Source of the DNA: Candidatus Caldarchaeales archaeon
GTDB lineage: Archaea; Thermoproteota; Nitrososphaeria_A; Caldarchaeales; Calditenuaceae
Assembly (NCBI GenBank): GCA_039630085.1
Contig: JBCNVM010000003.1
Span: 32,001-96,000 of the forward strand
Reading direction: 5' to 3'
Length of the DNA: 64,000 nt
The position numbers were made by a program, and so were the translations under genes. Below are positions 1 through 64,000 of the stretch, piece by piece. The first letter of the stretch is position 1; the number at the start of each line of letters is the position of its first letter. The notes below the pieces were generated by a model, which ran no database searches, had not been told where the DNA came from, and saw only the letters and a list, made by a program, of their open reading frames with translations.

Positions 1-53
1 CGCCGTCGGACATGGTCTTCAGGGCGAGGAAAGAGGTGGAGGTAGAGTTCTGA
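1..53 (+). CDS. 3' end of a probable antitoxin (partial)
   Basis: Frame 3 reads PSDMVFRARKEVEVEF* and stops 1 nt before a PIN-like ORF, the usual VapBC arrangement. Confidence 0.35.
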   Translation, partial: PSDMVFRARKEVEVEF

Positions 54-54
54 G

Positions 55-495
55 TTGGACGCGCTCGGTTCGGATGTCCTCACCCTTCACCACCTCTCGC
101 TGGAGTCCGACCTCAGGTACCGGGATAACGAGCTCTACCTCCAGTCGGTGAGGGGCGTGACGAAGGCCGTGACCGTCTACGACCTGCTCAACTTGGTGGC
201 AGCGGTCGCTGACGCGGTCGGCGAGCGGGAGGCCCGGGAACTCTACGCCGCTTACCTGAGGAGCGAGGAGCACGTCGTCCTCTTTCCCAGGCCGCCAGGA
301 TCCTGGGAGGAGCTGATGGAGGAGGTGATGCCGTACGTCCTGAAGGGCCTCGACCACGACGGCGCGCTGATCGCGCTGGCCGTAGCCTCGCACCATGAAG
401 TGAGGAGGTACGTCACTTGGAAGAAGTCCTACAGGGGAAAGATGCCGGTGACGGTGGTATCACCTAGAGAGTGTTTGGGTAGTACAAGGGTATGA
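55..495 (+). CDS. PIN-domain (VapC-like) protein
   Basis: 146 aa; N-terminal acidic motif (DALGSDVL), later DHDGALIALA and YVTW segments resembling PIN folds. Confidence 0.5.
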   Translation: MDALGSDVLTLHHLSLESDLRYRDNELYLQSVRGVTKAVTVYDLLNLVAAVADAVGEREARELYAAYLRSEEHVVLFPRPPGSWEELMEEVMPYVLKGLDHDGALIALAVASHHEVRRYVTWKKSYRGKMPVTVVSPRECLGSTRV

Positions 496-543
496 TCGGG
501 CGCGCTCAAACTTATCTCCGCTCAAGTCCGGCCGATCGAGGGG

Positions 544-1182
544 TTGGAGGTTCAGCAGGTCCTCGAGCAGCTCAGGTCGAAGGACCCGAAGGAGGTATCG
601 AGGAGGTGCGAGGTCGCCTTCCTCCCCCCTAAGGAGGGCGCCGGGGCCCGATACCTCGTCAACGTCTTAGACCTGACGTACTGTGTTCACTTGGACAGCG
701 GGGTCGCGGAGGAGGTCATCACCGAGGACGAGGCCGACGAGGGCCTCACAAGGGTCCTCCTGAAGTACCTCGTCTTCCAGTGCTCGGTCGAGCAGGAGAG
801 GGGCTGGGTGGGGATCGACAGGTTCGCGGGAGCATCGCAGCACCACGGCGAGTTCGTCAGGAGGGTGATGAGGCCCTTCCTGGAGCACTTCGGTAGCAGC
901 GGCCAGCTCTTCGAGGCGACCTCGAGGCAGATCGGCGGGACGCAGGAGAGGCTCGGCGGCATCGCGTTCAGCTTCAGGTTCCTGCCGCGGGTGCAGGCGT
1001 TGGTGCAGCTGTGGCCCGGCGACGAGAGGGGCCTCAGGAGGCCCTCCGCGAACATCATGTTCTCCTCCCACAGCGTCAAGATCTGGGACGGAAGGGACGC
1101 GGTCGCGGCCTCGGAGTTCCTCGTGAGGAGGCTGAGGGGATCGAGGAGGTCCAGGAGGAGGAGCGCTAGGGCTCAGGAGTAG
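544..1182 (+). CDS. DUF3786-like protein
   Basis: FLPRVQALVQLWPGDE...PSANIMF matches my recollection of the DUF3786 signature. Confidence 0.65.
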   Translation: MEVQQVLEQLRSKDPKEVSRRCEVAFLPPKEGAGARYLVNVLDLTYCVHLDSGVAEEVITEDEADEGLTRVLLKYLVFQCSVEQERGWVGIDRFAGASQHHGEFVRRVMRPFLEHFGSSGQLFEATSRQIGGTQERLGGIAFSFRFLPRVQALVQLWPGDERGLRRPSANIMFSSHSVKIWDGRDAVAASEFLVRRLRGSRRSRRRSARAQE

Positions 1183-1733
1183 CCCCTTCCAGGCCAAACG
1201 TCCTCGCGCCTCCCCTCCCTCTCGTTGACGAACCTCGCCAAGTAGAAGAGCAGCGTCGAGAGCCTGTTCAGGTACCTAATGACCTGAGGGTTGACACTCT
1301 CCCTGTCCGAGAGCACGACGACGTGTCGCTCCGCCCTCCTCGCAACCGCCCTCGCGAGGTGGAGCATCGAGCCCGCCAGCGACCCCGAGGGGTAGACGAA
1401 ATGTCTCAAGGGCTCTAAGGACCTGATGTAGCGGTCCAGAGTTTCCTCGAGGGACTTCACGTCGTCCTCGGTGACCACGTCGACGCCCAGCGACTTCGGG
1501 TCCTCAGCAGCGAGCTCGGCGCCGATCCTGAAGAGGACCGACTGGACGGACTTGAGGAGCTCATCGATGTCAGCGTGCCCTTCCCTCAGCACCGCCCTGC
1601 AGACCCCGATCAGCGAGTTGAGCTCGTCGACCTCGCCGAGGCAGGTCACCCTCAGGTCGTACTTCCGTACCCTCCTCCCCTCGAGCAGCCAGGTGCTCCC
1701 GTCGTCGCCGGTCCCGTAGAGCTGCCCGGTCAA
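1173..1733 (-). CDS. pduO: PduO-type cob(I)alamin adenosyltransferase
   Basis: YGTGDDGST, GEVDELNSLIG, RAVARRAER and YLNRLS motifs. Confidence 0.92.
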   Translation of the reverse strand: MTGQLYGTGDDGSTWLLEGRRVRKYDLRVTCLGEVDELNSLIGVCRAVLREGHADIDELLKSVQSVLFRIGAELAAEDPKSLGVDVVTEDDVKSLEETLDRYIRSLEPLRHFVYPSGSLAGSMLHLARAVARRAERHVVVLSDRESVNPQVIRYLNRLSTLLFYLARFVNEREGRREDVWPGRGYS

Positions 1734-1789
1734 CCCGGTGTCCCGGGGATCGCGAGGTATATTTAGGGAGAGCAGCGCTGCGCAGCTGG

Positions 1790-1981
1790 ATGTCGAGGCC
1801 GGGTTCGACCTACCAGTGCGTCAGGTGCAAGTCGCTCTTCGAGGCCGACATCGGGCCGAAGGCGGCGCAGCTGAAGTGCCCCAACTGCGGCTTCACGGTC
1901 GTCAGGAAGCCAAGGCCGTCGGTCGCCAGGCTGGTCAGCTCCTCGAAGCTCTCGGAAGAGGTCAAGCTCTTCCACACCTGA
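1790..1981 (+). CDS. rpoP: DNA-directed RNA polymerase subunit P (Rpo12)
   Basis: YxCxxC...CPNCG...RKPRP zinc ribbon; TATA-like element (tatattta) upstream. Confidence 0.8.
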   Translation: MSRPGSTYQCVRCKSLFEADIGPKAAQLKCPNCGFTVVRKPRPSVARLVSSSKLSEEVKLFHT

Positions 1982-2022
1982 GGGTCAAACGTATATTCAG
2001 TGTCGCGAAAAGTAAAACACGG

Positions 2023-2667
2023 ATGAGGTTCAGGGACAGGTGGGAGGCCGGCAGGAGGCTGCTCCCGCTCGTGAGGGGCAAGGTGGGACGCGAGAGCGCA
2101 GTGCTCGCGATACCCCGGGGGGGCGTGGTGGTGGGTTACGTGATCGCCGAGGGACTCGGCGCGCCGCTCGACTTGGTGATGGTGAAGAAGATAGGCGTGC
2201 CGGGAAACCCGGAGCTGGCCGCGGGCGCGGTCGCGGAGGGAGGAGAGGTCTACGTCGAGGAGGAGGTCGTTCAGCTCTACGGTCTGGAGAGGCAGTACGT
2301 TTTCAGGCGGGCCGAGTCGGAGCTCGAGGCGCTGAGGAGGAGGGCATCTGAGTTGAGGGGAGGGCTCGACCCGATACCGGTGAGGGGGAGGGACGTGGTC
2401 CTCACCGACGACGGCATGGCAACCGGATCGACGGTGATCGCGGCCTGCAGGCACGTGAGGGGGAGATCGCCTAGGAGGCTGATAGTGGCCGTGCCAGTCG
2501 CGTCCGTCGAGGCCGCCAACAGGGTCTCCCAAGAGGCCGACGAGCTGGTGGTCCTGGAGGTCCCGGAGGAATTCATCGCGGTCGGGGAGTTCTACGAGGA
2601 CTTCGGCCAAGTCGAAGACAGCACCGTCAGGGAGCTGATCGCCCGCTCGAGGTCGAGGATGCCTTGA
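2023..2667 (+). CDS. Phosphoribosyltransferase family protein
   Basis: FRDRWEAG, IPRGG, KKIGVPGNPELAAGA and PRPP-binding VLTDDGMATG. Start reassigned to ATG 2023. Confidence 0.88.
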   Translation: MRFRDRWEAGRRLLPLVRGKVGRESAVLAIPRGGVVVGYVIAEGLGAPLDLVMVKKIGVPGNPELAAGAVAEGGEVYVEEEVVQLYGLERQYVFRRAESELEALRRRASELRGGLDPIPVRGRDVVLTDDGMATGSTVIAACRHVRGRSPRRLIVAVPVASVEAANRVSQEADELVVLEVPEEFIAVGEFYEDFGQVEDSTVRELIARSRSRMP

Positions 2668-2879
2668 GGGACCCGCTTCTGATCACGGGCCTCGTCCTCA
2701 CCGCGCTGGGGATATCGCTCGTCATCCTCTCGCTCCTGCCGAGGGTCCTGCCCAAGCTCGAGGAGGTCCACCCGCTGCTGCTGGTGACCGTGAGGCTCGA
2801 CGGGCTCACCGTGGGGACCTCGCCGCTCCTCCTGATCGTCCTCGCGCTCGTTTACCTGCTGCTCCTCCTCCGGCAATGA
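2664..2879 (+). CDS. Small membrane protein
   Basis: Two hydrophobic helices; start overlaps the upstream stop by 4 nt. Confidence 0.6.
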   Translation: MRDPLLITGLVLTALGISLVILSLLPRVLPKLEEVHPLLLVTVRLDGLTVGTSPLLLIVLALVYLLLLLRQ

Positions 2880-2940
2880 CGGGAGAAGCGCAGGTTAAGG
2901 CTAATAGGACGGTCCCGGAGTTGTATCTACTGAGGGCGCT

Positions 2941-3025
2941 GCGGGGGTAGCCAAGCCTGGTCAAAGGCGCAGGGCTCAGGGCCCTGTCCCGTAGGGGTTC
3001 GTGGGTTCGAATCCCACCCCCCGCA
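2941..3025 (+). tRNA. tRNA-Leu(CAG)
   Basis: Cloverleaf with CAGGG-CTCAGGG-CCCTG anticodon arm, long variable arm and GGTTCGAATCC T-loop. Confidence 0.95.
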
Positions 3026-3032
3026 CCGCGTC

Positions 3033-4235
3033 CTATCCTAAAGCCTCGAAGGACTGGAGGACGGTGCCCGCGTAGACCGACCGGATCTGGAGGAAACAGG
3101 TCTCGCTGTAGGTGACGAGCGGCTGCCGGAGCCCCGCGGTTAGCCTGCGGCAGAGCTCGACCGCTTCAGCCCTGTTCCTCGCGAACATACCCCAGACCCC
3201 TCCCATCCCGCAGCACTCTCCCCTAACCTCCCGCACCGTCGCTCCCGCTGCCCTCAGGGCCCTAGCTATCTTCTCGGTGAGTCCCAAGAACTGCGATAAG
3301 CAGCTCGAGTGGAGGACGACTTCCTCCGCCCTAGGCGCGAGGGACCCGGGCCTGGACTCGGCCAGCTCGAGGAGCAGCTCGTTGACGTCGACGACGCTCT
3401 CAGCCACCGACTCGGCCTCTCGGGTCCCGAGGACCTTCGGGTAGACCGACCTGAGTATCATCGTCGACGCCGGTGAGCAGGTGAGCACCCTCTCGCCCTC
3501 CCTGACCCTCTCCGCTAGGCTCCGCACGTTGGTCGCCGCGACCTCCTTGAGCTCGTCGAGGAAGCCGTGCTCGTACAGCAGGACACCGGAGTCCGTCTGG
3601 GGCGGCAGCGAGACCGAGAACCCGTTGCGCGAGAGCAGCTCGACGACCCTGAAGGCCGAGGAGGGCCTCACGTACCGATAGAAGGTGTCCGCGAAGAGAG
3701 CAAACCTCACGGCCCCTCGGTCACGGCGTAGCCCTCGCAGGAGGTCGTCAAGGCTTCCACCCTCCGGGAGGGGAAGGGGCGCGTCCCGCGACGTCCCGAT
3801 CGCCCACTCGAGGAGGACCCTGCCCGGCCTCTTAGCGAGGGCGCCGAGCAGGGGACGCGGCAGCCTCGAGAGGAGCGGCGCGTACCTGTGATAGATGAGG
3901 GCGAGGGCCTCCTCGCGGCGGACGCCGACCGCCTTGTGGTACGCGTGCCGGTATCCCCTGATGACGTCGGGGATCGGAATGCCAGCGGGGCAGACCTTCA
4001 CGCACCTGTTGCACCCGAAGCAGAGGTCCATGAGCTCCGCGAGCTCCTCGTCGAAGACCTCCTCCAGGTGGCCGTCGAGGGCCGACTGGATCAGCACGAT
4101 CCTTCCGCGTGAAGTCCTCGAGGGCCTGTAGGCTGACCTGACCAGGCTGGTCGGGCAGACCGAGTTGCAGAACCCGCACCGGACGCACCTCTCCGCGAGG
4201 AAGGCGTCGCCGCCGAGCAGCTCCCTGAGGCTCAA
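3033..4235 (-). CDS. Fe-S oxidoreductase (GlcF/GlpC/HdrD-like; 2x[4Fe-4S] plus CCG domains)
   Basis: CVRCGFCNSVCP and CFGCNRCVKVCP ferredoxin motifs; ECCGMGG. Confidence 0.85.
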   Translation of the reverse strand: MSLRELLGGDAFLAERCVRCGFCNSVCPTSLVRSAYRPSRTSRGRIVLIQSALDGHLEEVFDEELAELMDLCFGCNRCVKVCPAGIPIPDVIRGYRHAYHKAVGVRREEALALIYHRYAPLLSRLPRPLLGALAKRPGRVLLEWAIGTSRDAPLPLPEGGSLDDLLRGLRRDRGAVRFALFADTFYRYVRPSSAFRVVELLSRNGFSVSLPPQTDSGVLLYEHGFLDELKEVAATNVRSLAERVREGERVLTCSPASTMILRSVYPKVLGTREAESVAESVVDVNELLLELAESRPGSLAPRAEEVVLHSSCLSQFLGLTEKIARALRAAGATVREVRGECCGMGGVWGMFARNRAEAVELCRRLTAGLRQPLVTYSETCFLQIRSVYAGTVLQSFEALG

Positions 4236-4328
4236 GCGCGACGAGACCTCGGTCCCTCGGGATATCCCTTCCTCCCGCCTCCAAGCGGCGTGAAGGCTTT
4301 ATCGGATGCCCGTCGAGGTCTCGACCGG

Positions 4329-4889
4329 TTGAGGGCCTACCGGGTCCGCGTGACGGGGAGGGTGCAGCGGGTCGGTTACAGGAGACACGTCCTCGAGGCG
4401 GCCCAAGAGCTGGGCCTGGCCGGCTTCGTCAGGAACGATGAGGACGGCTCGGTCTCGGTCTTCGTCCAAGGCGAGGAGGAGGCGGTCGAGGCGTTCCTCG
4501 AGAGGATCAAGTCTCCGCCGCCGCCGGCCTCCGTCAAGGACCTCTCGGTGAAGGAGAGCAGGCCTAGGAAGGGGCTGAAGTCCTTCAGGGTGGTCTACGG
4601 CAGGCTCGCCGACGAGCTGCAGGAGGGTTTCGGCGCGATGCAGTCGATCTTCATGGACTACTGGGGTGAGTTCAGGGACTTCCGTCAAGAGTTCAGAGAC
4701 TATCGTCAAGAGTTCAGGGACTACCGCCAGGAGTTCAGGGAGTTCAAGGAGGCCTCTCTGAAGCTGAGCGAGCAGACGCTAGAGGAAGTGAGGGCGGTGA
4801 GGCAGGACCTAAAGGCGATACTCGACGAGCGGCTCGCCCGGATCGAGAGGGACATCGCGGAGATCAAGGCCCGGCTTGGACTCGCTTGA
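4329..4889 (+). CDS. acyP: Acylphosphatase with C-terminal coiled coil
   Basis: VTGRVQRVGYR...GFVRNDEDGSV acylphosphatase signature followed by heptad repeats. Confidence 0.85.
   Translation: MRAYRVRVTGRVQRVGYRRHVLEAAQELGLAGFVRNDEDGSVSVFVQGEEEAVEAFLERIKSPPPPASVKDLSVKESRPRKGLKSFRVVYGRLADELQEGFGAMQSIFMDYWGEFRDFRQEFRDYRQEFRDYRQEFREFKEASLKLSEQTLEEVRAVRQDLKAILDERLARIERDIAEIKARLGLA
4668..4748 (+). repeat. 21-bp tandem repeat (~3.8 copies) encoding EFRD[F/Y]RQ
   Basis: gagttcagggacttccgtcaa / gagttcagagactatcgtcaa / gagttcagggactaccgccag / gagttcagggagttcaag. Confidence 0.85.
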
Positions 4890-5157
4890 TCGGTCCTCCG
4901 CTGCGAGAGCCGAAGCAGTTGGACGACGTCGGCGTTAGCTAGGACACCTGTTCCCTCTGAGCATCGCAGCGCGTCGACGGCGCTCTGTTAAGTCCGAGTC
5001 CGACCTTTGCGAGCTAGCGGTGGATGCCCCCAGGAGGACGGTGCTGCTCGAGCTGTTGCTCTGCGGCAGGTACGCGACGTCGAGCCTCTGGGAGACGGTC
5101 AACCACCTCTGAGAGGTCAGGACGAACCCGCCGGACTTCCCCGAGGAGGAGCTCGAG

Positions 5158-5934
5158 TCAATCGCCAGAGTGCCGCTTCAAGAGGGAGCTCAGGGCGTTG
5201 GCTAAGCTGGGCGAGAACTCGACGCCTCTCCTCTCCCAGACGGGATCCGGCCGATTGCCCACAAGCACGCACCTGACTCCAGCCCTAACGGCCATCTCCG
5301 CGTCGGTCTCCGGGTTGTCGCCGATCACCATCACCTCGTCCCTCTCCAGCCCCATCCTCCCCATCGCCATCTCGAGCATCCTGATGTTCGGCTTGCCCAC
5401 CACCACGGGGCTTCTGTTTGTCGCCGCCTCGATGAAGGCCACGATCGACCCGGCGCCTGGGATGCCACCCTCCTCGAGCGGCAGGTACCTGTCCCTGTTC
5501 GTCGCGACGAACTCCGCGCCCCTCAGGACCGCCCTGCAGGCTTCGGCGAGCTTCGAGTACGTGACGTTCCTGTCGAGCCCGACCACGACGACCTCCGACT
5601 CCGCCGCTCCCACCACGGAGTGCCCCGACCTCACCAGCTCCTCGATCAGCCCCGCCTCGCCGATCGCGAAGGCCCTCACCTCGCCGTAGTTCTCAAGCAG
5701 ATGCTTCGCGGTCGCGTAGCTCGAGGTGATTATCTCGTCGATCCTGCAGTCGAGGCCCAAGGAGCGGAGCTTCCAGAGGACGTACCTTACGCTGTAGGTC
5801 GAGTTGTTCGTGAGGAACGTCAGCTTCAGCCCCGCGTCCCTCCAGGCAGCGATCGACTCCGCCGCCCGCTCAACCAGCCTCGAGCCCACGATGACCGTTC
5901 CGTCCAGATCCAGAACGAGGCCTCTGACCGACAT
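5158..5934 (-). CDS. HAD-IIA (NagD-like) phosphatase
   Basis: LDLDGT, LTNNS, GKPN and IGDNPETD motifs. This is the real part of the 1151-aa ORF. Confidence 0.9.
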   Translation of the reverse strand: MSVRGLVLDLDGTVIVGSRLVERAAESIAAWRDAGLKLTFLTNNSTYSVRYVLWKLRSLGLDCRIDEIITSSYATAKHLLENYGEVRAFAIGEAGLIEELVRSGHSVVGAAESEVVVVGLDRNVTYSKLAEACRAVLRGAEFVATNRDRYLPLEEGGIPGAGSIVAFIEAATNRSPVVVGKPNIRMLEMAMGRMGLERDEVMVIGDNPETDAEMAVRAGVRCVLVGNRPDPVWERRGVEFSPSLANALSSLLKRHSGD

Positions 5935-6063
5935 CCGGAGATCTTCGAGCCGGGCGCGGTCTTTACCTTTCGCCGCCGCGGGGATGACGCGAGTCCGACA
6001 GGAAAGCGCTGCCTCGGGGCCACAATATTTTTCAGATGGGGAGCAAGAGCTATAAACTGAGCC

Positions 6064-8724
6064 ATGCAGAAGCGGTACGTTTACCTCTTCGAGGAGGCGA
6101 AGGGTCTCACGAGGTTCGAGCTCGGGGGGAAGGGATACGGACTCGTCGAGATGAGCGCCGCCGGGCTGCCGGTCCCGCCGGGCCTCGTGATAACGACGGA
6201 GGCGTGCAGGGAGTACTACCGGAACGGAGGCACGATGCCGGAGGGGTTGATGGAGCAGGTCACGGAGAAGCTTAGGCAGCTCGAGGCGAAGACCGGGAAG
6301 AGGCTCGGGGACCCCGAGAGGCCGCTGCTGGTCTCGGTCAGGTCCGGCGCGCCGTACTCGATGCCGGGGATGATGGACACGATCCTGAACGTCGGGCTGA
6401 ACGACGGGGTGGTGAAGGCGCTCGCGAGGGCGACTGGGAACGAGAGGTTCGCCTACGACGCGTACCGCAGGCTCCTCCAGATGTTCGGGAGGATCGTCTT
6501 GGGCATCCCCGGCGAGAGGTTCGAGTCGGTGCTGAGGCAGCGCAAGGAGAGGGAGGGGGTCAAGCACGACCACGAGCTCCCGGTCGGCGCGCTGAAGTCG
6601 ATCGTCGAGGAGTTCAAGGCGATCATCAGGGAGCACTCCGGGAGGGAGTTCCCCCAGGACCCGCAGGAGCAGATCAGGATGGCGATCGAGGCGGTCTTCA
6701 GGTCCTGGAACAACCCGAGGGCCGTCGAGTACCGGAGGTACTACAAGATCAGCGACGAGCTGGGGACCGCGGTTAACGTTCAGACGATGGTCTTCGGGAA
6801 CATGGGCTTCGACTCCGGGACCGGCGTGGGGTTCACTAGGGACCCGTCGACGGGCGAGAAGAGGCTCTACGGGGAGTACCTGCCCAACGCGCAGGGCGAG
6901 GACGTCGTCGCCGGGATAAGGACGCCCCTGCCGATCGAGAGCGTCGAACCCGAGCTGAGGGCGAAGCTGGAGGAGGTCGCGGGCCTGCTGGAGAGGCACT
7001 TCAGGGACATGCAGGACTTCGAGTTCACCGTCGAGTCCGGGAAGCTCTACCTCCTCCAGACGAGGAACGGCAAGAGGACCGCGCAGGCCGCGGTGAAGAT
7101 AGCGGTCGACATGGTCAGGGAGGGCCTGATAACGGTCGAGGAGGCGCTGATGAGGGTCGAGCCCTCCGAGCTCGTCCACCTGCTCCACAGGAGGCTGGAC
7201 CCGCGGGCAAAGGTTCAGCCGATAGCGAAGGGACTCAACGCGTCGCCCGGCGTCGCGACCGGCAAGGTCGTCTTCACCGTCGAGGAGGCGGTCAGGCTGG
7301 CGTCCCAGGGCGAGAAGGTGATACTCGTGAGGCCGGAGACCACCCCCGACGACATCAAGGGGATCATCGCGGCCCAGGGAGTCCTGACCAGTAGGGGAGG
7401 GATGACCAGCCACGCCGCGGTCGTGACGAGGGGCATGGGCAAGCCCGCGGTGGTGGGCTGCGAGAGCATCAGGATCGACCTGGAGGCGGAGCAGTTCGTG
7501 ACCGAGGGCGGAGTAGTGGTGAGGAGGGGCGACGTCATCACCATCGACGGGTCGACGGGCAACGTGATGCTGGGAGAGGTCCCGACCGTCGAGCCCGAGA
7601 TGACGGAGGAGCTGAGGACGCTGCTCGGATGGGCCGACGAGGTGAGGAGGCTCGGGGTCAGGGCCAACGCGGACACGCCCGAGGCCGCGAGGAGGGCGAG
7701 GGAGTTCGGGGCCGAGGGCATCGGCCTCTGCAGGACCGAGAGGATGTTCAACGCGCCCGAGAGGCTCCCGATCGTAAGGGAGATGATAATGGCGACGAAC
7801 GAGGAGGAGAGGAAGAGGGCCCTCGAGAAGCTCTTCCCGCTTCAGCTGGGCGACTTCAAGGAGATCTTCAGGGCGATGAAGGGGCTTCCGGTCACGGTGA
7901 GACTGCTCGACTTGCCGCTCCACGAGTTCCTCCCGCCCATGGAGTCCCTCCTCACCGAGATCTACGAGGCCAAGCTGAGGGGCGTCCCGGAGGAGCAGCT
8001 CGCGGATAGGAGGGCGGTCCTCGCGAAGGTTGAGCAGCTCAGGGAGCACAACCCCATGATCGGGCACAGGGGATGCAGGCTCGCGGTCACGTACCCCGAG
8101 ATCTACAGGATGCAGGTGAGGGCGATACTGCGGGCCGCGATAGAGCTCCTGAGGGAAGAGGGCGAGACGGCGGAGGTCCAGATCATGACGCCGCAGACGT
8201 CGATGGCCTCGGAGCTCGCGTACCTGAGGAGGCTCGTGGAGGAGACCGCGGAGGAGGTCTTCGCGGAGATGGGGATCAGGATACCCTTCAAGTTCGGGAC
8301 GATGATCGAGACGCCGAGGGCCGCGCTCACGGCCGCGGAGGTCGCGAAGCGCGTCGACTTCTTCTCCTTCGGGACCAACGACCTCACCCAGACGACCTTC
8401 GCGTTCAGCAGGGACGACGCGGAGGCCAAGTTCCTCGCGCCGTACCTCGAGAAGGGGCTGCTGAAGGAGAACCCGTTCGAGGTCCTGGACCAGGAAGGCG
8501 TAGGGAGGCTCGTCAGGATCGCGACCGAGGAGGGGAGGGCCTCCAACCCGAGGCTCGAGGTCGGCATCTGCGGCGAGCACGGAGGCGAGCCGAAGAGCAT
8601 CGAGTTCTTCCACTCGGTAGGCCTCAACTACGTCAGCTGCTCTCCGTTCAGGATACCGATAGCGAGGCTCGCGGCCGCGAGGGCAGCGCTCAGGGGGAAG
8701 GTGGCCCAGGCGATAACGGTCTAG
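6064..8724 (+). CDS. ppdK: Pyruvate, phosphate dikinase
   Basis: LGGKG, VSVRSGA..SMPGMMDT, phospho-His GGMTSHAA, GTNDLTQ and GICGEHGG. Confidence 0.97.
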   Translation: MQKRYVYLFEEAKGLTRFELGGKGYGLVEMSAAGLPVPPGLVITTEACREYYRNGGTMPEGLMEQVTEKLRQLEAKTGKRLGDPERPLLVSVRSGAPYSMPGMMDTILNVGLNDGVVKALARATGNERFAYDAYRRLLQMFGRIVLGIPGERFESVLRQRKEREGVKHDHELPVGALKSIVEEFKAIIREHSGREFPQDPQEQIRMAIEAVFRSWNNPRAVEYRRYYKISDELGTAVNVQTMVFGNMGFDSGTGVGFTRDPSTGEKRLYGEYLPNAQGEDVVAGIRTPLPIESVEPELRAKLEEVAGLLERHFRDMQDFEFTVESGKLYLLQTRNGKRTAQAAVKIAVDMVREGLITVEEALMRVEPSELVHLLHRRLDPRAKVQPIAKGLNASPGVATGKVVFTVEEAVRLASQGEKVILVRPETTPDDIKGIIAAQGVLTSRGGMTSHAAVVTRGMGKPAVVGCESIRIDLEAEQFVTEGGVVVRRGDVITIDGSTGNVMLGEVPTVEPEMTEELRTLLGWADEVRRLGVRANADTPEAARRAREFGAEGIGLCRTERMFNAPERLPIVREMIMATNEEERKRALEKLFPLQLGDFKEIFRAMKGLPVTVRLLDLPLHEFLPPMESLLTEIYEAKLRGVPEEQLADRRAVLAKVEQLREHNPMIGHRGCRLAVTYPEIYRMQVRAILRAAIELLREEGETAEVQIMTPQTSMASELAYLRRLVEETAEEVFAEMGIRIPFKFGTMIETPRAALTAAEVAKRVDFFSFGTNDLTQTTFAFSRDDAEAKFLAPYLEKGLLKENPFEVLDQEGVGRLVRIATEEGRASNPRLEVGICGEHGGEPKSIEFFHSVGLNYVSCSPFRIPIARLAAARAALRGKVAQAITV

Positions 8725-9041
8725 CCGCAGCCGGCCTCGACGCTCAAGAGTATTGCGTAACCCCTGTAGGAGAACCTCACGGGCAGCCCGCCCCCCAACC
8801 CGACCTCCGCCAGCGCGGAGCTGAACTCGTTCAAGTCGACCTCCCTCACGACCGGGTCAGGAAGGACAGAGGGCACCTCGTCGCCGAACCTCTCGACCAG
8901 CGACCTCCTCGTCCCGAACCTCTCGACCGCCGTCCTCACCGCCTCGACGAGGCCGAGCCTGCGGAGGTCCTCCTCATCGAGCTCGGGCAGCGAGTCGTCG
9001 CCGAAGGTGGCCGTGACCTTCACCCTTACTGGCCGCGACAA
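8721..9041 (-). CDS. Hypothetical protein
   Basis: 106-aa ORF directly downstream of the SRPBCC gene, with typical codon usage. Confidence 0.5.
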   Translation of the reverse strand: MSRPVRVKVTATFGDDSLPELDEEDLRRLGLVEAVRTAVERFGTRRSLVERFGDEVPSVLPDPVVREVDLNEFSSALAEVGLGGGLPVRFSYRGYAILLSVEAGCG

Positions 9042-9049
9042 GGGCCCCG

Positions 9050-10084
9050 CTACCGCGACCGGAGTTCCCGGATATCAACGTCCCCGCTGCCGCGGCCGGG
9101 CTGGGCCTGCCGCAACTGTTCCGCACCGGACCTGAGGGCCCTGAGACCCCTACCAATGCACCCGAACTTCGTGCTCATGTACGAGGAGAAGGCCGCGTTG
9201 CCCACCGAGGCCGCGAGCAGCAGCAGGCCCACTGCGTCTCCCGGGTCCCTGAGCAGGAGCACCGCCGGCACCGCGAAGGGGAAGGCCATGGACGCGATCG
9301 CGCCGGCGAAGTACATCGCCGCGTAGCCACGGTTTCCGGCCTTGCTGGACCTCCTGTCGATCCTTATGCCGAGGGCCAGCACGAGGGGCTTCAGCTTCGA
9401 GGGGAAGAAGGGAGCCTTGACCATCGCGGATATCCCGAGGAAGTAGTGGCTGAACTTCACCCCGACGAGCTCCCCGACGGCCCAGTGCATGAAGTCATGG
9501 GTGAAGAACCAGAGGAGGAACCAGGCCGCGAGCTTTCCGAGGGGATAGAGGGGCCAAGGCAGGTCAACGAACGCCAGGGCGAAGGCCAGGGCGATCATGA
9601 GGGCGCTGAGCGCGTTCCCTATGCCGAGCGGTATCCTGAAGGGGTCCCTGAAGGCCGGCCTGACGTCGACGCCGAAGAAGCTCCTGACAGCATCGATCCT
9701 GTAATCGAGGGCCCTCCTGAGGACCCGCTCCGCGACCGGCCTCAGAGGCATGCCCCTCACCTCGAACTCCTCGTGGACCCGGGTGGAGTTGCCCGCAGGC
9801 TCGAAGCGCTGCCTGTGCCAGAGCCTCCCGAAGGGGAACTCGTGGGTCTCGTGGACCGATCCGAGGTCGTCGAGCTGGACGATCCTGAAGGCCGCGGGGA
9901 AGTCCTGGTTGAGCAGCCTCACCGTCACCCTGTACTCGGCGCCCTCCCTGAGGGGCGTTGGGTCGCTGAGGAGCTTGATCCTGAACTGACTCGGCCAGAC
10001 CCTCTCGAGGTTGCGAGGGTCGTAGAAGAACCTCCTGACCTCCTCGACCGGTGCCGGAAGGACGTACTCGTACCTCAGGGTCAA
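9050..10084 (-). CDS. SRPBCC (START-like) domain protein with C-terminal membrane domain
   Basis: APVEEVRRFFYDPRNL N-terminus; hydrophobic C-terminal half containing FFTHDFMHW. Confidence 0.65.
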   Translation of the reverse strand: MTLRYEYVLPAPVEEVRRFFYDPRNLERVWPSQFRIKLLSDPTPLREGAEYRVTVRLLNQDFPAAFRIVQLDDLGSVHETHEFPFGRLWHRQRFEPAGNSTRVHEEFEVRGMPLRPVAERVLRRALDYRIDAVRSFFGVDVRPAFRDPFRIPLGIGNALSALMIALAFALAFVDLPWPLYPLGKLAAWFLLWFFTHDFMHWAVGELVGVKFSHYFLGISAMVKAPFFPSKLKPLVLALGIRIDRRSSKAGNRGYAAMYFAGAIASMAFPFAVPAVLLLRDPGDAVGLLLLAASVGNAAFSSYMSTKFGCIGRGLRALRSGAEQLRQAQPGRGSGDVDIRELRSR

Positions 10085-10251
10085 ACCCGATCCGTCTCCG
10101 CGCCCCCGAGAATAAGAGGCTCTCAGCTCGACGCCGTGCTGGATGGAGAGGTTACGGGTCGGACCGCGGGCGCGTCCCCGTCCGTACGCTGGCCCCGCGG
10201 AGCTGCTGGGCGGCCAACAGGTTTATGGGGCCGCGATCGGGGGAGGGCGGG

Positions 10252-10407
10252 ATGAGCGGCGCTCCAGGCGATCTCGAGCGGAGGCTCTCGCAGCTCGAGG
10301 CGGAGCTCAGGCAGCTGAGGGAAGCGGTGGAGAGGTTGGAGGACGAGGTCAGGGAGATCAGGTTGGAACTGGAGGACCTCTCCGCGAAACTCGAGGGAAG
10401 GGCTTGA
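10252..10407 (+). CDS. Small coiled-coil protein
   Basis: LERRLSQLEAELRQLREAVERLEDEV heptads; GGAGG-like SD upstream; overlaps the next start. Confidence 0.55.
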   Translation: MSGAPGDLERRLSQLEAELRQLREAVERLEDEVREIRLELEDLSAKLEGRA

Positions 10408-11312
10408 GCGCCGTCGGGACCGGAGACCCCCTCGCTGCAGCGGACGCGGAGTTCTTCTGCAGGGACGAGTACTTCGACCACGTCGTCTACAGGGAGCTCG
10501 CGAAGGTCGAGAGGAACGGCCCCAGGAGGGAGCTGTTAGAGCGGCTCTCGGAGATGGAGGAGAAGCACTACAGGTTTTGGAGCGGTTACGCGGGCCCTGC
10601 CAGGGTGAAGGGCCTAAGGCTCAGGCTCTTCCTGATACTGCTCCTCAGGAGGCTGATGGGGGTGGTCTTCGTCATCAAGCTGCTCGAGCGTCACGAGTCC
10701 GAGGTGGTCGCGAGGTACAGGAGGCTCCTCGAGGGGCTCGACGGCGAGGTCCGGGAGAAGGTCGAGGAGTTCCTCAGGGACGAGGAGGTCCACGAGAAGT
10801 CCCTCATGTCCCAGATCGACGAGCCGGTCCTAAGGTACATCGGGTTCGTCGCCCTCGGCCTCTCCGATTCGATCATAGAGATCACCGGCGTCCACGCGGG
10901 CTTCTTGGGCGTGACCGCCTCCACGCTCGTGGCCGGCGTCGCGGGCCTGATAGTGGGCTTCGCGGCCTCGATCTCGATGGGGGTCGCGGCCTACCTGAAG
11001 GCTAAGAGCGAGCTGAGACACAGGCCGATCAGCTCGGGGCTCGTGACGGGCCTCGCGTACATGCTGAGCACCGTCCTGCTGGCCTCACCGTACTTCCTGA
11101 CCCACGAGATGCTGGCGGCGTTCGCGGCCTCCGTAGCCATCGCCGTCCTCCTCGCGACCGTGTTCACGTACTACGTCGCGGTCGTCCAAGACTTGGGCTT
11201 CAGGCGTGAGGCGCTGGAGAACACCGCGCTCTTGATGGGCACCGCTGCGGCCACTTACCTCTTCGGGGAGGCCCTCGGGACGGCCTTCGGGATACGGGCC
11301 GCGATCACGTGA
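10404..11312 (+). CDS. Rubrerythrin-like/VIT1-CCC1 family iron transporter
   Basis: ExxH motifs (EEKH, EEVH) followed by GLSDSIIEITG and ASISMG transmembrane segments. Confidence 0.85.
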   Translation: MSAVGTGDPLAAADAEFFCRDEYFDHVVYRELAKVERNGPRRELLERLSEMEEKHYRFWSGYAGPARVKGLRLRLFLILLLRRLMGVVFVIKLLERHESEVVARYRRLLEGLDGEVREKVEEFLRDEEVHEKSLMSQIDEPVLRYIGFVALGLSDSIIEITGVHAGFLGVTASTLVAGVAGLIVGFAASISMGVAAYLKAKSELRHRPISSGLVTGLAYMLSTVLLASPYFLTHEMLAAFAASVAIAVLLATVFTYYVAVVQDLGFRREALENTALLMGTAAATYLFGEALGTAFGIRAAIT

Positions 11313-11315
11313 GGC

Positions 11316-12791
11316 TCAGGCGATCCCCAGCCTCTCGTTCGCCTCGCGGAGCTCCCTCAGCAGCTTGACCCTCCACCTCCCGAAGCCCTCGGGCCTCTCG
11401 GGGTAGTCGAGGTAGTGCGAGATCAGCCTCCTGCTCTTGTTAGCGACGTAGCTCAGGCCCCTCGCGAGCTTGGGCCTCTCCCTCACCCTCCTCCTCAGCT
11501 CTCCGTCCATGAGCACCCGCAGGAAGTTCGTCAGCAGGGGGAACCTCGGGTGCTCCCTCCTCTTGATGCTCTCGATGTCGTCCTGGGAGAGGAAGTGCTT
11601 CATACCGAAGGAGATGTCGTCGTTGGGCAGGGTCTGGAGGTACCTCCTGAGGACCTCGAAGCTCGCCATCTGGTAGCCGTACTCGCGGACGTAGTTGACG
11701 TTATAGCTCCAGAGCCCGGCCTCGCTGACGTCCTTCGACTCGACGGCCTCAGCAAGCGTCCTCCCGAGTATCACGGAAGCGTAGAGGGCCGGCCCGATCC
11801 CTCCCGCGTCGATCGGCCTCGGCATCCAGGCCGCGTCGCCGACCACGACGAAGCCGTTCCCGACCAAGCAGTCGTTCTGCCTCCTGACGGGGACCTGCCA
11901 GACGCTGTAAACGTTCCCCCTGTCCGCCTCGCCCTCCGGGGGACTGGGGTTCGAGATCGCCCTGTTGGCTTTGACGTACTGGTCGATCAGCGAGGCGAGG
12001 TTGTCCCTCAGGCCGTGGGCCGCGTTCCTCCTGTCCAGAGCGGCCTTCTGGACTCCGAGACCGATGTTGACCTTGTTCTCGCCCTTCGGGAAGGTCCAGC
12101 AGTATCCTCCGGGCGCGAGGAACTGGTCGAGGTGGATGATACAGTACCTCGGGTCGAACCAGGTGTGGTCCTCGACGGCCCTCTCGAACTCGAGGATGTA
12201 CCTCCCGGTCCCCTCCATGTCGTGCTCCTTGTCGATCTCCCTCTCCATCTTCGCCTCGATGGGGAGGTTGGTCCTCAGGACCGAGGCCGAGCCGGACGCG
12301 TCGACCACGACCTTCGCCCTGACATCGAGGATGCTTCCGTCCCGCGAGGTGCACCTGACTCCCCTGACGAAACCGTCCTCCGCGATCAGCGACCTCGCGT
12401 CCACGCCGAACATCACTTCTACCCCGAACCTCTCCAGGTGCCGGAGCATCTTCTGGGGCCAGAGCCTCCTGTTGAGAAGATACCCCTCGCCGTCGAAGAG
12501 GACCTCCGTCTCGTGGTCGGGGGAGATGACCAGAACGCCGTCCACCTGGTGCTCCACCTCCGGCCACTCGTACCTGATGCCGAGGGAGTTCATCACGTGC
12601 TCGAGGCTCCTTTTGCTCACCGCGTCCCCGCAGGCCCACCCGCTCTTCGTCTTCTTCCCGAACTCCTCCCGGACGTTCCTGTCGATCAGGAGCACCCTCG
12701 CGTTCCCCTTCGAGAACTTCGCGACCGCCATCGCGGTGTGGGCTCCCGCTGGCCCGCCGCCGATGACCGCGACGTCGTATTCCAGCTTCAT
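11316..12791 (-). CDS. Geranylgeranyl reductase family FAD enzyme (DGGR-like)
   Basis: GGGPAG, ACGDAVS, APGGYCWTFPK and VGDAA..PRPIDAGGI motifs. Confidence 0.85.
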   Translation of the reverse strand: MKLEYDVAVIGGGPAGAHTAMAVAKFSKGNARVLLIDRNVREEFGKKTKSGWACGDAVSKRSLEHVMNSLGIRYEWPEVEHQVDGVLVISPDHETEVLFDGEGYLLNRRLWPQKMLRHLERFGVEVMFGVDARSLIAEDGFVRGVRCTSRDGSILDVRAKVVVDASGSASVLRTNLPIEAKMEREIDKEHDMEGTGRYILEFERAVEDHTWFDPRYCIIHLDQFLAPGGYCWTFPKGENKVNIGLGVQKAALDRRNAAHGLRDNLASLIDQYVKANRAISNPSPPEGEADRGNVYSVWQVPVRRQNDCLVGNGFVVVGDAAWMPRPIDAGGIGPALYASVILGRTLAEAVESKDVSEAGLWSYNVNYVREYGYQMASFEVLRRYLQTLPNDDISFGMKHFLSQDDIESIKRREHPRFPLLTNFLRVLMDGELRRRVRERPKLARGLSYVANKSRRLISHYLDYPERPEGFGRWRVKLLRELREANERLGIA

Positions 12792-12904
12792 CACAGGGCC
12801 GGCTCGGGAGATGTTATAAAACGTGATCGCGGCGACCGGGAGAGGCCGCGACCCGCGGGCATCGGATACGACCTTATAGCCCGAGCGGGCCTTCGGAGCC
12901 CGAG

Positions 12905-14176
12905 TTGGACAGGTACGACGTCGTGGTAGTGGGCGCTGGCGCCTTCGGACTCGGGTCGGCTTACCACTTGGCGAGGAGGGGCGCGGGCAGGATAGCGCTC
13001 GTGGACTCTCTCCCGGGACCCGGACAGGGGAACACCGGCAGGAGCGTCGGGGGGTTCAGGAAGGGCCTCTTCACGTCGGAGCTGAACAGGATGCTCTCGG
13101 AGTCGACGGTCGCGTTCCTCAGCGACCTCCAGAGGTCCGGAGTCGACCTGGGAATGCACAACGTTGGGTACCTCGTCCTCCTGAACGGGCCCCAGCTCGA
13201 GGCGAACGAGCGCGCCATCGGGGAGCTGGTGAGGAGGGGGAACGCGAGGCTCATCCGAGCGGAGGAGCTGAGGGAGCTCGTGCCCTGGATGAGGCTCGAG
13301 TTCGATGGCGACGAGGAGGCCGCGATCCTGGGTCTGAGGGACGTCGAGGCCGCGCTCTTCTCCGGCCAGTCGGGTTACCTAGATGTCGAGAAGCTCGTCA
13401 ACTACCTCCACGGTGAGGCCCTAGACGCGGGAGTGGAGCCGAGGTTCAGCGAGCGGGTTAGGAGGCTGAGGCTAGGGCCGGTCGTCTCGATAGGCCACCC
13501 GAGGGAGCCCTTGGCTTGGCAGGAGAAGAGGGTCGAGGCCCTCGAGACCGACAGGGGAGAGATAAGGGCGGACGTCGTTGTCCTGGCGACCGGCGCATGG
13601 ATCAACGAGCTCCTGGACCCGATAGGGATAGACTCGCACGTTAAGCCGAAGAAGCGCCAGGTCTTCTCGATCGAGGCCAAGGGCGATCTTAGGAGGTTCT
13701 TCGAGGTCGAGGGCTTCAACGAGTACTCCTCGCTCCCGATGACGTTCTTCCCGAGGGGTCCCTACGTCGTCCCGAGGGTGAGGGAGAGGGTCCTCTGGAC
13801 CGGGATGAGCGACGACGTCGGCAGGCCCTGGGGGATAGACTTCTCGCCCGAGGAGACCTTCTACCTCGACAACATCTACCCGACGCTGAGCAAGGTCTTC
13901 CCGGTCCTGAAGGACGTGAGGCCGACCAGCATGTGGGCCGGCTGCTACTCGATCAACGCGATCGACGAGAACCCTATCGCCTTCAGGTGGAGCAACCTGA
14001 TCGTGGTCACCGGAGGCAGCGGAAGCGGGGTGATGAAGTACGACGCCATGAGCAGGGTGGTCGCCTCGCTCGCGTTCGGTGAGGAGGAGGCGGTGCTCTA
14101 CACCGGTGAGCGTCTGCCGGTCTCTTGGCTGGGGATAAGGAACAGGAGGGCGGAACCGGAGTCGTTCGTCTTCTAG
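12905..14176 (+). CDS. FAD-dependent oxidoreductase (DAO/sarcosine oxidase beta family)
   Basis: VVVGAGAFG, GNTGRSVG, VVLATGAW, WAGCY and GGSGSG motifs. Confidence 0.85.
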   Translation: MDRYDVVVVGAGAFGLGSAYHLARRGAGRIALVDSLPGPGQGNTGRSVGGFRKGLFTSELNRMLSESTVAFLSDLQRSGVDLGMHNVGYLVLLNGPQLEANERAIGELVRRGNARLIRAEELRELVPWMRLEFDGDEEAAILGLRDVEAALFSGQSGYLDVEKLVNYLHGEALDAGVEPRFSERVRRLRLGPVVSIGHPREPLAWQEKRVEALETDRGEIRADVVVLATGAWINELLDPIGIDSHVKPKKRQVFSIEAKGDLRRFFEVEGFNEYSSLPMTFFPRGPYVVPRVRERVLWTGMSDDVGRPWGIDFSPEETFYLDNIYPTLSKVFPVLKDVRPTSMWAGCYSINAIDENPIAFRWSNLIVVTGGSGSGVMKYDAMSRVVASLAFGEEEAVLYTGERLPVSWLGIRNRRAEPESFVF

Positions 14177-14209
14177 CGAAGTGAATTCAATAGAACACGG
14201 AGCGGAGTT

Positions 14210-15613
14210 TCAGACGCCCTTTAGGTAGGGGAGGCCTTTGACCCAGGGGAGTTCTCGCTCGAGCTTCCTCAGGGACTCCGCGATCTGCTCCTCCGGGTAA
14301 TCGTAGGCCTGAAGCCTCCCCTCGAGGTGCTTGCCGTAGGCCTGGAGGTCGAAGTAGCCGTGCCCCGAGAGGTTGAAGAGGATGACCTCCTCCTCTCCGG
14401 TCCTCTTGCACCTTAGGGCCTCCTCAATCGCGAACTTGATCGCGTGCGAGGACTCGGGGGCGGGGACGATGCCCTCGGTCCTGGCGAAGAGCGTCGCGGC
14501 CTCGAAGACCTCGGTCTGCGTGTAGGCGCGGGCCTCGACCAGGCCCTTCTTCAGCAGGAGACAGAGGGTGGGCGCGTCCCCGTGATACCTGAGGCCGCCG
14601 GCGTGGATGGGAGGCGGCACGAAGTCGGACCCGAGCGTGTACATCGGGAGAAGCGGCGTGAGCTTCGCGGTGTCGCCGTAATCGTAGGTGTAGACGCCCT
14701 TGGTGAGCGTAGGGCAAGCGGTCGGCTCGGTCGCGACGAACCTCGTCCGCTTCGGGGCCTTCTTGGTTACGTGAACGTCGTAGTAGAAGGGCCAGAAGAT
14801 CCCTGAAAACGAGCTACCTCCTCCAACGCATCCGGCGATCACGTCGGGGTACTCGTCGAGCTTCGCGAGCTGTTCCTTCGCCTCGAGGCCGATGACCGTC
14901 TGGTGGATCAGGACGTGGTTCAGGACGGACCCGAGGGAGTACTTCGTCCCGTCGTGCTTCACCGCGTCCTCGAGGGCCTCGCTGATCGCGATCCCCAGGC
15001 TCCCGGGGTGCTCGGGGTCGGACTTCAGGAGGCTGCGGCCGTACTCGGTCCTGTCGCTGGGGCTCGGGTGGATCTCGGCCCCCCAGACCCTCATCAGGAG
15101 CGACCTGTAGGGCTTCTGCCTGTAGGAGGCCCTAACCATGTAGACCGTGCACCTCAGCCCGAAGAGCATCGTCGCGAAGGCGAGCGCCGAACCCCACTGG
15201 CCCGCGCCGGTCTCGGTCGTGAGCCGTTGGACGCCCTCCTTCGCGTTGTAGTAGGCCTGCGCGACCGCGGTGTTGGGCTTGTGGGACCCCGGGGGGCTGA
15301 CGCCTTCGTACTTGAAGTAGATCCTCGCAGGCGTCTTCAGGTGCCTCTCGAGCCGCTCGGCCCTGTAGAGGGGCGTCGGCCTCCAGATCCTGTAGACCTC
15401 CCTCACCTCCTCGGGGATCGGGATCCACCTCTCGCGGCTGACCTCCTGCTCCACCAGCTTCCTGGGGAAGATCCGCTCGAGGGCCTTCGGGTCGACCGGC
15501 CCCCTCGTCGTCGGGTCGATCGGCGGCGGCAGCGGCGACGGAAGGTCTGGGACCAGGTTGTACCACGACTTCGGGAGCTCGTCCTCGTTCAGTAGGACCT
15601 TCCTCTCGGCCAT
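14210..15613 (-). CDS. trpB2: Tryptophan synthase beta, TrpB2 type
   Basis: [30 protein letters not shown] and FNLSGHG motifs. Confidence 0.95.
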
Positions 15614-15701
15614 GTGCGTCCGTCGGCCCGAAGCCTCCTATTCAAATCTGTCACGCTCCGGGGACAATCTTAAATGCTCAGGTGAGGAATCGGAGCCCGG
15701 G

Positions 15702-15773
15702 GCCCGGGTGGCCGAGCGGCGAGGCGGCGGCCTGCAGAGCCGCTTCACGCGGGTTCGAATCCCGCCCCGGGCT
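15702..15773 (+). tRNA. tRNA-Cys(GCA)
   Basis: GCCCGGG/CCCGGGC acceptor stem, GCGGC-CTGCAGA-GCCGC anticodon arm, U73 discriminator. Confidence 0.93.
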
Positions 15774-15853
15774 AGGCGGATCCGGACCCTCCGACCGAAC
15801 GCCCTCCGCGAATCGCCAACCGTCCCGGGGCTCTCGCGCGGCCCCAGTCCGGC

Positions 15854-16423
15854 TCAGAGGGCCATCAGCATGACCTCGGTCGCCTTCACCACGACCGCGA
15901 CCCTGCTCCCCTTCCTCAGGCCGAGCCTCTCGACCGACTGGGTCGTGACGACCGCCCTCACCTGCTGCGCGGGCTCCAGCTCGACCTCGACCATCGAGAC
16001 GACGTCGCCCCTCGTCACGGAGACGACCCTGCCCGCGAGCCTGTTCCTCGCGCTGAAGACCTCCTCGATCAGGGAGGCGACGAACCCGGGCCTGACGACC
16101 GACATCGCGCCGTAGTAGGCGACCAGGAGCTCGCTGCCCCTCTCGGTTAGTTGGGCTCCGCCTCCACCCCTTCCGCCCCTCGACCTGACGACCAGCCTGA
16201 GGCCGGTGGCCGCCTCCCCGGACCTGATCCAGCCCAGCCCCGTCTTCAGGGTGACTCCCAACGCCTCGCAGGCCCTCGAGACCGACCCGAACCTCCTGAT
16301 CCCGTCGAGCAGCTCGAAGAGGTCCCTCCTCAGCCTCACGGGTCTGCCCGGGAGCTCGACCTCGACCCACCTGCCCTCGACCCTCGCGACCGTCATGTAC
16401 CGTTGGGTAATTTTCCGCCCCAT
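15854..16423 (-). CDS. modE: ModE-like regulator (HTH plus TOBE domain)
   Basis: FGSVSRAC...RGGRGGGGAQLT, SARNRLAG and VKATEV motifs; divergent from the Mo/W transporter. Start is 16423 or 16396. Confidence 0.85.
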   Translation of the reverse strand: MGRKITQRYMTVARVEGRWVEVELPGRPVRLRRDLFELLDGIRRFGSVSRACEALGVTLKTGLGWIRSGEAATGLRLVVRSRGGRGGGGAQLTERGSELLVAYYGAMSVVRPGFVASLIEEVFSARNRLAGRVVSVTRGDVVSMVEVELEPAQQVRAVVTTQSVERLGLRKGSRVAVVVKATEVMLMAL

Positions 16424-16440
16424 CCTTAAATCTCTACCCC

Positions 16441-16465
16441 CGTAATACCGCCTGGCGTTGTTACG
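16441..16465. promoter_or_regulatory. Imperfect inverted repeat, candidate ModE operator
   Basis: CGTAATACCGCCTGGCGTTGTTACG lies between modE and the modA-like ATG at 16467. Confidence 0.55.
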
Positions 16466-16466
16466 G

Positions 16467-17324
16467 ATGAGGCTGATCTTCGCGGTGGCGGTCGGGCTCG
16501 CGGTCGCGGCGGCGCTGGCCGCATTCGCGTCCCACAACGCGGACCGGGGGAGGGTCGTCGTCTTCGCGGCGCCGACGCTCTACGAGCTGGCCTCGGAGGC
16601 GGCGAGGATCTCGGGCGGGAGGGTCGACGTGGTCTCAATCGGGAGCGTGGCCGCGGTCAGGCAGGTCCAGCTCGGAAGGGTCCCGGACGCGCTGGTCAGC
16701 GTCGACGCGGAGCTGGTCCAGTTCCTCCCCTACTTCAGGAGGGTCGAGGCGCTGGGCGGGTTCAGGCTGGTCCTCCTCTGCAGGGACCGGATCGACCTGA
16801 CGGACCTCAAACGCGTGAGGATCGGCCTGGCCGACCCCAACACGGCCCCGATCGGGTACAGGGCGGTCGCGGCGCTCTACTGGCTCGCGTTGACGAGGAA
16901 CTCGGTCGACGTCGCGGAGCTCGAGAGGGCCCTCTCGGTCAGGTTCGTGCGCTCTGCCGACGGGAGGGAGGTCGTGATGCGGCTGGATTCCTTCAGGCCC
17001 GCCGGCAACTTCCTAGCTAGGGACGACCTCGCAGGGGCCTTCCTGCTACTCGAGAACGGCGCGGTCGACTGCGTCTTCGCCCACTCGCCCTTCGTCGTCT
17101 CGAGGAGGCTCGAGGGGAGGTACGCGGTGGTAGAGATGCCGGAGGAGCTGACGTTCCTGAGGGACCCGCCGGTGAGGTTCGTCGCGGTGACCGAGCTCGG
17201 CGCGGTCGAGGTGAGGAGGTTCGAGGCGGTCGCGGTCTCCCTCACCGAGGCCGGCGACTCGTACCTGAGGGTTCTGGCCTCCCTCGACGCGGAGAGGTTC
17301 GGGCTGGTGGCCCGGGATGGATAG
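16467..17324 (+). CDS. Molybdate/tungstate ABC substrate-binding protein (ModA/WtpA-like)
   Basis: N-terminal TM; IGSVAAVR, DALVSVD and ADPNTAPIGYR motifs. Confidence 0.8.
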   Translation: MRLIFAVAVGLAVAAALAAFASHNADRGRVVVFAAPTLYELASEAARISGGRVDVVSIGSVAAVRQVQLGRVPDALVSVDAELVQFLPYFRRVEALGGFRLVLLCRDRIDLTDLKRVRIGLADPNTAPIGYRAVAALYWLALTRNSVDVAELERALSVRFVRSADGREVVMRLDSFRPAGNFLARDDLAGAFLLLENGAVDCVFAHSPFVVSRRLEGRYAVVEMPEELTFLRDPPVRFVAVTELGAVEVRRFEAVAVSLTEAGDSYLRVLASLDAERFGLVARDG

Positions 17325-18015
17325 GATCCAGGCCCTCTGCTTGGGCGTCTCGCTGGCCTATTTCTCCCTCCTCACGGTCCCCGCGCTGCTGACCTACAGG
17401 CCCGAGTTCGAGCCCGCCTTCTTCGAGGCGCTGGTCAACACGGCCCTCCTCGCGACCGTCGCGACCTCGGTCTCCGTCCTCCTCGGCGTGGTCCTGGCCT
17501 ACGGAACGCTCCCAGCTCCCTGGAGGCTCCTCGCGCCGGTCGTGACCTTCACGGTCTCGGTCCCCCACACCGCGATCGGGGTGCTCCTCGCACCCGCGGT
17601 CTTCGGAGCTGGGCTCGCGGACACGGCCCCCGCGATAGCGCTGGCGATGGTGGTGGTCTCGACGCCAATGAGCTTCTCGGTGCTGAGGGGAGCCTTCGCC
17701 TCGCTGGGCAGCGGTTACGTCGAGTTCCTCAGGGCGATGGGGCTGAGGGGTCTCGGCGCCGCCGCTATGATGCTCAGGTCCACTAGGACAGCGCTCGTCT
17801 CCGCCTCCGTCCTCGCGTGGTTCAGGTCCTTCTCCGAGCTCGGGGCGCTGCTGATCCTCGCCCACAGGCCGCTCACGGTCGGCGTCTACGTCTACGAGGA
17901 GTTCCTGAGGAGGGGAGCGGGGCCGGTGATCGGGGCCTCGCTGGCCCTCGCGCTGGTGGCCCTCGCGGTCGCCTTCCTCCTCGAGAGGTGGTCCGGAGAC
18001 GCTGGAGGTCGTTGA
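17317..18015 (+). CDS. Molybdate/tungstate ABC permease
   Basis: VPHTAIG and WFRSFSELGA motifs; multiple TMs. Confidence 0.85.
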   Translation: MDRIQALCLGVSLAYFSLLTVPALLTYRPEFEPAFFEALVNTALLATVATSVSVLLGVVLAYGTLPAPWRLLAPVVTFTVSVPHTAIGVLLAPAVFGAGLADTAPAIALAMVVVSTPMSFSVLRGAFASLGSGYVEFLRAMGLRGLGAAAMMLRSTRTALVSASVLAWFRSFSELGALLILAHRPLTVGVYVYEEFLRRGAGPVIGASLALALVALAVAFLLERWSGDAGGR

Positions 18016-18667
18016 CTACCTAGTGAAGGCCTACGGCCACTCCGTCTCGGTCGAGGAGCTGAGGGTGAGCGGGACGACCGCGCTGCTGGGGAGGAACGGA
18101 GCGGGGAAGACGATCCTCGCGAGGTCCCTGATGGGCTTCCTCAGGCCCCTAAAGGGCAGGGTCTACGTCGAAGGCGAGGACGTGACGGACCTTCCTCCCG
18201 AGGAGAGGCCGATCGGCTACCTCCCACAGACGCAGGTCGCGCTCCCCCTGAGGCCCGAGTCCCAGCTCGCGCTCTTCGCGAGGCTCCACGGCTCGGACTG
18301 GAGGCAGATCGTCAAGGGGCTGGGGCTTCAAGGACTGCTCCGGAAGGGCGGACTCTCGGGAGGGGAGAGGCAGCTACTGAACCTCGCGACGGTCCTCCTG
18401 AAGAGGCCTAAGGCCCTGATCCTCGACGAGCCCACCTCGCACCTCGACTTCGTCAACAGGGCGATGGTCCTCGAGGCCCTAAGGTCGATCGACGTCCCCA
18501 AGCTATTTATCACCCACGACCCTATAGAGGCCGCCTACATCGCCGACGAAGTGGTCTTCCTGAGGGACGGTAGGCTGACCGGTCCCGTGAGGAACGACAT
18601 GAGGGGGTGGGCGGAGGAGGTTCTGAGGGAAGCCGGAGAGGTCCTGAGGGGCCGCCCGGGTCCCTGA
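17999..18667 (+). CDS. Molybdate/tungstate ABC ATPase
   Basis: GRNGAGKT, LSGGERQ, LDEP and ITHD motifs. The natural N-terminus (x)LEVVDYLVK begins at ACG 17999; the alternative start is GTG 18023. Confidence 0.85.
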   Translation, partial: TLEVVDYLVKAYGHSVSVEELRVSGTTALLGRNGAGKTILARSLMGFLRPLKGRVYVEGEDVTDLPPEERPIGYLPQTQVALPLRPESQLALFARLHGSDWRQIVKGLGLQGLLRKGGLSGGERQLLNLATVLLKRPKALILDEPTSHLDFVNRAMVLEALRSIDVPKLFITHDPIEAAYIADEVVFLRDGRLTGPVRNDMRGWAEEVLREAGEVLRGRPGP

Positions 18668-18671
18668 GCGC

Positions 18672-20861
18672 TCAGGCCTCCTCGATGTAGTCCTCGACCG
18701 CGGGGAGCTTCAGCGGCATCCCCTTCCTCTTCCTGATGTCGGCGACGACCTTCTCGAAGAGCGAGGCCGGCACCGGGCGCCAAGCGGCGAACTCCATGCC
18801 CCAGAAGGCCTTTCCCATCGTCGCGGCCCTCATCTGGTCCGCGAGGTCTCCGGCCTCTGCAGCGGGTATCTCGCCGATCACGGTCGTGACGTACTCGGTC
18901 TGGACGACGTTCGCGATCCTGCCGCGCCTGGAGGAGATGATGGAGGTCACCGCGCCCATGAAGTCCTGAGGTACCTTCACGTCGATCCTCATTATCGGCT
19001 CCAGCAGCGTCGGCTCAGCGGTCAGCATGCTCGCGTAGATGGACCTCCAGGTCGCGGGCGCAATCTGGGCTAGGCCCCTGTGGACCGGGTCCTCGTGGAG
19101 GTCGACGTTGACAAGGACCGCCTTGAGACCCCTGACCTTCTCGCCGGCGAGCGGACCCTCCTGGACGACCCTCTGGAACCCGCTCAGGATGTAGGCCTTC
19201 GTCTCGTGGAGGTACTGGGCGCCCTTGGTCATGTCGACGAAGATGTTCCCGTTCGGGTCGATCGACCAGACTCCCCTCGCCTCGTCCGAGTCCCACCCGT
19301 GGTCCCTCAGGATCTTCGCGATCGTCCTCCTGTCCATCTCCTCGAAGAGCTCTCCCCTCCTGATCAGCTCGACAACTTCGTCCTCGAGCTTCTCGACGTA
19401 GATGTAGATCCTGTTGTGCTTGTTGGGCGACTTGCCCTCGAAGACCTTCCCCCGCTTCAGCACCGACTCCCTGTAGAGGATGATCGGCTTGCCCGCGACT
19501 ACCTCCAGGCCGGCCTTCTGGATCCACGTCAGGGCGATCTCGAGGTGGAGGGTGCCCATTCCGCTGATCAGGTACTCCCCGGTCTCCGGGCGTATCGTCG
19601 TGACGAGGGTCGGGTCCTCGATCGTGAGCCTGTTCAGGAACTCGACGAGCTTCGGGAGGTCCCTGCTGTGCTTCGGCTCTATCGCGACCGTCACCACGGG
19701 GTCGGAGACGTACTTCAGCGACTCGAACGGCACCATGTCGATCGTCGAGATCGTGTCCCCGGCCCTCGAGTCCTCTATCCCCAGGAGGGCAGGAATGTTG
19801 CCCGCGGGGAGCTCGTTGACTATCTCCCTGTTCGGACCCATGTAGACCGTGACCTGCTGGACCCTCGACTCGATGTTCCTCCCCACCAGCTTGACGACGT
19901 CGCCGTCCCTGATGGTCCCGCTGAAGAGCCTGCCAGTCGCGACAACTCCCGCCTGCGGGTCGACCTTGACGTCCGTGACGATCATGACGGGGACGCCGGA
20001 GTCGTTGCACTCGATCATGTCCTTCCCGACCTCAGACTCGATGTCGCCCTTCCAGATCTTCGGGATCCTGTAGCGCTGCGCGACGTTGGGAGGCGGGTGG
20101 TTCCTGACGACCATCTCGAGAACGGCCTCGTGGAGGGGCAGGTTCTCCCTCAGCCAGTCCATGTTACCCTCGTTGAAGGCCCTGACGATGTCGCTGAACT
20201 TGATCCCCTTCCTCTGGGCCTGCTGGAGCGTGAAGCCCCACCTGTCCTTCGAGCTGCCCATCGCGACCGTCCCGGCCTGGAAGCTGACCTTCCACGCGTC
20301 CCTGTACTGGGGCTCCGCGTACATCTCGATCAGCCTGTTGACCTCCAGAACGATCCTACTGATGATCTCCTGTATCTTGTCCGGCGTCAGCCTGAGCTCC
20401 TTGATCAGCCTGTCGATCTTGTTGATGTAGAGGACGGGCCTGACCCTCTCCGCGAGGGCCTGCCTGATGACGGTCTCGGTCTGGGTCATCACGCCCTCCA
20501 CCGAGTCGACGACCACGATCGCGCCGTCGATCGCCCTGAGGGCCCTCGTCACCCTTCCGGAGAAGTCGACGTGGCCGGGCGTGTCGATGAGGTTGATCAC
20601 GAATGGCTTTCCGTCCATCTCGTAGTAGAGCGAGATGTTCGCGGCCTTTATCGTCATCTGCCTCTGCTGCTCCTCCTCGAGGTAGTCGAGGGCCAGAGCC
20701 CTCCCCGCGAGCGCCGGCGAGAGGAGGCCGGCCGCCGCCAGCAGCGAGTCGGTCGTCGTGGTCTTGCCGTGGTCGACGTGGGCTATGATCCCTATGTTCC
20801 TGATCTGCTCCTTGTTTCGCAGTATCTCCTTTACCTCCGAGATCTTCTTCACCCTAGGCAT
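18672..20861 (-). CDS. fusA: Translation elongation factor aEF-2
   Basis: AHVDHGKTT, DTPGHVDF, NKID, SPNKHNR and diphthamide loop LHEDPVHRG. Confidence 0.98.
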   Translation of the reverse strand: MPRVKKISEVKEILRNKEQIRNIGIIAHVDHGKTTTTDSLLAAAGLLSPALAGRALALDYLEEEQQRQMTIKAANISLYYEMDGKPFVINLIDTPGHVDFSGRVTRALRAIDGAIVVVDSVEGVMTQTETVIRQALAERVRPVLYINKIDRLIKELRLTPDKIQEIISRIVLEVNRLIEMYAEPQYRDAWKVSFQAGTVAMGSSKDRWGFTLQQAQRKGIKFSDIVRAFNEGNMDWLRENLPLHEAVLEMVVRNHPPPNVAQRYRIPKIWKGDIESEVGKDMIECNDSGVPVMIVTDVKVDPQAGVVATGRLFSGTIRDGDVVKLVGRNIESRVQQVTVYMGPNREIVNELPAGNIPALLGIEDSRAGDTISTIDMVPFESLKYVSDPVVTVAIEPKHSRDLPKLVEFLNRLTIEDPTLVTTIRPETGEYLISGMGTLHLEIALTWIQKAGLEVVAGKPIILYRESVLKRGKVFEGKSPNKHNRIYIYVEKLEDEVVELIRRGELFEEMDRRTIAKILRDHGWDSDEARGVWSIDPNGNIFVDMTKGAQYLHETKAYILSGFQRVVQEGPLAGEKVRGLKAVLVNVDLHEDPVHRGLAQIAPATWRSIYASMLTAEPTLLEPIMRIDVKVPQDFMGAVTSIISSRRGRIANVVQTEYVTTVIGEIPAAEAGDLADQMRAATMGKAFWGMEFAAWRPVPASLFEKVVADIRKRKGMPLKLPAVEDYIEEA

Positions 20862-20980
20862 CCCGCACCGCCGATCCTCCGCCCCGCTCACTTAAAAACT
20901 GAAGGACGATGTGTGGTGTGAGGGCTGGATGGCGTGAGGAGGTGAGTGCCGTCAGTTGTCCACCTTACCACTTCGCCGTT

Positions 20981-21055
20981 TAGCGGGGGGTGGATTTGAA
21001 CCACCGATCTCCGGGTTATGAGCCCGGCGGGTTAACCTGGCTACCCTACCCCGCT
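20981..21055 (-). tRNA. Initiator tRNA-Met(CAT)
   Basis: Reverse complement AGCGGGG...CCGGG-CTCATAA-CCCGG...CCCCGCTA; A1-U72 pair and three G-C pairs in the anticodon stem. Confidence 0.95.
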
Positions 21056-21641
21056 ACTCGTTCATTCGCGATCCCAGCATTTAAACTTCGCAAGCCGTTG
21101 CGCGTCGACAGGGCGACGTAAGAGTGAGACCATGCGCTCCGGCCGGAGAGGAGGCCCAGGCCCCGACGTACCACTCGGAGACCGGCTCGGGCCTCGAATT
21201 TCTCTTCCTGGCTCTCCCGAGCGGGCTCGGCGGGCCTCTTCTTACTGGCAAGCGTCCTGATGACGATGTGCCCGGCGATCTCCAAACCAGCGCTTTCTGT
21301 TGAGACGACACATGACATAACACCGAGCGATGGACTCTCGCCACATCAGCGCGAGCGGAACGCTTCCGGGTCTTGAACCGTTCTCATCCAGCGCACAGGT
21401 GAGGACGGGATCGCCGGCCGGCAGCGCGCCCCTTTTCAGATGACGGCCTCATGGGACTGGGTGAACTTTCGCATGGTCCGCCACCTTCGCTAAACGGATG
21501 TCCAATCGCTATAACTTCATTTGTCAATCAAAATGCGGATTTAATGTGATTAGATCGCGGTAATGAAGGATGACTAGATTCAAACGTATTTCATACGGGC
21601 GCCTCCTTTGAATTTTGTCCACTATCCCGAGAAATTAAACA

Positions 21642-21661
21642 GTATCACAGATCTGTGATAC
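21642..21661. promoter_or_regulatory. Perfect 20-bp palindrome, candidate operator of the glutamate synthase operon
   Basis: GTATCACAGATCTGTGATAC in an AT-rich block just upstream of a TATA-like taatatat. Confidence 0.6.
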
Positions 21662-21752
21662 AATTCGGCAAGACTAATATATCGACAAAGACCGGCGGCG
21701 CGGCAGCGAGGCATAAGGACGCCCAAATTGCGGCGGGAGGTGTCTGTCGGCC

Positions 21753-23045
21753 ATGAGAACAGCCGTCTCCCTGTCGGAGGGACGGACGGTCATTAACAGT
21801 TACCTGAGGCTTCCTAAGAAGGACACGATCGAGTTCTGGAACGACAACCGTATAATGCATATTAGAGCTTTGGCGACAACTGGAAAGCCGCAATACGTCT
21901 GGGACCCATGCAAGGAGGGGTCGCGGAGGGTCCTCGACAAGGTGAGGTTCAGGGCGGAGCTCGAGGAACGCGGGGGCCGAGTGGACGCGACGGAGCCCGG
22001 CGACGAAGCGGACGTCTCGGTCGAGATCGGGTACGGGAGGATCTGGATGGCGGCCCCCCTCTACCTCGGCGACATGTCGTTCGGCGCGCTGAGCGGCGTC
22101 CCGAACGTCGCGCTAGCGAGGGCCGCGGACGAGACCGGCACCCTCTGCGGCATCGGAGAGGGAGGAGTCCACCCGGACGTAGGGAGGTGCAGGAGGATCC
22201 TCGTCCAGTGGGCCTCGGCGAGGTTCGGGCTGGACTTGGGAGCGATCAGGCTCGGGATGGGCACGGTCATCAAGATCGGACAGGGTGCGAAGCCGGGGAT
22301 AGGAGGACACCTGCCCGGGACCAAGGTCGTGGATGTCATCTCGAGGACGAGGAGGATCCCGGTCGGGGTCGACGCGATCTCTCCTGCGCCTCACCATGAC
22401 ATCTACTCGATCGAGGACCTAGAGCAGAGGATCTGGGCCCTGAAGGAGGCTACGGGCAAGCCGGTCTTCGTGAAGGTCGCCGCGACCAATTACGTCCCCT
22501 ACGTCGCCGCCGGAGTCGCGCGGATGGGCGCCGACGGGATCATCATCGACGGCCACGGCGCGGGGACCGGTGCGGCTCCGTGGGTCGTGAGGGACAACGT
22601 CGGCATACCGATAGAGCTCGCGGTCGCCTCCGTGGACAGGATGCTGAGGAGGGAGGGGATGAGGGACGGCTTCACGGTCATCGCGGCGGGGAGGGTCAGC
22701 AGCGCTGAGGACACCGCGAAGCTGATCGCGCTCGGGGCCGACTGCGCCTCGATAGCCACCGCCGCGCTGATCGCGATGGGCTGCGTCATGGTCCACAAGT
22801 GCCACCTGGGCTTCTGTCCCGCGGTCCTGACCAACAAGATAGAGGACGACCCGAGGAAGGTTCTCTCGCTCGAGGTGGCGACGAGATGGGTAGTGAACCT
22901 GATCAGGGGTTGGTCGGCGGAGCTGAAGCTGATCCTCGAGAGGCTCGGGGTGGACAGCGTGAGGGAGCTGGTCGGGAGGAGGGATCTGCTGGTCGCCGAC
23001 GGCGTCTCAGAGGACGCGAGGAGGGCGATGGGCCTCGAGGGATGA
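21753..23045 (+). CDS. gltB: Glutamate synthase FMN-binding domain (GltB2-like)
   Basis: [39 protein letters not shown] and CxxxxxCHLGFCP [3Fe-4S] motifs. Confidence 0.93.
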
Positions 23046-24060
23046 GGTCTGGACGAAGGAGCTCACGTCGAGGCTCAGGCAGCTTTCCGGGGCCGAAGGC
23101 AGGGTGCCCGGCGAGCCCCCGATCGTCAGCATGGGCTCGACCGCACCGCCCACAGTCGACGAACCCAAGTTCATCGTCGACCACATCGTCTCGGACGGCG
23201 CCCAAGTGACCAGGCCCAGCATAGACCCGTACAGGGAACCTGTCGAGACGCACCTCCACCTCTTCGGCGGATTCGTGAGGCTCTCGATGCCTGTCGCGGT
23301 CGGGGGACTCGCGGAGCTGAAGGCCGATGAGGTCTCAGCGGTAGTGAAGGCCTGCTACAGGATGGGCGTCCTCGCCGACCTCCACGGCCTCAGGGAGATC
23401 CCCGAGGAGGCTGTCAGGAGGGGGTCCCACGTCATAGCCCCGCTCGACGCGGTCGACTCGGGAGGCTTCGTCGCGGTCCAGGTGACTATCGGAGGCCCCG
23501 AGGCCCTGAGCGGGATCTCCGGCGCTCTGCCCCTCGGCCGGAGGCCGGTGGTCGCGAGGGTGCCGCCCCTGGAGGACTTAGAGTTCTATAAGAGCCTCAG
23601 CGCAGCCGGCTTCAGCGGGATAATCGTCGACGAGGAGATCGGTCACCGGGACGCGGTGGAGCTCGAGGTGGCGACTTCGGCGTGCGACAGGGCCCTGAAG
23701 GTCCCCGGGCCCGACGGGCTTCCTTTGAGGAACCGCGTGAACCTCATGGTCTCCTCGGAGAGGATCAGGTCCTCGGCCGACGCGTTCAAGCTGATCGGGC
23801 TGGGAGCGGAGGTTGTCGCGCTCACGAGGTGCTGGAAGGTCGCGGTCGACTACAGCCCGGGGACTAACGTGTCCCAGTTGGCGGAGAGGTTGGAATATTT
23901 CCTGGTCGGCGTGCAGAAGGAGCTCAAGCTGCTCGCCGGAGCCGCGGGGGTTAGCTCGCTCTGGACCTCGCTGACCGGGTCGAGGGAGCTCTTCAGGTCC
24001 ATCGAGCTCGACAGGTCCGTCAGGCTGAAGCTGGGGGTGAAGTCCGCGGGTGAGTGGTGA
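23041..24060 (+). CDS. Second, degenerate glutamate-synthase-like domain; probably a frameshifted continuation of the upstream ORF
   Basis: [28 protein letters not shown] and [10 protein letters not shown] motifs. The frame is open with protein-like sequence from 23041; the first start codon is GTG 23104. Confidence 0.7.
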
Positions 24061-26131
24061 GCCGATCGAGCTCTCCCACGTCAAGTCCGGATGCGGGGTC
24101 TTCGGCGTCCTGAGGAAGAGGGGGGCCCCGCCCATCGGCCCCGAGGTCGCGCTGACGGGGATAGAGTGCGTCAAGTACAGGGGGAGCAGGTTCGGAGCGG
24201 GCTTCGGGCTCGTCAAGTTGGGCCAGCGCAGGAGGAGGATCAAGGCCTTTGCTGCATCGGAGGAGGTCGCGGAGGAGCTGAGGGAGGAGCTCCGGAGGAG
24301 GGTGGGCGAAGTCGAGCCGATCGGGCAGGAGTACGCCTCCGACGGGAGGGTCTACGCTTCCTACGCCTTCGAGCTCGCCGACGACCCCGGAGAGGGGCAG
24401 CTGAGGAGGGCAGTCAACGAGGTCAACCGGGCCTTCTCGAGGCCGAACCTGAGGGCGAGGGTCTACTCCTGGGGAAGACACGTCGAGGTCTTCAAGGGCG
24501 TGGGGTACCCCTCGGACGTCTACGAGCTCTACTCGCTGGGCGAGCGCGTGGAGGCCGCCGACGTCTGGGTATCCCACACGAGGCAGCCGACGAACTCCCC
24601 GGGAAGGCTCCCGATCTGGTCCCACCCGTTCTCCTCTGGCGAGTGGGCGATCGTCCACAACGGCGACGTCAGTTCCTTCGGCGCCAACATGGAGTTCCTC
24701 TCGGCGCTCGGCGTCGACAGCTTCGTCGGGACAGACAGCGAGGTCATCGCGCTCCTGCTCGACTACCTCACGTCGGAGGTCGGGATCGGACTCGAGGAGG
24801 CCTGCAGGGCCCTCGTCAACCCCTTCGAGTCCTCAAGGGACGGACTGCCGGTTCAGCGGCTCAGCGCCCTCAGGGGCTCCCAGCTCGACGGCCCCTTCTC
24901 GGTCGTCGCGGGCTTCTCCGACGGCACCGAGGCCTACATGGTCGTGCTCGTGGACCGGTTCAAGTTCAGGCCGCTCGTGGTCGGCGAGGACGAGCACTAC
25001 GTCTACGCGGCGAGCGAGGAGGCCCAGATCAGGCTCGTCTCCCCCGACGCGAGGGTCTGGACGGTCGAGCCGGGCGGGTACATGATCGCCTCGACCGGGA
25101 GGGGCGTGATCAGGCACGGGAGAAGGGCCGTGGAACTCTTCACGAGGTTCAGCTCGACCGTGAGGCCTCCGAGCCCCTCGGGGGTCGTGATAGACGCGCT
25201 CGGGCTCAGCTACGCCAAGATCAACGCGACGCTGAGGGAGCTGGCGGCGCAGGGACACCCGGAGGTGAGCCTGCTCAACGTCTCCGGCCAGAGGTACATC
25301 GGAGTGGGCGTCGACAGGCCGATCAGGGTCAAGGTCTACGGGACGCCCGGCAACTGCCTCGCGAACCTGAACGACTGCGTCGACTTCGAGGTCTTCGGCT
25401 CCGTGCAGGACGACGTCGCTGACGTGATGCACGGCGGGAGCGTCGTGGTCCACGGCGACGCGAGGGACGTGTTGGGCCAGGCGCTGCAGGGCGGGCACGT
25501 CTTCGTCAGGGGCAACGCGGGGAACAGGTGCGGGATCCAGATGAGGGAGTACGCGCACAAGAGGCCGTATCGGGTGGGCGGCAGGGTCGACGACTACCTC
25601 GGCGAGTACATGGCCGGAGGCGTGGCGGTGGTGCTCGGTATGGGCTACGTCGAGGGCGGGATCGTTCCGGTGGGCAGGTTCGTGGGCTCGGGGATGGTCG
25701 GGGGCAGGATCCTGGTCAGGGGAGAAGTCCCGAGGGACATGATAGGCTACCTCCCGCCGAGGGAGGACGTGATCCAGTACCTGAGGGGCCTCCTGCTGGA
25801 CGGCGATCTGGACCAGGACACCTACCGGAGGCTCGCCTCAGAGCCGCACCTGGACTACGACGCGCTCAGGGCGATCTTGCCCCAAGACCTCCTCAAGCGG
25901 GTCGCGAAGCTCTTCGAGCACAAGTACTTCCGGAGGCTGAAGGTCGAGCGGATCTCGCTCGACGATGAAGGGTTCGCGGAAATCAGGTCGGTCCTGGAGG
26001 AGTTCGGGAGGAAGTTCTCGATCGAGCGCGAGGTCAGAGCGGCCCTCGCGGAGGACTTCACGCTAGTCGAACCGCACCGCGACGCGAGAGCCGCGACTCC
26101 GAGAGCCGAGGAACCGAAGGAGGAGGGATGA
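24050..26131 (+). CDS. Glutamate synthase amidotransferase domain fused to GXGXG domain (GltB1+GltB3)
   Basis: Ntn Cys in CGVFG, HTRQPTNS, HPF, HNGD, TDSE, FRPL, and repeated GxxG motifs (GEYMAGG). Confidence 0.9.
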   Translation: MSGEPIELSHVKSGCGVFGVLRKRGAPPIGPEVALTGIECVKYRGSRFGAGFGLVKLGQRRRRIKAFAASEEVAEELREELRRRVGEVEPIGQEYASDGRVYASYAFELADDPGEGQLRRAVNEVNRAFSRPNLRARVYSWGRHVEVFKGVGYPSDVYELYSLGERVEAADVWVSHTRQPTNSPGRLPIWSHPFSSGEWAIVHNGDVSSFGANMEFLSALGVDSFVGTDSEVIALLLDYLTSEVGIGLEEACRALVNPFESSRDGLPVQRLSALRGSQLDGPFSVVAGFSDGTEAYMVVLVDRFKFRPLVVGEDEHYVYAASEEAQIRLVSPDARVWTVEPGGYMIASTGRGVIRHGRRAVELFTRFSSTVRPPSPSGVVIDALGLSYAKINATLRELAAQGHPEVSLLNVSGQRYIGVGVDRPIRVKVYGTPGNCLANLNDCVDFEVFGSVQDDVADVMHGGSVVVHGDARDVLGQALQGGHVFVRGNAGNRCGIQMREYAHKRPYRVGGRVDDYLGEYMAGGVAVVLGMGYVEGGIVPVGRFVGSGMVGGRILVRGEVPRDMIGYLPPREDVIQYLRGLLLDGDLDQDTYRRLASEPHLDYDALRAILPQDLLKRVAKLFEHKYFRRLKVERISLDDEGFAEIRSVLEEFGRKFSIEREVRAALAEDFTLVEPHRDARAATPRAEEPKEEG

Positions 26132-26172
26132 CGGGGAAGTTCCTTAAGTGATACCGTGAAGCTTCGCGGGAT

Positions 26173-26472
26173 GTGGCCGAGATCAACGGGATTTCAACGG
26201 TTAAGTGCGGACCTTTCGGATGTCACGCCGTGAACGGAGCTAAGCTCGGGCTGGTGCTCTCATTCGCGGGGATCGCCCTCTCGCTGGGGCCCGTGCTCTC
26301 GGGAGCGATGCTCTTCCACGCCGGACTCCACGGCCTCTACGAGCTCATAATCGTCGGGAACGCCTCGACGCTCCAGGTCCCCCTGTCTCTCTTCCTCTCG
26401 CTGCTCGCGGCTCCGCTTACGCTGGTCGGGCTCTGGGTTTTCAGGAAGGGCGTCAGGGAGAACGGGAGCTAG
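26173..26472 (+). CDS. Small membrane protein
   Basis: Two hydrophobic helices; the start may lie further downstream. Confidence 0.5.
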   Translation: MAEINGISTVKCGPFGCHAVNGAKLGLVLSFAGIALSLGPVLSGAMLFHAGLHGLYELIIVGNASTLQVPLSLFLSLLAAPLTLVGLWVFRKGVRENGS

Positions 26473-27590
26473 GCCTCTCTGGCCAGCTCGACGGCCCTCC
26501 TCGCGGCCTCCTCCATCGACCTGAAGTACTCGTAACCGTTCTCCTTAAGGATCCTCTGGCCCTCCTCCTCCCGCGTCCCGACGAGCCTCACGACGAGCCT
26601 CACGTCCCTCCCGGACGACCTGAGGGCCTTCACCAGCCCCGTCGCCACCTCGTCGCAGCGCGTTATCCCTCCCAGCACGTTGACGAAGACGACCTTCACC
26701 GACTCCTTCGAGAGGAGCAGGCTCACAGCGCTCTCGACCCTCTTCGCGTCCGCGCCTCCCCCGATGTCGAGGAAGTTCGCGGGACGGCCTCCGTAGTGCT
26801 TGACTAGGTCCATCGTCGCCATAGTGAGGCCGGCGCCGTTGCAGATGACCCCGATGTTCCCGTCGAGCTCGACGTAGCTGAACCCCAGCTCCCTTGCGAC
26901 CTCCTCGAGGTCTCTCTCCCTCTCGAACCTGAGGCCGTTGACGCGGGCGAAGTTGTCGTCGACGATCACCTTCGCGTCCAGAGCGAGAAGCCTGCCGTCC
27001 CCGGTGATGGCGAGGGGGTTGATCTCCGCCAGCTCGCACCCGTAGTCAGCGTAGAGCGAATGAAGGCCCCGCAGGGTCCTCGAGAACTCCCCGGCGAGCT
27101 CGCCCGGCACACCGAGGAAGGAGATCGCCTTCCTCACGTGGTAGTCCCTGATCCCGACGAGCGGGCTGAGCGTCAACCTCAGTATCCTGTCGGGGTGGGT
27201 CGCCGCGATCTCCTCGATGTCGACTCCGCCCATCGGCGAGGCGAGGAGGACGTGGCCCCTATGAGTCCTGTCGATCGTCAGCGAGAGGTAGAGCTCCCTA
27301 GAGATCCTCACCAGCTCCGCGACCAGCAGCCTCTTGACGGCCTCGCCCCTTATCCGCATCGAGAGGAGCTCCCTCGCGACCGCCTCGGCCTCCTCCGGCG
27401 ACCTCACCGGCCTTATCCCGCCCGCTTTGCCCCTTCCGCCCACGAGGACCTGCGCCTTGAGGACCGCCCGACCGCCCAACTGCTCGACCGCTCTCCTCGC
27501 CTCCTCAGGCGTCGACGCGAGGAAGGACTTCGGCGCCGGAACGCCGTACCTGTTGAAGAGCTCGACCGCCTCGTGCTCGTAAAGCTTCAT
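26469..27590 (-). CDS. sucC: Succinyl-CoA synthetase beta subunit (or related ADP-forming ligase)
   Basis: KAQVLVGGRGKAGG, EINPL, NGAGLTMATMD, PANFLDIGGG and GGITRCD motifs. Confidence 0.93.
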   Translation of the reverse strand: MKLYEHEAVELFNRYGVPAPKSFLASTPEEARRAVEQLGGRAVLKAQVLVGGRGKAGGIRPVRSPEEAEAVARELLSMRIRGEAVKRLLVAELVRISRELYLSLTIDRTHRGHVLLASPMGGVDIEEIAATHPDRILRLTLSPLVGIRDYHVRKAISFLGVPGELAGEFSRTLRGLHSLYADYGCELAEINPLAITGDGRLLALDAKVIVDDNFARVNGLRFERERDLEEVARELGFSYVELDGNIGVICNGAGLTMATMDLVKHYGGRPANFLDIGGGADAKRVESAVSLLLSKESVKVVFVNVLGGITRCDEVATGLVKALRSSGRDVRLVVRLVGTREEEGQRILKENGYEYFRSMEEAARRAVELAREA

Positions 27591-27691
27591 TCACAGCTCC
27601 GCACCTACCTCGGTTAATAACCATACGCGCCAACGGCTCCGCCTCCGCGGCTCGGTGCGATCCTTAAAGCCGGGGACGGCCTCCTCGCGGC

Positions 27692-28471
27692 GTGGTAGAG
27701 GTCCACGTATGCGTGAAGGAGAGCGTGGACGTCTCGAGCCTCGAGCACGACCCGAGGACCCTGAGCCCGCTGCTGGAGAAGGCGCAGAGGAAGGCCGGAG
27801 ACTTCGAGATGAACGCCCTCGAGGAGGCGGTGAGGATCAAGGAGAGGTACGGCGGCGTCGTGAAGATCCTCTCGGTGGGGCCTGCGGTCCAGACGATCAC
27901 GCTGAGGGAGGCGCTCGCGATCGGTGCGGACGAGGCCTACGTCGTTTCGTCCCCGGAGCTGAGGGACGCTGATCCGTGGGTCCTCGCGAACGTGCTGGCC
28001 GCGCTCTCGAGGAGGGCCGGGAAGGCCGACGTGATCCTCTGCGGCGAGGCCTCGGTCGACGAGAGCAACTACCAGGTGGGCCCCAGGATCGCGGAGGATC
28101 TCGGAATACCCTCGCTGACCCACGTCTCGAGGCTGGAGTTGAGCGACGGGAAGGCGACCGCCCAGAGGTCCCTCGAGGACAGGGTCGAGGTCGTGGAAGT
28201 CCAGCTGCCGGCCGTCTTCACCGTCGGCCTCGAGATCAACACGCCCAGGCTCCCGAGCCTCCTGATGATACGGGCCTCAGCCAAGAAACCGATCCATCAG
28301 GTCCAGCTCAGCGAACTCGGGCTCCCGAGGGAGAAGCTCACGCCGAAGGTGAGGACGACCACCATCAAGGTGATGAGGACGGAGAGGAAGAGGGTAGTGC
28401 TGGAGGGGAAGCCCGACGAGGTCGCCGAGAAGCTGATCGCGAGCCTCAGGAGCGAGGGCGTCCTCAGGTGA
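27692..28471 (+). CDS. etfB: Electron transfer flavoprotein beta subunit
   Basis: VCVK, ALEEAVRIKE, ALAIGAD, CGEASVD...QVGP and NTPRLPSL motifs. Confidence 0.92.
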   Translation: MVEVHVCVKESVDVSSLEHDPRTLSPLLEKAQRKAGDFEMNALEEAVRIKERYGGVVKILSVGPAVQTITLREALAIGADEAYVVSSPELRDADPWVLANVLAALSRRAGKADVILCGEASVDESNYQVGPRIAEDLGIPSLTHVSRLELSDGKATAQRSLEDRVEVVEVQLPAVFTVGLEINTPRLPSLLMIRASAKKPIHQVQLSELGLPREKLTPKVRTTTIKVMRTERKRVVLEGKPDEVAEKLIASLRSEGVLR

Positions 28472-28586
28472 GCTCGGGCCTCCTCGTGGCCCTGAGGTAT
28501 TCGTAGACGACGTAAAGGACCATCCCCAGCGCGAAGGAGAGGAAGGCGTAGCTGTAGAACGCGTCGAACATCTGCTCCCACGTCAT
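28464..28586 (-). CDS. Small single-TM protein
   Basis: MTWEQMFDAFYSYAFLSFALGMVLYVVYEYLR; start reassigned. Confidence 0.4.
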   Translation of the reverse strand: MTWEQMFDAFYSYAFLSFALGMVLYVVYEYLRATRRPELT

Positions 28587-28710
28587 CGGGTCTTCCCCCG
28601 AGAGCCCACTTATCACCGTATCCCCGGCCGCAATCCCACACAGAAACCCCTCGGGTCCGACGGGTCTCGTCAGGCTGATATTCTCGGCGGCCCGGTCGGC
28701 GGCCAAAGGC

Positions 28711-29325
28711 ATGGAGCTTCAGGTGGAGACGCTTGTCGTCGGACCTCTGAGCACAAACTGCTACGTCGTCTCGAGCGGAGGGGAGGCCCTCATCGTTGAC
28801 CCGGGCTGGGAGGCGGAGAGGGTCCTGAGGGCGGTCAGCGGGATGGAGGTGGTGGGAATAGTCGCAACGCACGGCCACTTCGACCACGTCGGCGCGGTCG
28901 AGGAGCTGAGGAGGAGGCTCGGGGCCGAGTTCGCGATCCACCGGCTCGACGAGGGGATGCTCGACGCGGCGGTCGCCATCGGCGAGAGGTTCGGGGTGAA
29001 GTTCGAGAGGCCCAAGCCCGACCGACATATCGAGGAGGGCGACAGAATCCAGCTGGGAGGAGTTCAGATCGAGGTGATCCACACTCCAGGCCACAGCCCT
29101 GGGAGCGTCTGCCTCCGCGCGGGGTTCACCCTCTTCAGCGGCGACACGCTCTTCATGGGGTCCGTGGGGAGGACGGACATCGCCGGCGGGAGCTTCGAGC
29201 ACCTCGAGCGGTCAATCAGGACAAAGCTCTACGTCCTCGACGACGCGACCGTCGTCTACCCGGGTCACGGCCCCGCGACGACGATCGGATTCGAGAAGCG
29301 CCACAACCCGTTCGTGAGGCCCTGA
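28711..29325 (+). CDS. MBL-fold hydrolase (glyoxalase II-like)
   Basis: THGHFDHVG, HTPGHSPG, FSGDTLF and YPGHG motifs. Confidence 0.92.
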   Translation: MELQVETLVVGPLSTNCYVVSSGGEALIVDPGWEAERVLRAVSGMEVVGIVATHGHFDHVGAVEELRRRLGAEFAIHRLDEGMLDAAVAIGERFGVKFERPKPDRHIEEGDRIQLGGVQIEVIHTPGHSPGSVCLRAGFTLFSGDTLFMGSVGRTDIAGGSFEHLERSIRTKLYVLDDATVVYPGHGPATTIGFEKRHNPFVRP

Positions 29326-29366
29326 GGCAACGCTTTTAGCGCGGGCGCCCGGCAAAGATTTCCGAA

Positions 29367-30056
29367 ATGGAACTAGGAGACATCGTCAGGACCGCGGTGC
29401 CGGCCCTGTTGTCGGCTCTGTTGATCTTGGGTGCGGTCGTCCTTTTCCCCGGACTGATACCGGGGACATACAGGGTCACGACCGCGACCGCCCCGATCCC
29501 CGTCTTCATTACGCGGTTCGTGAACCTCACGACGACCCTCACAACCGCCTACCTCGTCGACTCCCGGGGACCTGTCTGGGAGCCCGTGTTCCTGGACCTC
29601 TCGGATAAGCCCGCGGAGGGGACGATAACCGTCCTCAACAGGACGCTGACCAAGGAGAGGCCGGCCTTCGCGATTGTCTTCATAGCCGCCGCGCCCCGCG
29701 GTTATGAGTTCGCAAGCACGGTCAACGGCTTCGTATACAGGCTCGAGGCTAGGGTTGCAAACAAACTAACGGCCGTCGTCGCGGAGGCAGCGCCGCCCGT
29801 CATCCCGGGGGTCAACCGCGAAAACTTCAGAGACCTGCTGATGGAGAGGGCGTTCTCGCCCGTAAACGTCCTGCCGTTCCAGAACCCGAGGAGGACCGAG
29901 ATCTCGCCGGGGCCCTTCGTCCTCCAGAAGGAGCGCGGAGCCTACTCGCCGTACCCGTGGCTCGCGATATGGCCGATTTCGGTCCACTTCCATGGCATCG
30001 AGAGGGACGTCCGGGTGACGGTCACGCTCTCCTATAGCTTGGTCGGGGCGAAGTGA
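29367..30056 (+). CDS. Membrane-anchored or secreted hypothetical protein
   Basis: N-terminal TM, Thr-rich stretch and beta-rich body; its stop overlaps the E1 start. Confidence 0.65.
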   Translation: MELGDIVRTAVPALLSALLILGAVVLFPGLIPGTYRVTTATAPIPVFITRFVNLTTTLTTAYLVDSRGPVWEPVFLDLSDKPAEGTITVLNRTLTKERPAFAIVFIAAAPRGYEFASTVNGFVYRLEARVANKLTAVVAEAAPPVIPGVNRENFRDLLMERAFSPVNVLPFQNPRRTEISPGPFVLQKERGAYSPYPWLAIWPISVHFHGIERDVRVTVTLSYSLVGAK

Positions 30057-30895
30057 CGCAGAAGCTCGCTCGGCGGACGCGGGTCTTCGAAGTCTTCAGG
30101 ATGGACGAGGACCGCTACGAACGACAGAGGAGGTTATGGGACCAGAGGAAGATATCGTCCCTGAGAGTCTTGGTGGGAGGTGCCGGGGCTCTCGGGAACG
30201 AGGTCGTAAAGAACCTAGTCCAGATCGGCGTGAAGAGAGTCTACGTGGTCGATTTCGACAGGGTCGTCCACTCGAACCTGAACAGGTGCCTGTTCTTCAG
30301 AAAGAGCGACGCGACTAAAAGGGCGAAGAAGGTCGACGCGCTGGCGAAAAGGGCCTCGGACCTCAACCCTGATGTGGAGGTCGTACCGATCTTCGGGGAC
30401 ATCCGCGACCTCCCGGGCGACGTGATCAAGGACGTCGACATGGCCCTCGGAGCCTTCGACAACATCTTCGCCAGACTCGTCCTCAACGCGATGTGCTACT
30501 CCAACGGTAAGCCCCTAATCGACGGCGGAATGGAAGGGACGCTCGGAACTGTTCAGGTGGTCCTCCCTCCCGAGAGCCCCTGCGTGGAGTGCGGGATGAG
30601 CGAGCTGGACCTCGAGCACATGTGGGAGAGGATCTCCTGTAGCGGCGACGTTGTCGTCGAGGAGGGCCCGAAGTTGCCCTACATCCCGATGACCGGCGCG
30701 CTCGTCGGCGCGCTTCAGGTCATGGAGACAGTCAAGATAGCCCTCGGCTTCGAGTCCTATAGGTCCTCCGGGAGGTGGAACGAGTCGGTCGGAGAGCCAC
30801 TCGTCGGCAAGTCCCTCCTGATCGACCTGAGGTCTAACCTCGGCTACACCTACGACCTCCACAAGAGGAGCGACTGCAACGTCTGCGCCCTCTGA
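30053..30895 (+). CDS. Ubiquitin-activating enzyme E1-like (ThiF/UBA family)
   Basis: GAGALG, DFDRVVHSNLNR, DNIFAR, DGGMEG..G.VQVVLPPESPCVEC, candidate catalytic Cys in RISCSG, terminal CNVC. Confidence 0.92.
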   Translation: MTQKLARRTRVFEVFRMDEDRYERQRRLWDQRKISSLRVLVGGAGALGNEVVKNLVQIGVKRVYVVDFDRVVHSNLNRCLFFRKSDATKRAKKVDALAKRASDLNPDVEVVPIFGDIRDLPGDVIKDVDMALGAFDNIFARLVLNAMCYSNGKPLIDGGMEGTLGTVQVVLPPESPCVECGMSELDLEHMWERISCSGDVVVEEGPKLPYIPMTGALVGALQVMETVKIALGFESYRSSGRWNESVGEPLVGKSLLIDLRSNLGYTYDLHKRSDCNVCAL

Positions 30896-30984
30896 TAGAA
30901 CGGTCTCAGCGCATGAACCTCTCGCTCGTTTCTCCTCGCGCTCAGCGACAATTTTAATAAGCGCCGGGGATTTTGTATTCACGC

Positions 30985-31398
30985 ATGATGGAAAGGAGGT
31001 CGAGGGCGGGTCTTAGCGAGGCGGTGACCGCGATTCTGCTGGTGGTGATTGGGATCGCGATGGCACTCATGATCTGGCAGTTCTTCACACCACGGCCGAC
31101 GGAGGAGCTGAGGATCGGACCAATCGACGTCTCCGGAGGGGTTGTCGTCTTCACCGCGCAGAACATAGGGAGCGTGGACGCGGAGATAATTGGAGTCGCC
31201 TGCTACACCGCAGGGCAACCTCCGGCGGCCGGGGGTGCGGTGACGCCGCTGGGCGGTGCGGACACCAAGCTCCAGCAAGGCGAATCGAGTACCTTCTCGG
31301 GGAGCTGCGCAGGCGCGGAGCCGGGCAAGCCGATCAACGTGATGGTCTACACCAAGAACAAGGCCTACGGGCCCTTCACGGTCATCGTCAGGTCGTGA
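30985..31398 (+). CDS. Archaeal type IV pilin (probable major pilin)
   Basis: Class III signal RRSRAG/LSEAVTAILLVVIG; QNIGSVD motif; own TATA box and T-rich terminator. Confidence 0.88.
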   Translation: MMERRSRAGLSEAVTAILLVVIGIAMALMIWQFFTPRPTEELRIGPIDVSGGVVVFTAQNIGSVDAEIIGVACYTAGQPPAAGGAVTPLGGADTKLQQGESSTFSGSCAGAEPGKPINVMVYTKNKAYGPFTVIVRS

Positions 31399-31429
31399 GT
31401 CTGAGTCCGCCTCCTCAACGCGACCGGCC

Positions 31430-31446
31430 TTTTTCCTTTTTCTGTT
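31430..31446 (+). terminator. Archaeal oligo-T terminator after the pilin gene
   Basis: TTTTTCCTTTTTCTGTT about 30 nt after the pilin stop. Confidence 0.6.
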
Positions 31447-31526
31447 CCAAGCTCCAGCGGGACCGTGTTCTTCGATTGACATGAAACACATATATCATAC
31501 CGCCACCAAGTGAGCTCGAATCCGAC

Positions 31527-32345
31527 ATGATCATTACCGTGAACGAGTTGACTACTAAGAGGAGCGTCAGGCTGGAAGTAGAACCTGGCCACACGGTGAG
31601 GGCGGTCGTCGAGGAGGTGATGAAGGCGCTGAAGGTTCCGCCGCAGACGACCTATAGGCTGGTGTTGGGCGGGAAGGAGATCGGGCCGGAACTCTTCGAC
31701 AAGACGCTGGGCGAGCTCGGCATTTCGGACGGCGCGGTGATGGACCTCGTCCCGAGGCCCGTCGGCGGGTCGACCCTCCTGCCTAGGGACAAGTTCCTGA
31801 AGAGGCTGGAGAGGGAGGAGGAGGACCTGAGGAGCAGCGGTTTCCCTTTCACCAGACAGGACGTCTGGAGGCCTATGAGCTTCCCTATGGTGTACAGCGC
31901 TGGCTACGAGATGGTCAACGTGGCGGTGAGGTACACTGTCTCCTTCAGGGCTAGGGGGTTCGTCCTAACGAAGAGGGGAATCGAAGAGCAGTGGGACCAC
32001 TCGGCGAGCCTCTACGTCCTCGACTACTATCCCTACATGGACCCTAAGAAGGGCGCACCGATGAGGATATTCTGGGAGAGCGACATCTTCCACCCCAACA
32101 TCTGTCCCGGCCCCCGCTTCAACGGGAACGGACTCGTCTGCTGGAAGATGATCAAGGAGTGGGGGAAGACCTTCTCGCTCGCGACGCTGGTGAGGGGGCT
32201 TCAGCTCCTAGTCGAGAACCCGAACCCGGATGACCCGCTGAGCAAGATACCCATCTGCATGCAGGCAGCGTCCTTCTTCAAGGAGAACCCACACCTCACA
32301 GGCACCTACAGGCCTGAGACCGGGAGCAAGCCAAGAGTCATCTGA
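31527..32345 (+). CDS. Ubiquitin-like domain (ends GG80-81) fused to an E2/UBC domain
   Basis: Beta-grasp pattern YRLVLGGKEI...KTLGELGISDG...LVPRPVGG, then KRLERE, YP..P, FHPNI, GLVCW and NPNPDDPL. Confidence 0.88.
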   Translation: MIITVNELTTKRSVRLEVEPGHTVRAVVEEVMKALKVPPQTTYRLVLGGKEIGPELFDKTLGELGISDGAVMDLVPRPVGGSTLLPRDKFLKRLEREEEDLRSSGFPFTRQDVWRPMSFPMVYSAGYEMVNVAVRYTVSFRARGFVLTKRGIEEQWDHSASLYVLDYYPYMDPKKGAPMRIFWESDIFHPNICPGPRFNGNGLVCWKMIKEWGKTFSLATLVRGLQLLVENPNPDDPLSKIPICMQAASFFKENPHLTGTYRPETGSKPRVI

Positions 32346-32358
32346 TAGGTGCGAAATC

Positions 32359-32850
32359 TTGAGGGGAGAGGAGACCGAAGTTCTCCCCGTCTACATCGAG
32401 CTGGAAGCCCTCGTCGAGGCCGTCAGGCATTGCAGGGAGGGGCTGCCCTACGAGGTCATCGGTTTCTTAGTCGGCGAGCGGCTGAAGTGGAAGGACAAGC
32501 TCTACGTCTTCGTCACCGACAGCGTTAGGGGCAGGTCGGTCTCCACCCGCACCCACGTTGAGTTCGACCGAGACGCGCTCGCGGAGGTCGCGGGGCTCAT
32601 CAGAAGGGGGCACCCGGAGTCGGAGATCGTGGGCTGGTACCACTCTCATCCGGGATACGGCTGCTTCATGTCCCCGACGGACATTCGCTCCCACGTGACC
32701 TCCTTCCCCTATCCCCATCAGGTCGCGCTGGTCATCGACCCGGTAAGAGGGGAGGCCACGTTCTTCAAGGTCGACGAGGACGGGGACTACCGTTCTGTCC
32801 CTTCGGCGGTGGTGAGGAGGTCCCGTGGTCAGGATCGTCGAGGTGCGTGA
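32359..32850 (+). CDS. JAB/MPN+ metalloprotease (Rpn11-like deubiquitinase)
   Basis: EVIGFLVG...VGWYHSHPGYGCFMSPTD...ALVIDP. Confidence 0.93.
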   Translation: MRGEETEVLPVYIELEALVEAVRHCREGLPYEVIGFLVGERLKWKDKLYVFVTDSVRGRSVSTRTHVEFDRDALAEVAGLIRRGHPESEIVGWYHSHPGYGCFMSPTDIRSHVTSFPYPHQVALVIDPVRGEATFFKVDEDGDYRSVPSAVVRRSRGQDRRGA

Positions 32851-32992
32851 GAGGGACGTCAGGGAAGCTCCGCCCCCCGTGGACGGGGAATACGAGCTCG
32901 TTGCGGTCGACTCGGAGGGAGTCGGCTACGATCTTTCGGACCTCTTGATCCTGTTGAAGCGTGGAGCCAGCGGGAGCCGGACGGAGGTCTAG
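32825..32992 (+). CDS. 55-aa hypothetical protein not in the ORF track
   Basis: GTG start after GAGGAGG; MVRIVEVRERDVREAPPPVDGEYELVAVDSEGVGYDLSDLLILLKRGASGSRTEV*. Confidence 0.5.
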   Translation: MVRIVEVRERDVREAPPPVDGEYELVAVDSEGVGYDLSDLLILLKRGASGSRTEV

Positions 32993-32996
32993 GAGG

Positions 32997-33776
32997 TCAG
33001 GGGCCCCGTCCTTCCGCGCCCTTTCGAGATATCGCCGCGACGGCAGCCTTCGACTCGTGCAGAGCCTTCGCAAGGACGCGCTCCCTCGGGCCGAGCCTCG
33101 TCCCCAGCGCGCTCAGGGCGAATTCGATCTCCGAGGTGACCAGCCTCGCGACCTCTTCGATCAGTGGCTTGAGGGAGCTCGCGCCCGACTCGTACTCCCT
33201 GAGGAGGACCGCCAAGTCGGCGCCGACGTAGAGGGCCCTGTAGATCGACCTGTCGAGCCTCCTGTAGAGCTTCCTGGAGAGCCTGATCAGCCTCAGCTCC
33301 CAGAAGGCGAGGTCCAGCAGCGCCCGAGCCTCCTGTTCCTTACCGAGGGACTTCAGTATCCCGAAGGACGCGACCGTGCCGACGAACGCCCTGTAGAGCC
33401 TGCCGGCCTCTGTGACCGTGAGGGGGATCAACTTGCTGTTGAGCATGAACGCGACCTGCGCCTCGTCCTTCAGCGTGAGGACCCTCTTCGCCTCCTCACC
33501 GATCGCCTTGGCCAACTCCTCCCTGCTCTGCTGGGCTGCCAGCACCGACGACGACCGCTCTCTGACGTCCGTCCACGACTTGCTCATGGCGAGCATCTTA
33601 TCGAGGAGCGCCCCTATCGAGGACTCCCCTATCAGCGGTGCCTCGGAGACGTAAAGAACGGTCGGAGGCGGTAGGACGTATTGCTTCACCTCTAGGACCT
33701 TGGGCCTGCCTCTCCTCAGCAACTCCCTTCCCCTTCGGACGAAGAAGGAGCCCGGCCAAAGCCTACCACGACTCAT
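32997..33776 (-). CDS. Hypothetical helical protein
   Basis: 259 aa; translationally coupled to the upstream pilin-like gene. Confidence 0.6.
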   Translation of the reverse strand: MSRGRLWPGSFFVRRGRELLRRGRPKVLEVKQYVLPPPTVLYVSEAPLIGESSIGALLDKMLAMSKSWTDVRERSSSVLAAQQSREELAKAIGEEAKRVLTLKDEAQVAFMLNSKLIPLTVTEAGRLYRAFVGTVASFGILKSLGKEQEARALLDLAFWELRLIRLSRKLYRRLDRSIYRALYVGADLAVLLREYESGASSLKPLIEEVARLVTSEIEFALSALGTRLGPRERVLAKALHESKAAVAAISRKGAEGRGP

Positions 33777-34246
33777 CCCCTACTCACGGCCAGGATTCCG
33801 ACCCTGTCTGAGGAACAGGTCAGCCTCGCAGTCCACGCGGAGAACGACCTGGTCGAGTCGTAAGCGCCCCACACGACCGAGAAGAGCCTGTGGCCGATCA
33901 CGACGGTACCGTCGGAGTTCCTGACCAGCTTGACGACCGTGAAGTTCACGGAGACGCCCGGCGGAGCAGCCGACGCGATGATGGCGAGGGCCTCGTCGAC
34001 GGGGACGCCGTCCTCCCGGCACACCAAGGCCTCCATCTGACCACGCTCGGTCAGAGTCGCGACCATCTTGTTGGCGAGCTCCTCGAGGTCGTTCCTCTGC
34101 TCCGAGATCGAGACGGTCTTTATGGAGACGATCTGATAGAAGAGCACGACCCCCAAGACGACGATGAGCGAGGCCAGAATCGCCTCGACGGTCCAAACCA
34201 TCCCGAGACGCCTCGAGCCCCTCGACCTCAAGACGGACCACCCCAC
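33773..34246 (-). CDS. Minor pilin-like protein
   Basis: SRRLG/MVWTVEAILASLIVVLG class III-like signal; one Cys pair. Confidence 0.7.
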   Translation of the reverse strand: MGWSVLRSRGSRRLGMVWTVEAILASLIVVLGVVLFYQIVSIKTVSISEQRNDLEELANKMVATLTERGQMEALVCREDGVPVDEALAIIASAAPPGVSVNFTVVKLVRNSDGTVVIGHRLFSVVWGAYDSTRSFSAWTARLTCSSDRVGILAVSRG

Positions 34247-34968
34247 CAGGCCCAGACCTCCACGCTCAGGGTAATTCCGTTCTCTGTTACGGTCGTCTCC
34301 GAAAGGTACACTGCGTCGGGTGGTATAGAGACCCTAGACGGCTCGACGAACCGGCCCTTTACGAACGCAACCACCAAGTCGGGATACACTGCCGGCACGA
34401 CGTGATACGAGGAATCCGTGAAGACCACAACCGGCGACTCGAAGACGAAAGGCACGATTTCGTAACCTGACTCAACTACCGTCGACCCGCCGTAATGGCA
34501 GAGGCTCGCACTTTCAGAGACCCGTATGGTACCGTCCTCACCGTAGTTCACGAGGTCGGGGTCGAGCCGTAGACCACTCACGTGAACGCCGTATCTCGTC
34601 ACCACTATCGCGCCCCTGCCTTCGGCGGTGCAGGTCGTGTAATCGGACGGGAACGAGAGGGCAACCCCAGGGCCCGACTGAACGATCCTCTGCGTGAACG
34701 AGACCTTGGCGACGAAGTCGACCCTGACTCCCCTGAAGTCGTGGGACGGAGCTACCACGTAGAGCGGGTTCAGGAGGTAGGCCTCCCTTGAAGACCTAGA
34801 GACGAGCGACTTGATGAGGTTGAGGGCTGCCCTCGACTCGGCGCGGACCATCGCGTCCTCGGTGAAGGAGAGATAACTCGAGGCGCCGGAGAGCGCGGAG
34901 AAGACCAGCAAGCCGGCGATTAGCGAGAAGATAGAAACTCCTATGGCCGCGTCGACCACCGCCTCCAT
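34228..34968 (-). CDS. Minor pilin-like protein
   Basis: MEAVVDAAIGVSIFSLIAGLL pilin-like N-terminal helix with no basic leader; beta-rich body. Confidence 0.55.
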   Translation of the reverse strand: MEAVVDAAIGVSIFSLIAGLLVFSALSGASSYLSFTEDAMVRAESRAALNLIKSLVSRSSREAYLLNPLYVVAPSHDFRGVRVDFVAKVSFTQRIVQSGPGVALSFPSDYTTCTAEGRGAIVVTRYGVHVSGLRLDPDLVNYGEDGTIRVSESASLCHYGGSTVVESGYEIVPFVFESPVVVFTDSSYHVVPAVYPDLVVAFVKGRFVEPSRVSIPPDAVYLSETTVTENGITLSVEVWAWWGGPS

Positions 34969-35064
34969 TCTTGTCTTAACACCGATCGCCAGCAGATAAG
35001 TGTATACGCTGGCGCGAGCGCGAGAACGCGGACCCGGGAGAACGTTTTATTACGTATAGTACCG

Positions 35065-35382
35065 ATGAGCGTCGGATTGGAAGACCTGCTCAGGAGGCTG
35101 AGGCTTGAGATAGTCGGCGACTTCAGGCAGTACCTGAACAAGCTCGAGCGGACTGGGGACGGCTCCTGGGAGGTGGTTCTGACCGAGAAGGCGGAGGCCT
35201 TCGCGGGGACGATGGAGTGCCCGGTCGACAGGGAGAAGGTGCGGATCGAGGACGCCGTTCTGTGCCCCATCTGTTACACGCCTTACCACGTCGATTGCGC
35301 CCAGATCCTCGCCAGCAGGTCGGAGAAGTGCTGGAAGTGCGAGCGGTTCGACAGGTTCGACCTGCTTCTGAAGGGGAGGTGA
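35065..35382 (+). CDS. Small RING-finger protein (E3-like, Prok-RING type)
   Basis: CPVD-x11-CPIC-x4-HVDC-x10-CWKC. Confidence 0.75.
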   Translation: MSVGLEDLLRRLRLEIVGDFRQYLNKLERTGDGSWEVVLTEKAEAFAGTMECPVDREKVRIEDAVLCPICYTPYHVDCAQILASRSEKCWKCERFDRFDLLLKGR

Positions 35383-35385
35383 TGA

Positions 35386-36246
35386 ATGATGGGCCTTGAG
35401 CACGAGGCGAGCCGCCGGGTCCTGATCACCCTGCTGACGGACCCGCACAGGTCAGGCAGGACGATCTACTTCGACCCCGACGTGCTCTCGGCGAGACTAG
35501 GCGGCCAAGCGTGGGACCACCTCGAGGCGATGATCCAGCTGGGCGAGAGGGGGCTCATCAGGTTCCACCACGCGAGGGAGGTGGAGCTGCTGTTCAGGTT
35601 CATGCGCGCGAGGGCGAGGCTCGAGCACGTGGCAGGGCTAAGGGACTTAGAGGAGGTCGCCGCCGAGCTAAGGAAGGTCAGGATCCTCGAAAGGGTCGTC
35701 GGGAAGGACCTCGAGGTGATCAGGGATCCGAGGGTGTCCGACCACCTGGATGCGCTTCGGGCACTCTCGGTCCAGCTCGGCAAGCTGCTGAAGCTCCTCG
35801 AGGGGAAGAAACTGGTGAGCAGGGAGGTCTACGAGAGGGTGGCCGCATCGGTGCTGTCCGAGACGGCGAACGTCGTTCAGTCCACGGAGCAAGTCCTCTC
35901 CTCTCTCCGCGCGGCCCTCGCCGAACTCGTGGAGGTGATGAACGTCTTGGTTCAGGAGCGGGCGAGGATATCGGGACTCCGCGATAGGCTCGGCTTCAAC
36001 CTCGAGGAGCTCGACTTAGTGTTGAACTCCTACCTGTCGGGCATTGAGGAGTTCAAGCGCCTCCTCCAGCAGGTCGATCGACTGTTGAGGAGTGCCTTCC
36101 CGAACTGGGACGATGTAATAGGTTCCGCTCAAAGGGTCATCTCTGAGTTCGCGCAAAAGGCGCCTTTCGTTGATGCGGTCCTCAAACAGATAACTGCCAT
36201 AAACGTTATGTTAAGTTCAGGAATCCAGACTGAACTTGGCCGATGA
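35386..36246 (+). CDS. wHTH-like plus coiled-coil protein
   Basis: N-terminal ...LGERGLIRF wing, KLVSREVYERV motif and long heptads; starts 3 nt after the RING gene. Confidence 0.6.
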   Translation: MMGLEHEASRRVLITLLTDPHRSGRTIYFDPDVLSARLGGQAWDHLEAMIQLGERGLIRFHHAREVELLFRFMRARARLEHVAGLRDLEEVAAELRKVRILERVVGKDLEVIRDPRVSDHLDALRALSVQLGKLLKLLEGKKLVSREVYERVAASVLSETANVVQSTEQVLSSLRAALAELVEVMNVLVQERARISGLRDRLGFNLEELDLVLNSYLSGIEEFKRLLQQVDRLLRSAFPNWDDVIGSAQRVISEFAQKAPFVDAVLKQITAINVMLSSGIQTELGR

Positions 36247-37276
36247 GGAACTTCACCCTTTTGACCTCCTCGGTGACCCTCTCGAGGACCTTGAGAGCCC
36301 GTTGGAGCCTCTCGATGGAACCGTTTAAGAAATTAAGGTTGAGGTCGGAGCCAACCCTCAGCAGGCTTCTCATGGCATCGAGCTGCTCGCGCAACCTCTC
36401 GACGCTCCTCTCGAGGACCTCAACATCGGTCTTACGTCTCCGCTTGAGCTCAGAGGCCTTCCTAGTCAACTCTTGGTAGAGGAAGTCGTACTCCTCTTGG
36501 CTGATCTCGCCGATGACGAGCCTCGCCTTGAGGAGCTCGAACTCGGACTTCAGCTCGGCGGGCAAGTCCTCCTGACCCTCGTCCTCGAGGAACTGCTTCG
36601 CGAACGACTCGAGGACCTCCTCGATCACCTCGTCTGACCAAGAAGCTGTCTCTGAGAGCTGCTCTGGACGAAGGTCGCCGATGGTAGTCCTCAGCAGGTC
36701 CTCCTCGAGCTTCTCCCTTACCCTCGAGACGGTCTCCAACGCCTCGCTCCCCAGACCCTTCGACCCCTCGAGCATCACTATCGACTCTTCGACCTCCCTC
36801 AGCGCCCCCAGCAGGTCCTCAATCACCACAGGGTTCCTGTCCTTGGATCCGAGATAGTTGATCAGCGAGGAGATGAGCAGCGACCTCCTCCTTAGCAGGA
36901 CGCCCATGAGGCTCGGCGAGGGCGGGACTTCATCGAGCGACGACCCGGGGATCGAAAGCACCAGCTCCGCCATGACCCTCCTGACGCTCTCGTACTCGTA
37001 CTCGGCGACCTTCCCGGACATGAATCCGTAATCGAGCAGCCGAATCGCTTGGACCAGCATTCCCTTGGCCTCATCGAAGTCGGGGACTCCCGCGACGGTG
37101 ACCAGACCCAAGGACTGCAACCTGATCAGCCCCATCAAGACCTTCAGTTCATCGAGCCTGACGGCCTCCGCGGCCCCCTTGAGGTCCACACGGACTCTTC
37201 CGCCCTTCCTCGGTAGCGAGGTCAGATACTGGATCAGCCTCACGTCCTCTTCCCTTACGCTCAACCCGCAGCTCAC
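36206..37276 (-). CDS. wHTH-like plus coiled-coil protein with SHOCT/CdvA-like motifs
   Basis: LIRLQSLGLVTV wing; SGKVAEYEYESVR and LKARLVIGEISQEEY motifs. Confidence 0.6.
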   Translation of the reverse strand: MSCGLSVREEDVRLIQYLTSLPRKGGRVRVDLKGAAEAVRLDELKVLMGLIRLQSLGLVTVAGVPDFDEAKGMLVQAIRLLDYGFMSGKVAEYEYESVRRVMAELVLSIPGSSLDEVPPSPSLMGVLLRRRSLLISSLINYLGSKDRNPVVIEDLLGALREVEESIVMLEGSKGLGSEALETVSRVREKLEEDLLRTTIGDLRPEQLSETASWSDEVIEEVLESFAKQFLEDEGQEDLPAELKSEFELLKARLVIGEISQEEYDFLYQELTRKASELKRRRKTDVEVLERSVERLREQLDAMRSLLRVGSDLNLNFLNGSIERLQRALKVLERVTEEVKRVKFLIGQVQSGFLNLT

Positions 37277-37333
37277 GTGACGTGCTGAATAAAATCCGTT
37301 CGCGTGACCTTTGGGGCGACGGTGTCGCTCGCG

Positions 37334-38857
37334 TCAGGTCAGGTACCTCGTGCCGCCGCGGACTAGACTCCTGTAGAGGACCGCCGCGAAGGCTGCCACG
37401 TAGATCAAAGCGGCCGAGATGACCGTCAGCGTCGGGGAGCTGGCCAGCGGTTCGAGGGTCCTGAGGACGAGGACCGGGAGGGAGAGGAGGGCGGAGCCCG
37501 CAAGAGGGACGACGATGAAGACCAGCGAGCCCAGCGAGAGCGGCGAGGACTCGATCCTGACCGTCAGGGACGCGAGCACCGCGAGGGCTGAGCCGAAGTA
37601 AGACATGGACGCGAGCAGGATCAGGTCCACCGCGAGGAACGGCAACTCCCCGACGCCGACTGAGACGAGCGAGTAGAGGACGAGCGAGAACGGTAAGGAG
37701 ACGGTCACGTAGGCCAACAGGAGGCCCGAGAGGTACTGCCTCTCGCTCCACGGCGACATCTTGACTAACCAGAGGTTCCTCCGCTCCGAGAGGCTCCAGT
37801 TTATCGCCAGAAGGGCGGGGAGCAGGGGCACATAGAGCGCGATCATCGTGAGCTGGGCCAGCTCGGGGAACTGGAAACCCCCCATCATCCTGGGGACCGC
37901 TGTGTTCCCGAGCGTGAGCAGTACGAGGATCGTCGCGCCCGTGAGAAGGCTACCCTCCCGAGCGACCCGCGTGAGGTGCAGGGAGTACATCAGTCCGGAG
38001 AGGCCGGAACTGGCCCTCAGTCCGAGCACACGAGACAGGACAGCTGGGATTGCGATGCGGGCCGTGATCGCCGTGGGTCTGTCCATCAGCGCCGAGACGA
38101 GCAGGGGCGTGACCGAGGGGTAGAAGTTCGTCCCCGAGAGCCTGAAGTACGCCGCCGACAAGACCGCGACGTAGGGGAGCAAGTACAGAAAGTCTGAGGC
38201 CGAGCCTCTTGTCACCGCGTGGGCGAGGATCAGGGCCGGGTGATACCTAAGCTCCGTCGGCCGGGGCACCCCGAGCGCGGAGAGCCCCAGGGGCATCAGG
38301 ACCGACGCCATTAGACTCCAGCCGAGGAACCTCGAGGCCCCTTCGCCCAGCTTCGTCCTCGAGAGCCCGATGACGTGGGACAGCAATATCGCCGTCGCCA
38401 TCGCGATCGCATAACACGGCATGGCGACCGTGAGGTACGCTACATGGGCCGGGTAGGTGATGGTCCATATCATGAGGGCGACGGGCGGCACGACGAAGAG
38501 GGAGAGCATGACGAACTGGAAGAGCGCGTCCGAGACGAGGAAGGCCCTTGGCTTGACGCGCGATGGCAGGACGAAGTCAATCTCGTAGGGGAAGGCAGTA
38601 ACCCCACCCTTCAAGCCTAGGTAGATGCCGGCAGCCATTACCGCAATCACGGTGACCTCGGTCAGGACGGGGAGGAATCCCGTGGGACCCGAACCCGAAA
38701 CGACGCCTGCGAACCGGAGCGCGAGCGAGAAGATGCCGGTCACGGCTAGCCAGAGGCTGTAGACGATTAAGAGGAAGACGAAGTTCCTCGGCCTGTCGAA
38801 GACGGACCCCAGGTAGTGACGGAGCTTGACCCTCAACAGGACGAGAGCGACCCTCAT
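37334..38857 (-). CDS. ABC-2-type exporter permease
   Basis: About 12 or more TMs; EIDFVLPSRV motif; coupled to the ABC ATPase. Confidence 0.75.
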   Translation of the reverse strand: MRVALVLLRVKLRHYLGSVFDRPRNFVFLLIVYSLWLAVTGIFSLALRFAGVVSGSGPTGFLPVLTEVTVIAVMAAGIYLGLKGGVTAFPYEIDFVLPSRVKPRAFLVSDALFQFVMLSLFVVPPVALMIWTITYPAHVAYLTVAMPCYAIAMATAILLSHVIGLSRTKLGEGASRFLGWSLMASVLMPLGLSALGVPRPTELRYHPALILAHAVTRGSASDFLYLLPYVAVLSAAYFRLSGTNFYPSVTPLLVSALMDRPTAITARIAIPAVLSRVLGLRASSGLSGLMYSLHLTRVAREGSLLTGATILVLLTLGNTAVPRMMGGFQFPELAQLTMIALYVPLLPALLAINWSLSERRNLWLVKMSPWSERQYLSGLLLAYVTVSLPFSLVLYSLVSVGVGELPFLAVDLILLASMSYFGSALAVLASLTVRIESSPLSLGSLVFIVVPLAGSALLSLPVLVLRTLEPLASSPTLTVISAALIYVAAFAAVLYRSLVRGGTRYLT

Positions 38858-39603
38858 GTCCTCACCCGAGAGATCGTCCTCAGGAAGGCCTCCTCCAGTG
38901 ACGCGGAGGAGTCGAGTCCCGACGACCGCTTGAGCTCATCGACGCTTCCGGAGGCCAGGTCTTTCCCGCGGTGGACGATCGTCGCCGAGTCGCAGACCCT
39001 CTCTATCGTGTCGAGGAGGTGCGTGCTGACGAGCACTGAGCCGCCGCGCCTCGCCGTCTCCCTCATCTCTGCCTTCGCGACGCTCTGGGCTTCGGGGTCG
39101 AGGCCGTTGAAGGGTTCGTCGAGGACGAGGATGAGGGGGTCGTTGACGATCGCCGAGGCGAACGCGACCCGCTGCTTAAGGCCCTTCGAGAGGCCGAAGA
39201 TCAGCTTGTCGAGGTAACCGTTCAACCCGAAGAGCTCCGCGACCTCCGAAACGCGGGTCCGCAACCCCGTCCCCTCGAGGCCCTTGAGCCTCGCGACGAA
39301 GACGAGGAACTCCCTCACGGTCAGGTACTCCGGAAGCGACGGGTTCTCGGGGAGGTACCCGATCAGGGACTTATGGGAGACGTCCTCCAGAACCGACCGG
39401 CCCGCTACCCTGACCTGGCCTCGGTCCGGCTTGAGCAGCCCCACGACGCACTTGACGGTCGTGGTCTTGCCGGCGCCGTTCAGCCCGAGCAGGCCGTGCA
39501 CGCTCCCAGCCCCTACGAGCAGGTTGAGGCCCCGGACCGCGAACTCACCGTCGAAACTCTTCCAGAGGTCCCTTACCTCTATCATCGTTTCGGTCAAACG
39601 CAT
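38854..39603 (-). CDS. ABC exporter ATP-binding protein
   Basis: GLNGAGKTT, LSKGLKQR, LDEP and STHLL motifs. Confidence 0.92.
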   Translation of the reverse strand: MRLTETMIEVRDLWKSFDGEFAVRGLNLLVGAGSVHGLLGLNGAGKTTTVKCVVGLLKPDRGQVRVAGRSVLEDVSHKSLIGYLPENPSLPEYLTVREFLVFVARLKGLEGTGLRTRVSEVAELFGLNGYLDKLIFGLSKGLKQRVAFASAIVNDPLILVLDEPFNGLDPEAQSVAKAEMRETARRGGSVLVSTHLLDTIERVCDSATIVHRGKDLASGSVDELKRSSGLDSSASLEEAFLRTISRVRT

Positions 39604-39734
39604 CCCTCTCCGTCTGATAACTGGGTGGCAGAACTTTTCCTTTCTCTCTGCGACCATATATTAGAGACCCAAATAATAGAAACAGTAAGGACCTTACCTA
39701 TGGGATACCCTTATCAATTGGAAACTCAAGACAT

Positions 39735-41531
39735 ATGACAATGAAAAAGCGAGACGCTCCCGCTAAGACCTCTAGCATAGTTATAAAGTTCAAAAGGTGG
39801 GACGTGCCCAAGAACTTCGAGGTTTTTGACAAGTATAAGGCGGGAATGAGCGAGGTCCTGATAGGCAGGGAGCCCGGCTCGCCGGCCCTGAAGTACGCGG
39901 TCCAGGATCCTCCGGTCAGCGACAAGGAGCTGGAGCAACTCGGCGAGCTCGCGGGCGAGCTCATATACACGGTTAGGTCGAAGGAGGAGTTCACAAAGGA
40001 GAAGTTCGAAGAGGCGCTGAAGAAGAGAAGCCTGCACAGCCCGGTCCTGCTCCACTACATCGAGAGGGAGCTGTGGGGATACGGGCCGCTGGCCGCAGTG
40101 ATGGCCGACCCCAAGGTCGAGAACGTCGAGTGCAACAAGGCCAACAGCCCGGTGACCGTCACCCACACGGACTACGGCAGGATCGAGACCAACATGGTCT
40201 TCACAGACGAGGAGCTGGACAAGCTGGTGATGAGGCTCGCGCACCTCGCGGGGAAGAGCGTCTCGATCTTCAAGCCTTTCCTGGACGGTGTGACGATCCC
40301 CGGGGGTCACAGGTACACCTGCACCTATAGGACGGAGATCTCCTCGAGCAGCACCTTCGCCATCAGGAAGTTCCCCGAGAAGCCCTGGACAATCACGAAG
40401 CTCTTACTCAACGAGACCATCACTCCCGAGATGGCAGCCTGGATCTGGCTGATGATCGAGACGAGGCAGGCTACGCTGGTCGCGGGGGTCATGGGCTCCG
40501 GCAAGACCTCGCTGATCAACGCGCTTGCTTCGTTCGTACCGCCTCACATGAAGATTGGGAGCGCAGAGGACGTCCCCGAGTTCAGGCTCCCCCATACTTA
40601 CTGGCTGAGGTACGTCATCAGGGAGGCCCAGACCATAGAGGGAACCGGGGCCGTTACCATCTTCGACCTCCTCAAGCTGCTGCTCAGGAGCAACGTCGAC
40701 TACATCTTGGTCAACGAGATCAGGGGCGAGGACGCGAAGGTCTGGATGCAGGCCGTCGCGACCGGGCACGGCGGGGTCACCAGCATCCACGCGGAGGATC
40801 CGGAGAGCGTCTTCGCGAGGCTCGAGCAGCTCGGAATTCCACCAGCCCACCTTTCGGCGCTGAAGGGGATCGCGTTCATCGGCTTCATCTTCCAGGACAT
40901 AGGGAAGGGCTACTTCAAGAGGATCAGGAAGGTCAGGGAGTTCTACGAGGTGAAGCTCGGCGAGGGCGAGAAGGAGGTCAAGAGGCTCTTCTGGTACGAG
41001 GCCGGCCCGCAGGGAGGCCCCCGAAGCATCCCCTTAGAGGAGTTGCTCTCCACCAACTCCGCCAAGGTGGCCTCAGAGTACTTGGGGCTCTCTAAGGAGA
41101 GGCTCAAGGAGGAGTACCTCAACAGGGTTGAATTCCTCAAGTGGATGAGGGACATGGCGCTCGCAAAACCCGAGACGGCCGAGATGGAGTACGTCAAGCA
41201 GTTCATGACGAACTTCTACATCGACAAGACCTTCTACAAGTCGATCCCCGTCCCCGTGAGAACCGAGCCCGTGCATAAGGAGAAGAAGGAAATTCCGGTC
41301 GTTAAGCCGAAGGTGACCATTCAGGGACTGACGCCAACAGTTGTGACTGAGGCTAAGACTGCGGCCGAGTCCGGTGATAAGGGGCTGGGCGACATCAAGC
41401 TCGTGGGCGTCGGCGACTTGGTCCTGAGGCCTCCGAGGGTGGTCAAGAAGGGCAAGATGGTCGAGGCTGAGGAGGAGGCGGAGGAGGAATCCGGCGGGAT
41501 TCTCTCTAGGCTCAGGAGGGAGAGGGGGTAG
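39735..41531 (+). CDS. Type IV pilus/archaellum-family assembly ATPase (VirB11/FlaI/TadA-like)
   Basis: GYGPL, FAIRKF, Walker A GVMGSGKTS, EDVPE, VNEIRGED and TGHGGVTSIHA. Confidence 0.93.
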   Translation: MTMKKRDAPAKTSSIVIKFKRWDVPKNFEVFDKYKAGMSEVLIGREPGSPALKYAVQDPPVSDKELEQLGELAGELIYTVRSKEEFTKEKFEEALKKRSLHSPVLLHYIERELWGYGPLAAVMADPKVENVECNKANSPVTVTHTDYGRIETNMVFTDEELDKLVMRLAHLAGKSVSIFKPFLDGVTIPGGHRYTCTYRTEISSSSTFAIRKFPEKPWTITKLLLNETITPEMAAWIWLMIETRQATLVAGVMGSGKTSLINALASFVPPHMKIGSAEDVPEFRLPHTYWLRYVIREAQTIEGTGAVTIFDLLKLLLRSNVDYILVNEIRGEDAKVWMQAVATGHGGVTSIHAEDPESVFARLEQLGIPPAHLSALKGIAFIGFIFQDIGKGYFKRIRKVREFYEVKLGEGEKEVKRLFWYEAGPQGGPRSIPLEELLSTNSAKVASEYLGLSKERLKEEYLNRVEFLKWMRDMALAKPETAEMEYVKQFMTNFYIDKTFYKSIPVPVRTEPVHKEKKEIPVVKPKVTIQGLTPTVVTEAKTAAESGDKGLGDIKLVGVGDLVLRPPRVVKKGKMVEAEEEAEEESGGILSRLRRERG

Positions 41532-41534
41532 CCC

Positions 41535-43196
41535 ATGGCGCTGGCAGGCAGGCTCGAGCGTTTCCTCGCGAACTACATCTACCTCAGCGGGATCAACGTG
41601 CTCCCGAGCAGTTACGCCAAAAGGGTCCTCAACTTGCTGATGGCGTCGGCTGCGCTCTCGGGTTTCCTGGTCTACTTCTCGCTGGTCGTCGTGGGAGTTC
41701 CGGCCTTCGTGATCGTGGGGGTGATGCCGCTCGCCTACTCCGTTTACCTCCTCTTCAGGCCCGTGGTCAAGGCGAGAGCCCTTGAGTCCGGCTGCGTAAG
41801 GGAGCTGCCCTACGTCGCCGCCCTCATGACCTCGTACGCTGCGGTGGGAATTCCGCCTCACAGGAGCATGGCGGTAGCGGGGATGAAGGAGAGGCTGTTC
41901 CCCTACTTCTCCAAGCTGGTCAAAAGGATCGAGACGGTCCGTATGGTGGCCGTCAAGGACGTCCTAGAGACGATCGAGGAGGAGGCCGACAGACTCAACT
42001 CGCTAACGCTCAAGGACTACCTGCAGTCGGCGGTCGGAGCCGAACGCGGCGGCGGTGGAATGTATAACGTCCTGAAGGACAAGATGAGGTCCCTGTTCAA
42101 CGATCTTAGGGAGAGGTACAAGGCCCTCGGCGATCAGCTCAGGCTCTTCGGGGACCTGCTGCTCGTCTTCTTCGGGGTGCTGCCGCTCCTCCTCTACACC
42201 ATGCTGACGGTCTTCGCGAGCGACATGGCCATCGACACCTCCAGGACCTTCACGTTCATCATCACACCGATGCTGGTCCTAGTCCTCGGGATTATGATAG
42301 ACTCGGGATATCCTTCTACCCCCCAGAGCTTCGATAAGTACTACGTCAGGACGCTCACCATCGGACTGCCCATCGCAGCCGCCGTCGCAGCCGTGATCTA
42401 CTTCTCACCGACCATGGCCGAAGCGGTGCTGGGTGCGAGGTTGCTTCAGTACAAGCTGGCCTTCGCGCTGGGCGGGGCCCTCGTAGCGATATCTGCAGTG
42501 GGAACGTGGATCTTCTACAGGGACTACAACTTCATGAACGGAGTGGACTTCGCGATCCCGAGCTTCGTCAGGGACCTGACCGAGGAGGTGAAGAAGGGGA
42601 AGAGCCCCGCGATGGCGATCATCTACCTCGCCGAGGCGAGGAGCTACGGGAAGCACTTCGACTCCGTTCTTCATCACATTGCGGCCCAGCTCAAGGTCGG
42701 GAGGAGCATCAGGGAGTCCCTCGAGCCGTACAGGGGGAAGATATCATGGAGGTCCGAGCTTGTCCTCGACCTGATTGCGGACGCGGAGGAGCTCGGCGCC
42801 CAAAAGGAGATCTTCGAGGAGCTGACCGAGATCAGCAGGGAGGTTAGGGACGCGATCAGGGTCGCGAAGGCGAAGACGACCGGGTTCAAGTTCTTCGGGC
42901 TGATGGTCGCGGTGCTGATGATCTTCATCGCCGCGCTGTTGATCAAGCAGATCATCATCCCTCTGGCGAACCTGGCGGTGACCGTCCCCCAGTCGATCGG
43001 CCTCGGAGGGATTAGGCTGCTGAGGCCCGATCAGCTCCCGATGCTGATTGATAACATCTCGGCGGGGATAGTGCTCAACGCGACCTTCCTCGGGATGCTG
43101 ACCGGGAAGATGAGCGAGGGGATAACAGCCGCGGGCTTTCTATATGCGGTCATCTACACCATCGCGGCGGTGATCGCGATGGGGGTGTTGTTCTGA
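41535..43196 (+). CDS. Type IV pilus platform membrane protein (TadC/FlaJ-like, two T2SF repeats)
   Basis: ELPYVAALM and IPSFVRDLTEEVKKG repeats, GMLTGKMSEG, multiple TMs; directly after the ATPase. Confidence 0.88.
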   Translation: MALAGRLERFLANYIYLSGINVLPSSYAKRVLNLLMASAALSGFLVYFSLVVVGVPAFVIVGVMPLAYSVYLLFRPVVKARALESGCVRELPYVAALMTSYAAVGIPPHRSMAVAGMKERLFPYFSKLVKRIETVRMVAVKDVLETIEEEADRLNSLTLKDYLQSAVGAERGGGGMYNVLKDKMRSLFNDLRERYKALGDQLRLFGDLLLVFFGVLPLLLYTMLTVFASDMAIDTSRTFTFIITPMLVLVLGIMIDSGYPSTPQSFDKYYVRTLTIGLPIAAAVAAVIYFSPTMAEAVLGARLLQYKLAFALGGALVAISAVGTWIFYRDYNFMNGVDFAIPSFVRDLTEEVKKGKSPAMAIIYLAEARSYGKHFDSVLHHIAAQLKVGRSIRESLEPYRGKISWRSELVLDLIADAEELGAQKEIFEELTEISREVRDAIRVAKAKTTGFKFFGLMVAVLMIFIAALLIKQIIIPLANLAVTVPQSIGLGGIRLLRPDQLPMLIDNISAGIVLNATFLGMLTGKMSEGITAAGFLYAVIYTIAAVIAMGVLF

Positions 43197-43197
43197 G

Positions 43198-44679
43198 ATG
43201 AGGGCTACGTTCGGTCAGCGGCCTGGGTCGAATAAGGGGGGCCAAGTCATGATAACTGCCGCTTCGGTCATGACGGTCATCCTGCTGATCGTCGCAGCTG
43301 GACTTCCCGTGATCAACGTCGGCATCGATCCGTCCAGCGAGGTTTTCGCCATAAAGAAGACGCTCTCGGAGAACATGGTCCCAAGGCTAATAGAGGAAAT
43401 CGGCGCCCATCAGTGCGCGTATCAGATGATTCATGGGAGAGACCTGCCCGCCGACAAGCTTAAGTCGTTGGCTAATGAGGTCGCCTCCAAGTTCAGAGAT
43501 CAGCTGACGAAGATCATAGAGGGCAGACTCAAGAGCGTCTCCGGCAAGGACTACGAGGTCACCAAGATTGAGGTGAAGAAGGCCTCAGTCGTCTCGAGCT
43601 GGGACAGAGGCTCTAAGGTCGCAGAGCTGAAGGTGGACGTCCGAGTGGACGTGACGTACAAGCAAAAGGGGAGTAACCGCGCCAACACGGTGAGTTACTC
43701 GGAGACTTTCCTTGTGACTAGCAGCCCGAGTAAGGGGGGCTTTTACAGGGAGCTGAGTCCTAACGTCGGGATCGTATCTATTATTTACTTGATAGTAGGA
43801 TTCTTGCCGATCGTGGGGCCCGCTACAGAGTTCCTGAAGTTCAGGAACGTGATGATCGGCTTCAACGTTGGTCTCAGTTATTTCGACGAGAATACCAAAA
43901 GGGACGTCAAGGTCGGAGCCCTCGCGGGGAAGCCCTATGTACACAATCACGGGAACACAAGACTAAGAGTCATCGGAGTCAACAGAGCCGGGTTTAAGTC
44001 CTTCGTGTACACGACTGACCCTACCATAGCCGCGAAAACCGGCGAGTACAGGGTTTGGAGGGCAGTCGAATGGACAGAATGGATGGGGGTGGACTGGGTT
44101 GGGGTTGCGCTGTCGGTCATACCACCTCTAAAATTAGGGAAATTTGTGACCAAGCTTCCGAAGGCTATGAAGTCTGACGAGGAACCCTCAGACGCACTCT
44201 ACAGCAGCATAGGAAGGTCTTATTGGGAGATAATGAGGACTCAGTTGTCAAAGACGTTCAATACTGCAGAGGTCAAGCCGACATCGAAGGCGCACTCCCA
44301 TGATCCGGGTTACTATCAGTACAGAGAGAAAATCAAAGACCCCCCAGCGGTACCGAACACGAAAGGACACCTTGATGATGCTTTCAACGCAGTCGACGGT
44401 GAAACGCTCATCAATACCATGACTGAGATCGTTGAAATTCAGGCTGAAAATGCGGTGACTCCCGACTGGTTGAAAAGATATCGTGAAGCCGCCCGGACGT
44501 ACGGTAAGATTTTCTCCGATATAGACGTCAGCGAGGAGTCTCTCTACTCCTCATCGGGTGCAGGGAAAATACCTGTCTTCTTCCAGAGGAGGGATCCTCT
44601 CCTGCTCTTCTCTTTCCCGCGACCTAACGGAATCAAGACGTACTCAGGCTGCATCTGGTTGACGGGGATACTGCAATGA
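43198..44679 (+). CDS. Large pilin-like protein or adhesin with atypical, AT-richer composition
   Basis: NKGG/QVMITAASVMTVILLIV class III-like signal; many A/T-ending codons. Confidence 0.65.
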   Translation: MRATFGQRPGSNKGGQVMITAASVMTVILLIVAAGLPVINVGIDPSSEVFAIKKTLSENMVPRLIEEIGAHQCAYQMIHGRDLPADKLKSLANEVASKFRDQLTKIIEGRLKSVSGKDYEVTKIEVKKASVVSSWDRGSKVAELKVDVRVDVTYKQKGSNRANTVSYSETFLVTSSPSKGGFYRELSPNVGIVSIIYLIVGFLPIVGPATEFLKFRNVMIGFNVGLSYFDENTKRDVKVGALAGKPYVHNHGNTRLRVIGVNRAGFKSFVYTTDPTIAAKTGEYRVWRAVEWTEWMGVDWVGVALSVIPPLKLGKFVTKLPKAMKSDEEPSDALYSSIGRSYWEIMRTQLSKTFNTAEVKPTSKAHSHDPGYYQYREKIKDPPAVPNTKGHLDDAFNAVDGETLINTMTEIVEIQAENAVTPDWLKRYREAARTYGKIFSDIDVSEESLYSSSGAGKIPVFFQRRDPLLLFSFPRPNGIKTYSGCIWLTGILQ

Positions 44680-45227
44680 TCAAGGCTCGAAGTCCCTCCA
44701 ATCGCAGCAGAGTGGCTCAGGCCAGCGTCACCTTTGTCGTCCTAACCGTTCTCCTCGCACTAGTGGGCTTGGGTTACTCGATGGCAACCCTGCAGCTGAG
44801 CGCGGTCGAGTCTCCCGTCTGGGACGCGGTCGAGTCTATCAACAGGGCTATCCAGAAGGTCTACGGCCTGCCGGAAAGGTCCGCGACGCTCACGGTGTAC
44901 GTGCCGAAGGACTCGGCGATCAGGATCGCAGCTCAGGGGGAGGACCGACTGGTGATTGAGGCGATCGGCGCCCTCGGCGACAGGAGGTATAGGATCCTCG
45001 ACGCTGACGCGTGGAACATACTCGACGAAAGGGCGACGAGACTGACTTCTGACGGCCGGCTGACCGTAACGTACGGCAGACCTCCCGAGCTGCCGATCAC
45101 GCTCTCAGGCCGCGAGGTTGTCCTAGGACCAGGGCGGCACACGATCGTGCTGAAGAACATCAACGGCTACGCGCTTCAAATCTTAGTCGTGGAGCGGGGC
45201 CTCCCGACCGAGGTGATCACGAGGTGA
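44676..45227 (+). CDS. Minor pilin-like protein
   Basis: RSRVA/QASVTFVVLTVLLALVG signal. Confidence 0.65.
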   Translation: MIKARSPSNRSRVAQASVTFVVLTVLLALVGLGYSMATLQLSAVESPVWDAVESINRAIQKVYGLPERSATLTVYVPKDSAIRIAAQGEDRLVIEAIGALGDRRYRILDADAWNILDERATRLTSDGRLTVTYGRPPELPITLSGREVVLGPGRHTIVLKNINGYALQILVVERGLPTEVITR

Positions 45228-48200
45228 AGACGTCGAGGCTCCCCCTAGCGCTTGCACTTTTGGCACTGCTCGCGGTCCCCGCGGTCGCCGAGAACTCCCC
45301 GCTTCCGCCCGGCGAGTCAGAGGACCTTGCAGTCGCGGTCGCGCCCTCGGGTCACCTCATGGTCTCTTACATAGTTGCTTACCCGATCGGGTCGCTGAAC
45401 GCGGTCGCCGAGGCCCTTCGTCCGACGTCGGATGGCTCCGCGGTGCTATTCATCAGCGCGAAAAAGTTAGCCAACAACGGGACCGCGTTCCTCGAGGTAG
45501 CTGGAGTGGCCGACGAAGCCCGGGTCGGCGGCGTCGCGAGAACTTTCGCCTCGGTCACCGGCCTGAGGTTCGAGGGGACTGGTCAGACCGGACAGTTCGT
45601 TGCGTCCGCGACGTGGAGGGACCTGATGAGGGTCGTCGAGGCACTGAGGCCCGCAACGGATGGTGGGTTCTCACCTCATCTGAAGAAGGAACTCCTTGAG
45701 AGGTTTGACGAGGCGACGGTCGTGATCAGCGTATCGAGGATGGGGTGGGGCGTGACGACTTCCCTCGAGGTGCGCCTTCTCAAGAAGCTTCAAGTCCAGA
45801 GCGACGCGAGGGAACACTCCGTCGATGTCCTGCGGGAGTTGGGAGTTAGCGAACTCCGGCCCGCAAGGGGAGCTCTGCTCAACGTGATCCTCATGCCGCC
45901 CTTCGGGACCCAGCGGTTCAACTACGAGGTCACGCCTAGGTCGGTCTCCCTGAGGCCTGTGGCCGAGGGCATCGACGCCTACTTCGCCATGCTCAACGGC
46001 TCAAGCGTCATCACATCGCTTCGCTTCGGGTTCGCCTATGAGTTCGGGTCCGGCGCGCTGAGGGACCTGCCGACGGACTTCCTTAAGTTCGTCGAGAGGA
46101 TCGAGAGGGCAGCAGCGCTCGTCAACAGGACCTCGCCGCCACCTCCCGCCTCGCCCGCCTCACCGGGGCAGGAGCCAAGGCCATCGGATGAAGGCGCAGA
46201 GGAGTCGCCGGAACCCGAGACCCCCGATACGGGAATCGTGGACAGGTCCCCTGCGGGCGGGCCCACGGAGGCGTTGAGGAGGATGCTTCCGCCGGTCGAG
46301 GGAGCTGGCAGGACCGTACAGATCGACCCGCTGCACCTCATGGTCATAGTCGTCTCAGCTACAGGATTCCTAGCCTTCGCGTCACTCTACGTGAGGGGCA
46401 GGGGACTGTCGAGGAAGGGAGCGGCCTCTCTGGTCGTGCTTCTGCTAATCACGCTCTCGCTGGCGCTTCCGGTATTGGCGATCAGCGCCGTCAGGGCGGA
46501 GCGCGCCTCGGGAGGACTCGAGTCGATACTGGAGGTTGAGCAGTTCCATCCTAGCGGAGCGCCATCAGACCTCGAGATACCGCTGCTTTTCCCGGGCTTC
46601 AAGAAGATAGACAAGGTGAGCAAGACTTTCATCTCGTTCGAGGACATCAACGTCGTCGCGACGCCGGGACTTCGCTCGCCTTACGTCCCGCAGGGCTACG
46701 AGAAGCTCCTCGCGACGTTGGGAATCGACCTCAGGCTGATACAGGTAGCTGGCCTGATACTCGGCGGAGGCCTGAACCCGCTCGGGATGTTCAAAGGGAT
46801 GACAGTCGCTCACGGCTCCACATCGGTCTTCTTGGTGAATGAGGAAGTGGGAGCCAACGTCTTCATCGCCTTCAAGGCGAGGCCGAGCAGCACGCTCAAG
46901 TCGATGCTGAACGTGATCAACAGCGTTTACAGGGTCGGTTACGCCCTATATCACTCGACGGTCTGCTTTCCGGGTGACGGCTGCCTGCACCCGATCGGTT
47001 GGTCGATGATGGTCGCCTCGACTCTGGCGGCCGTCGCTCTCGCCCTCATCGCGCCCGGCTTCGCGGTGTACGCGCTCGCCTCCTACCCGGTAGTCGTCAA
47101 CGACGAGCTGTACGCGACGCTCTCCTTTAAGGACGGCGAGTGGGCGAAGGACAAGGAGAGGCTCTGGCTCGCCGAAGAGAGGTACATGGTCTCTCTGGCC
47201 ATCCTGATCATGATACTGAGGGCTCCCACGCTCTCGGGCTGGAAGAGCTCCGAGAATCTCGCAGACATCCCGCTCACGGCTTCGTTCCACGTCTCCTCCG
47301 ACGCCGACTCGGGCTGGAAGCTGACCGAGTTACTGGGCGTCTACTCGGGCGACAGGGGGCTTAAGGTCTCGGTGGACTTCAAGGACGCTCTGGGTATATT
47401 CGAGCTCCTCGAGTCCCTCTTCGGACTCTTCCAAGGCGCATGGTCCTCTCTGGTCTCACACGTTGCGGGCTCGCTCTCCGAGCAGGAATCAGTCCTGAGA
47501 CAGATCGCGTCCGAACTCCGGTCGTTGAAAGTCGGTAACGAGCTTCTCGTGGGAGCGGCAAGCAAGCTCGACCGCGCGGTGACACTCCTCGCGGATGCCA
47601 GGCTGAAACTCGGCGCGAGGAACTGTGCGGGCGCTCTACAGAACGTCGAGGGCGCGAGGACTTCGATAAGGAGCGCGATTCAAGACCTCCAGCCGCTAGC
47701 TTCGGATTCAGGAATCGGGGCTGTCATACAGCATTACATCAGGGAACTCGAGAGGGTGGAGGCGTCGCTCGCCGAGTACACCGAGCAGATCAACGGATTG
47801 TGCGCGCCGTACAACTTCTCCGCAGAGCCGCCGACCGACCCCGAGACCATCCCCGACGAGAGGAAGCTCACCCTTTCGTTCATCGTATTGTCCGCCACGC
47901 CGATGGTAACTGAAGCCGTTCATTACAAGTCCAGCTCGACCATCTCGCTGCGAGCGTACTGGGGATGGAACCCGCTTCCGGGAATCGCGTACGGCTTAGA
48001 GAAGACGGTGAGGGAGATCTTCAGGTTCGCCAAGACCGTCGCCTACAACGAGCTGGACAGGTTGGACGGAGCCGTTAACTCCATCGCGGGCGAAGTCGCC
48101 GGGACGCTCTCGAGACCCCTCGACGCGCTGGTCGGCGGCTTAGTCGGCGGGCCGCTGGGCGACTTGGCGGGCGCCCTGAACCAGGTATTCGGACCGATCA

Positions 48201-49648
48201 AGTCGCTGCTCGAGGGGATCAAAGGGTTCCTGACCGGTATTAAGGACGCGATTACCGGATTCCTCGACAACATCGTCAACCAGATAAAGAGCGTCGTGAA
48301 CATGATCAAGCAGCTTATCACCTCCCTCGTGAACCAGCTCGTCTCCGCAATCAACAACCTGATCTCCTCCGTCGTCGGAGCGATCCTAGGACCAATACTA
48401 AGCATGGTCGACAGTCTCTTCCAAGGGTTTGGAATTTTCGGCAAGCTGCTCGCGGGGGTAATCAAGGACATGATAACCAACTTCGTCAACGAGCTGATCA
48501 ACGATTTCATTCAGGAGATCCTTGACGGTCTACTGAAGCCGATCAACGAGCTGATCAGCGGACTCGATCAGCTGGTCAACAAGATCATCGAACCCATTAA
48601 CAAGATCAAAGAGGCGTTGACCCGCTGGCATGACCAGATAGTCTCGACCATCGAAGGGTGGCTGAACAACATCCTCAACCCGCTGAGCAACGTCCTCTCG
48701 GCCGCGAAGGCGGACCTCGCCAACGGTCAGATCAGCAGCTTGGTGACCGCTGCGCTCAGGGAGTTCGTGAGCGGCATGACGCGTCCCGTAAGGGGCGCGG
48801 TCGAGGAGGCCGTCAGGAAGCTCAACGAGGCGGAGAGGAAGATACTCGGTTCGCTCATAAGGATCAGGGACTCCATGATCTACGCGAACAACATGCTGAG
48901 GATACCCATCATCGGTAGGGGAGGGGTGCTGCAGGCGACCATCCTGGGTCTCGGTGAGAGCGCTGCCTCTGATGACTACGGACGCCTCGGCACCATAGCG
49001 GTCGACACCAGACCCCTGAAGCTGAAGCCCGGGTGGTACGACCAGTACGAGTTGGTCCTTCACGCCGCCGGGGACCCCTCGGCGCCGATTCCGGCCGACT
49101 TCACCTTGCTCTTCGGACCCCTAGAGGAGGTCAGGGAGCTCTTCGACGCACCCCCGCCGAGCGTCGTTCCCGTCAAGGTAAACGAGATCGGCCCCGCGCT
49201 CAGGGATTGGAGCGTCGACGTCGTGATACTGGGCGACCCGAAGAGGCCGGTAGTTCCTGGAGCATCGGCGACCGCGAGGCTCTTCGTTACGAAGTCCGAC
49301 GGCACCGTTGAGGTGAAGGGGCTAGGCGACCTCACCGGAACCCTCGTCGCACCGTTCTTCCCGTGGCCGATAGAGCAGGGAGAGCTGATCGCACCGTTCT
49401 TCCCGTTCCCGATCGAGCGGGACGCACTCGTGGCGCCCTTCTTCCCGTGGCCGATAGAGCAGGGAGAGCTGATGGCTCCGTTCTTCCCGTTCCCGATCGA
49501 ATACTCAGTCGGAGTCCTGGAGTCGCCCTACAGCGACCCGTCTGCCAGAGCCGTCCCGAGGATCCTGGTGCCCGCCGACACCATGAACGGACCGGTCCTG
49601 ATCTCGCCGTTCTTCCCGTGGCCGATAGAGCAGACAGCTAGGGGGTGA
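45224..49648 (+). CDS. 1474-aa multi-domain membrane/surface protein
   Basis: Sec signal, Pro/Glu linker, several TMs, long amphipathic repeat region and C-terminal APFFP[W/F]PIE repeats. Confidence 0.8.
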   Translation: MKTSRLPLALALLALLAVPAVAENSPLPPGESEDLAVAVAPSGHLMVSYIVAYPIGSLNAVAEALRPTSDGSAVLFISAKKLANNGTAFLEVAGVADEARVGGVARTFASVTGLRFEGTGQTGQFVASATWRDLMRVVEALRPATDGGFSPHLKKELLERFDEATVVISVSRMGWGVTTSLEVRLLKKLQVQSDAREHSVDVLRELGVSELRPARGALLNVILMPPFGTQRFNYEVTPRSVSLRPVAEGIDAYFAMLNGSSVITSLRFGFAYEFGSGALRDLPTDFLKFVERIERAAALVNRTSPPPPASPASPGQEPRPSDEGAEESPEPETPDTGIVDRSPAGGPTEALRRMLPPVEGAGRTVQIDPLHLMVIVVSATGFLAFASLYVRGRGLSRKGAASLVVLLLITLSLALPVLAISAVRAERASGGLESILEVEQFHPSGAPSDLEIPLLFPGFKKIDKVSKTFISFEDINVVATPGLRSPYVPQGYEKLLATLGIDLRLIQVAGLILGGGLNPLGMFKGMTVAHGSTSVFLVNEEVGANVFIAFKARPSSTLKSMLNVINSVYRVGYALYHSTVCFPGDGCLHPIGWSMMVASTLAAVALALIAPGFAVYALASYPVVVNDELYATLSFKDGEWAKDKERLWLAEERYMVSLAILIMILRAPTLSGWKSSENLADIPLTASFHVSSDADSGWKLTELLGVYSGDRGLKVSVDFKDALGIFELLESLFGLFQGAWSSLVSHVAGSLSEQESVLRQIASELRSLKVGNELLVGAASKLDRAVTLLADARLKLGARNCAGALQNVEGARTSIRSAIQDLQPLASDSGIGAVIQHYIRELERVEASLAEYTEQINGLCAPYNFSAEPPTDPETIPDERKLTLSFIVLSATPMVTEAVHYKSSSTISLRAYWGWNPLPGIAYGLEKTVREIFRFAKTVAYNELDRLDGAVNSIAGEVAGTLSRPLDALVGGLVGGPLGDLAGALNQVFGPIKSLLEGIKGFLTGIKDAITGFLDNIVNQIKSVVNMIKQLITSLVNQLVSAINNLISSVVGAILGPILSMVDSLFQGFGIFGKLLAGVIKDMITNFVNELINDFIQEILDGLLKPINELISGLDQLVNKIIEPINKIKEALTRWHDQIVSTIEGWLNNILNPLSNVLSAAKADLANGQISSLVTAALREFVSGMTRPVRGAVEEAVRKLNEAERKILGSLIRIRDSMIYANNMLRIPIIGRGGVLQATILGLGESAASDDYGRLGTIAVDTRPLKLKPGWYDQYELVLHAAGDPSAPIPADFTLLFGPLEEVRELFDAPPPSVVPVKVNEIGPALRDWSVDVVILGDPKRPVVPGASATARLFVTKSDGTVEVKGLGDLTGTLVAPFFPWPIEQGELIAPFFPFPIERDALVAPFFPWPIEQGELMAPFFPFPIEYSVGVLESPYSDPSARAVPRILVPADTMNGPVLISPFFPWPIEQTARG
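49343..49633 (+). repeat. 42-bp (14-aa) tandem repeat x4 plus a fifth terminal copy
   Basis: LVAPFFPWPIEQGE / LIAPFFPFPIERDA / LVAPFFPWPIEQGE / LMAPFFPFPIEYSV ... LISPFFPWPIEQ. Confidence 0.9.
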
Positions 49649-49652
49649 GGAC

Positions 49653-50456
49653 GTGAGGTCGAGGGCAGGGCTCAGCACCGCGGTTCAAACGGCCGCGCTC
49701 ATCGCGATCACCGCCGGCCTCGCCGTTGCGGTCGTGGCGCTCTGGAGGCCGTGGGAGGCCTCAGGGCAGGCCCAGTCGGCCGCGATCGGGGTCGGCGTCC
49801 AGCAGATCCACGACCTCCTGCTCAGGAGAGAGGGAGCTACCGTGCTGTCCCATTCAGTAATCGTGCGTCCGTTCGCGGAGGCACACGTGATAAAGGTTGA
49901 GTGGAAAGGGAGGAGCGTGGTGATACCCGCGGTGGTCAGCGCGATCGAGTACGTGGGGCCGAAGCAGAGGATCCCCGGGATATACTACCTCGAGCGCGGG
50001 GAGGTGGATGTCTTGGGCGACTACATAGCGAGCAGAAAGCTGAACTACACGACCACGGGACTTGACGTGGTGACCTACGCGGTCTACGACGACAGGGAGG
50101 TCAGGATCGTCACCAAGGCGCTCCCCTATGTGTCGTACTCCGTCGACAGGGTGTACAACGACGTCGTGGTGACCGTCATGGTGCGGGTGGTCCTCGTGAC
50201 CCCGCACTACGCCGACCCCGGGGCTTACGAGAGGGTGCTGAAGGACGGGTACGTCGTCCCCCCAGGGGACACGCTGACCTTCAGGCTCAACGCCACCCGG
50301 AGGACGTACTACCAGCTCCCCGAGTCGATCGACGGAGGGTCGCTCAGGGTGTTCGTCGACGGCGTGGAAATCCCCCAGCTCGCTTTCTCCACGAGCGAGA
50401 GGGCGATCTTCAGGGTCTTCGTCGACTACGTGACCGTTATGGTTTGGGCGAGGTGA
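49653..50456 (+). CDS. Type IV pilin-like protein
   Basis: MRSRAG/LSTAVQTAALIAITAG class III signal, the same RSRAG/LS as the pilin at 30985. Confidence 0.8.
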   Translation: MRSRAGLSTAVQTAALIAITAGLAVAVVALWRPWEASGQAQSAAIGVGVQQIHDLLLRREGATVLSHSVIVRPFAEAHVIKVEWKGRSVVIPAVVSAIEYVGPKQRIPGIYYLERGEVDVLGDYIASRKLNYTTTGLDVVTYAVYDDREVRIVTKALPYVSYSVDRVYNDVVVTVMVRVVLVTPHYADPGAYERVLKDGYVVPPGDTLTFRLNATRRTYYQLPESIDGGSLRVFVDGVEIPQLAFSTSERAIFRVFVDYVTVMVWAR

Positions 50457-50461
50457 CCTAA

Positions 50462-50935
50462 GTGACCACCTCGTACACCTACATAGTGACGATCGGTGTT
50501 ATAATGCTGGTGACTTTCTCGACCGCGGCCGTCTTCCTCCAGCAGGTGAGTTCGATAGACCACGCGGCTAAGAGGTCCGCCCTCTCGGTCGCCGCGTCCC
50601 AAGTGCTCTCCGGGATCTGGAGCGCGGTCGAAGAGGTCAGGCTGACCCAGACGGGAAGGGAGTTCAAGTCCGTCTCAGTCGGTTTCCCCTTCAGGGCCGA
50701 GATAGGATTCAGTCCAAAGACCGGAGGGTTGGCGCTATGCGTGACGGGGATGGGAATAACCTACGAGAGGCCCTTGCCGGTCATACAGGGAGTTCAGTAC
50801 GTCCCCTCGGCCTCCGGAGGCGACAGGGTCGGCGTGCTGGTCGAGATGTCGGAAGGGAGGGCCTCGGTGAGGCTGGTCAACGTCAGGAACGACGGAAACC
50901 TGATTTCCGACAGCCCCGGTCTGTGCCTGAGATGA
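50462..50935 (+). CDS. Minor pilin-like protein
   Basis: N-terminal TM followed by an amphipathic helix; Cys pair. Confidence 0.55.
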   Translation: MTTSYTYIVTIGVIMLVTFSTAAVFLQQVSSIDHAAKRSALSVAASQVLSGIWSAVEEVRLTQTGREFKSVSVGFPFRAEIGFSPKTGGLALCVTGMGITYERPLPVIQGVQYVPSASGGDRVGVLVEMSEGRASVRLVNVRNDGNLISDSPGLCLR

Positions 50936-52404
50936 GCGTCAAGGGCCTCGCGCTGGTCGCGCTCCTGACGGCCGCTCTTCTTATTCCGTCGGCCGGAGCC
51001 ACGGAGACGGCGGCCCGCGAGGCCCCGATCGTCATCAGGGCAAAGTTGGAGGTGGACGCATCCTGCTCCGGAGTGATGACGTACCTGGTGGACGCGGGGG
51101 AGGCTAGGAGGGTCGGGCTCGGAAGGCTCTGGCTCCTGCTCCCCAGGGAACCCCTGAGGTGGAGCGCGCAGCCGCAAGTGATCCATGAGGTCTTAGATCT
51201 CCCGGCAGAGTCAGAGGGCAGCAGGGTCTACAGCAACGTGACCTTCGACCTCAGCTCGGTCGAGGCTCTGACGGTCTCCTTCAGGATGGACCACGCGTGC
51301 CTCGTGAACGGTGACAGGGGCCTCCTCCTGACGCCGCTGGTCTCCTACGGCCCGCCTGTGAGGGGCGTGCTCGAGATCACCTTGGAGGGCCTCGTGGAGA
51401 GGTTGAGGTCCGTCGAGCCCTGGACGCCTCACGCGGAGGTCCACAACCGGTCGCTCTCCGTTCGCCACGCGCTCCCCCTCGCCGTCAAAAGGGTCGCGAT
51501 CGACTTCAGGCCCGTTGAGGAGCCCCTCGAGCTCATCGCCTCGAGGGGGTTCAGCGTCAGGACCCACCAGCGTTACGCGGCAGTCGCAGAGGCAATCATC
51601 GACGCCCTAGCGAACGCCAGCGAGTACCTGCGCTCTGTCTTCGGTGGCGAAGTCCCTGAGGTAAGGGTGGAGTTCTTCCTGCCCCGCGACTACCGGTCCG
51701 GCCCCGAGGGCTTCGCGCCCGTGCCGTCGGGGAGCTCGAGGGTGATCGGGCTGAACCTGATCCTCCTCAGGAGGCCTCGGGGGTTCTTGGAGGTGATCGC
51801 GATCCACGAGCTGGTCCACCACTACCTCTTCGAGGTCGGAGTTGATGCAGGCGCGACTTGGTTCCACGAGGGCCTCGCGGTCTATCTCTCCCTAGAGCTC
51901 GGGGAGCGGTTGGGGCTGGAGGGCTCACAGACACTGAGGGAACTGATGAGGGAGGAGGCGTCCCGCTCACGTCAGCTCAGGCTGATCGAGTGGAGACCAG
52001 GCGAGTCCAGGGACAGCGGCTGGTACGCGGCCGCCTTCGCTCTGATCGAGCAACTCTTCAGGCTGGACCCCGAAGGCATGTCGAGAGCCCTCCTCAACCT
52101 TAAGCACAGGATGGGAGGCATATCGTCCGGAGAGGCAGCGGCCGAGCACCTCGCGACACACCTCAACGGAGAGGCGCTGGAGCTGCTCAAGGAGGCCGGA
52201 CTCCTGTCGACCGTGAGGAAGTACACGGAGATCAGCACAGCGTCATCGACCATGACGACGATCGAGACGCGCAGGGCCACCACGGCCTCCGAGCCCTGGA
52301 GCCGAGAGGGGGCTATGGTGATCGACGAGCTGCTTCTTCTGATCGTGTTGACGGCCGCCGCGTTTGCGGTGTTGCTCCTCGCGATAAGGGACGCAAAGTC
52401 CTGA
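50932..52404 (+). CDS. Surface-anchored gluzincin (M1/MA-like) zinc peptidase
   Basis: Signal peptide, IHELVHH...WFHEGLA, Ser/Thr linker and C-terminal TM. Confidence 0.8.
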   Translation: MSVKGLALVALLTAALLIPSAGATETAAREAPIVIRAKLEVDASCSGVMTYLVDAGEARRVGLGRLWLLLPREPLRWSAQPQVIHEVLDLPAESEGSRVYSNVTFDLSSVEALTVSFRMDHACLVNGDRGLLLTPLVSYGPPVRGVLEITLEGLVERLRSVEPWTPHAEVHNRSLSVRHALPLAVKRVAIDFRPVEEPLELIASRGFSVRTHQRYAAVAEAIIDALANASEYLRSVFGGEVPEVRVEFFLPRDYRSGPEGFAPVPSGSSRVIGLNLILLRRPRGFLEVIAIHELVHHYLFEVGVDAGATWFHEGLAVYLSLELGERLGLEGSQTLRELMREEASRSRQLRLIEWRPGESRDSGWYAAAFALIEQLFRLDPEGMSRALLNLKHRMGGISSGEAAAEHLATHLNGEALELLKEAGLLSTVRKYTEISTASSTMTTIETRRATTASEPWSREGAMVIDELLLLIVLTAAAFAVLLLAIRDAKS

Positions 52405-52429
52405 GTCGACCTGTTCTGAGAAAGGAGGT

Positions 52430-53254
52430 TCAGCCCGATGGGCTCTCTACCTGATACCCGAACTCGAGCAACCTGTTCACGTACTCGTTCTTGAGCCTGT
52501 TGTAGACCTGCTCGCTGATCTTCCCGGCCCTGTAGTTCTCCTCGAGGGTCCTAAGGAAGTTCAGGTACTTGACAACCTCCGCCGGAAGCTGCTGGGGCTG
52601 CTCGACCGGGGTCTCACCCCCGGTCACGATCGTCGGCCTTACCTCAGCGGCGATCTCGCGCCGCTCCGTGGGCTCAGGGGCCTCCGCCACCCTCCGGACT
52701 GCTTCCTCCGTGACGCGCTGAACGCCTATCTCCCACGACGACCGGATGCGGGACACGAGGACGTTAAGCCCCATCTTCGGCTTAGTGAGCAGCAGGTAGA
52801 CGACGTAGAGCGAGATGGCCCCACTCCACGCCAGCAGACCTAAAAGGACCGCAGTCGCGGAGGCCAGGGCGATCAGCCCGAACGGGTGCGGGACGACGCC
52901 GTAGACAACTGAGGGCACGGCGATGATAACGGCAAACTTGACCAGGTTTTCCCTCCTGATCGGTATGTTCACGAGCCCCCTCGTGGCCAGGAAGAGGGCG
53001 ACCGCTAAGACGATTACCATCCCTGCGACTCCGGACGTCAGCTGGGCGACAGCGACGAGGAAGAGCGAGAAGACCAGATAGATGATCAGGACGTCCACTC
53101 CCTTCACCATCGAGACGAAGGCCGCCAGGACCCCGATGATGATCAGCGTGAGCACTAGGCTTGAGACGCCGCCGGTGGCATAGGCGGTCGAAGTCAGCAG
53201 GGTGACGAACGTCGCAACGAATATGTCCCGACTCAGGATTTGCTTGAGGTTCAA
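52430..53254 (-). CDS. Multi-TM protein with C-terminal SHOCT/CdvA-like motif
   Basis: About 6 TMs, then LEENYRAGKISEQVYNRLKNEY. Confidence 0.7.
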   Translation of the reverse strand: MNLKQILSRDIFVATFVTLLTSTAYATGGVSSLVLTLIIIGVLAAFVSMVKGVDVLIIYLVFSLFLVAVAQLTSGVAGMVIVLAVALFLATRGLVNIPIRRENLVKFAVIIAVPSVVYGVVPHPFGLIALASATAVLLGLLAWSGAISLYVVYLLLTKPKMGLNVLVSRIRSSWEIGVQRVTEEAVRRVAEAPEPTERREIAAEVRPTIVTGGETPVEQPQQLPAEVVKYLNFLRTLEENYRAGKISEQVYNRLKNEYVNRLLEFGYQVESPSG

Positions 53255-53361
53255 AGGTACTCACGAGACATGCGTGGGGGGCCGTAATTAACGTTTTGAA
53301 GTGACCAGCGGATCGGCGACGCGCTAGTAGGCTTATAATTTCGGAGTGATGTAAATCGGTC

Positions 53362-55605
53362 ATGAGGGCGAAGACGTTCTCTCTGATCCTCCTGATCGCT
53401 ATGATGGTCTCCACCTTCGCGGCCGTTGGGACACCAGCGAGGGCGGAGCAGTCGGAGGCGCCGATAGACCTGCCGATCAGGGCGCCGCTCGAAGTCAACG
53501 TGATAATCGCGGGGTTCTCGAGCCGAGACCTCGGGCTGACGCCCGCACAGCTCCAGAGGGTGCTCTCGCAGCTGGTCAGGAGCGAGGCCATCGCTTACGC
53601 CGGTTTCTTCATGGAGGACCCCTACGTGGTCGCGCTCTTCGACGTGGAGCTGGTAGTGATCGAGGCCGATGCTAGGCTGAACGCGGAGATACGGTCACTG
53701 TACGGACGATTTTCCTACGACCCCGCCGCGCTGTCGATCGACTTGAGAAACGGCTACGTCAGGTATGTGTCGTTCGTCAGGGATGAGTATGGAACTTCTT
53801 TCGCGATCCAGCTGAACGACAGAATGACCGACATCGCGTCGCTCACGCTCGGGTTGGTCTCGCTCACGCATAGATTCCTCCCGCAGATCGCCGATGGATA
53901 CAACGTCTACCTCGTATGCGGACTGCCCTTCACCGGCAACAAGTTTCCCGTTTACTTCGCTTCTGGGCAGACGATCGAGCGCGGAAACGGTATAGGGGTG
54001 GTAGGGATGAACCTCTACGGTGGAATAGGGACGTACAGGTACGTCGTGCTCGACATCTGCGCGATCCCGAACCCATACGGTAACTACGCACCGAGGACGG
54101 AGGAGGACATCGTGAAGTATCTGCCCCCTGCGTTCTACGTGGACCCGCGGGACCAGATCGAGGCGATCGCCATGTACGTTGACGAGATAATAGATAACCT
54201 GTTTGTCAAGAGCCTCCTCTACGTCCCGAGGTATCAGGTGACTTTCCTCTTCGACGTGATAGTTATAGACTTTACAACGACCGGGGGAGGGCTGCCGTTC
54301 ATAGCAGCTAACTTCGTGCCGGAGATATTCGAGTCCTCGATGAGGTGGCTTATGCCGTACAACTTCTACACGAGCAGATTTCACTACAAGACTATAGCGG
54401 AGGTAGCGGCTATGCGACAGGCCATTTCCGTCCAGAGGGGCGTTCAGATAATCGACGTCGAGAGGGCATTCGCGATCGCCGAGAGGACGGGGCTGATCCC
54501 CCCAGCACCACCGGGAGTAACGAGGGTCCCGGTGCTGATCTTCCTCTCCGACGCCGACGTGTACCCGAGCTCGCCGGGAACAATAGGGATAGCTTGGCCC
54601 GACTCTAGCGACCCGAGATATCCCAAGGGAGCGGTCGTGGGGCTGTCATACAGGTTCGTTGAGAGGGAGGGACTGACCCTGGTCACGATCCACGAGGCCG
54701 CTCACACCCTCGGATTGGCCCACCCACACAACGACCTCGACGAGACGAGACAAGAGGTCATTCGGCCGGGCAGGTCGAGGCCGCAGATCACGAGCAGATG
54801 GGTCTTTAGCTGGATAGAGACCGCGATGGCCTACGCCGACCACCCCCAAGTCGTAAACCAGAGGCTGATCTATCTGGGAGCCTATCCGCTGAGGACCTAC
54901 TTCAGCGCCTTCGACCTCGACGCGATCGACAGGGCGGTCGTAACGCTACTGCTCGGGTATTACCTGAACTACAGGGAGGAGATCGGGAAGAAGCTGAATG
55001 AATCAGGCCTCAAACTGAGCGACATACCCGAGGCTGAGAAGCTCCTCAGGGAAGCCGACGAGGCGGCCGTCAACGCGGTTAGACTCTTCAGGGATCACTA
55101 CTACTTCGACAGGTTCGAGTTCGCGGGGCTCGGGGCTCAGCTCGAGACGGCTTTCGACTACGCGTGGAAGGCATTCACCGACATCATAGAGCTCTACGAC
55201 AAGGTCGAGGGCGCGAGGCTCGCGATCGAGTCGGTGAGGCCGCTGATCAAAGAGCTCGAGAGCGAAGTCAGCAACCTGAAGTCGACGGTTGAGAGTCTGA
55301 GGGGACGACTCGACGAAGCGACCTCCCGCGCCGAGCAGCTGCAGAGGTCCCTGAACAGGGAGACGCAGGAGAGGCAGAGAGTTCAACAGGAGCTGGAGCT
55401 GACCAGGGGCGAGCTCTCTAGGGTTAAGACGGAGCTGGAGCTGACCAAGAACAGCCTCTCCGCCGCAAGGGCCGAGGCTAACACCTATCTCTTGCTCGCG
55501 GCGGCGGGAATAGCGGCGGCAGTCGGATCGGCTGCGTTCGCATTAATGAGCAGGCGCGGATCAAGACCGCGCGTCCTCTCCTCGTCCGCGCCAGGGCCGT
55601 CATGA
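53362..55605 (+). CDS. Surface-anchored metzincin zinc protease with coiled-coil stalk
   Basis: Signal peptide, HEAAHTLGLAH, Met-turn-like ETAMAY, coiled coil and C-terminal TM. Confidence 0.8.
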   Translation: MRAKTFSLILLIAMMVSTFAAVGTPARAEQSEAPIDLPIRAPLEVNVIIAGFSSRDLGLTPAQLQRVLSQLVRSEAIAYAGFFMEDPYVVALFDVELVVIEADARLNAEIRSLYGRFSYDPAALSIDLRNGYVRYVSFVRDEYGTSFAIQLNDRMTDIASLTLGLVSLTHRFLPQIADGYNVYLVCGLPFTGNKFPVYFASGQTIERGNGIGVVGMNLYGGIGTYRYVVLDICAIPNPYGNYAPRTEEDIVKYLPPAFYVDPRDQIEAIAMYVDEIIDNLFVKSLLYVPRYQVTFLFDVIVIDFTTTGGGLPFIAANFVPEIFESSMRWLMPYNFYTSRFHYKTIAEVAAMRQAISVQRGVQIIDVERAFAIAERTGLIPPAPPGVTRVPVLIFLSDADVYPSSPGTIGIAWPDSSDPRYPKGAVVGLSYRFVEREGLTLVTIHEAAHTLGLAHPHNDLDETRQEVIRPGRSRPQITSRWVFSWIETAMAYADHPQVVNQRLIYLGAYPLRTYFSAFDLDAIDRAVVTLLLGYYLNYREEIGKKLNESGLKLSDIPEAEKLLREADEAAVNAVRLFRDHYYFDRFEFAGLGAQLETAFDYAWKAFTDIIELYDKVEGARLAIESVRPLIKELESEVSNLKSTVESLRGRLDEATSRAEQLQRSLNRETQERQRVQQELELTRGELSRVKTELELTKNSLSAARAEANTYLLLAAAGIAAAVGSAAFALMSRRGSRPRVLSSSAPGPS

Positions 55606-55629
55606 GACGATGGTACCACGCGGCACTCC

Positions 55630-56334
55630 ATGAGTAACAGTATGGGCCCCGACGAGCTCGTCGCGAGGATAGTAGCCTGCAGGAGGTGTCCCAGACTGGT
55701 CGCCTATCGGGAGGAGATCGCCGGGAACCCTCCAAAGCGGTTCAGGGGCCAGACCTACTGGGCGAGACCCCTTCCGGGGTTTGGAGACCTGACCGCGAGA
55801 ATTCTGGTGGTCGGACTAGCACCTGCGGCCCACGGCGGCAACCGCACCGGCAGGATGTTCACCGGAGACTCCTCCGCGAGCTTTCTCATGTCGGTGCTTC
55901 ATGAGCTCGGACTCGCCAACAAGCCAACCTCGGAGTCTGCGGACGACGGTCTGAAGCTTTGGGGGGTCTTCCTCACGGCGCCGGTGCGATGCGCGCCACC
56001 GGAGAACAGGCCGACACGGGAGGAGATGGAGAACTGCTACCCGTTCCTGCTCGAGGAGGTGAGGCTGCTGAACCGGATGAGGGTCGTCGTGGCCCTGGGC
56101 GCGATAGGGTTCGGCGCTGCCGCGAGGCTTCTGAGGGATTTAGGCTACCGGTCGGACGTCAAGCCGAAGTTCGGGCACGGAGCGACCTATGCCTTCGTGT
56201 CCGACGACGGGCGCGAGGTCTTCCTCCTCGGGTCCTATCACCCATCGAGGCAGAACACGCAGACCGGAAGGCTGACGAGGGAGATGCTCTTGACGGTCTT
56301 CAGGAGGGCGAAGGAGCTCGCGGGTTACTCGTAG
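55630..56334 (+). CDS. udgB: Uracil-DNA glycosylase family 5
   Basis: CRRCPRL, GLAPAAHGGNRTGRMFTGD and HPSRQNTQTG motifs. Confidence 0.93.
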   Translation: MSNSMGPDELVARIVACRRCPRLVAYREEIAGNPPKRFRGQTYWARPLPGFGDLTARILVVGLAPAAHGGNRTGRMFTGDSSASFLMSVLHELGLANKPTSESADDGLKLWGVFLTAPVRCAPPENRPTREEMENCYPFLLEEVRLLNRMRVVVALGAIGFGAAARLLRDLGYRSDVKPKFGHGATYAFVSDDGREVFLLGSYHPSRQNTQTGRLTREMLLTVFRRAKELAGYS

Positions 56335-57365
56335 TCGATCGTGACGACCTCGTTCGGGACCCTCACGAACTTGTTGATGCCCGTCATCGCGATCAGGCGG
56401 CAGTTGTCGATGACCTCCGTCAGGCTCTTGAGGACCACCCTGTAGGAGAGGGCCCTGTCCTGGTCCCTGACGCTCTCGATGACCTTAGACTCGAGGGCGT
56501 TGATCTCCTGGATGAGCTCGGGGATGAGCGACATCGAGTCCTCAAGGAGCTTCAGGTCGCCGACGAGGTAGCCGTTCAGCGCCATCCCGAACGCCGTCGT
56601 GATCTCGGTCGCGAGGTGCGAGAGCTCCGCGGCCAGACCCCTCGGGTCCCTCTCCTTCGACCCCGCCCACTTCACCGCCTCCCTAGAGATCTGGAGGGCT
56701 TGGTCGGCGATCTCCTCGACGGCCGAGAGGACGACCCTCAGTCCCAGCAGCGCGAGGGGAGACTCTATCCCCAGCGTCTTGATCAGTGACTTGTCCCTTC
56801 CGGCCATCAGGATCTGCCTCAGCCCGAGGAAGTAGTAGCTGTCGATCTTCTGCTCGGCCCTCGCGACCTCTGATGCCTTCTCCGGGAGGTTCTCGACGAA
56901 CGCGTCGACCGCAGACTCGAGCATCGAGGCGATCAGCGCTTGCATCCTCCTCATCAGCTCCTCGATCGTGTACTTGCTGGAGTCAATGATCACCCTCAGC
57001 TCCAGCTCAAAGTCGTCCTGCCTGATCACCTCGAGGCCGGGGAGCCTGTCGACCTCCGCGATGATCTCGTCGAACATCCAAGAGTTCGCGCCGCTCATCG
57101 ACCTCACCGTGATCCTGTCAACGCCCTGCAGGTAGCACGCGGTCACGATCCTGTGGAGCGAGTCGACCGAGTGGAGCTTATCGGCCTCGATCCTGGCAAC
57201 TAGGGACCTCTCGGGCTTGAGGGCGGTCCTGATCAGGACGCCCTCGTCGGAGACCTCGACGTAGACCTGGTCGCCGGCCCTCAGGCCCCGCTCCGCGACC
57301 CACCTCCTCGGCAGCGAGACCACCAGGGTCGTCGAGCCCAGCCTCTGAAGCCTCCTGACCTCCAT
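56325..57365 (-). CDS. AbrB-PhoU family regulator
   Basis: RRLQRLGSTTLVVSLPRRW AbrB domain, ACYLQG and PhoU-like helices. Start reassigned to 57365. Confidence 0.85.
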   Translation of the reverse strand: MEVRRLQRLGSTTLVVSLPRRWVAERGLRAGDQVYVEVSDEGVLIRTALKPERSLVARIEADKLHSVDSLHRIVTACYLQGVDRITVRSMSGANSWMFDEIIAEVDRLPGLEVIRQDDFELELRVIIDSSKYTIEELMRRMQALIASMLESAVDAFVENLPEKASEVARAEQKIDSYYFLGLRQILMAGRDKSLIKTLGIESPLALLGLRVVLSAVEEIADQALQISREAVKWAGSKERDPRGLAAELSHLATEITTAFGMALNGYLVGDLKLLEDSMSLIPELIQEINALESKVIESVRDQDRALSYRVVLKSLTEVIDNCRLIAMTGINKFVRVPNEVVTIDYE

Positions 57366-57375
57366 GTCTCTGGGG

Positions 57376-57390
57376 TATATGCGGCATATA
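57376..57390. promoter_or_regulatory. 15-bp palindrome upstream of the AbrB-PhoU gene
   Basis: TATATGC-G-GCATATA, 10 nt upstream of the ATG. Confidence 0.4.
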
Positions 57391-57454
57391 TCGGATATTA
57401 GGGTGTTTGCGCCCTCCGCTTCGGGGGAACCTCCTCGTCCCGATCGTGGCCGCC

Positions 57455-58414
57455 TCAGTACATCTCCTTCAGCTGCTCGGCGGGCAGGAAATCCTCCTCG
57501 AGCCTCCGGTACCTCTCGAGTCCGACCAGGGAGTGGTGGTCTGCGGTCGGAAGGCCCTTCTCCTGCAGCTCCAGCTCCCACTGGGCCTCCTCCTGCCGCT
57601 CGGCGAGGGCCCTCGCGAACCTGTAGACCGCCATCATCTCCGCGTGGAGGGCGCCCATGCTCACTATGATCAGCTTGTAGCCCCTCGAGGCGATCTCGGA
57701 GAACCTCAGCGGCCTCGCGGCCTCGGTCCACCTGAAGCTCGAGGAGTAGTTGAAGACCAGCGGGACGTCAGGGTGCTCCCTCCTGACCCGGTCGGCGAAC
57801 TCCCAGGCCAGCTCGTCGTCGGGCCTCCTGAACTCGGCCCAGATGGCGTCTGCTCCTGCGTCCCTGAACGCGACCGCCCTCCTGACCGCCTCCTCGAGCG
57901 TCCCGCCCTTGGTCCCCAAAACGTCGGTCCTCGCGATCAGGACGAAGTCCGGGTCGACGGCGTCCCTCCTCCTTGCTAGGGACTTGACCTTCAGCACCGC
58001 CTCCTCGAACCCGATGACCCTCTTCCCCGCCAGATGGCCGCAACGCTTCGGGAACCTCTGGTCCTCGACGTGTATGGCCGCGACCCCGGCCGCGACGAAC
58101 TCCTCGACGGTTCTGGTCGCGGTCACGGCGTTCCCGTAGCCGTCGTCCGCGTCGGATATCACGGGGATGCTGACCGCCCTCGCGACCCTGCCCGCGAACT
58201 CGACCATCTCCGGGAGCGTCAGGAACCCTATGTCGGGCCTCACGAGGTACCCGATGGAGCAGGAGTAGCCGCTCACGTACGCCGCCTTAAGCCCCGCCAT
58301 CTCCACGAGCTTCGCCTGGATCGGCGTGTAGACCCCGGTCGTCCAGACGTAGTCCTCCTGCCTGAGGAGCCTCCTCAGCTCCCTGCTCCTGTCCACGCGG
58401 GAACTCAGACCCAT
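57455..58414 (-). CDS. Isocitrate lyase/PEP mutase family enzyme (short ICL-like)
   Basis: YVSGY, DADDGYG, HVEDQ..PKRCGHL, IARTD and FNYSSSF motifs. Confidence 0.88.
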   Translation of the reverse strand: MGLSSRVDRSRELRRLLRQEDYVWTTGVYTPIQAKLVEMAGLKAAYVSGYSCSIGYLVRPDIGFLTLPEMVEFAGRVARAVSIPVISDADDGYGNAVTATRTVEEFVAAGVAAIHVEDQRFPKRCGHLAGKRVIGFEEAVLKVKSLARRRDAVDPDFVLIARTDVLGTKGGTLEEAVRRAVAFRDAGADAIWAEFRRPDDELAWEFADRVRREHPDVPLVFNYSSSFRWTEAARPLRFSEIASRGYKLIIVSMGALHAEMMAVYRFARALAERQEEAQWELELQEKGLPTADHHSLVGLERYRRLEEDFLPAEQLKEMY

Positions 58415-58527
58415 CCGGATAAAGAGTTCGACCCGACCCGGTCAAGACAAACGCCTGTGAGGTTCGACCTTCGTCCCGTTACGTAGCACAACGATTAATA
58501 TCACGCATAACTGTAGAATAAATCGAG

Positions 58528-59706
58528 ATGGGCAGAAGGGTCGCGGTTGTAGGCATAGGAATAACCCGGTTCGGCAGGAGGTCCGACGCCTCTCTCAGCG
58601 AGCTGGCCTTCGAGGCGGGCAGGGAGGCGATAAAGGACGCGGGGATCGAGCCCAAGGACGTGAGGTTCCTCTCGGTGGGGAACGTGGGTGCCTGGAGCGC
58701 CGAGCCCCTTCCGGCGGTACTGGTCTCGGAGTACCTCGGGCTGGACCACTCCGGGACGATGAGGGTCGAGGCCGCCTGCGCCTCGGGGAGCGCGGCGATC
58801 AAGGTCGCCTACGACGCGGTCGCCTCGGGGTCGGTCGACGTCGCGATGGCCCTCGGCGTCGAGAGGATGAACGAGTCACCGACGCCGAACGTCGTGGAGC
58901 TGATAGGCCGCTCGGGGAACTACTTCTGGGAGTTCGAGAACTTCGGGCTTACCTTCCCGGGATACTACGCGATCTACGCAACCGCCTACATGGACAAGTA
59001 CGGCGCGAGGGAGGAGGACATCGCGGAGGTCGCGGTGAAGAACCACTACTACGGCTCGATGAACCCGTACGCGCAGTTCCAGAGGCCCGTGAGGCTCGAG
59101 GAGGTGATGTCCTCGAGGTACATCGCTTGGCCCTTGAAGCTCCTCGAGTGCTCCCCGATCACCGACGGAGCCGCAGCGGCCGTCTTAGCCTCGGAGGAGG
59201 TCGCGAGGAAGCTGACCGACTCGCCGGTCTGGATCAAGGGGATGGGCTACGCGACGGGGACCTCCAACCTCTCGAAGAGGGAGGACTTCCTGGGCCTCGA
59301 GCCCGCCGCGAGGGCGGCCAGACAGGCTTACGCGATGGCCGGCATAAATCCCGAGAGGCCCTACAAGCAGGTGGACGTCGCGACGGTCCACGACTGCTTC
59401 TCCATCGCGGAGATCCTGGCATACGAGGACCTCGGCTTCGCGAGGAGGGGAGAGGGCTACATGCTGCTGAAGGAGCACCAGACCTACATCGGCGGTCTGG
59501 TGCCCGTCAACCTCGACGGCGGCCTGAAGGCGAAGGGTCACCCGATCGGCGCGACGGGCGTCGGGATGGCGGTGGAGGCGGTAAAGCAGCTCAGGAGGAA
59601 GGCTGAGCCCGGAAGGCAGGCGGACATAAGGAACGGCGTCGCGCTCGCACACAACGTCGGCGGAACCGGTCACTACGCCTACGTGACCGTCTACTCGATC
59701 GACTGA
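58528..59706 (+). CDS. Thiolase (acetyl-CoA C-acyltransferase, SCP2-type)
   Basis: EAACASG, CSPITDGAAA, VHDCF, GHPIGATG and HNVGG motifs. Confidence 0.93.
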   Translation: MGRRVAVVGIGITRFGRRSDASLSELAFEAGREAIKDAGIEPKDVRFLSVGNVGAWSAEPLPAVLVSEYLGLDHSGTMRVEAACASGSAAIKVAYDAVASGSVDVAMALGVERMNESPTPNVVELIGRSGNYFWEFENFGLTFPGYYAIYATAYMDKYGAREEDIAEVAVKNHYYGSMNPYAQFQRPVRLEEVMSSRYIAWPLKLLECSPITDGAAAAVLASEEVARKLTDSPVWIKGMGYATGTSNLSKREDFLGLEPAARAARQAYAMAGINPERPYKQVDVATVHDCFSIAEILAYEDLGFARRGEGYMLLKEHQTYIGGLVPVNLDGGLKAKGHPIGATGVGMAVEAVKQLRRKAEPGRQADIRNGVALAHNVGGTGHYAYVTVYSID

Positions 59707-59769
59707 CCGTCAGGAGCTCCAGGCCTCGACCGGTGGCTTTATAGCTCGTCGACCGTTGGTCCGCGCGGC

Positions 59770-60774
59770 ATGAGGGCAGTAGTCCTAAGGAGGTTCAACG
59801 AGGCCCCCGTTTTGGAGGAAGTCGAGCGGCATGAGAGTCCACCTGAAGGGTACGCGCTGGTAGAGGTGAAGGCCGCGGGCGTCTGCTACAGGGACCTGCT
59901 CGTGACGGAGGGGAAGTTCCCCAGGGCGAGGCTACCGGTGGTGCTGGGACACGAGTTCTCCGGGAGGGTCCTCCGGGTGAGCGGCGACTCGGGCATCAGG
60001 GAGGGCGAACTGGTCGCGGGGCTGCCGCACACGGTCTGCGGCTCGTGCGAGTACTGCCTGACGAAGCGGGAGAACCTCTGCGTCAACAGGCTCTGGTACG
60101 GCGAGGCGATCGACGGGACCTTCAGGGAGGTGACCGCCGTCGACCTGAAGACGGTCGTCAGGGTTCCAGACGGAGTCGCGCCAGAGGCGGCGGCGATCTC
60201 GAGCTGCGTCGTCGGGATGCTCCTCCACGGCATCAGGGACGTCGGGGAGGCCAGAAGGGGGGAGAGGGCCCTGGTGACGGGAGCCGGCGGAGGCGTCGGG
60301 ATCCACGCGGTCCAGGTCGCGAAGGCGATCGGGTGCAGGGTCGTCGCGGTCACGAGGTCCGAGTCGAAGGCCCACGAGGTGAGGAGGGCCGGAGCCGACG
60401 ACGTGATCGTCGGGAGCGCCTTCTCCGAGGAGGTGAAGAAGAGGTGGGACGGGGTCGACCTCGTCGTCGAGTGCGTCGGCGAGCCGACCTTCAGCGAGAG
60501 CATCAGGTCCCTTAAGTGGGGAGGGAGGATCGTGCTGATAGGGAACGTGACCGCCGGGACCTTCCCGCTCCCCTTGGGACTGGTCATCCTGAAGGGCCTC
60601 AGCGTGAGGGGGGTCGTGGGGTCGACGATGTCGACGCTCCGGGAGGCGCTCGAGATGATGGCCCGGGGCGACGTGAGGCCGGTCGTGAGGCCGCTCAGGC
60701 TCGAGGAGTTCGCCCAGGCCCTCGAGGCGCTGAAGTCGGGGGCCGCGCTGGGGAGGTTCGTTCTCAGGCCCTGA
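59770..60774 (+). CDS. Zn-dependent MDR dehydrogenase/reductase
   Basis: GVCYRD, GHEFSG, CGSCEYC..C and TGAGGGVG motifs. Confidence 0.88.
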   Translation: MRAVVLRRFNEAPVLEEVERHESPPEGYALVEVKAAGVCYRDLLVTEGKFPRARLPVVLGHEFSGRVLRVSGDSGIREGELVAGLPHTVCGSCEYCLTKRENLCVNRLWYGEAIDGTFREVTAVDLKTVVRVPDGVAPEAAAISSCVVGMLLHGIRDVGEARRGERALVTGAGGGVGIHAVQVAKAIGCRVVAVTRSESKAHEVRRAGADDVIVGSAFSEEVKKRWDGVDLVVECVGEPTFSESIRSLKWGGRIVLIGNVTAGTFPLPLGLVILKGLSVRGVVGSTMSTLREALEMMARGDVRPVVRPLRLEEFAQALEALKSGAALGRFVLRP

Positions 60775-61933
60775 GGAGCCCTATCACCTCCGAGGCCGGC
60801 GCGTCGGTCTTCACAGCTGAACCGTCGTAGTGGACTCTGGAGGCCCTGAACCCCAACGACCTCAGCTGCTCGATCAGCCACGAGACGTTCGGCGGGGAGC
60901 ACTTGGCCCTGCTCGCGAGCTCGGAGACCGGATAGGAGTACGGGACATCGGGGAGCTCCTCCTTGACGCGCTTCAGGACCCTGACCGCCTCACCGAAGAC
61001 CGGGTCCTCGGCCAGCTCGGAGCTCAGGGCCCTTTCGACGAGCGAGCCGTCCTTCAGCGGCCCCAGCCATAGCGGCCCCAGAGCCCTGACCTCCGCACCG
61101 CACGACGAGCACCGGCCTCCGAGATCCTTGGGGTCCCTGACGGCCTCGACGGCCAGGCACGAGTCGCAGTAGCGGAGGTACCCGAGCGCCGAGATGGCCT
61201 CGAGGGCCCTGAGCTTCCCCCTCTCGACCCTCACGAAGACCCTGACGAAGTGGGCCCGGACTACCGAGAGGACCGGGACCGCGGACCTCGAGAGCCTCCC
61301 CGCGGTGACCGCGCAGAGCGCCGCTAGTGCCCTCATGGCCACCTCCTTCCCGAAGACGGTCCTCGAGAGGTTCAGCGAGTACCTCCACTTGGCGGTCCTC
61401 TGGGAGGCCCCGGTCAGGGCTGCGAGGTCGGTCGCCGAGACTCCAACGAGCCCCTCGCTCCTCACGGCCCTGATCGAGTTCTCGAGGAACCTCGCGGGCG
61501 AGCCTGACGGGTCCAAGTCGACGTAGTGGACCCTCGACCCCTCCGCGGCGAGTTTGACAAGCAGGAGGTTCCCGTCCATGTGGTATCCCCTGAGGGAGCC
61601 CTCGAGGCCGTTGAGCCTCGCGTTCAGCTCGATCAGCCTCGCGGACCGCTCATTGATGTCGCTCGCGTGGCCCTCCGTGAACCTAGACGCCTCGAGCATC
61701 AGCCTCACCGCCCTCGCTCCGAGCCCTGCCAGGGGCTCCGCTAGGGTCTTTCCTGACGAGTCGAAGTAGGCCGCCGTCGCCAGGACCGCGAAGTCCCTCG
61801 ATATCTTGGAGGCAGGGTTGTAGAACGCCGGGAGCTTCGAGGGCTCGACCCTCCCGACGCCTACAGGGACTATCAGCCTGGCCTTGCCCTCGACCAGCTC
61901 GGTCGTCGGGAAGTCCAGCTCCAAGCCCTTCAC
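60764..61933 (-). CDS. trm1: tRNA (guanine26-N2) dimethyltransferase
   Basis: FYNP...SRD, DLDPSGSP, ATD, two CxxC, GPLWLGPL and KTDAP motifs. Confidence 0.9.
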   Translation of the reverse strand: MKGLELDFPTTELVEGKARLIVPVGVGRVEPSKLPAFYNPASKISRDFAVLATAAYFDSSGKTLAEPLAGLGARAVRLMLEASRFTEGHASDINERSARLIELNARLNGLEGSLRGYHMDGNLLLVKLAAEGSRVHYVDLDPSGSPARFLENSIRAVRSEGLVGVSATDLAALTGASQRTAKWRYSLNLSRTVFGKEVAMRALAALCAVTAGRLSRSAVPVLSVVRAHFVRVFVRVERGKLRALEAISALGYLRYCDSCLAVEAVRDPKDLGGRCSSCGAEVRALGPLWLGPLKDGSLVERALSSELAEDPVFGEAVRVLKRVKEELPDVPYSYPVSELASRAKCSPPNVSWLIEQLRSLGFRASRVHYDGSAVKTDAPASEVIGLLRA

Positions 61934-62457
61934 CCCGACAGGTGCTCCACGGCCTCCCTCGCGACCCTCTCCGCCTCCCCGAACCTGACCACGAGCCTCA
62001 GCGTCGCAGAGGAGTTAAGCCTCTCGATCAGCGGGTGCCTGGCCCTGAAGTGGACCGTGAAGAGCGACCTCTCGAGCGAGCCTATGGACGAGCCGACGAC
62101 CTCCACGAACCTCTTCGACATCAGCTCCATCGGCCCGACCTCGTCGACGATCAGCACCGCTCCCCTTTCCACGGCGGCGGCGATCGCGGGGATCCCGAAC
62201 CTCTCGAGGTTCTCGGGGAAGACCGCGTACGACCCGAGCCTGTGCCTGCTGCTGAGGCCCTTCCTCGCGAGGGGGAGGGACGACGCGCTGGAGAGGTCAA
62301 CGACGTCGAACCCTATCCTCGCGGCCCCCTCCCTGACCTCCCTCGTGACGAACCCTCCGACCTCGAGGCCCCTCGACCTGAGCTGCTCGGCCGCGCCGAT
62401 CGCCGCGGTCGTCTTCCCTGACCCCGGGGGGCCCGTGATCACGACGAGCCTCCTCAT
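61930..62457 (-). CDS. Nucleoside triphosphatase (THEP1/NTPase 1)
   Basis: ITGPPGSGKTT, GGFVTREVR and VDEVGPME motifs. Confidence 0.9.
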   Translation of the reverse strand: MRRLVVITGPPGSGKTTAAIGAAEQLRSRGLEVGGFVTREVREGAARIGFDVVDLSSASSLPLARKGLSSRHRLGSYAVFPENLERFGIPAIAAAVERGAVLIVDEVGPMELMSKRFVEVVGSSIGSLERSLFTVHFRARHPLIERLNSSATLRLVVRFGEAERVAREAVEHLSG

Positions 62458-63095
62458 CGCTCATCGAGGTAGCGGTCGAGGGTGCACAGGGACCTGACGG
62501 TTCTCCAGGACCTCCTCACGTAGCCCGGGAAGTTCCCGGTGGCGGCGAGGGCCCTCAGGTGTCTCCTCGTCTTGGGGTCGCTGGGGTATCCGGACCCGAA
62601 GTCACCCAACGCCCTCACCGCCCTGTCCCTCGTGACCTTCGCGACGATCGAGGCGGCTGCGACTACGGCGAACCTCGCGTCGGCCCTCAACTCGAAGCGG
62701 ACCTCGACGCCCTCCACGCGGCCCATCAGCTCCCGCGCTCTCCTCGTGTCCCCGTACGGCGAGTCGACGTAGACGACCCGCGGCCTCACCTCCTCGATCA
62801 GCTCCCTCATCGCGCTCAGCTCGAGGGCGTTGAGGCCAGTGCCGCCGCTCGACCTCGCGGAGCGGTCTATGATCTCGGGCTCCAAGACCTTCACCCTGAT
62901 CACCGCACCCCTCTCCTTCAGCGCGCCGAAGAGCAGCTCCCTCCTCCTAGGCGTGAGCGACTTCGAGTCCCTGACGCCCATCCTCCTCAGCTCGCGTATC
63001 CTTTCCTCCTCGACCGCGAGGAGCGCGATCACCATCGGGCCCAGGACCGAGCCCCTTCCGGCCTCGTCGACGCCGGCGACCAGCGACCCCGCCAT
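62454..63095 (-). CDS. rnhB: Ribonuclease HII
   Basis: GVDEAGRG, RDSK, AASIVAKVTRD and GSGYPSDP motifs. Confidence 0.95.
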   Translation of the reverse strand: MAGSLVAGVDEAGRGSVLGPMVIALLAVEEERIRELRRMGVRDSKSLTPRRRELLFGALKERGAVIRVKVLEPEIIDRSARSSGGTGLNALELSAMRELIEEVRPRVVYVDSPYGDTRRARELMGRVEGVEVRFELRADARFAVVAAASIVAKVTRDRAVRALGDFGSGYPSDPKTRRHLRALAATGNFPGYVRRSWRTVRSLCTLDRYLDER

Positions 63096-63790
63096 CAGCC
63101 CCTGAACCTCGCGGTGACCATGACGTGGTCCAGCTCGTAGGGCTCGAGGTCGATCCTCCGCTCGACGACCGCGCCTCCCCTCTCCATCACCTCGATCTCC
63201 CTCCTGAAGACCCGCTCCGGGTCCTCGGTGCTGTCGATGCTCCTCGCCTTGATGGCCACCATTATCGTCCCCCCTGAACCGAGGAAGTGCCTCGCGTTGT
63301 CGATAACGATCCGGGCCTGGTCCGGCTGGGCGACGTCGCAGTAGATCACGTCGACCTTGCCCACGAGGAAGGCGTACCTCTCCGGGAGCCTCGCGTCCCC
63401 GAAGATCGGGGCGACGTTCCTCCTCCTCTTCGCCACCCTCTCGACGAACTGGGCCAGGACCCTCGGCGAGTATTCAACCGAGTAGACCATCCCTCCCTCG
63501 CCGACGACGTCGGAGACGTGGCTGACGGTCGTCCCGGAGGCCGCGCCGAGGTAGAGCACCCTCGTGCTCGGCGAGATCGGCATCCGCTCCAGCCCCTTGA
63601 GCAAGGCCGCGGCCAGCTTGCTCCTGTAGGGAACCCACTCCCGGTACTCCTCGCCCTGATGCCTGAAGAGCTGCTCGCCGTACACCGAGAAGCCCCTGTC
63701 CAGGTTCCTGGTGCAGAGGTACCGCTTGGTCCCGTCCCAGACCCAGTAGACGTTCTCCGCCGACTCGTGGGGCTCGACCCTCAGCGTCAA
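63095..63790 (-). CDS. flpA: Fibrillarin (C/D sRNP methyltransferase)
   Basis: VYGE, RSKLAA, LYLGAASGTTVSHVSD and DVAQPDQ motifs. Confidence 0.96.
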   Translation of the reverse strand: MTLRVEPHESAENVYWVWDGTKRYLCTRNLDRGFSVYGEQLFRHQGEEYREWVPYRSKLAAALLKGLERMPISPSTRVLYLGAASGTTVSHVSDVVGEGGMVYSVEYSPRVLAQFVERVAKRRRNVAPIFGDARLPERYAFLVGKVDVIYCDVAQPDQARIVIDNARHFLGSGGTIMVAIKARSIDSTEDPERVFRREIEVMERGGAVVERRIDLEPYELDHVMVTARFRG

Positions 63791-63849
63791 CTCCGTCCAG
63801 TTCAGGGCCCCGTTCTATCTAAACGGTTTTCCCGGGGCCGCGGGTTTGA

Positions 63850-64000
63850 TCACCTGCGCCTCCTAGGCCCCTTCGGGGGCTTGATGGGCCTCCTGACCTC
63901 GACCCTCTCCTTCGCCGGCGGCGCCGGGTACTTCCCCCTTATCTCCCGGACCCTCCGCTCGAGCTCCTCCCTCAGCTGCGCGGACCTGTCCTCCCCCGAG
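63850..64000 (-). CDS. nop5: Nop5/Nop56-58 C-terminus (partial)
   Basis: Reads SGEDRSAQLREELERRVREIRGKYPAPP...RRRR* and lies upstream of fibrillarin. Confidence 0.8.
   Translation of the reverse strand, partial: SGEDRSAQLREELERRVREIRGKYPAPPAKERVEVRRPIKPPKGPRRRR

Follow-up and report, generated by a model that had tools for sequence, protein, structure and literature searches.

A pilus island that carries a second ubiquitin (Ub)-like enzyme set comes from a hot-spring archaeon belonging to the Calditenuis group and is located in the 64,000-nucleotide stretch of contig JBCNVM010000003.1 that was analysed as a whole (the window). The arguments are about evenly balanced for the view that this is a clade-specific island in which a compact second Ub-like (Ubl) conjugation module has become fixed within a type IV pilus-like surface-filament cluster. 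Functional coupling of the module to the pilus machine, the reading we favour on the basis of gene linkage, has in our estimate an equal chance of being right or wrong, and the gene order suggests that the Ub-like set controls the machine. New here are the insertion, the separate canonical operon, the linkage across four gene orders and the restriction to one clade.

A sequence-only reading of the window had proposed a dedicated Ub-like system in physical linkage with a type IV pilus-like locus, and this proposal stands on the conserved linkage described below and on a separate canonical Ub operon. The latter, a Ub-E2-E1 operon, was found on another contig of the same genome (Ub 46.5 bits, E2 92.8 bits, E1 403 aa); the six further genomes of the genus each have a canonical-type E2 match as well. 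Given this operon, the island set is a second, specialised system and not the housekeeping one.

Architecture and insertion site of the island

The 26.3-kb block is recognized as an insertion because its flanking genes adjoin, with overlapping stop and start, in all five relatives examined. The features are as follows (window coordinates, strand).

28711-29325: left flank, metallo-beta-lactamase-fold gene
29326-55629, no strand: inserted island, ~26.3 kb (29367-55605 in the sequence-only reading)
29367-30056, +: g229, 229 aa, single N-terminal hydrophobic segment
30053-30895, +: compact E1, 280 aa, Pfam ThiF, without ubiquitin-fold domain
30985-31398, +: archaeal type IV pilin, candidate major pilin (alignment, model, PDB neighbours)
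31527-32345, +: Ubl-E2 fusion; Ubl aa 1-81 ending Gly80-Gly81, UBC-type E2 aa 82-272
32359-32850, +: JAMM/MPN+ metalloprotease (JAB), candidate fusion-processing enzyme and candidate deconjugase
32997-33776, -: h259, all-alpha cytoplasmic protein
33773-34246, -: pil157, pilin-like, single N-terminal hydrophobic segment
34228-34968, -: pil246, pilin-like, single N-terminal hydrophobic segment
35065-35382, +: RING-like zinc finger, 105 aa, candidate E3
35386-36246, +: cc286, long helical protein
36206-37276, -: cc356, long helical protein
37334-38857, -: ABC permease
38854-39657, -: ABC ATPase (ABC_tran 93.3 bits)
39735-41531, +: PilB/FlaI-family ATPase (T2SSE 79.1 bits)
41535-43196, +: TadC/PilC-like platform (T2SSF 31.8 bits)
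43198-52404, +: operon 3' of TadC (p493, p183, giant, p267, p157, pep555); ORFs overlap or abut
45224-49648, +: giant multi-pass protein, 1474 aa
from 50932 (probable start), +: pep555, membrane-anchored HExxH protein
52430-53254, -: m274, multi-pass membrane protein with cytoplasmic helical tail
53362-55605, +: pep747, signal-anchored, HExxHxxGxxH, coiled coil, C-terminal membrane anchor
55630-56334: right flank, uracil-DNA-glycosylase gene

Open reading frames and translations confirm, at the coordinates given there, every gene that the sequence-only reading had listed, including the pilin between the end of E1 (30895) and the start of Ubl-E2 (31527). The interlocking is at the level of operons: the stop of g229 and the start of E1 share 4 bases, the pilin separates E1 from Ubl-E2, and pil246, pil157 and h259 form an overlapping chain. 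GC content is 0.58-0.64 inside the island, compared with 0.64-0.69 in the flanks. Comparison of the junctions gave no shared word of at least 8 bases in direct orientation, no tRNA was found inside the island, and no integrase, att-like repeat or tRNA target was found that would account for mobility as a selfish unit. A block moving as one piece would keep its physical linkage even without a functional tie. The island is a single unit: in the window it is one insertion, and in genome G001 it lies at a different location with its blocks shuffled yet is complete, every Ub and pilus part being retained.

The Ub-like enzymes and their relatives

The E1 scores 157.2 bits to Pfam ThiF (cut-off 28.1) and conserves the GxGxxG loop, two CxxC pairs and the Cys of an SC[SGT]G motif. 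In a quick tree it clusters with short E1s from other archaeal phyla, separate from the canonical E1 of its own genome, and joins the Bathyarchaeia locus L063 and locus L055 with SH-aLRT 92. The adjacent g229, for which Pfam, PHROGs, NCBIfam and PADLOC returned no family match, stays next to E1 in the rearranged G001 island.

Both halves of the Ubl-E2 fusion are recognizable. UQ_con is matched with 30.9 bits (Pfam cut-off 27) and the ubiquitin family with 26.2 bits (cut-off 25.4, six-frame search); among PDB sequences, residues 5-84 resemble ubiquitin and residues 158-240 resemble E2 enzymes, and the E2 part has its HPN motif and Cys205. The fusion is retained in 9/9 orthologues, and conservation within the protein peaks in the Ubl domain, where 66 of 81 positions are invariant versus 106 of 191 in the E2 part (our count from the orthologue alignment). 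By comparison, in all eight Thermoplasmatota/Micrarchaeota loci read, Ubl and E2 are encoded by two neighbouring genes, and seven of these loci terminate the Ubl exactly at Gly-Gly-stop. The fusion came about when the stop codon that followed the Gly-Gly of the Ubl was lost. The island Ubl tail reads ...K59-TLGELGISDGAVMDLVPRPVGG and its last Arg sits before Pro, so that trypsin would leave ~22 residues on a substrate lysine and no Gly-Gly remnant; the diGly proteomics that the sequence-only reading had put forward would not work in tryptic form with such a tail.

JAB (48.8 bits, Pfam cut-off 22.5) has an intact H-x-H-x7-S-x2-D motif, conserved in five orthologues, and invariably adjoins Ubl-E2 in genomes and metagenome contigs. 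The assignment of a RING at 35065 is upheld by seven residues invariant in five orthologues (C52, C67, C70, H75, C78, C89 and C92) and by RING/U-box E3s as best PDB neighbours of the model, but the Prok-RING_1 profile score of 23.5 bits lies under its 29.1 cut-off, the model is of low confidence (pLDDT 62) and none of these neighbours reaches E<=0.001. Judged by its motifs, the Ub-like toolkit appears complete, with catalytic motifs intact.

The Caldiarchaeum subterraneum-type system is said, in work by Nunoura (2011), Hennell James (2017) and Fuchs (2018), to comprise Ub, E1, E2, a small RING finger and an Rpn11-like JAMM protease. The same five kinds of component occur in the island, including a Gly-Gly-ended beta-grasp modifier similar in sequence to eukaryotic ubiquitin and a JAMM protease. 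The island differs, however, in that its E1 has 280 rather than 403 aa and belongs to a different clade (quick tree), its Ubl is fused to E2, and its genes are scattered among pilus genes instead of forming one operon, the canonical system being held separately in the genome; its E2 shares 31% identity over 75 residues with the canonical E2 of the same genome.

Closer relatives are found in 55 compact JAB-E1-E2 loci, with or without a coiled-coil RING, from Asgard, Thermoplasmatota, Micrarchaeota and Bathyarchaeia MAGs (L050-L104). Their E1 (26-44% identity), E2 (21-48%) and JAB (25-41%) are homologous by tblastn, the E2 core is the same, and a basic E2 C-terminal tail is common to the island and the Thermoplasmatota, Micrarchaeota and Bathyarchaeia members. 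Where present, their RING ends a coiled-coil protein of 316-435 aa, whereas that of the island is a 105-aa protein. In L063 and L055, the nearest systems outside the clade, one wHTH/coiled-coil/RING protein takes the place of cc286, cc356 and RING. By eye, cc286 and cc356 themselves appear to consist of a winged-helix-like N-terminus and a coiled coil; their N-termini show a weak likeness (hhalign probability 24%), and both accompany the RING gene in every gene order that contains it.

Pilus genes and accompanying proteins

Among the pilins of the sequence-only reading, the one at 30985 is backed by a structure model (pLDDT 81.7) that combines an N-terminal helix with a beta-sandwich and whose top PDB matches are Pyrobaculum archaeal type IV pili (8fk7_A, E 4.3e-4; 6w8u_A, TM 0.62). 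Its seven aligned orthologues (72-94% identity) have a variable basic leader, then an invariant G-[LI]-S-E-A-V-T and a hydrophobic helix. The other six are pilin-like on the basis of a single N-terminal hydrophobic segment each, with a borderline DUF7288 match in pil157 (26.9 bits versus a cut-off of 27). In G001 and L130-L134 the pil157/pil246 pair keeps its divergent orientation to the RING gene. In each of the four gene orders, h259 follows JAB and is encoded on the other strand; its N-terminal P-[KR]-V-[VL] motif is conserved, profile searches including Pfam, PHROGs and PADLOC gave no family match, and the Atlas gave no usable match.

Among NCBIfam models, BasE/FlaI and UpsF/BasF come nearest to the ATPase and TadC, with all scores below cut-offs. 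At its C-terminus the ATPase carries a Lys-rich tail (aa ~500-598) that contains two conserved motifs and occurs in 12/12 orthologues versus 0/11 paralogous loci. K524, K526 and K571 are invariant in this tail, which takes the place of the folded C-terminal domain of the 11 paralogues. Proteins of the operon downstream of TadC show N-terminal hydrophobic segments, p267 shares an R-A-G-L-S leader motif with the pilin, and residues 811-1237 of the giant protein resemble tape-measure repeats (PHROGs, best E 1.6e-15). The two surface peptidases of the sequence-only reading have conserved HExxH (pep555, 4/4 orthologues) and HExxHxxGxxH (pep747) motifs, but no Pfam or PDB sequence match assigns them to a peptidase family. 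m274 and pep747 remain within the G001 island, and the same contig encodes a prepilin peptidase at another place.

The ABC pair is restricted to the G000/G003/G004/G006 gene order, being lacking from the G001 island and undetected on 12 metagenome contigs. In G008 and G014 its counterparts (ATPase 69-72%, permease 53-55% identical) lie beside a paralogous pilus ATPase.

A PilB/FlaI-family ATPase, a TadC/PilC-like platform and pilins with N-terminal helix and beta-sandwich are common to the island and to archaeal filament loci (Ups, Aap, the bindosome Bas and the archaellum). The island departs from these in NCBIfam matches far under the equivalog cut-offs and in the addition of the 1474-aa protein, the two HExxH membrane proteins and the Ub module. 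In the text available of an archaeal type IV pilus locus census, a term search found the words ubiquitin, ThiF and JAB absent (PMC4858521).

Linkage among relatives and proposed working

The interleaving of Ub and pilus genes recurs in four of the six other genomes of the genus. Twelve metagenome contigs (GC 47-60%) were found via TadC, and in nine of these, covering three of the four gene orders, Ubl-E2, JAB and h259 lie directly upstream of ATPase-TadC; E1 was not seen on contigs of types C and D, which end too early for it to be found. The linked lineages span 50-62% GC, and their TadC is 69-93% identical to that of the window. Ranked by identity to the window, the lineages come out in the same order for Ubl-E2, ATPase and TadC, which fits co-inheritance without module swapping. 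The neighbourhood comparison suggested by the sequence-only reading thus bears out the linkage within the Calditenuis-like clade, but not beyond: none of the 55 homologous loci, searched over up to 10 kb by tblastn and by phmmer (four ATPase queries and one TadC query), has a homologue of T2SSE or TadC, and none of five paralogous pilus loci examined in other Caldarchaeales has Ub genes. The Ub-pilus link is confined to one Calditenuis-like clade.

It is possible, although we consider it unlikely, that Ub module and pilus cluster are independent cargo of a mobile or recombining island, with the Ub-like set acting on other proteins. The block is indeed an insertion with a different place in G001, its content is variable as the ABC pair demonstrates, and the same Ub family occurs without pilus genes in all 55 other loci. 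Moreover, two near-identical contigs of one lineage (L140 and L141) have the pilus core with no Ub genes 1.4-3.3 kb upstream or ~2.2 kb downstream and carry transposase-like fragments at the place that Ubl-E2 and JAB occupy in other lineages; the pilus core can therefore exist without adjacent Ub genes. However, the operon-level interleaving has outlasted four gene orders over the range of TadC identity and GC given above, shuffling of this kind should split or singly lose unrelated modules, of which one case was seen, and the hallmarks of selfish movement sought at the island (integrase, att-like repeat, tRNA target) were not found.

A role in defence, by Bil-like conjugation of the Ubl to proteins of viruses that use the pilus as receptor, or by guarding the pilus as an entry port, seems to us improbable. 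Archaeal viruses use pili as receptors, and the island is inserted and lineage-variable. As in bacterial Bil and type II CBASS (Cap2/Cap3), E1, E2, JAMM protease and Ubl are encoded together; Bil modifies a virion structural protein, according to the available text of PMC10557695. Unlike these systems, the island is archaeal and has a eukaryote-like UBC E2 and a RING-like finger. Its defence-family matches are generic, PADLOC giving adenylation-domain hits of at best 57.8 bits (versus 157 bits for Pfam ThiF), a JAB hit of 28.2 bits and none for E2, RING or the other island proteins. Defence context is absent, in that profile searches revealed no known defence genes in the island, and the Ubl is near-invariant across lineages, in contrast to arms-race proteins. 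That the arrangement is chance juxtaposition, a misassembly or the genome's only general Ub system is scarcely credible: the linkage recurs in four independent genome assemblies and nine metagenome contigs, the canonical Ub-E2-E1 operon is separate, and no point in favour was found.

If the module is coupled to the pilus machine, the adjacent JAMM protease would cut Ubl-E2 after Gly81 to give a Gly-Gly-ended Ubl and free E2. In the available texts, C. subterraneum Rpn11 cleaves its own Ub precursor exactly after Gly-Gly (PMC6043591), and in Bil the JAMM protease pre-processes the Ubl, BilC cleaving a Ubl-GFP fusion (PMC10557695); both provide precedent for such processing. The short E1 would adenylate the Ubl and hand it to Cys205 of E2, and the RING-like finger with the two coiled-coil proteins may steer it to lysines on the cytoplasmic face of the machine. 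Conjugation could then adjust how the machine is assembled, how active it is or how it is turned over, and would be undone by the JAMM protease. The pilins, being exported and having leaders in which no lysine was seen, are themselves poor Ubl substrates. The preferred target would be the Lys-rich ATPase tail, unique to this ATPase lineage, with the TadC loops and the cytoplasmic tails of island membrane proteins as conceivable alternatives.

The island and its insertion point

Between positions 29367 and 55605 the window holds 23 tightly packed genes, as seen from the open reading frames and their translations. The sequence-only reading had described ubiquitin-like genes interleaved with type IV pilus genes here, and this was borne out: profile searches support the E1, the Ubl-E2 fusion, the JAMM protease, the ATPase of the ABC pair (Pfam), the pilus assembly ATPase and the TadC-like platform protein. 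The stretches that matter below are as follows.

28711-29325, metallo-beta-lactamase-fold gene flanking the island
29367-55605, the 23 genes of the island
32330-32345, C-terminal tail of the E2 in the Ubl-E2 fusion
41230-41531, lysine-rich tail of the pilus ATPase (amino acids ~500-598)
45224-49648, giant protein of 1474 amino acids
55630-56334, uracil-DNA glycosylase gene flanking the island

The two flanking genes are adjacent in all five relatives examined, three of the same genus (G001, G002 and G005) and two of other genera (G007 and G008), and in G001 and G002 their stop and start codons overlap as ATGA; insertion of the island has separated the two. Arrangement and flanks are as in the window in three further genomes of the genus (G003, G004 and G006). 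In G001 the whole set lies at another place, without the ABC pair and with its blocks shuffled: a pilin-like pair, the RING and coiled-coil genes, and Ubl-E2 with the JAMM gene and h259; the ATPase operon; then g229 with E1, pep747 and the pilin. The GC content is lower inside the island.

A provirus or other mobile element was considered and dropped. No integrase or virus hallmark family was found among the island proteins with Pfam, no tRNA gene lies inside the island, and no direct repeat of 8 nt or longer is present at its junctions. A PHROGs search with 10 of the 23 proteins returned only repeat-type tape-measure matches and weak ones (E 1e-4 to 9e-3), which lie in short or coiled-coil segments of cc356, p493 and pep747. 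Among IMG/VR viral contigs there was no relative besides two weak giant-virus matches to the E2, and none carried TadC or the ubiquitin-like module. By eye, the flank of the G001 island (L038 and L039, 28000-40000) holds genes for a LigT-like 2',3'-cyclic phosphodiesterase, a copper P-type ATPase and an MCM helicase. Part of a report on predicted prophage regions in Caldarchaeales MAGs lists 'VirB11/archaellum ATPase', 'molybdopterin or thiamine biosynthesis adenylyltransferase' and ABC proteins (PMC10547907); the kinds of gene in the G001 flank also figure in that list. The published prophage call may extend as far as the island or its vicinity.

A second ubiquitin system in the genome

The ubiquitin-like set of the island is a second system, distinct from the housekeeping ubiquitin of the same genome. 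Whether a separate canonical operon exists was a question raised by the sequence-only reading, and the assembly (1.41 Mb in 66 contigs, 89.9% complete) answers it: on another contig the genes for a ubiquitin ending in Gly-Gly (46.5 bits), an E2 of full length (92.8 bits) and a 403-residue E1 with a ubiquitin-family match at its C-terminus are direct neighbours, and another JAMM gene lies 20 kb from them. The island and canonical copies share 44% identity over 165 residues for E1 and 31% over 75 residues for E2. The canonical operon of the Caldiarchaeum type keeps all its genes together and has a long E1 with a C-terminal ubiquitin-fold domain, whereas the island E1 has 280 residues and pilus genes interrupt the island's ubiquitin-like set. 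In a quick tree of E1 sequences, in which long branches are present, the island E1s fall within a clade of 49 short E1s (SH-aLRT 95) with the canonical copy apart, and lie nearest to the Bathyarchaeia locus L063 and to L055, a contig of the G005 bin (SH-aLRT 92).

The individual enzymes are recognizable by profile and motif. The island E1 has a ThiF adenylation domain (157.2 bits, Pfam) with a GAGALG nucleotide loop, two CxxC pairs and a conserved cysteine in SC[SGT]G, which is the presumed catalytic residue. The Ubl-E2 fusion has 272 residues, of which the first ~81 are ubiquitin-like and the rest a UBC-type E2. In a six-frame profile search the former scored 26.2 bits against a cut-off of 25.4 for the ubiquitin family, and comparison with PDB sequences matched amino acids 5-84 to ubiquitin itself and 158-240 to eukaryotic E2s. 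Gly80-Gly81, the ending expected of a beta-grasp modifier, is invariant in all nine orthologues, and the E2 part (UQ_con 30.9 bits versus a cut-off of 27) has the HPN motif of the UBC fold (H189-P190-N191) and the presumed catalytic C205, likewise invariant. The protease belongs to the JAMM/MPN+ family (JAB 48.8 bits), with its E...HxH...S..D motif kept in five orthologues. The gene previously read as a RING finger is present, but the family call is weaker: the Prok-RING_1 score of 23.5 bits is under the cut-off of 29.1, and seven rather than eight Cys/His positions are invariant in five orthologues. The nearest PDB folds to its modest model (pLDDT 62) are RING/U-box E3 domains at a probability of 0.97-1.00, with a best E value of 0.013 and none at E<=0.001.

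In the fusion the Gly-Gly is internal, and after a Ser or Ala the E2 follows. The Ubl tail reads ...D73-LVPRPVGG and is resistant to trypsin at its Arg-Pro. The eight loci read from Thermoplasmatota and Micrarchaeota all encode the Ubl on a gene of its own that immediately precedes the E2 gene, and in seven of them it ends exactly in Gly-Gly-stop. In the Calditenuis clade, formerly known as the Aigarchaeota pSL4 group, Ser or Ala takes the place of the stop, and the frame continues into the same E2 N-terminus (9/9 orthologues). The locus illustrates how loss of one stop codon can give rise to a Ubl-E2 polyprotein. The Ubl is invariant at 66 of 81 aligned positions, versus 106 of 191 for the E2 part. 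Passages of two reports describe cleavage of a ubiquitin precursor after Gly-Gly by archaeal Rpn11 (PMC6043591) and of Ubl fusions by BilC (PMC10557695), and from these precedents it is natural to infer that Ubl-E2 would be cut by the neighbouring JAMM protease.

Pilus machinery of the island

The assembly ATPase is of the PilB/FlaI family (T2SSE 79.1 bits versus a cut-off of 24.9); its best NCBIfam models are BasE and FlaI, both scoring under their equivalog cut-offs. The platform protein is of the PilC/TadC type, with a T2SSF match in two stretches (31.8 bits versus 25.2) and seven hydrophobic segments. The ATPase ends in a lysine-rich tail of ~100 residues in which two short segments are conserved, one around K524-P-K526 and the other around L564-x-P-P-x-V-x-K571. 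Such a tail is present in 12 of 12 orthologues versus none of 11 paralogous loci, in which the protein ends in a folded domain, and it is probably disordered. Kinship between that folded domain and the N-termini of the coiled-coil proteins cc286 and cc356 was rejected (hhalign probability 1-2%).

The small gene between E1 and Ubl-E2 encodes a real archaeal pilin of 137 residues with a class III signal and N-terminal helix. Its leader is variable, and in the orthologue alignment conservation starts from an invariant Gly9, followed by [LI]-S-E-A-V-T and the hydrophobic helix. The model (pLDDT 81.7) has a long N-terminal helix and a beta-sandwich, and its best PDB neighbours are the type IV pili of Pyrobaculum calidifontis and P. 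arsenaticum (E 4.3e-4; TM 0.62). The other pilins of the sequence-only reading fared less well than this one: for the six candidates the sole evidence is one N-terminal hydrophobic segment each. A single Peptidase_A24 match for a prepilin peptidase (44.4 bits, G000:C23:113247-113573) lies outside the island and the window.

The same reading had named two surface peptidases. Their HExxH-type motifs are conserved, but neither pep555 nor pep747 has a Pfam or PDB sequence match, and the peptidase assignment, standing on motifs alone, was dropped. An Atlas search with h259 gave no usable hit. The giant protein has five hydrophobic segments and five copies of PFFP[WF]PIE near its C-terminus; amino acids 811-1237 match many phage tape-measure profiles (PHROGs, best E 1.6e-15), probably owing to helical repeats.

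Reach of the linkage and a possible role for the cascade

A match was obtained in all 61 genomes of the order searched; beyond the full-length fusions and a partial hit in G005, these were weak matches to stand-alone Ubl and to E2 of the canonical type. Four of the 60 other genomes, all of the same genus, have the Ubl-E2 fusion at full length, and near-identical loci (L046, L047, L048 and L049) are present in the genome collection. A metagenome scan with a TadC alignment returned 12 contigs of 47-60% GC. On nine of them Ubl-E2, the JAMM gene and h259 lie immediately upstream of ATPase-TadC, with the gene order of G001 in L130-L134, a third order in L135 and a fourth in L136, L137 and L139; L138 is too short to tell. 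In the remaining two, the near-identical L140 and L141, transposase-like fragments and a large secreted protein occupy the expected place of the ubiquitin-like genes, which are absent from the sequence obtained. By eye, two overlapping open reading frames directly upstream of the pilus ATPase (L140 845-1376, L141 2674-3205) resemble pieces of an IS-type transposase. Also by eye, a large secreted protein downstream of the ubiquitin-less pilus core (L140 12922-14901, L141 14634-16655) appears similar in its N-terminal region to one at L063 3354-6020, which adjoins the Bathyarchaeia ubiquitin locus.

Outside the clade, homologous JAB-E1-E2 sets were found at 55 loci, in Promethearchaeota and other Asgard MAGs, Thermoplasmatota, Micrarchaeota, Bathyarchaeia and untitled archaea; no T2SSE or TadC homologue accompanies any of them in the flanking sequence of up to 10 kb per side. 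The nearest pilus ATPases of other Caldarchaeales are 32-37% identical (tblastn), and none of five such paralogous neighbourhoods read contains ubiquitin genes. In two of the other genera, G008 (L122 and L123) and G014 (L124), an ABC pair lies directly beside a paralogous pilus ATPase, its ATPase 69-72% and its permease 53-55% identical to those of the island; the adjacency of ABC and pilus genes thus recurs without ubiquitin genes. Linkage across archaeal genomes had been set as the test of the sequence-only reading: it is kept in the Calditenuis-like relatives but missing from Asgard, Bathyarchaeia and the other outside loci. The association is therefore real and stable, yet the invention of one clade. 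The 6.8-kb G005 contig (L045, the same as L055) was left out of the Calditenuis cases. It has 44% GC versus 59% for the pilus contig of G005 and is gene-for-gene syntenic with L063 (secreted membrane protein, Ubl, E1, E2, JAB, Thr-rich membrane protein and coiled-coil RING); it is probably foreign to the bin or a transferred element.

The main alternative to a functional association is that two independent modules hitch-hike on one movable block, which we regard as unlikely. It would fit the restriction of the linkage to one clade and the pilus core of L140 and L141 without adjacent ubiquitin genes; the interleaving, which persists across four gene orders, speaks against it. A Bil-like antiviral role for the ubiquitin-like module is more improbable still, as neither profiles nor the context of island genes support it. 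In PADLOC the E1 gave only generic E1-E2 adenylation matches (best 57.8 bits) and the JAMM protease 28.2 bits, short of a Bil or CBASS type II profile assignment, and there was no match for the E2, RING, coiled-coil proteins, h259 or g229. A chance or misassembly artefact, or a sole housekeeping ubiquitin system, is effectively excluded by recurrence of the linkage in relatives and metagenome contigs and by the separate canonical operon.

A bolder reading, which we rate as less likely than not, is a dedicated cascade with a self-processing Ubl-E2 polyprotein, wired to one particular membrane machine, an archaeal type IV filament system, that would tag the lysine-rich tail of the ATPase or the tails of membrane partners and so switch assembly or turnover. 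The tie to pilus machinery, as proposed from sequence earlier, is supported in part by the conserved linkage and the separate canonical operon, whereas control of the machine is what we infer. Conjugation is possible only in the cytoplasm and the pilin leaders seen in the island have no lysine, so that the pilins are unlikely targets. Because the ATPase lineage has its own lysine-rich tail, regulation from the cytoplasmic side is favoured, and Ubl conjugation may act from there on the machine or its membrane partners. The specificity factor would be the RING finger together with cc286 and cc356; in the nearest outside systems, wHTH, coiled coil and RING appear by eye to be combined in one protein. 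A predicted complex of Ubl amino acids 1-81 with ATPase amino acids 500-598 scored 0.12 against a mark of 0.32, which counts neither way. If the bolder reading is correct, a prokaryotic ubiquitin system would have a defined cellular target, neither viral nor proteostatic, beside a general ubiquitin system in the same cell.

In the portion of their study consulted, Grau-Bové et al. counted complete ubiquitin toolkits in genomes of the pSL4 group, along with numerous RING genes, without genomic context (PMC4327156). Part of the report by Beam et al. describes a pilus system of Ca. Calditenuis aerorheumensis that is transcribed at a high level (PMC4681859) and may or may not be the one of the island. 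A term search of the text of an archaeal type IV pilus census (PMC4858521) found no mention of ubiquitin, and a literature search, with most subscription journals outside its reach, found no paper that connects an archaeal pilus locus with a ubiquitin-like system. The substrates and physiological role of eukaryote-like ubiquitin systems in archaea are still unknown in the field; in the studied case of C. subterraneum, the system was reconstituted on artificial substrates, as described in a section of PMC6043591. Here one cell has two ubiquitin systems, and conserved gene linkage connects one of them with candidate targets that are few and defined. The question 'what does archaeal ubiquitin do?' becomes testable on a handful of proteins. 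The locus also shows that paralogous ubiquitin systems can specialise in a prokaryote, as they have massively in eukaryotes. Should a functional link be absent, it would still provide a clear case of a genomic island for a surface structure in the Calditenuis-like group.

The C-terminal tails of the E2s (L050-L102 and the window) are typical of their lineage. They read ...[KRG]-P-R-V-[IV] in Calditenuis, K-P-[RK]-[IV]-[ILV] in Thermoplasmatota and Micrarchaeota, and in Asgard an acidic run followed by D-[IV]-I-I-[IV]-D-D, a strand that presumably resembles the SUMO-interaction type. At L063 the E2 tail RKPIVRG almost repeats the cytoplasmic tail RRPIVRG of the neighbouring membrane protein. 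The tails of the island's E2, ATPase and pep747 and the N-terminus of h259 each contain a motif [KR]-P-[KR]-[VI], with 4 hits in 8569 island residues versus 1.07 expected (Poisson P 0.023, for a pattern chosen post hoc); that these share a common motif is only an idea.
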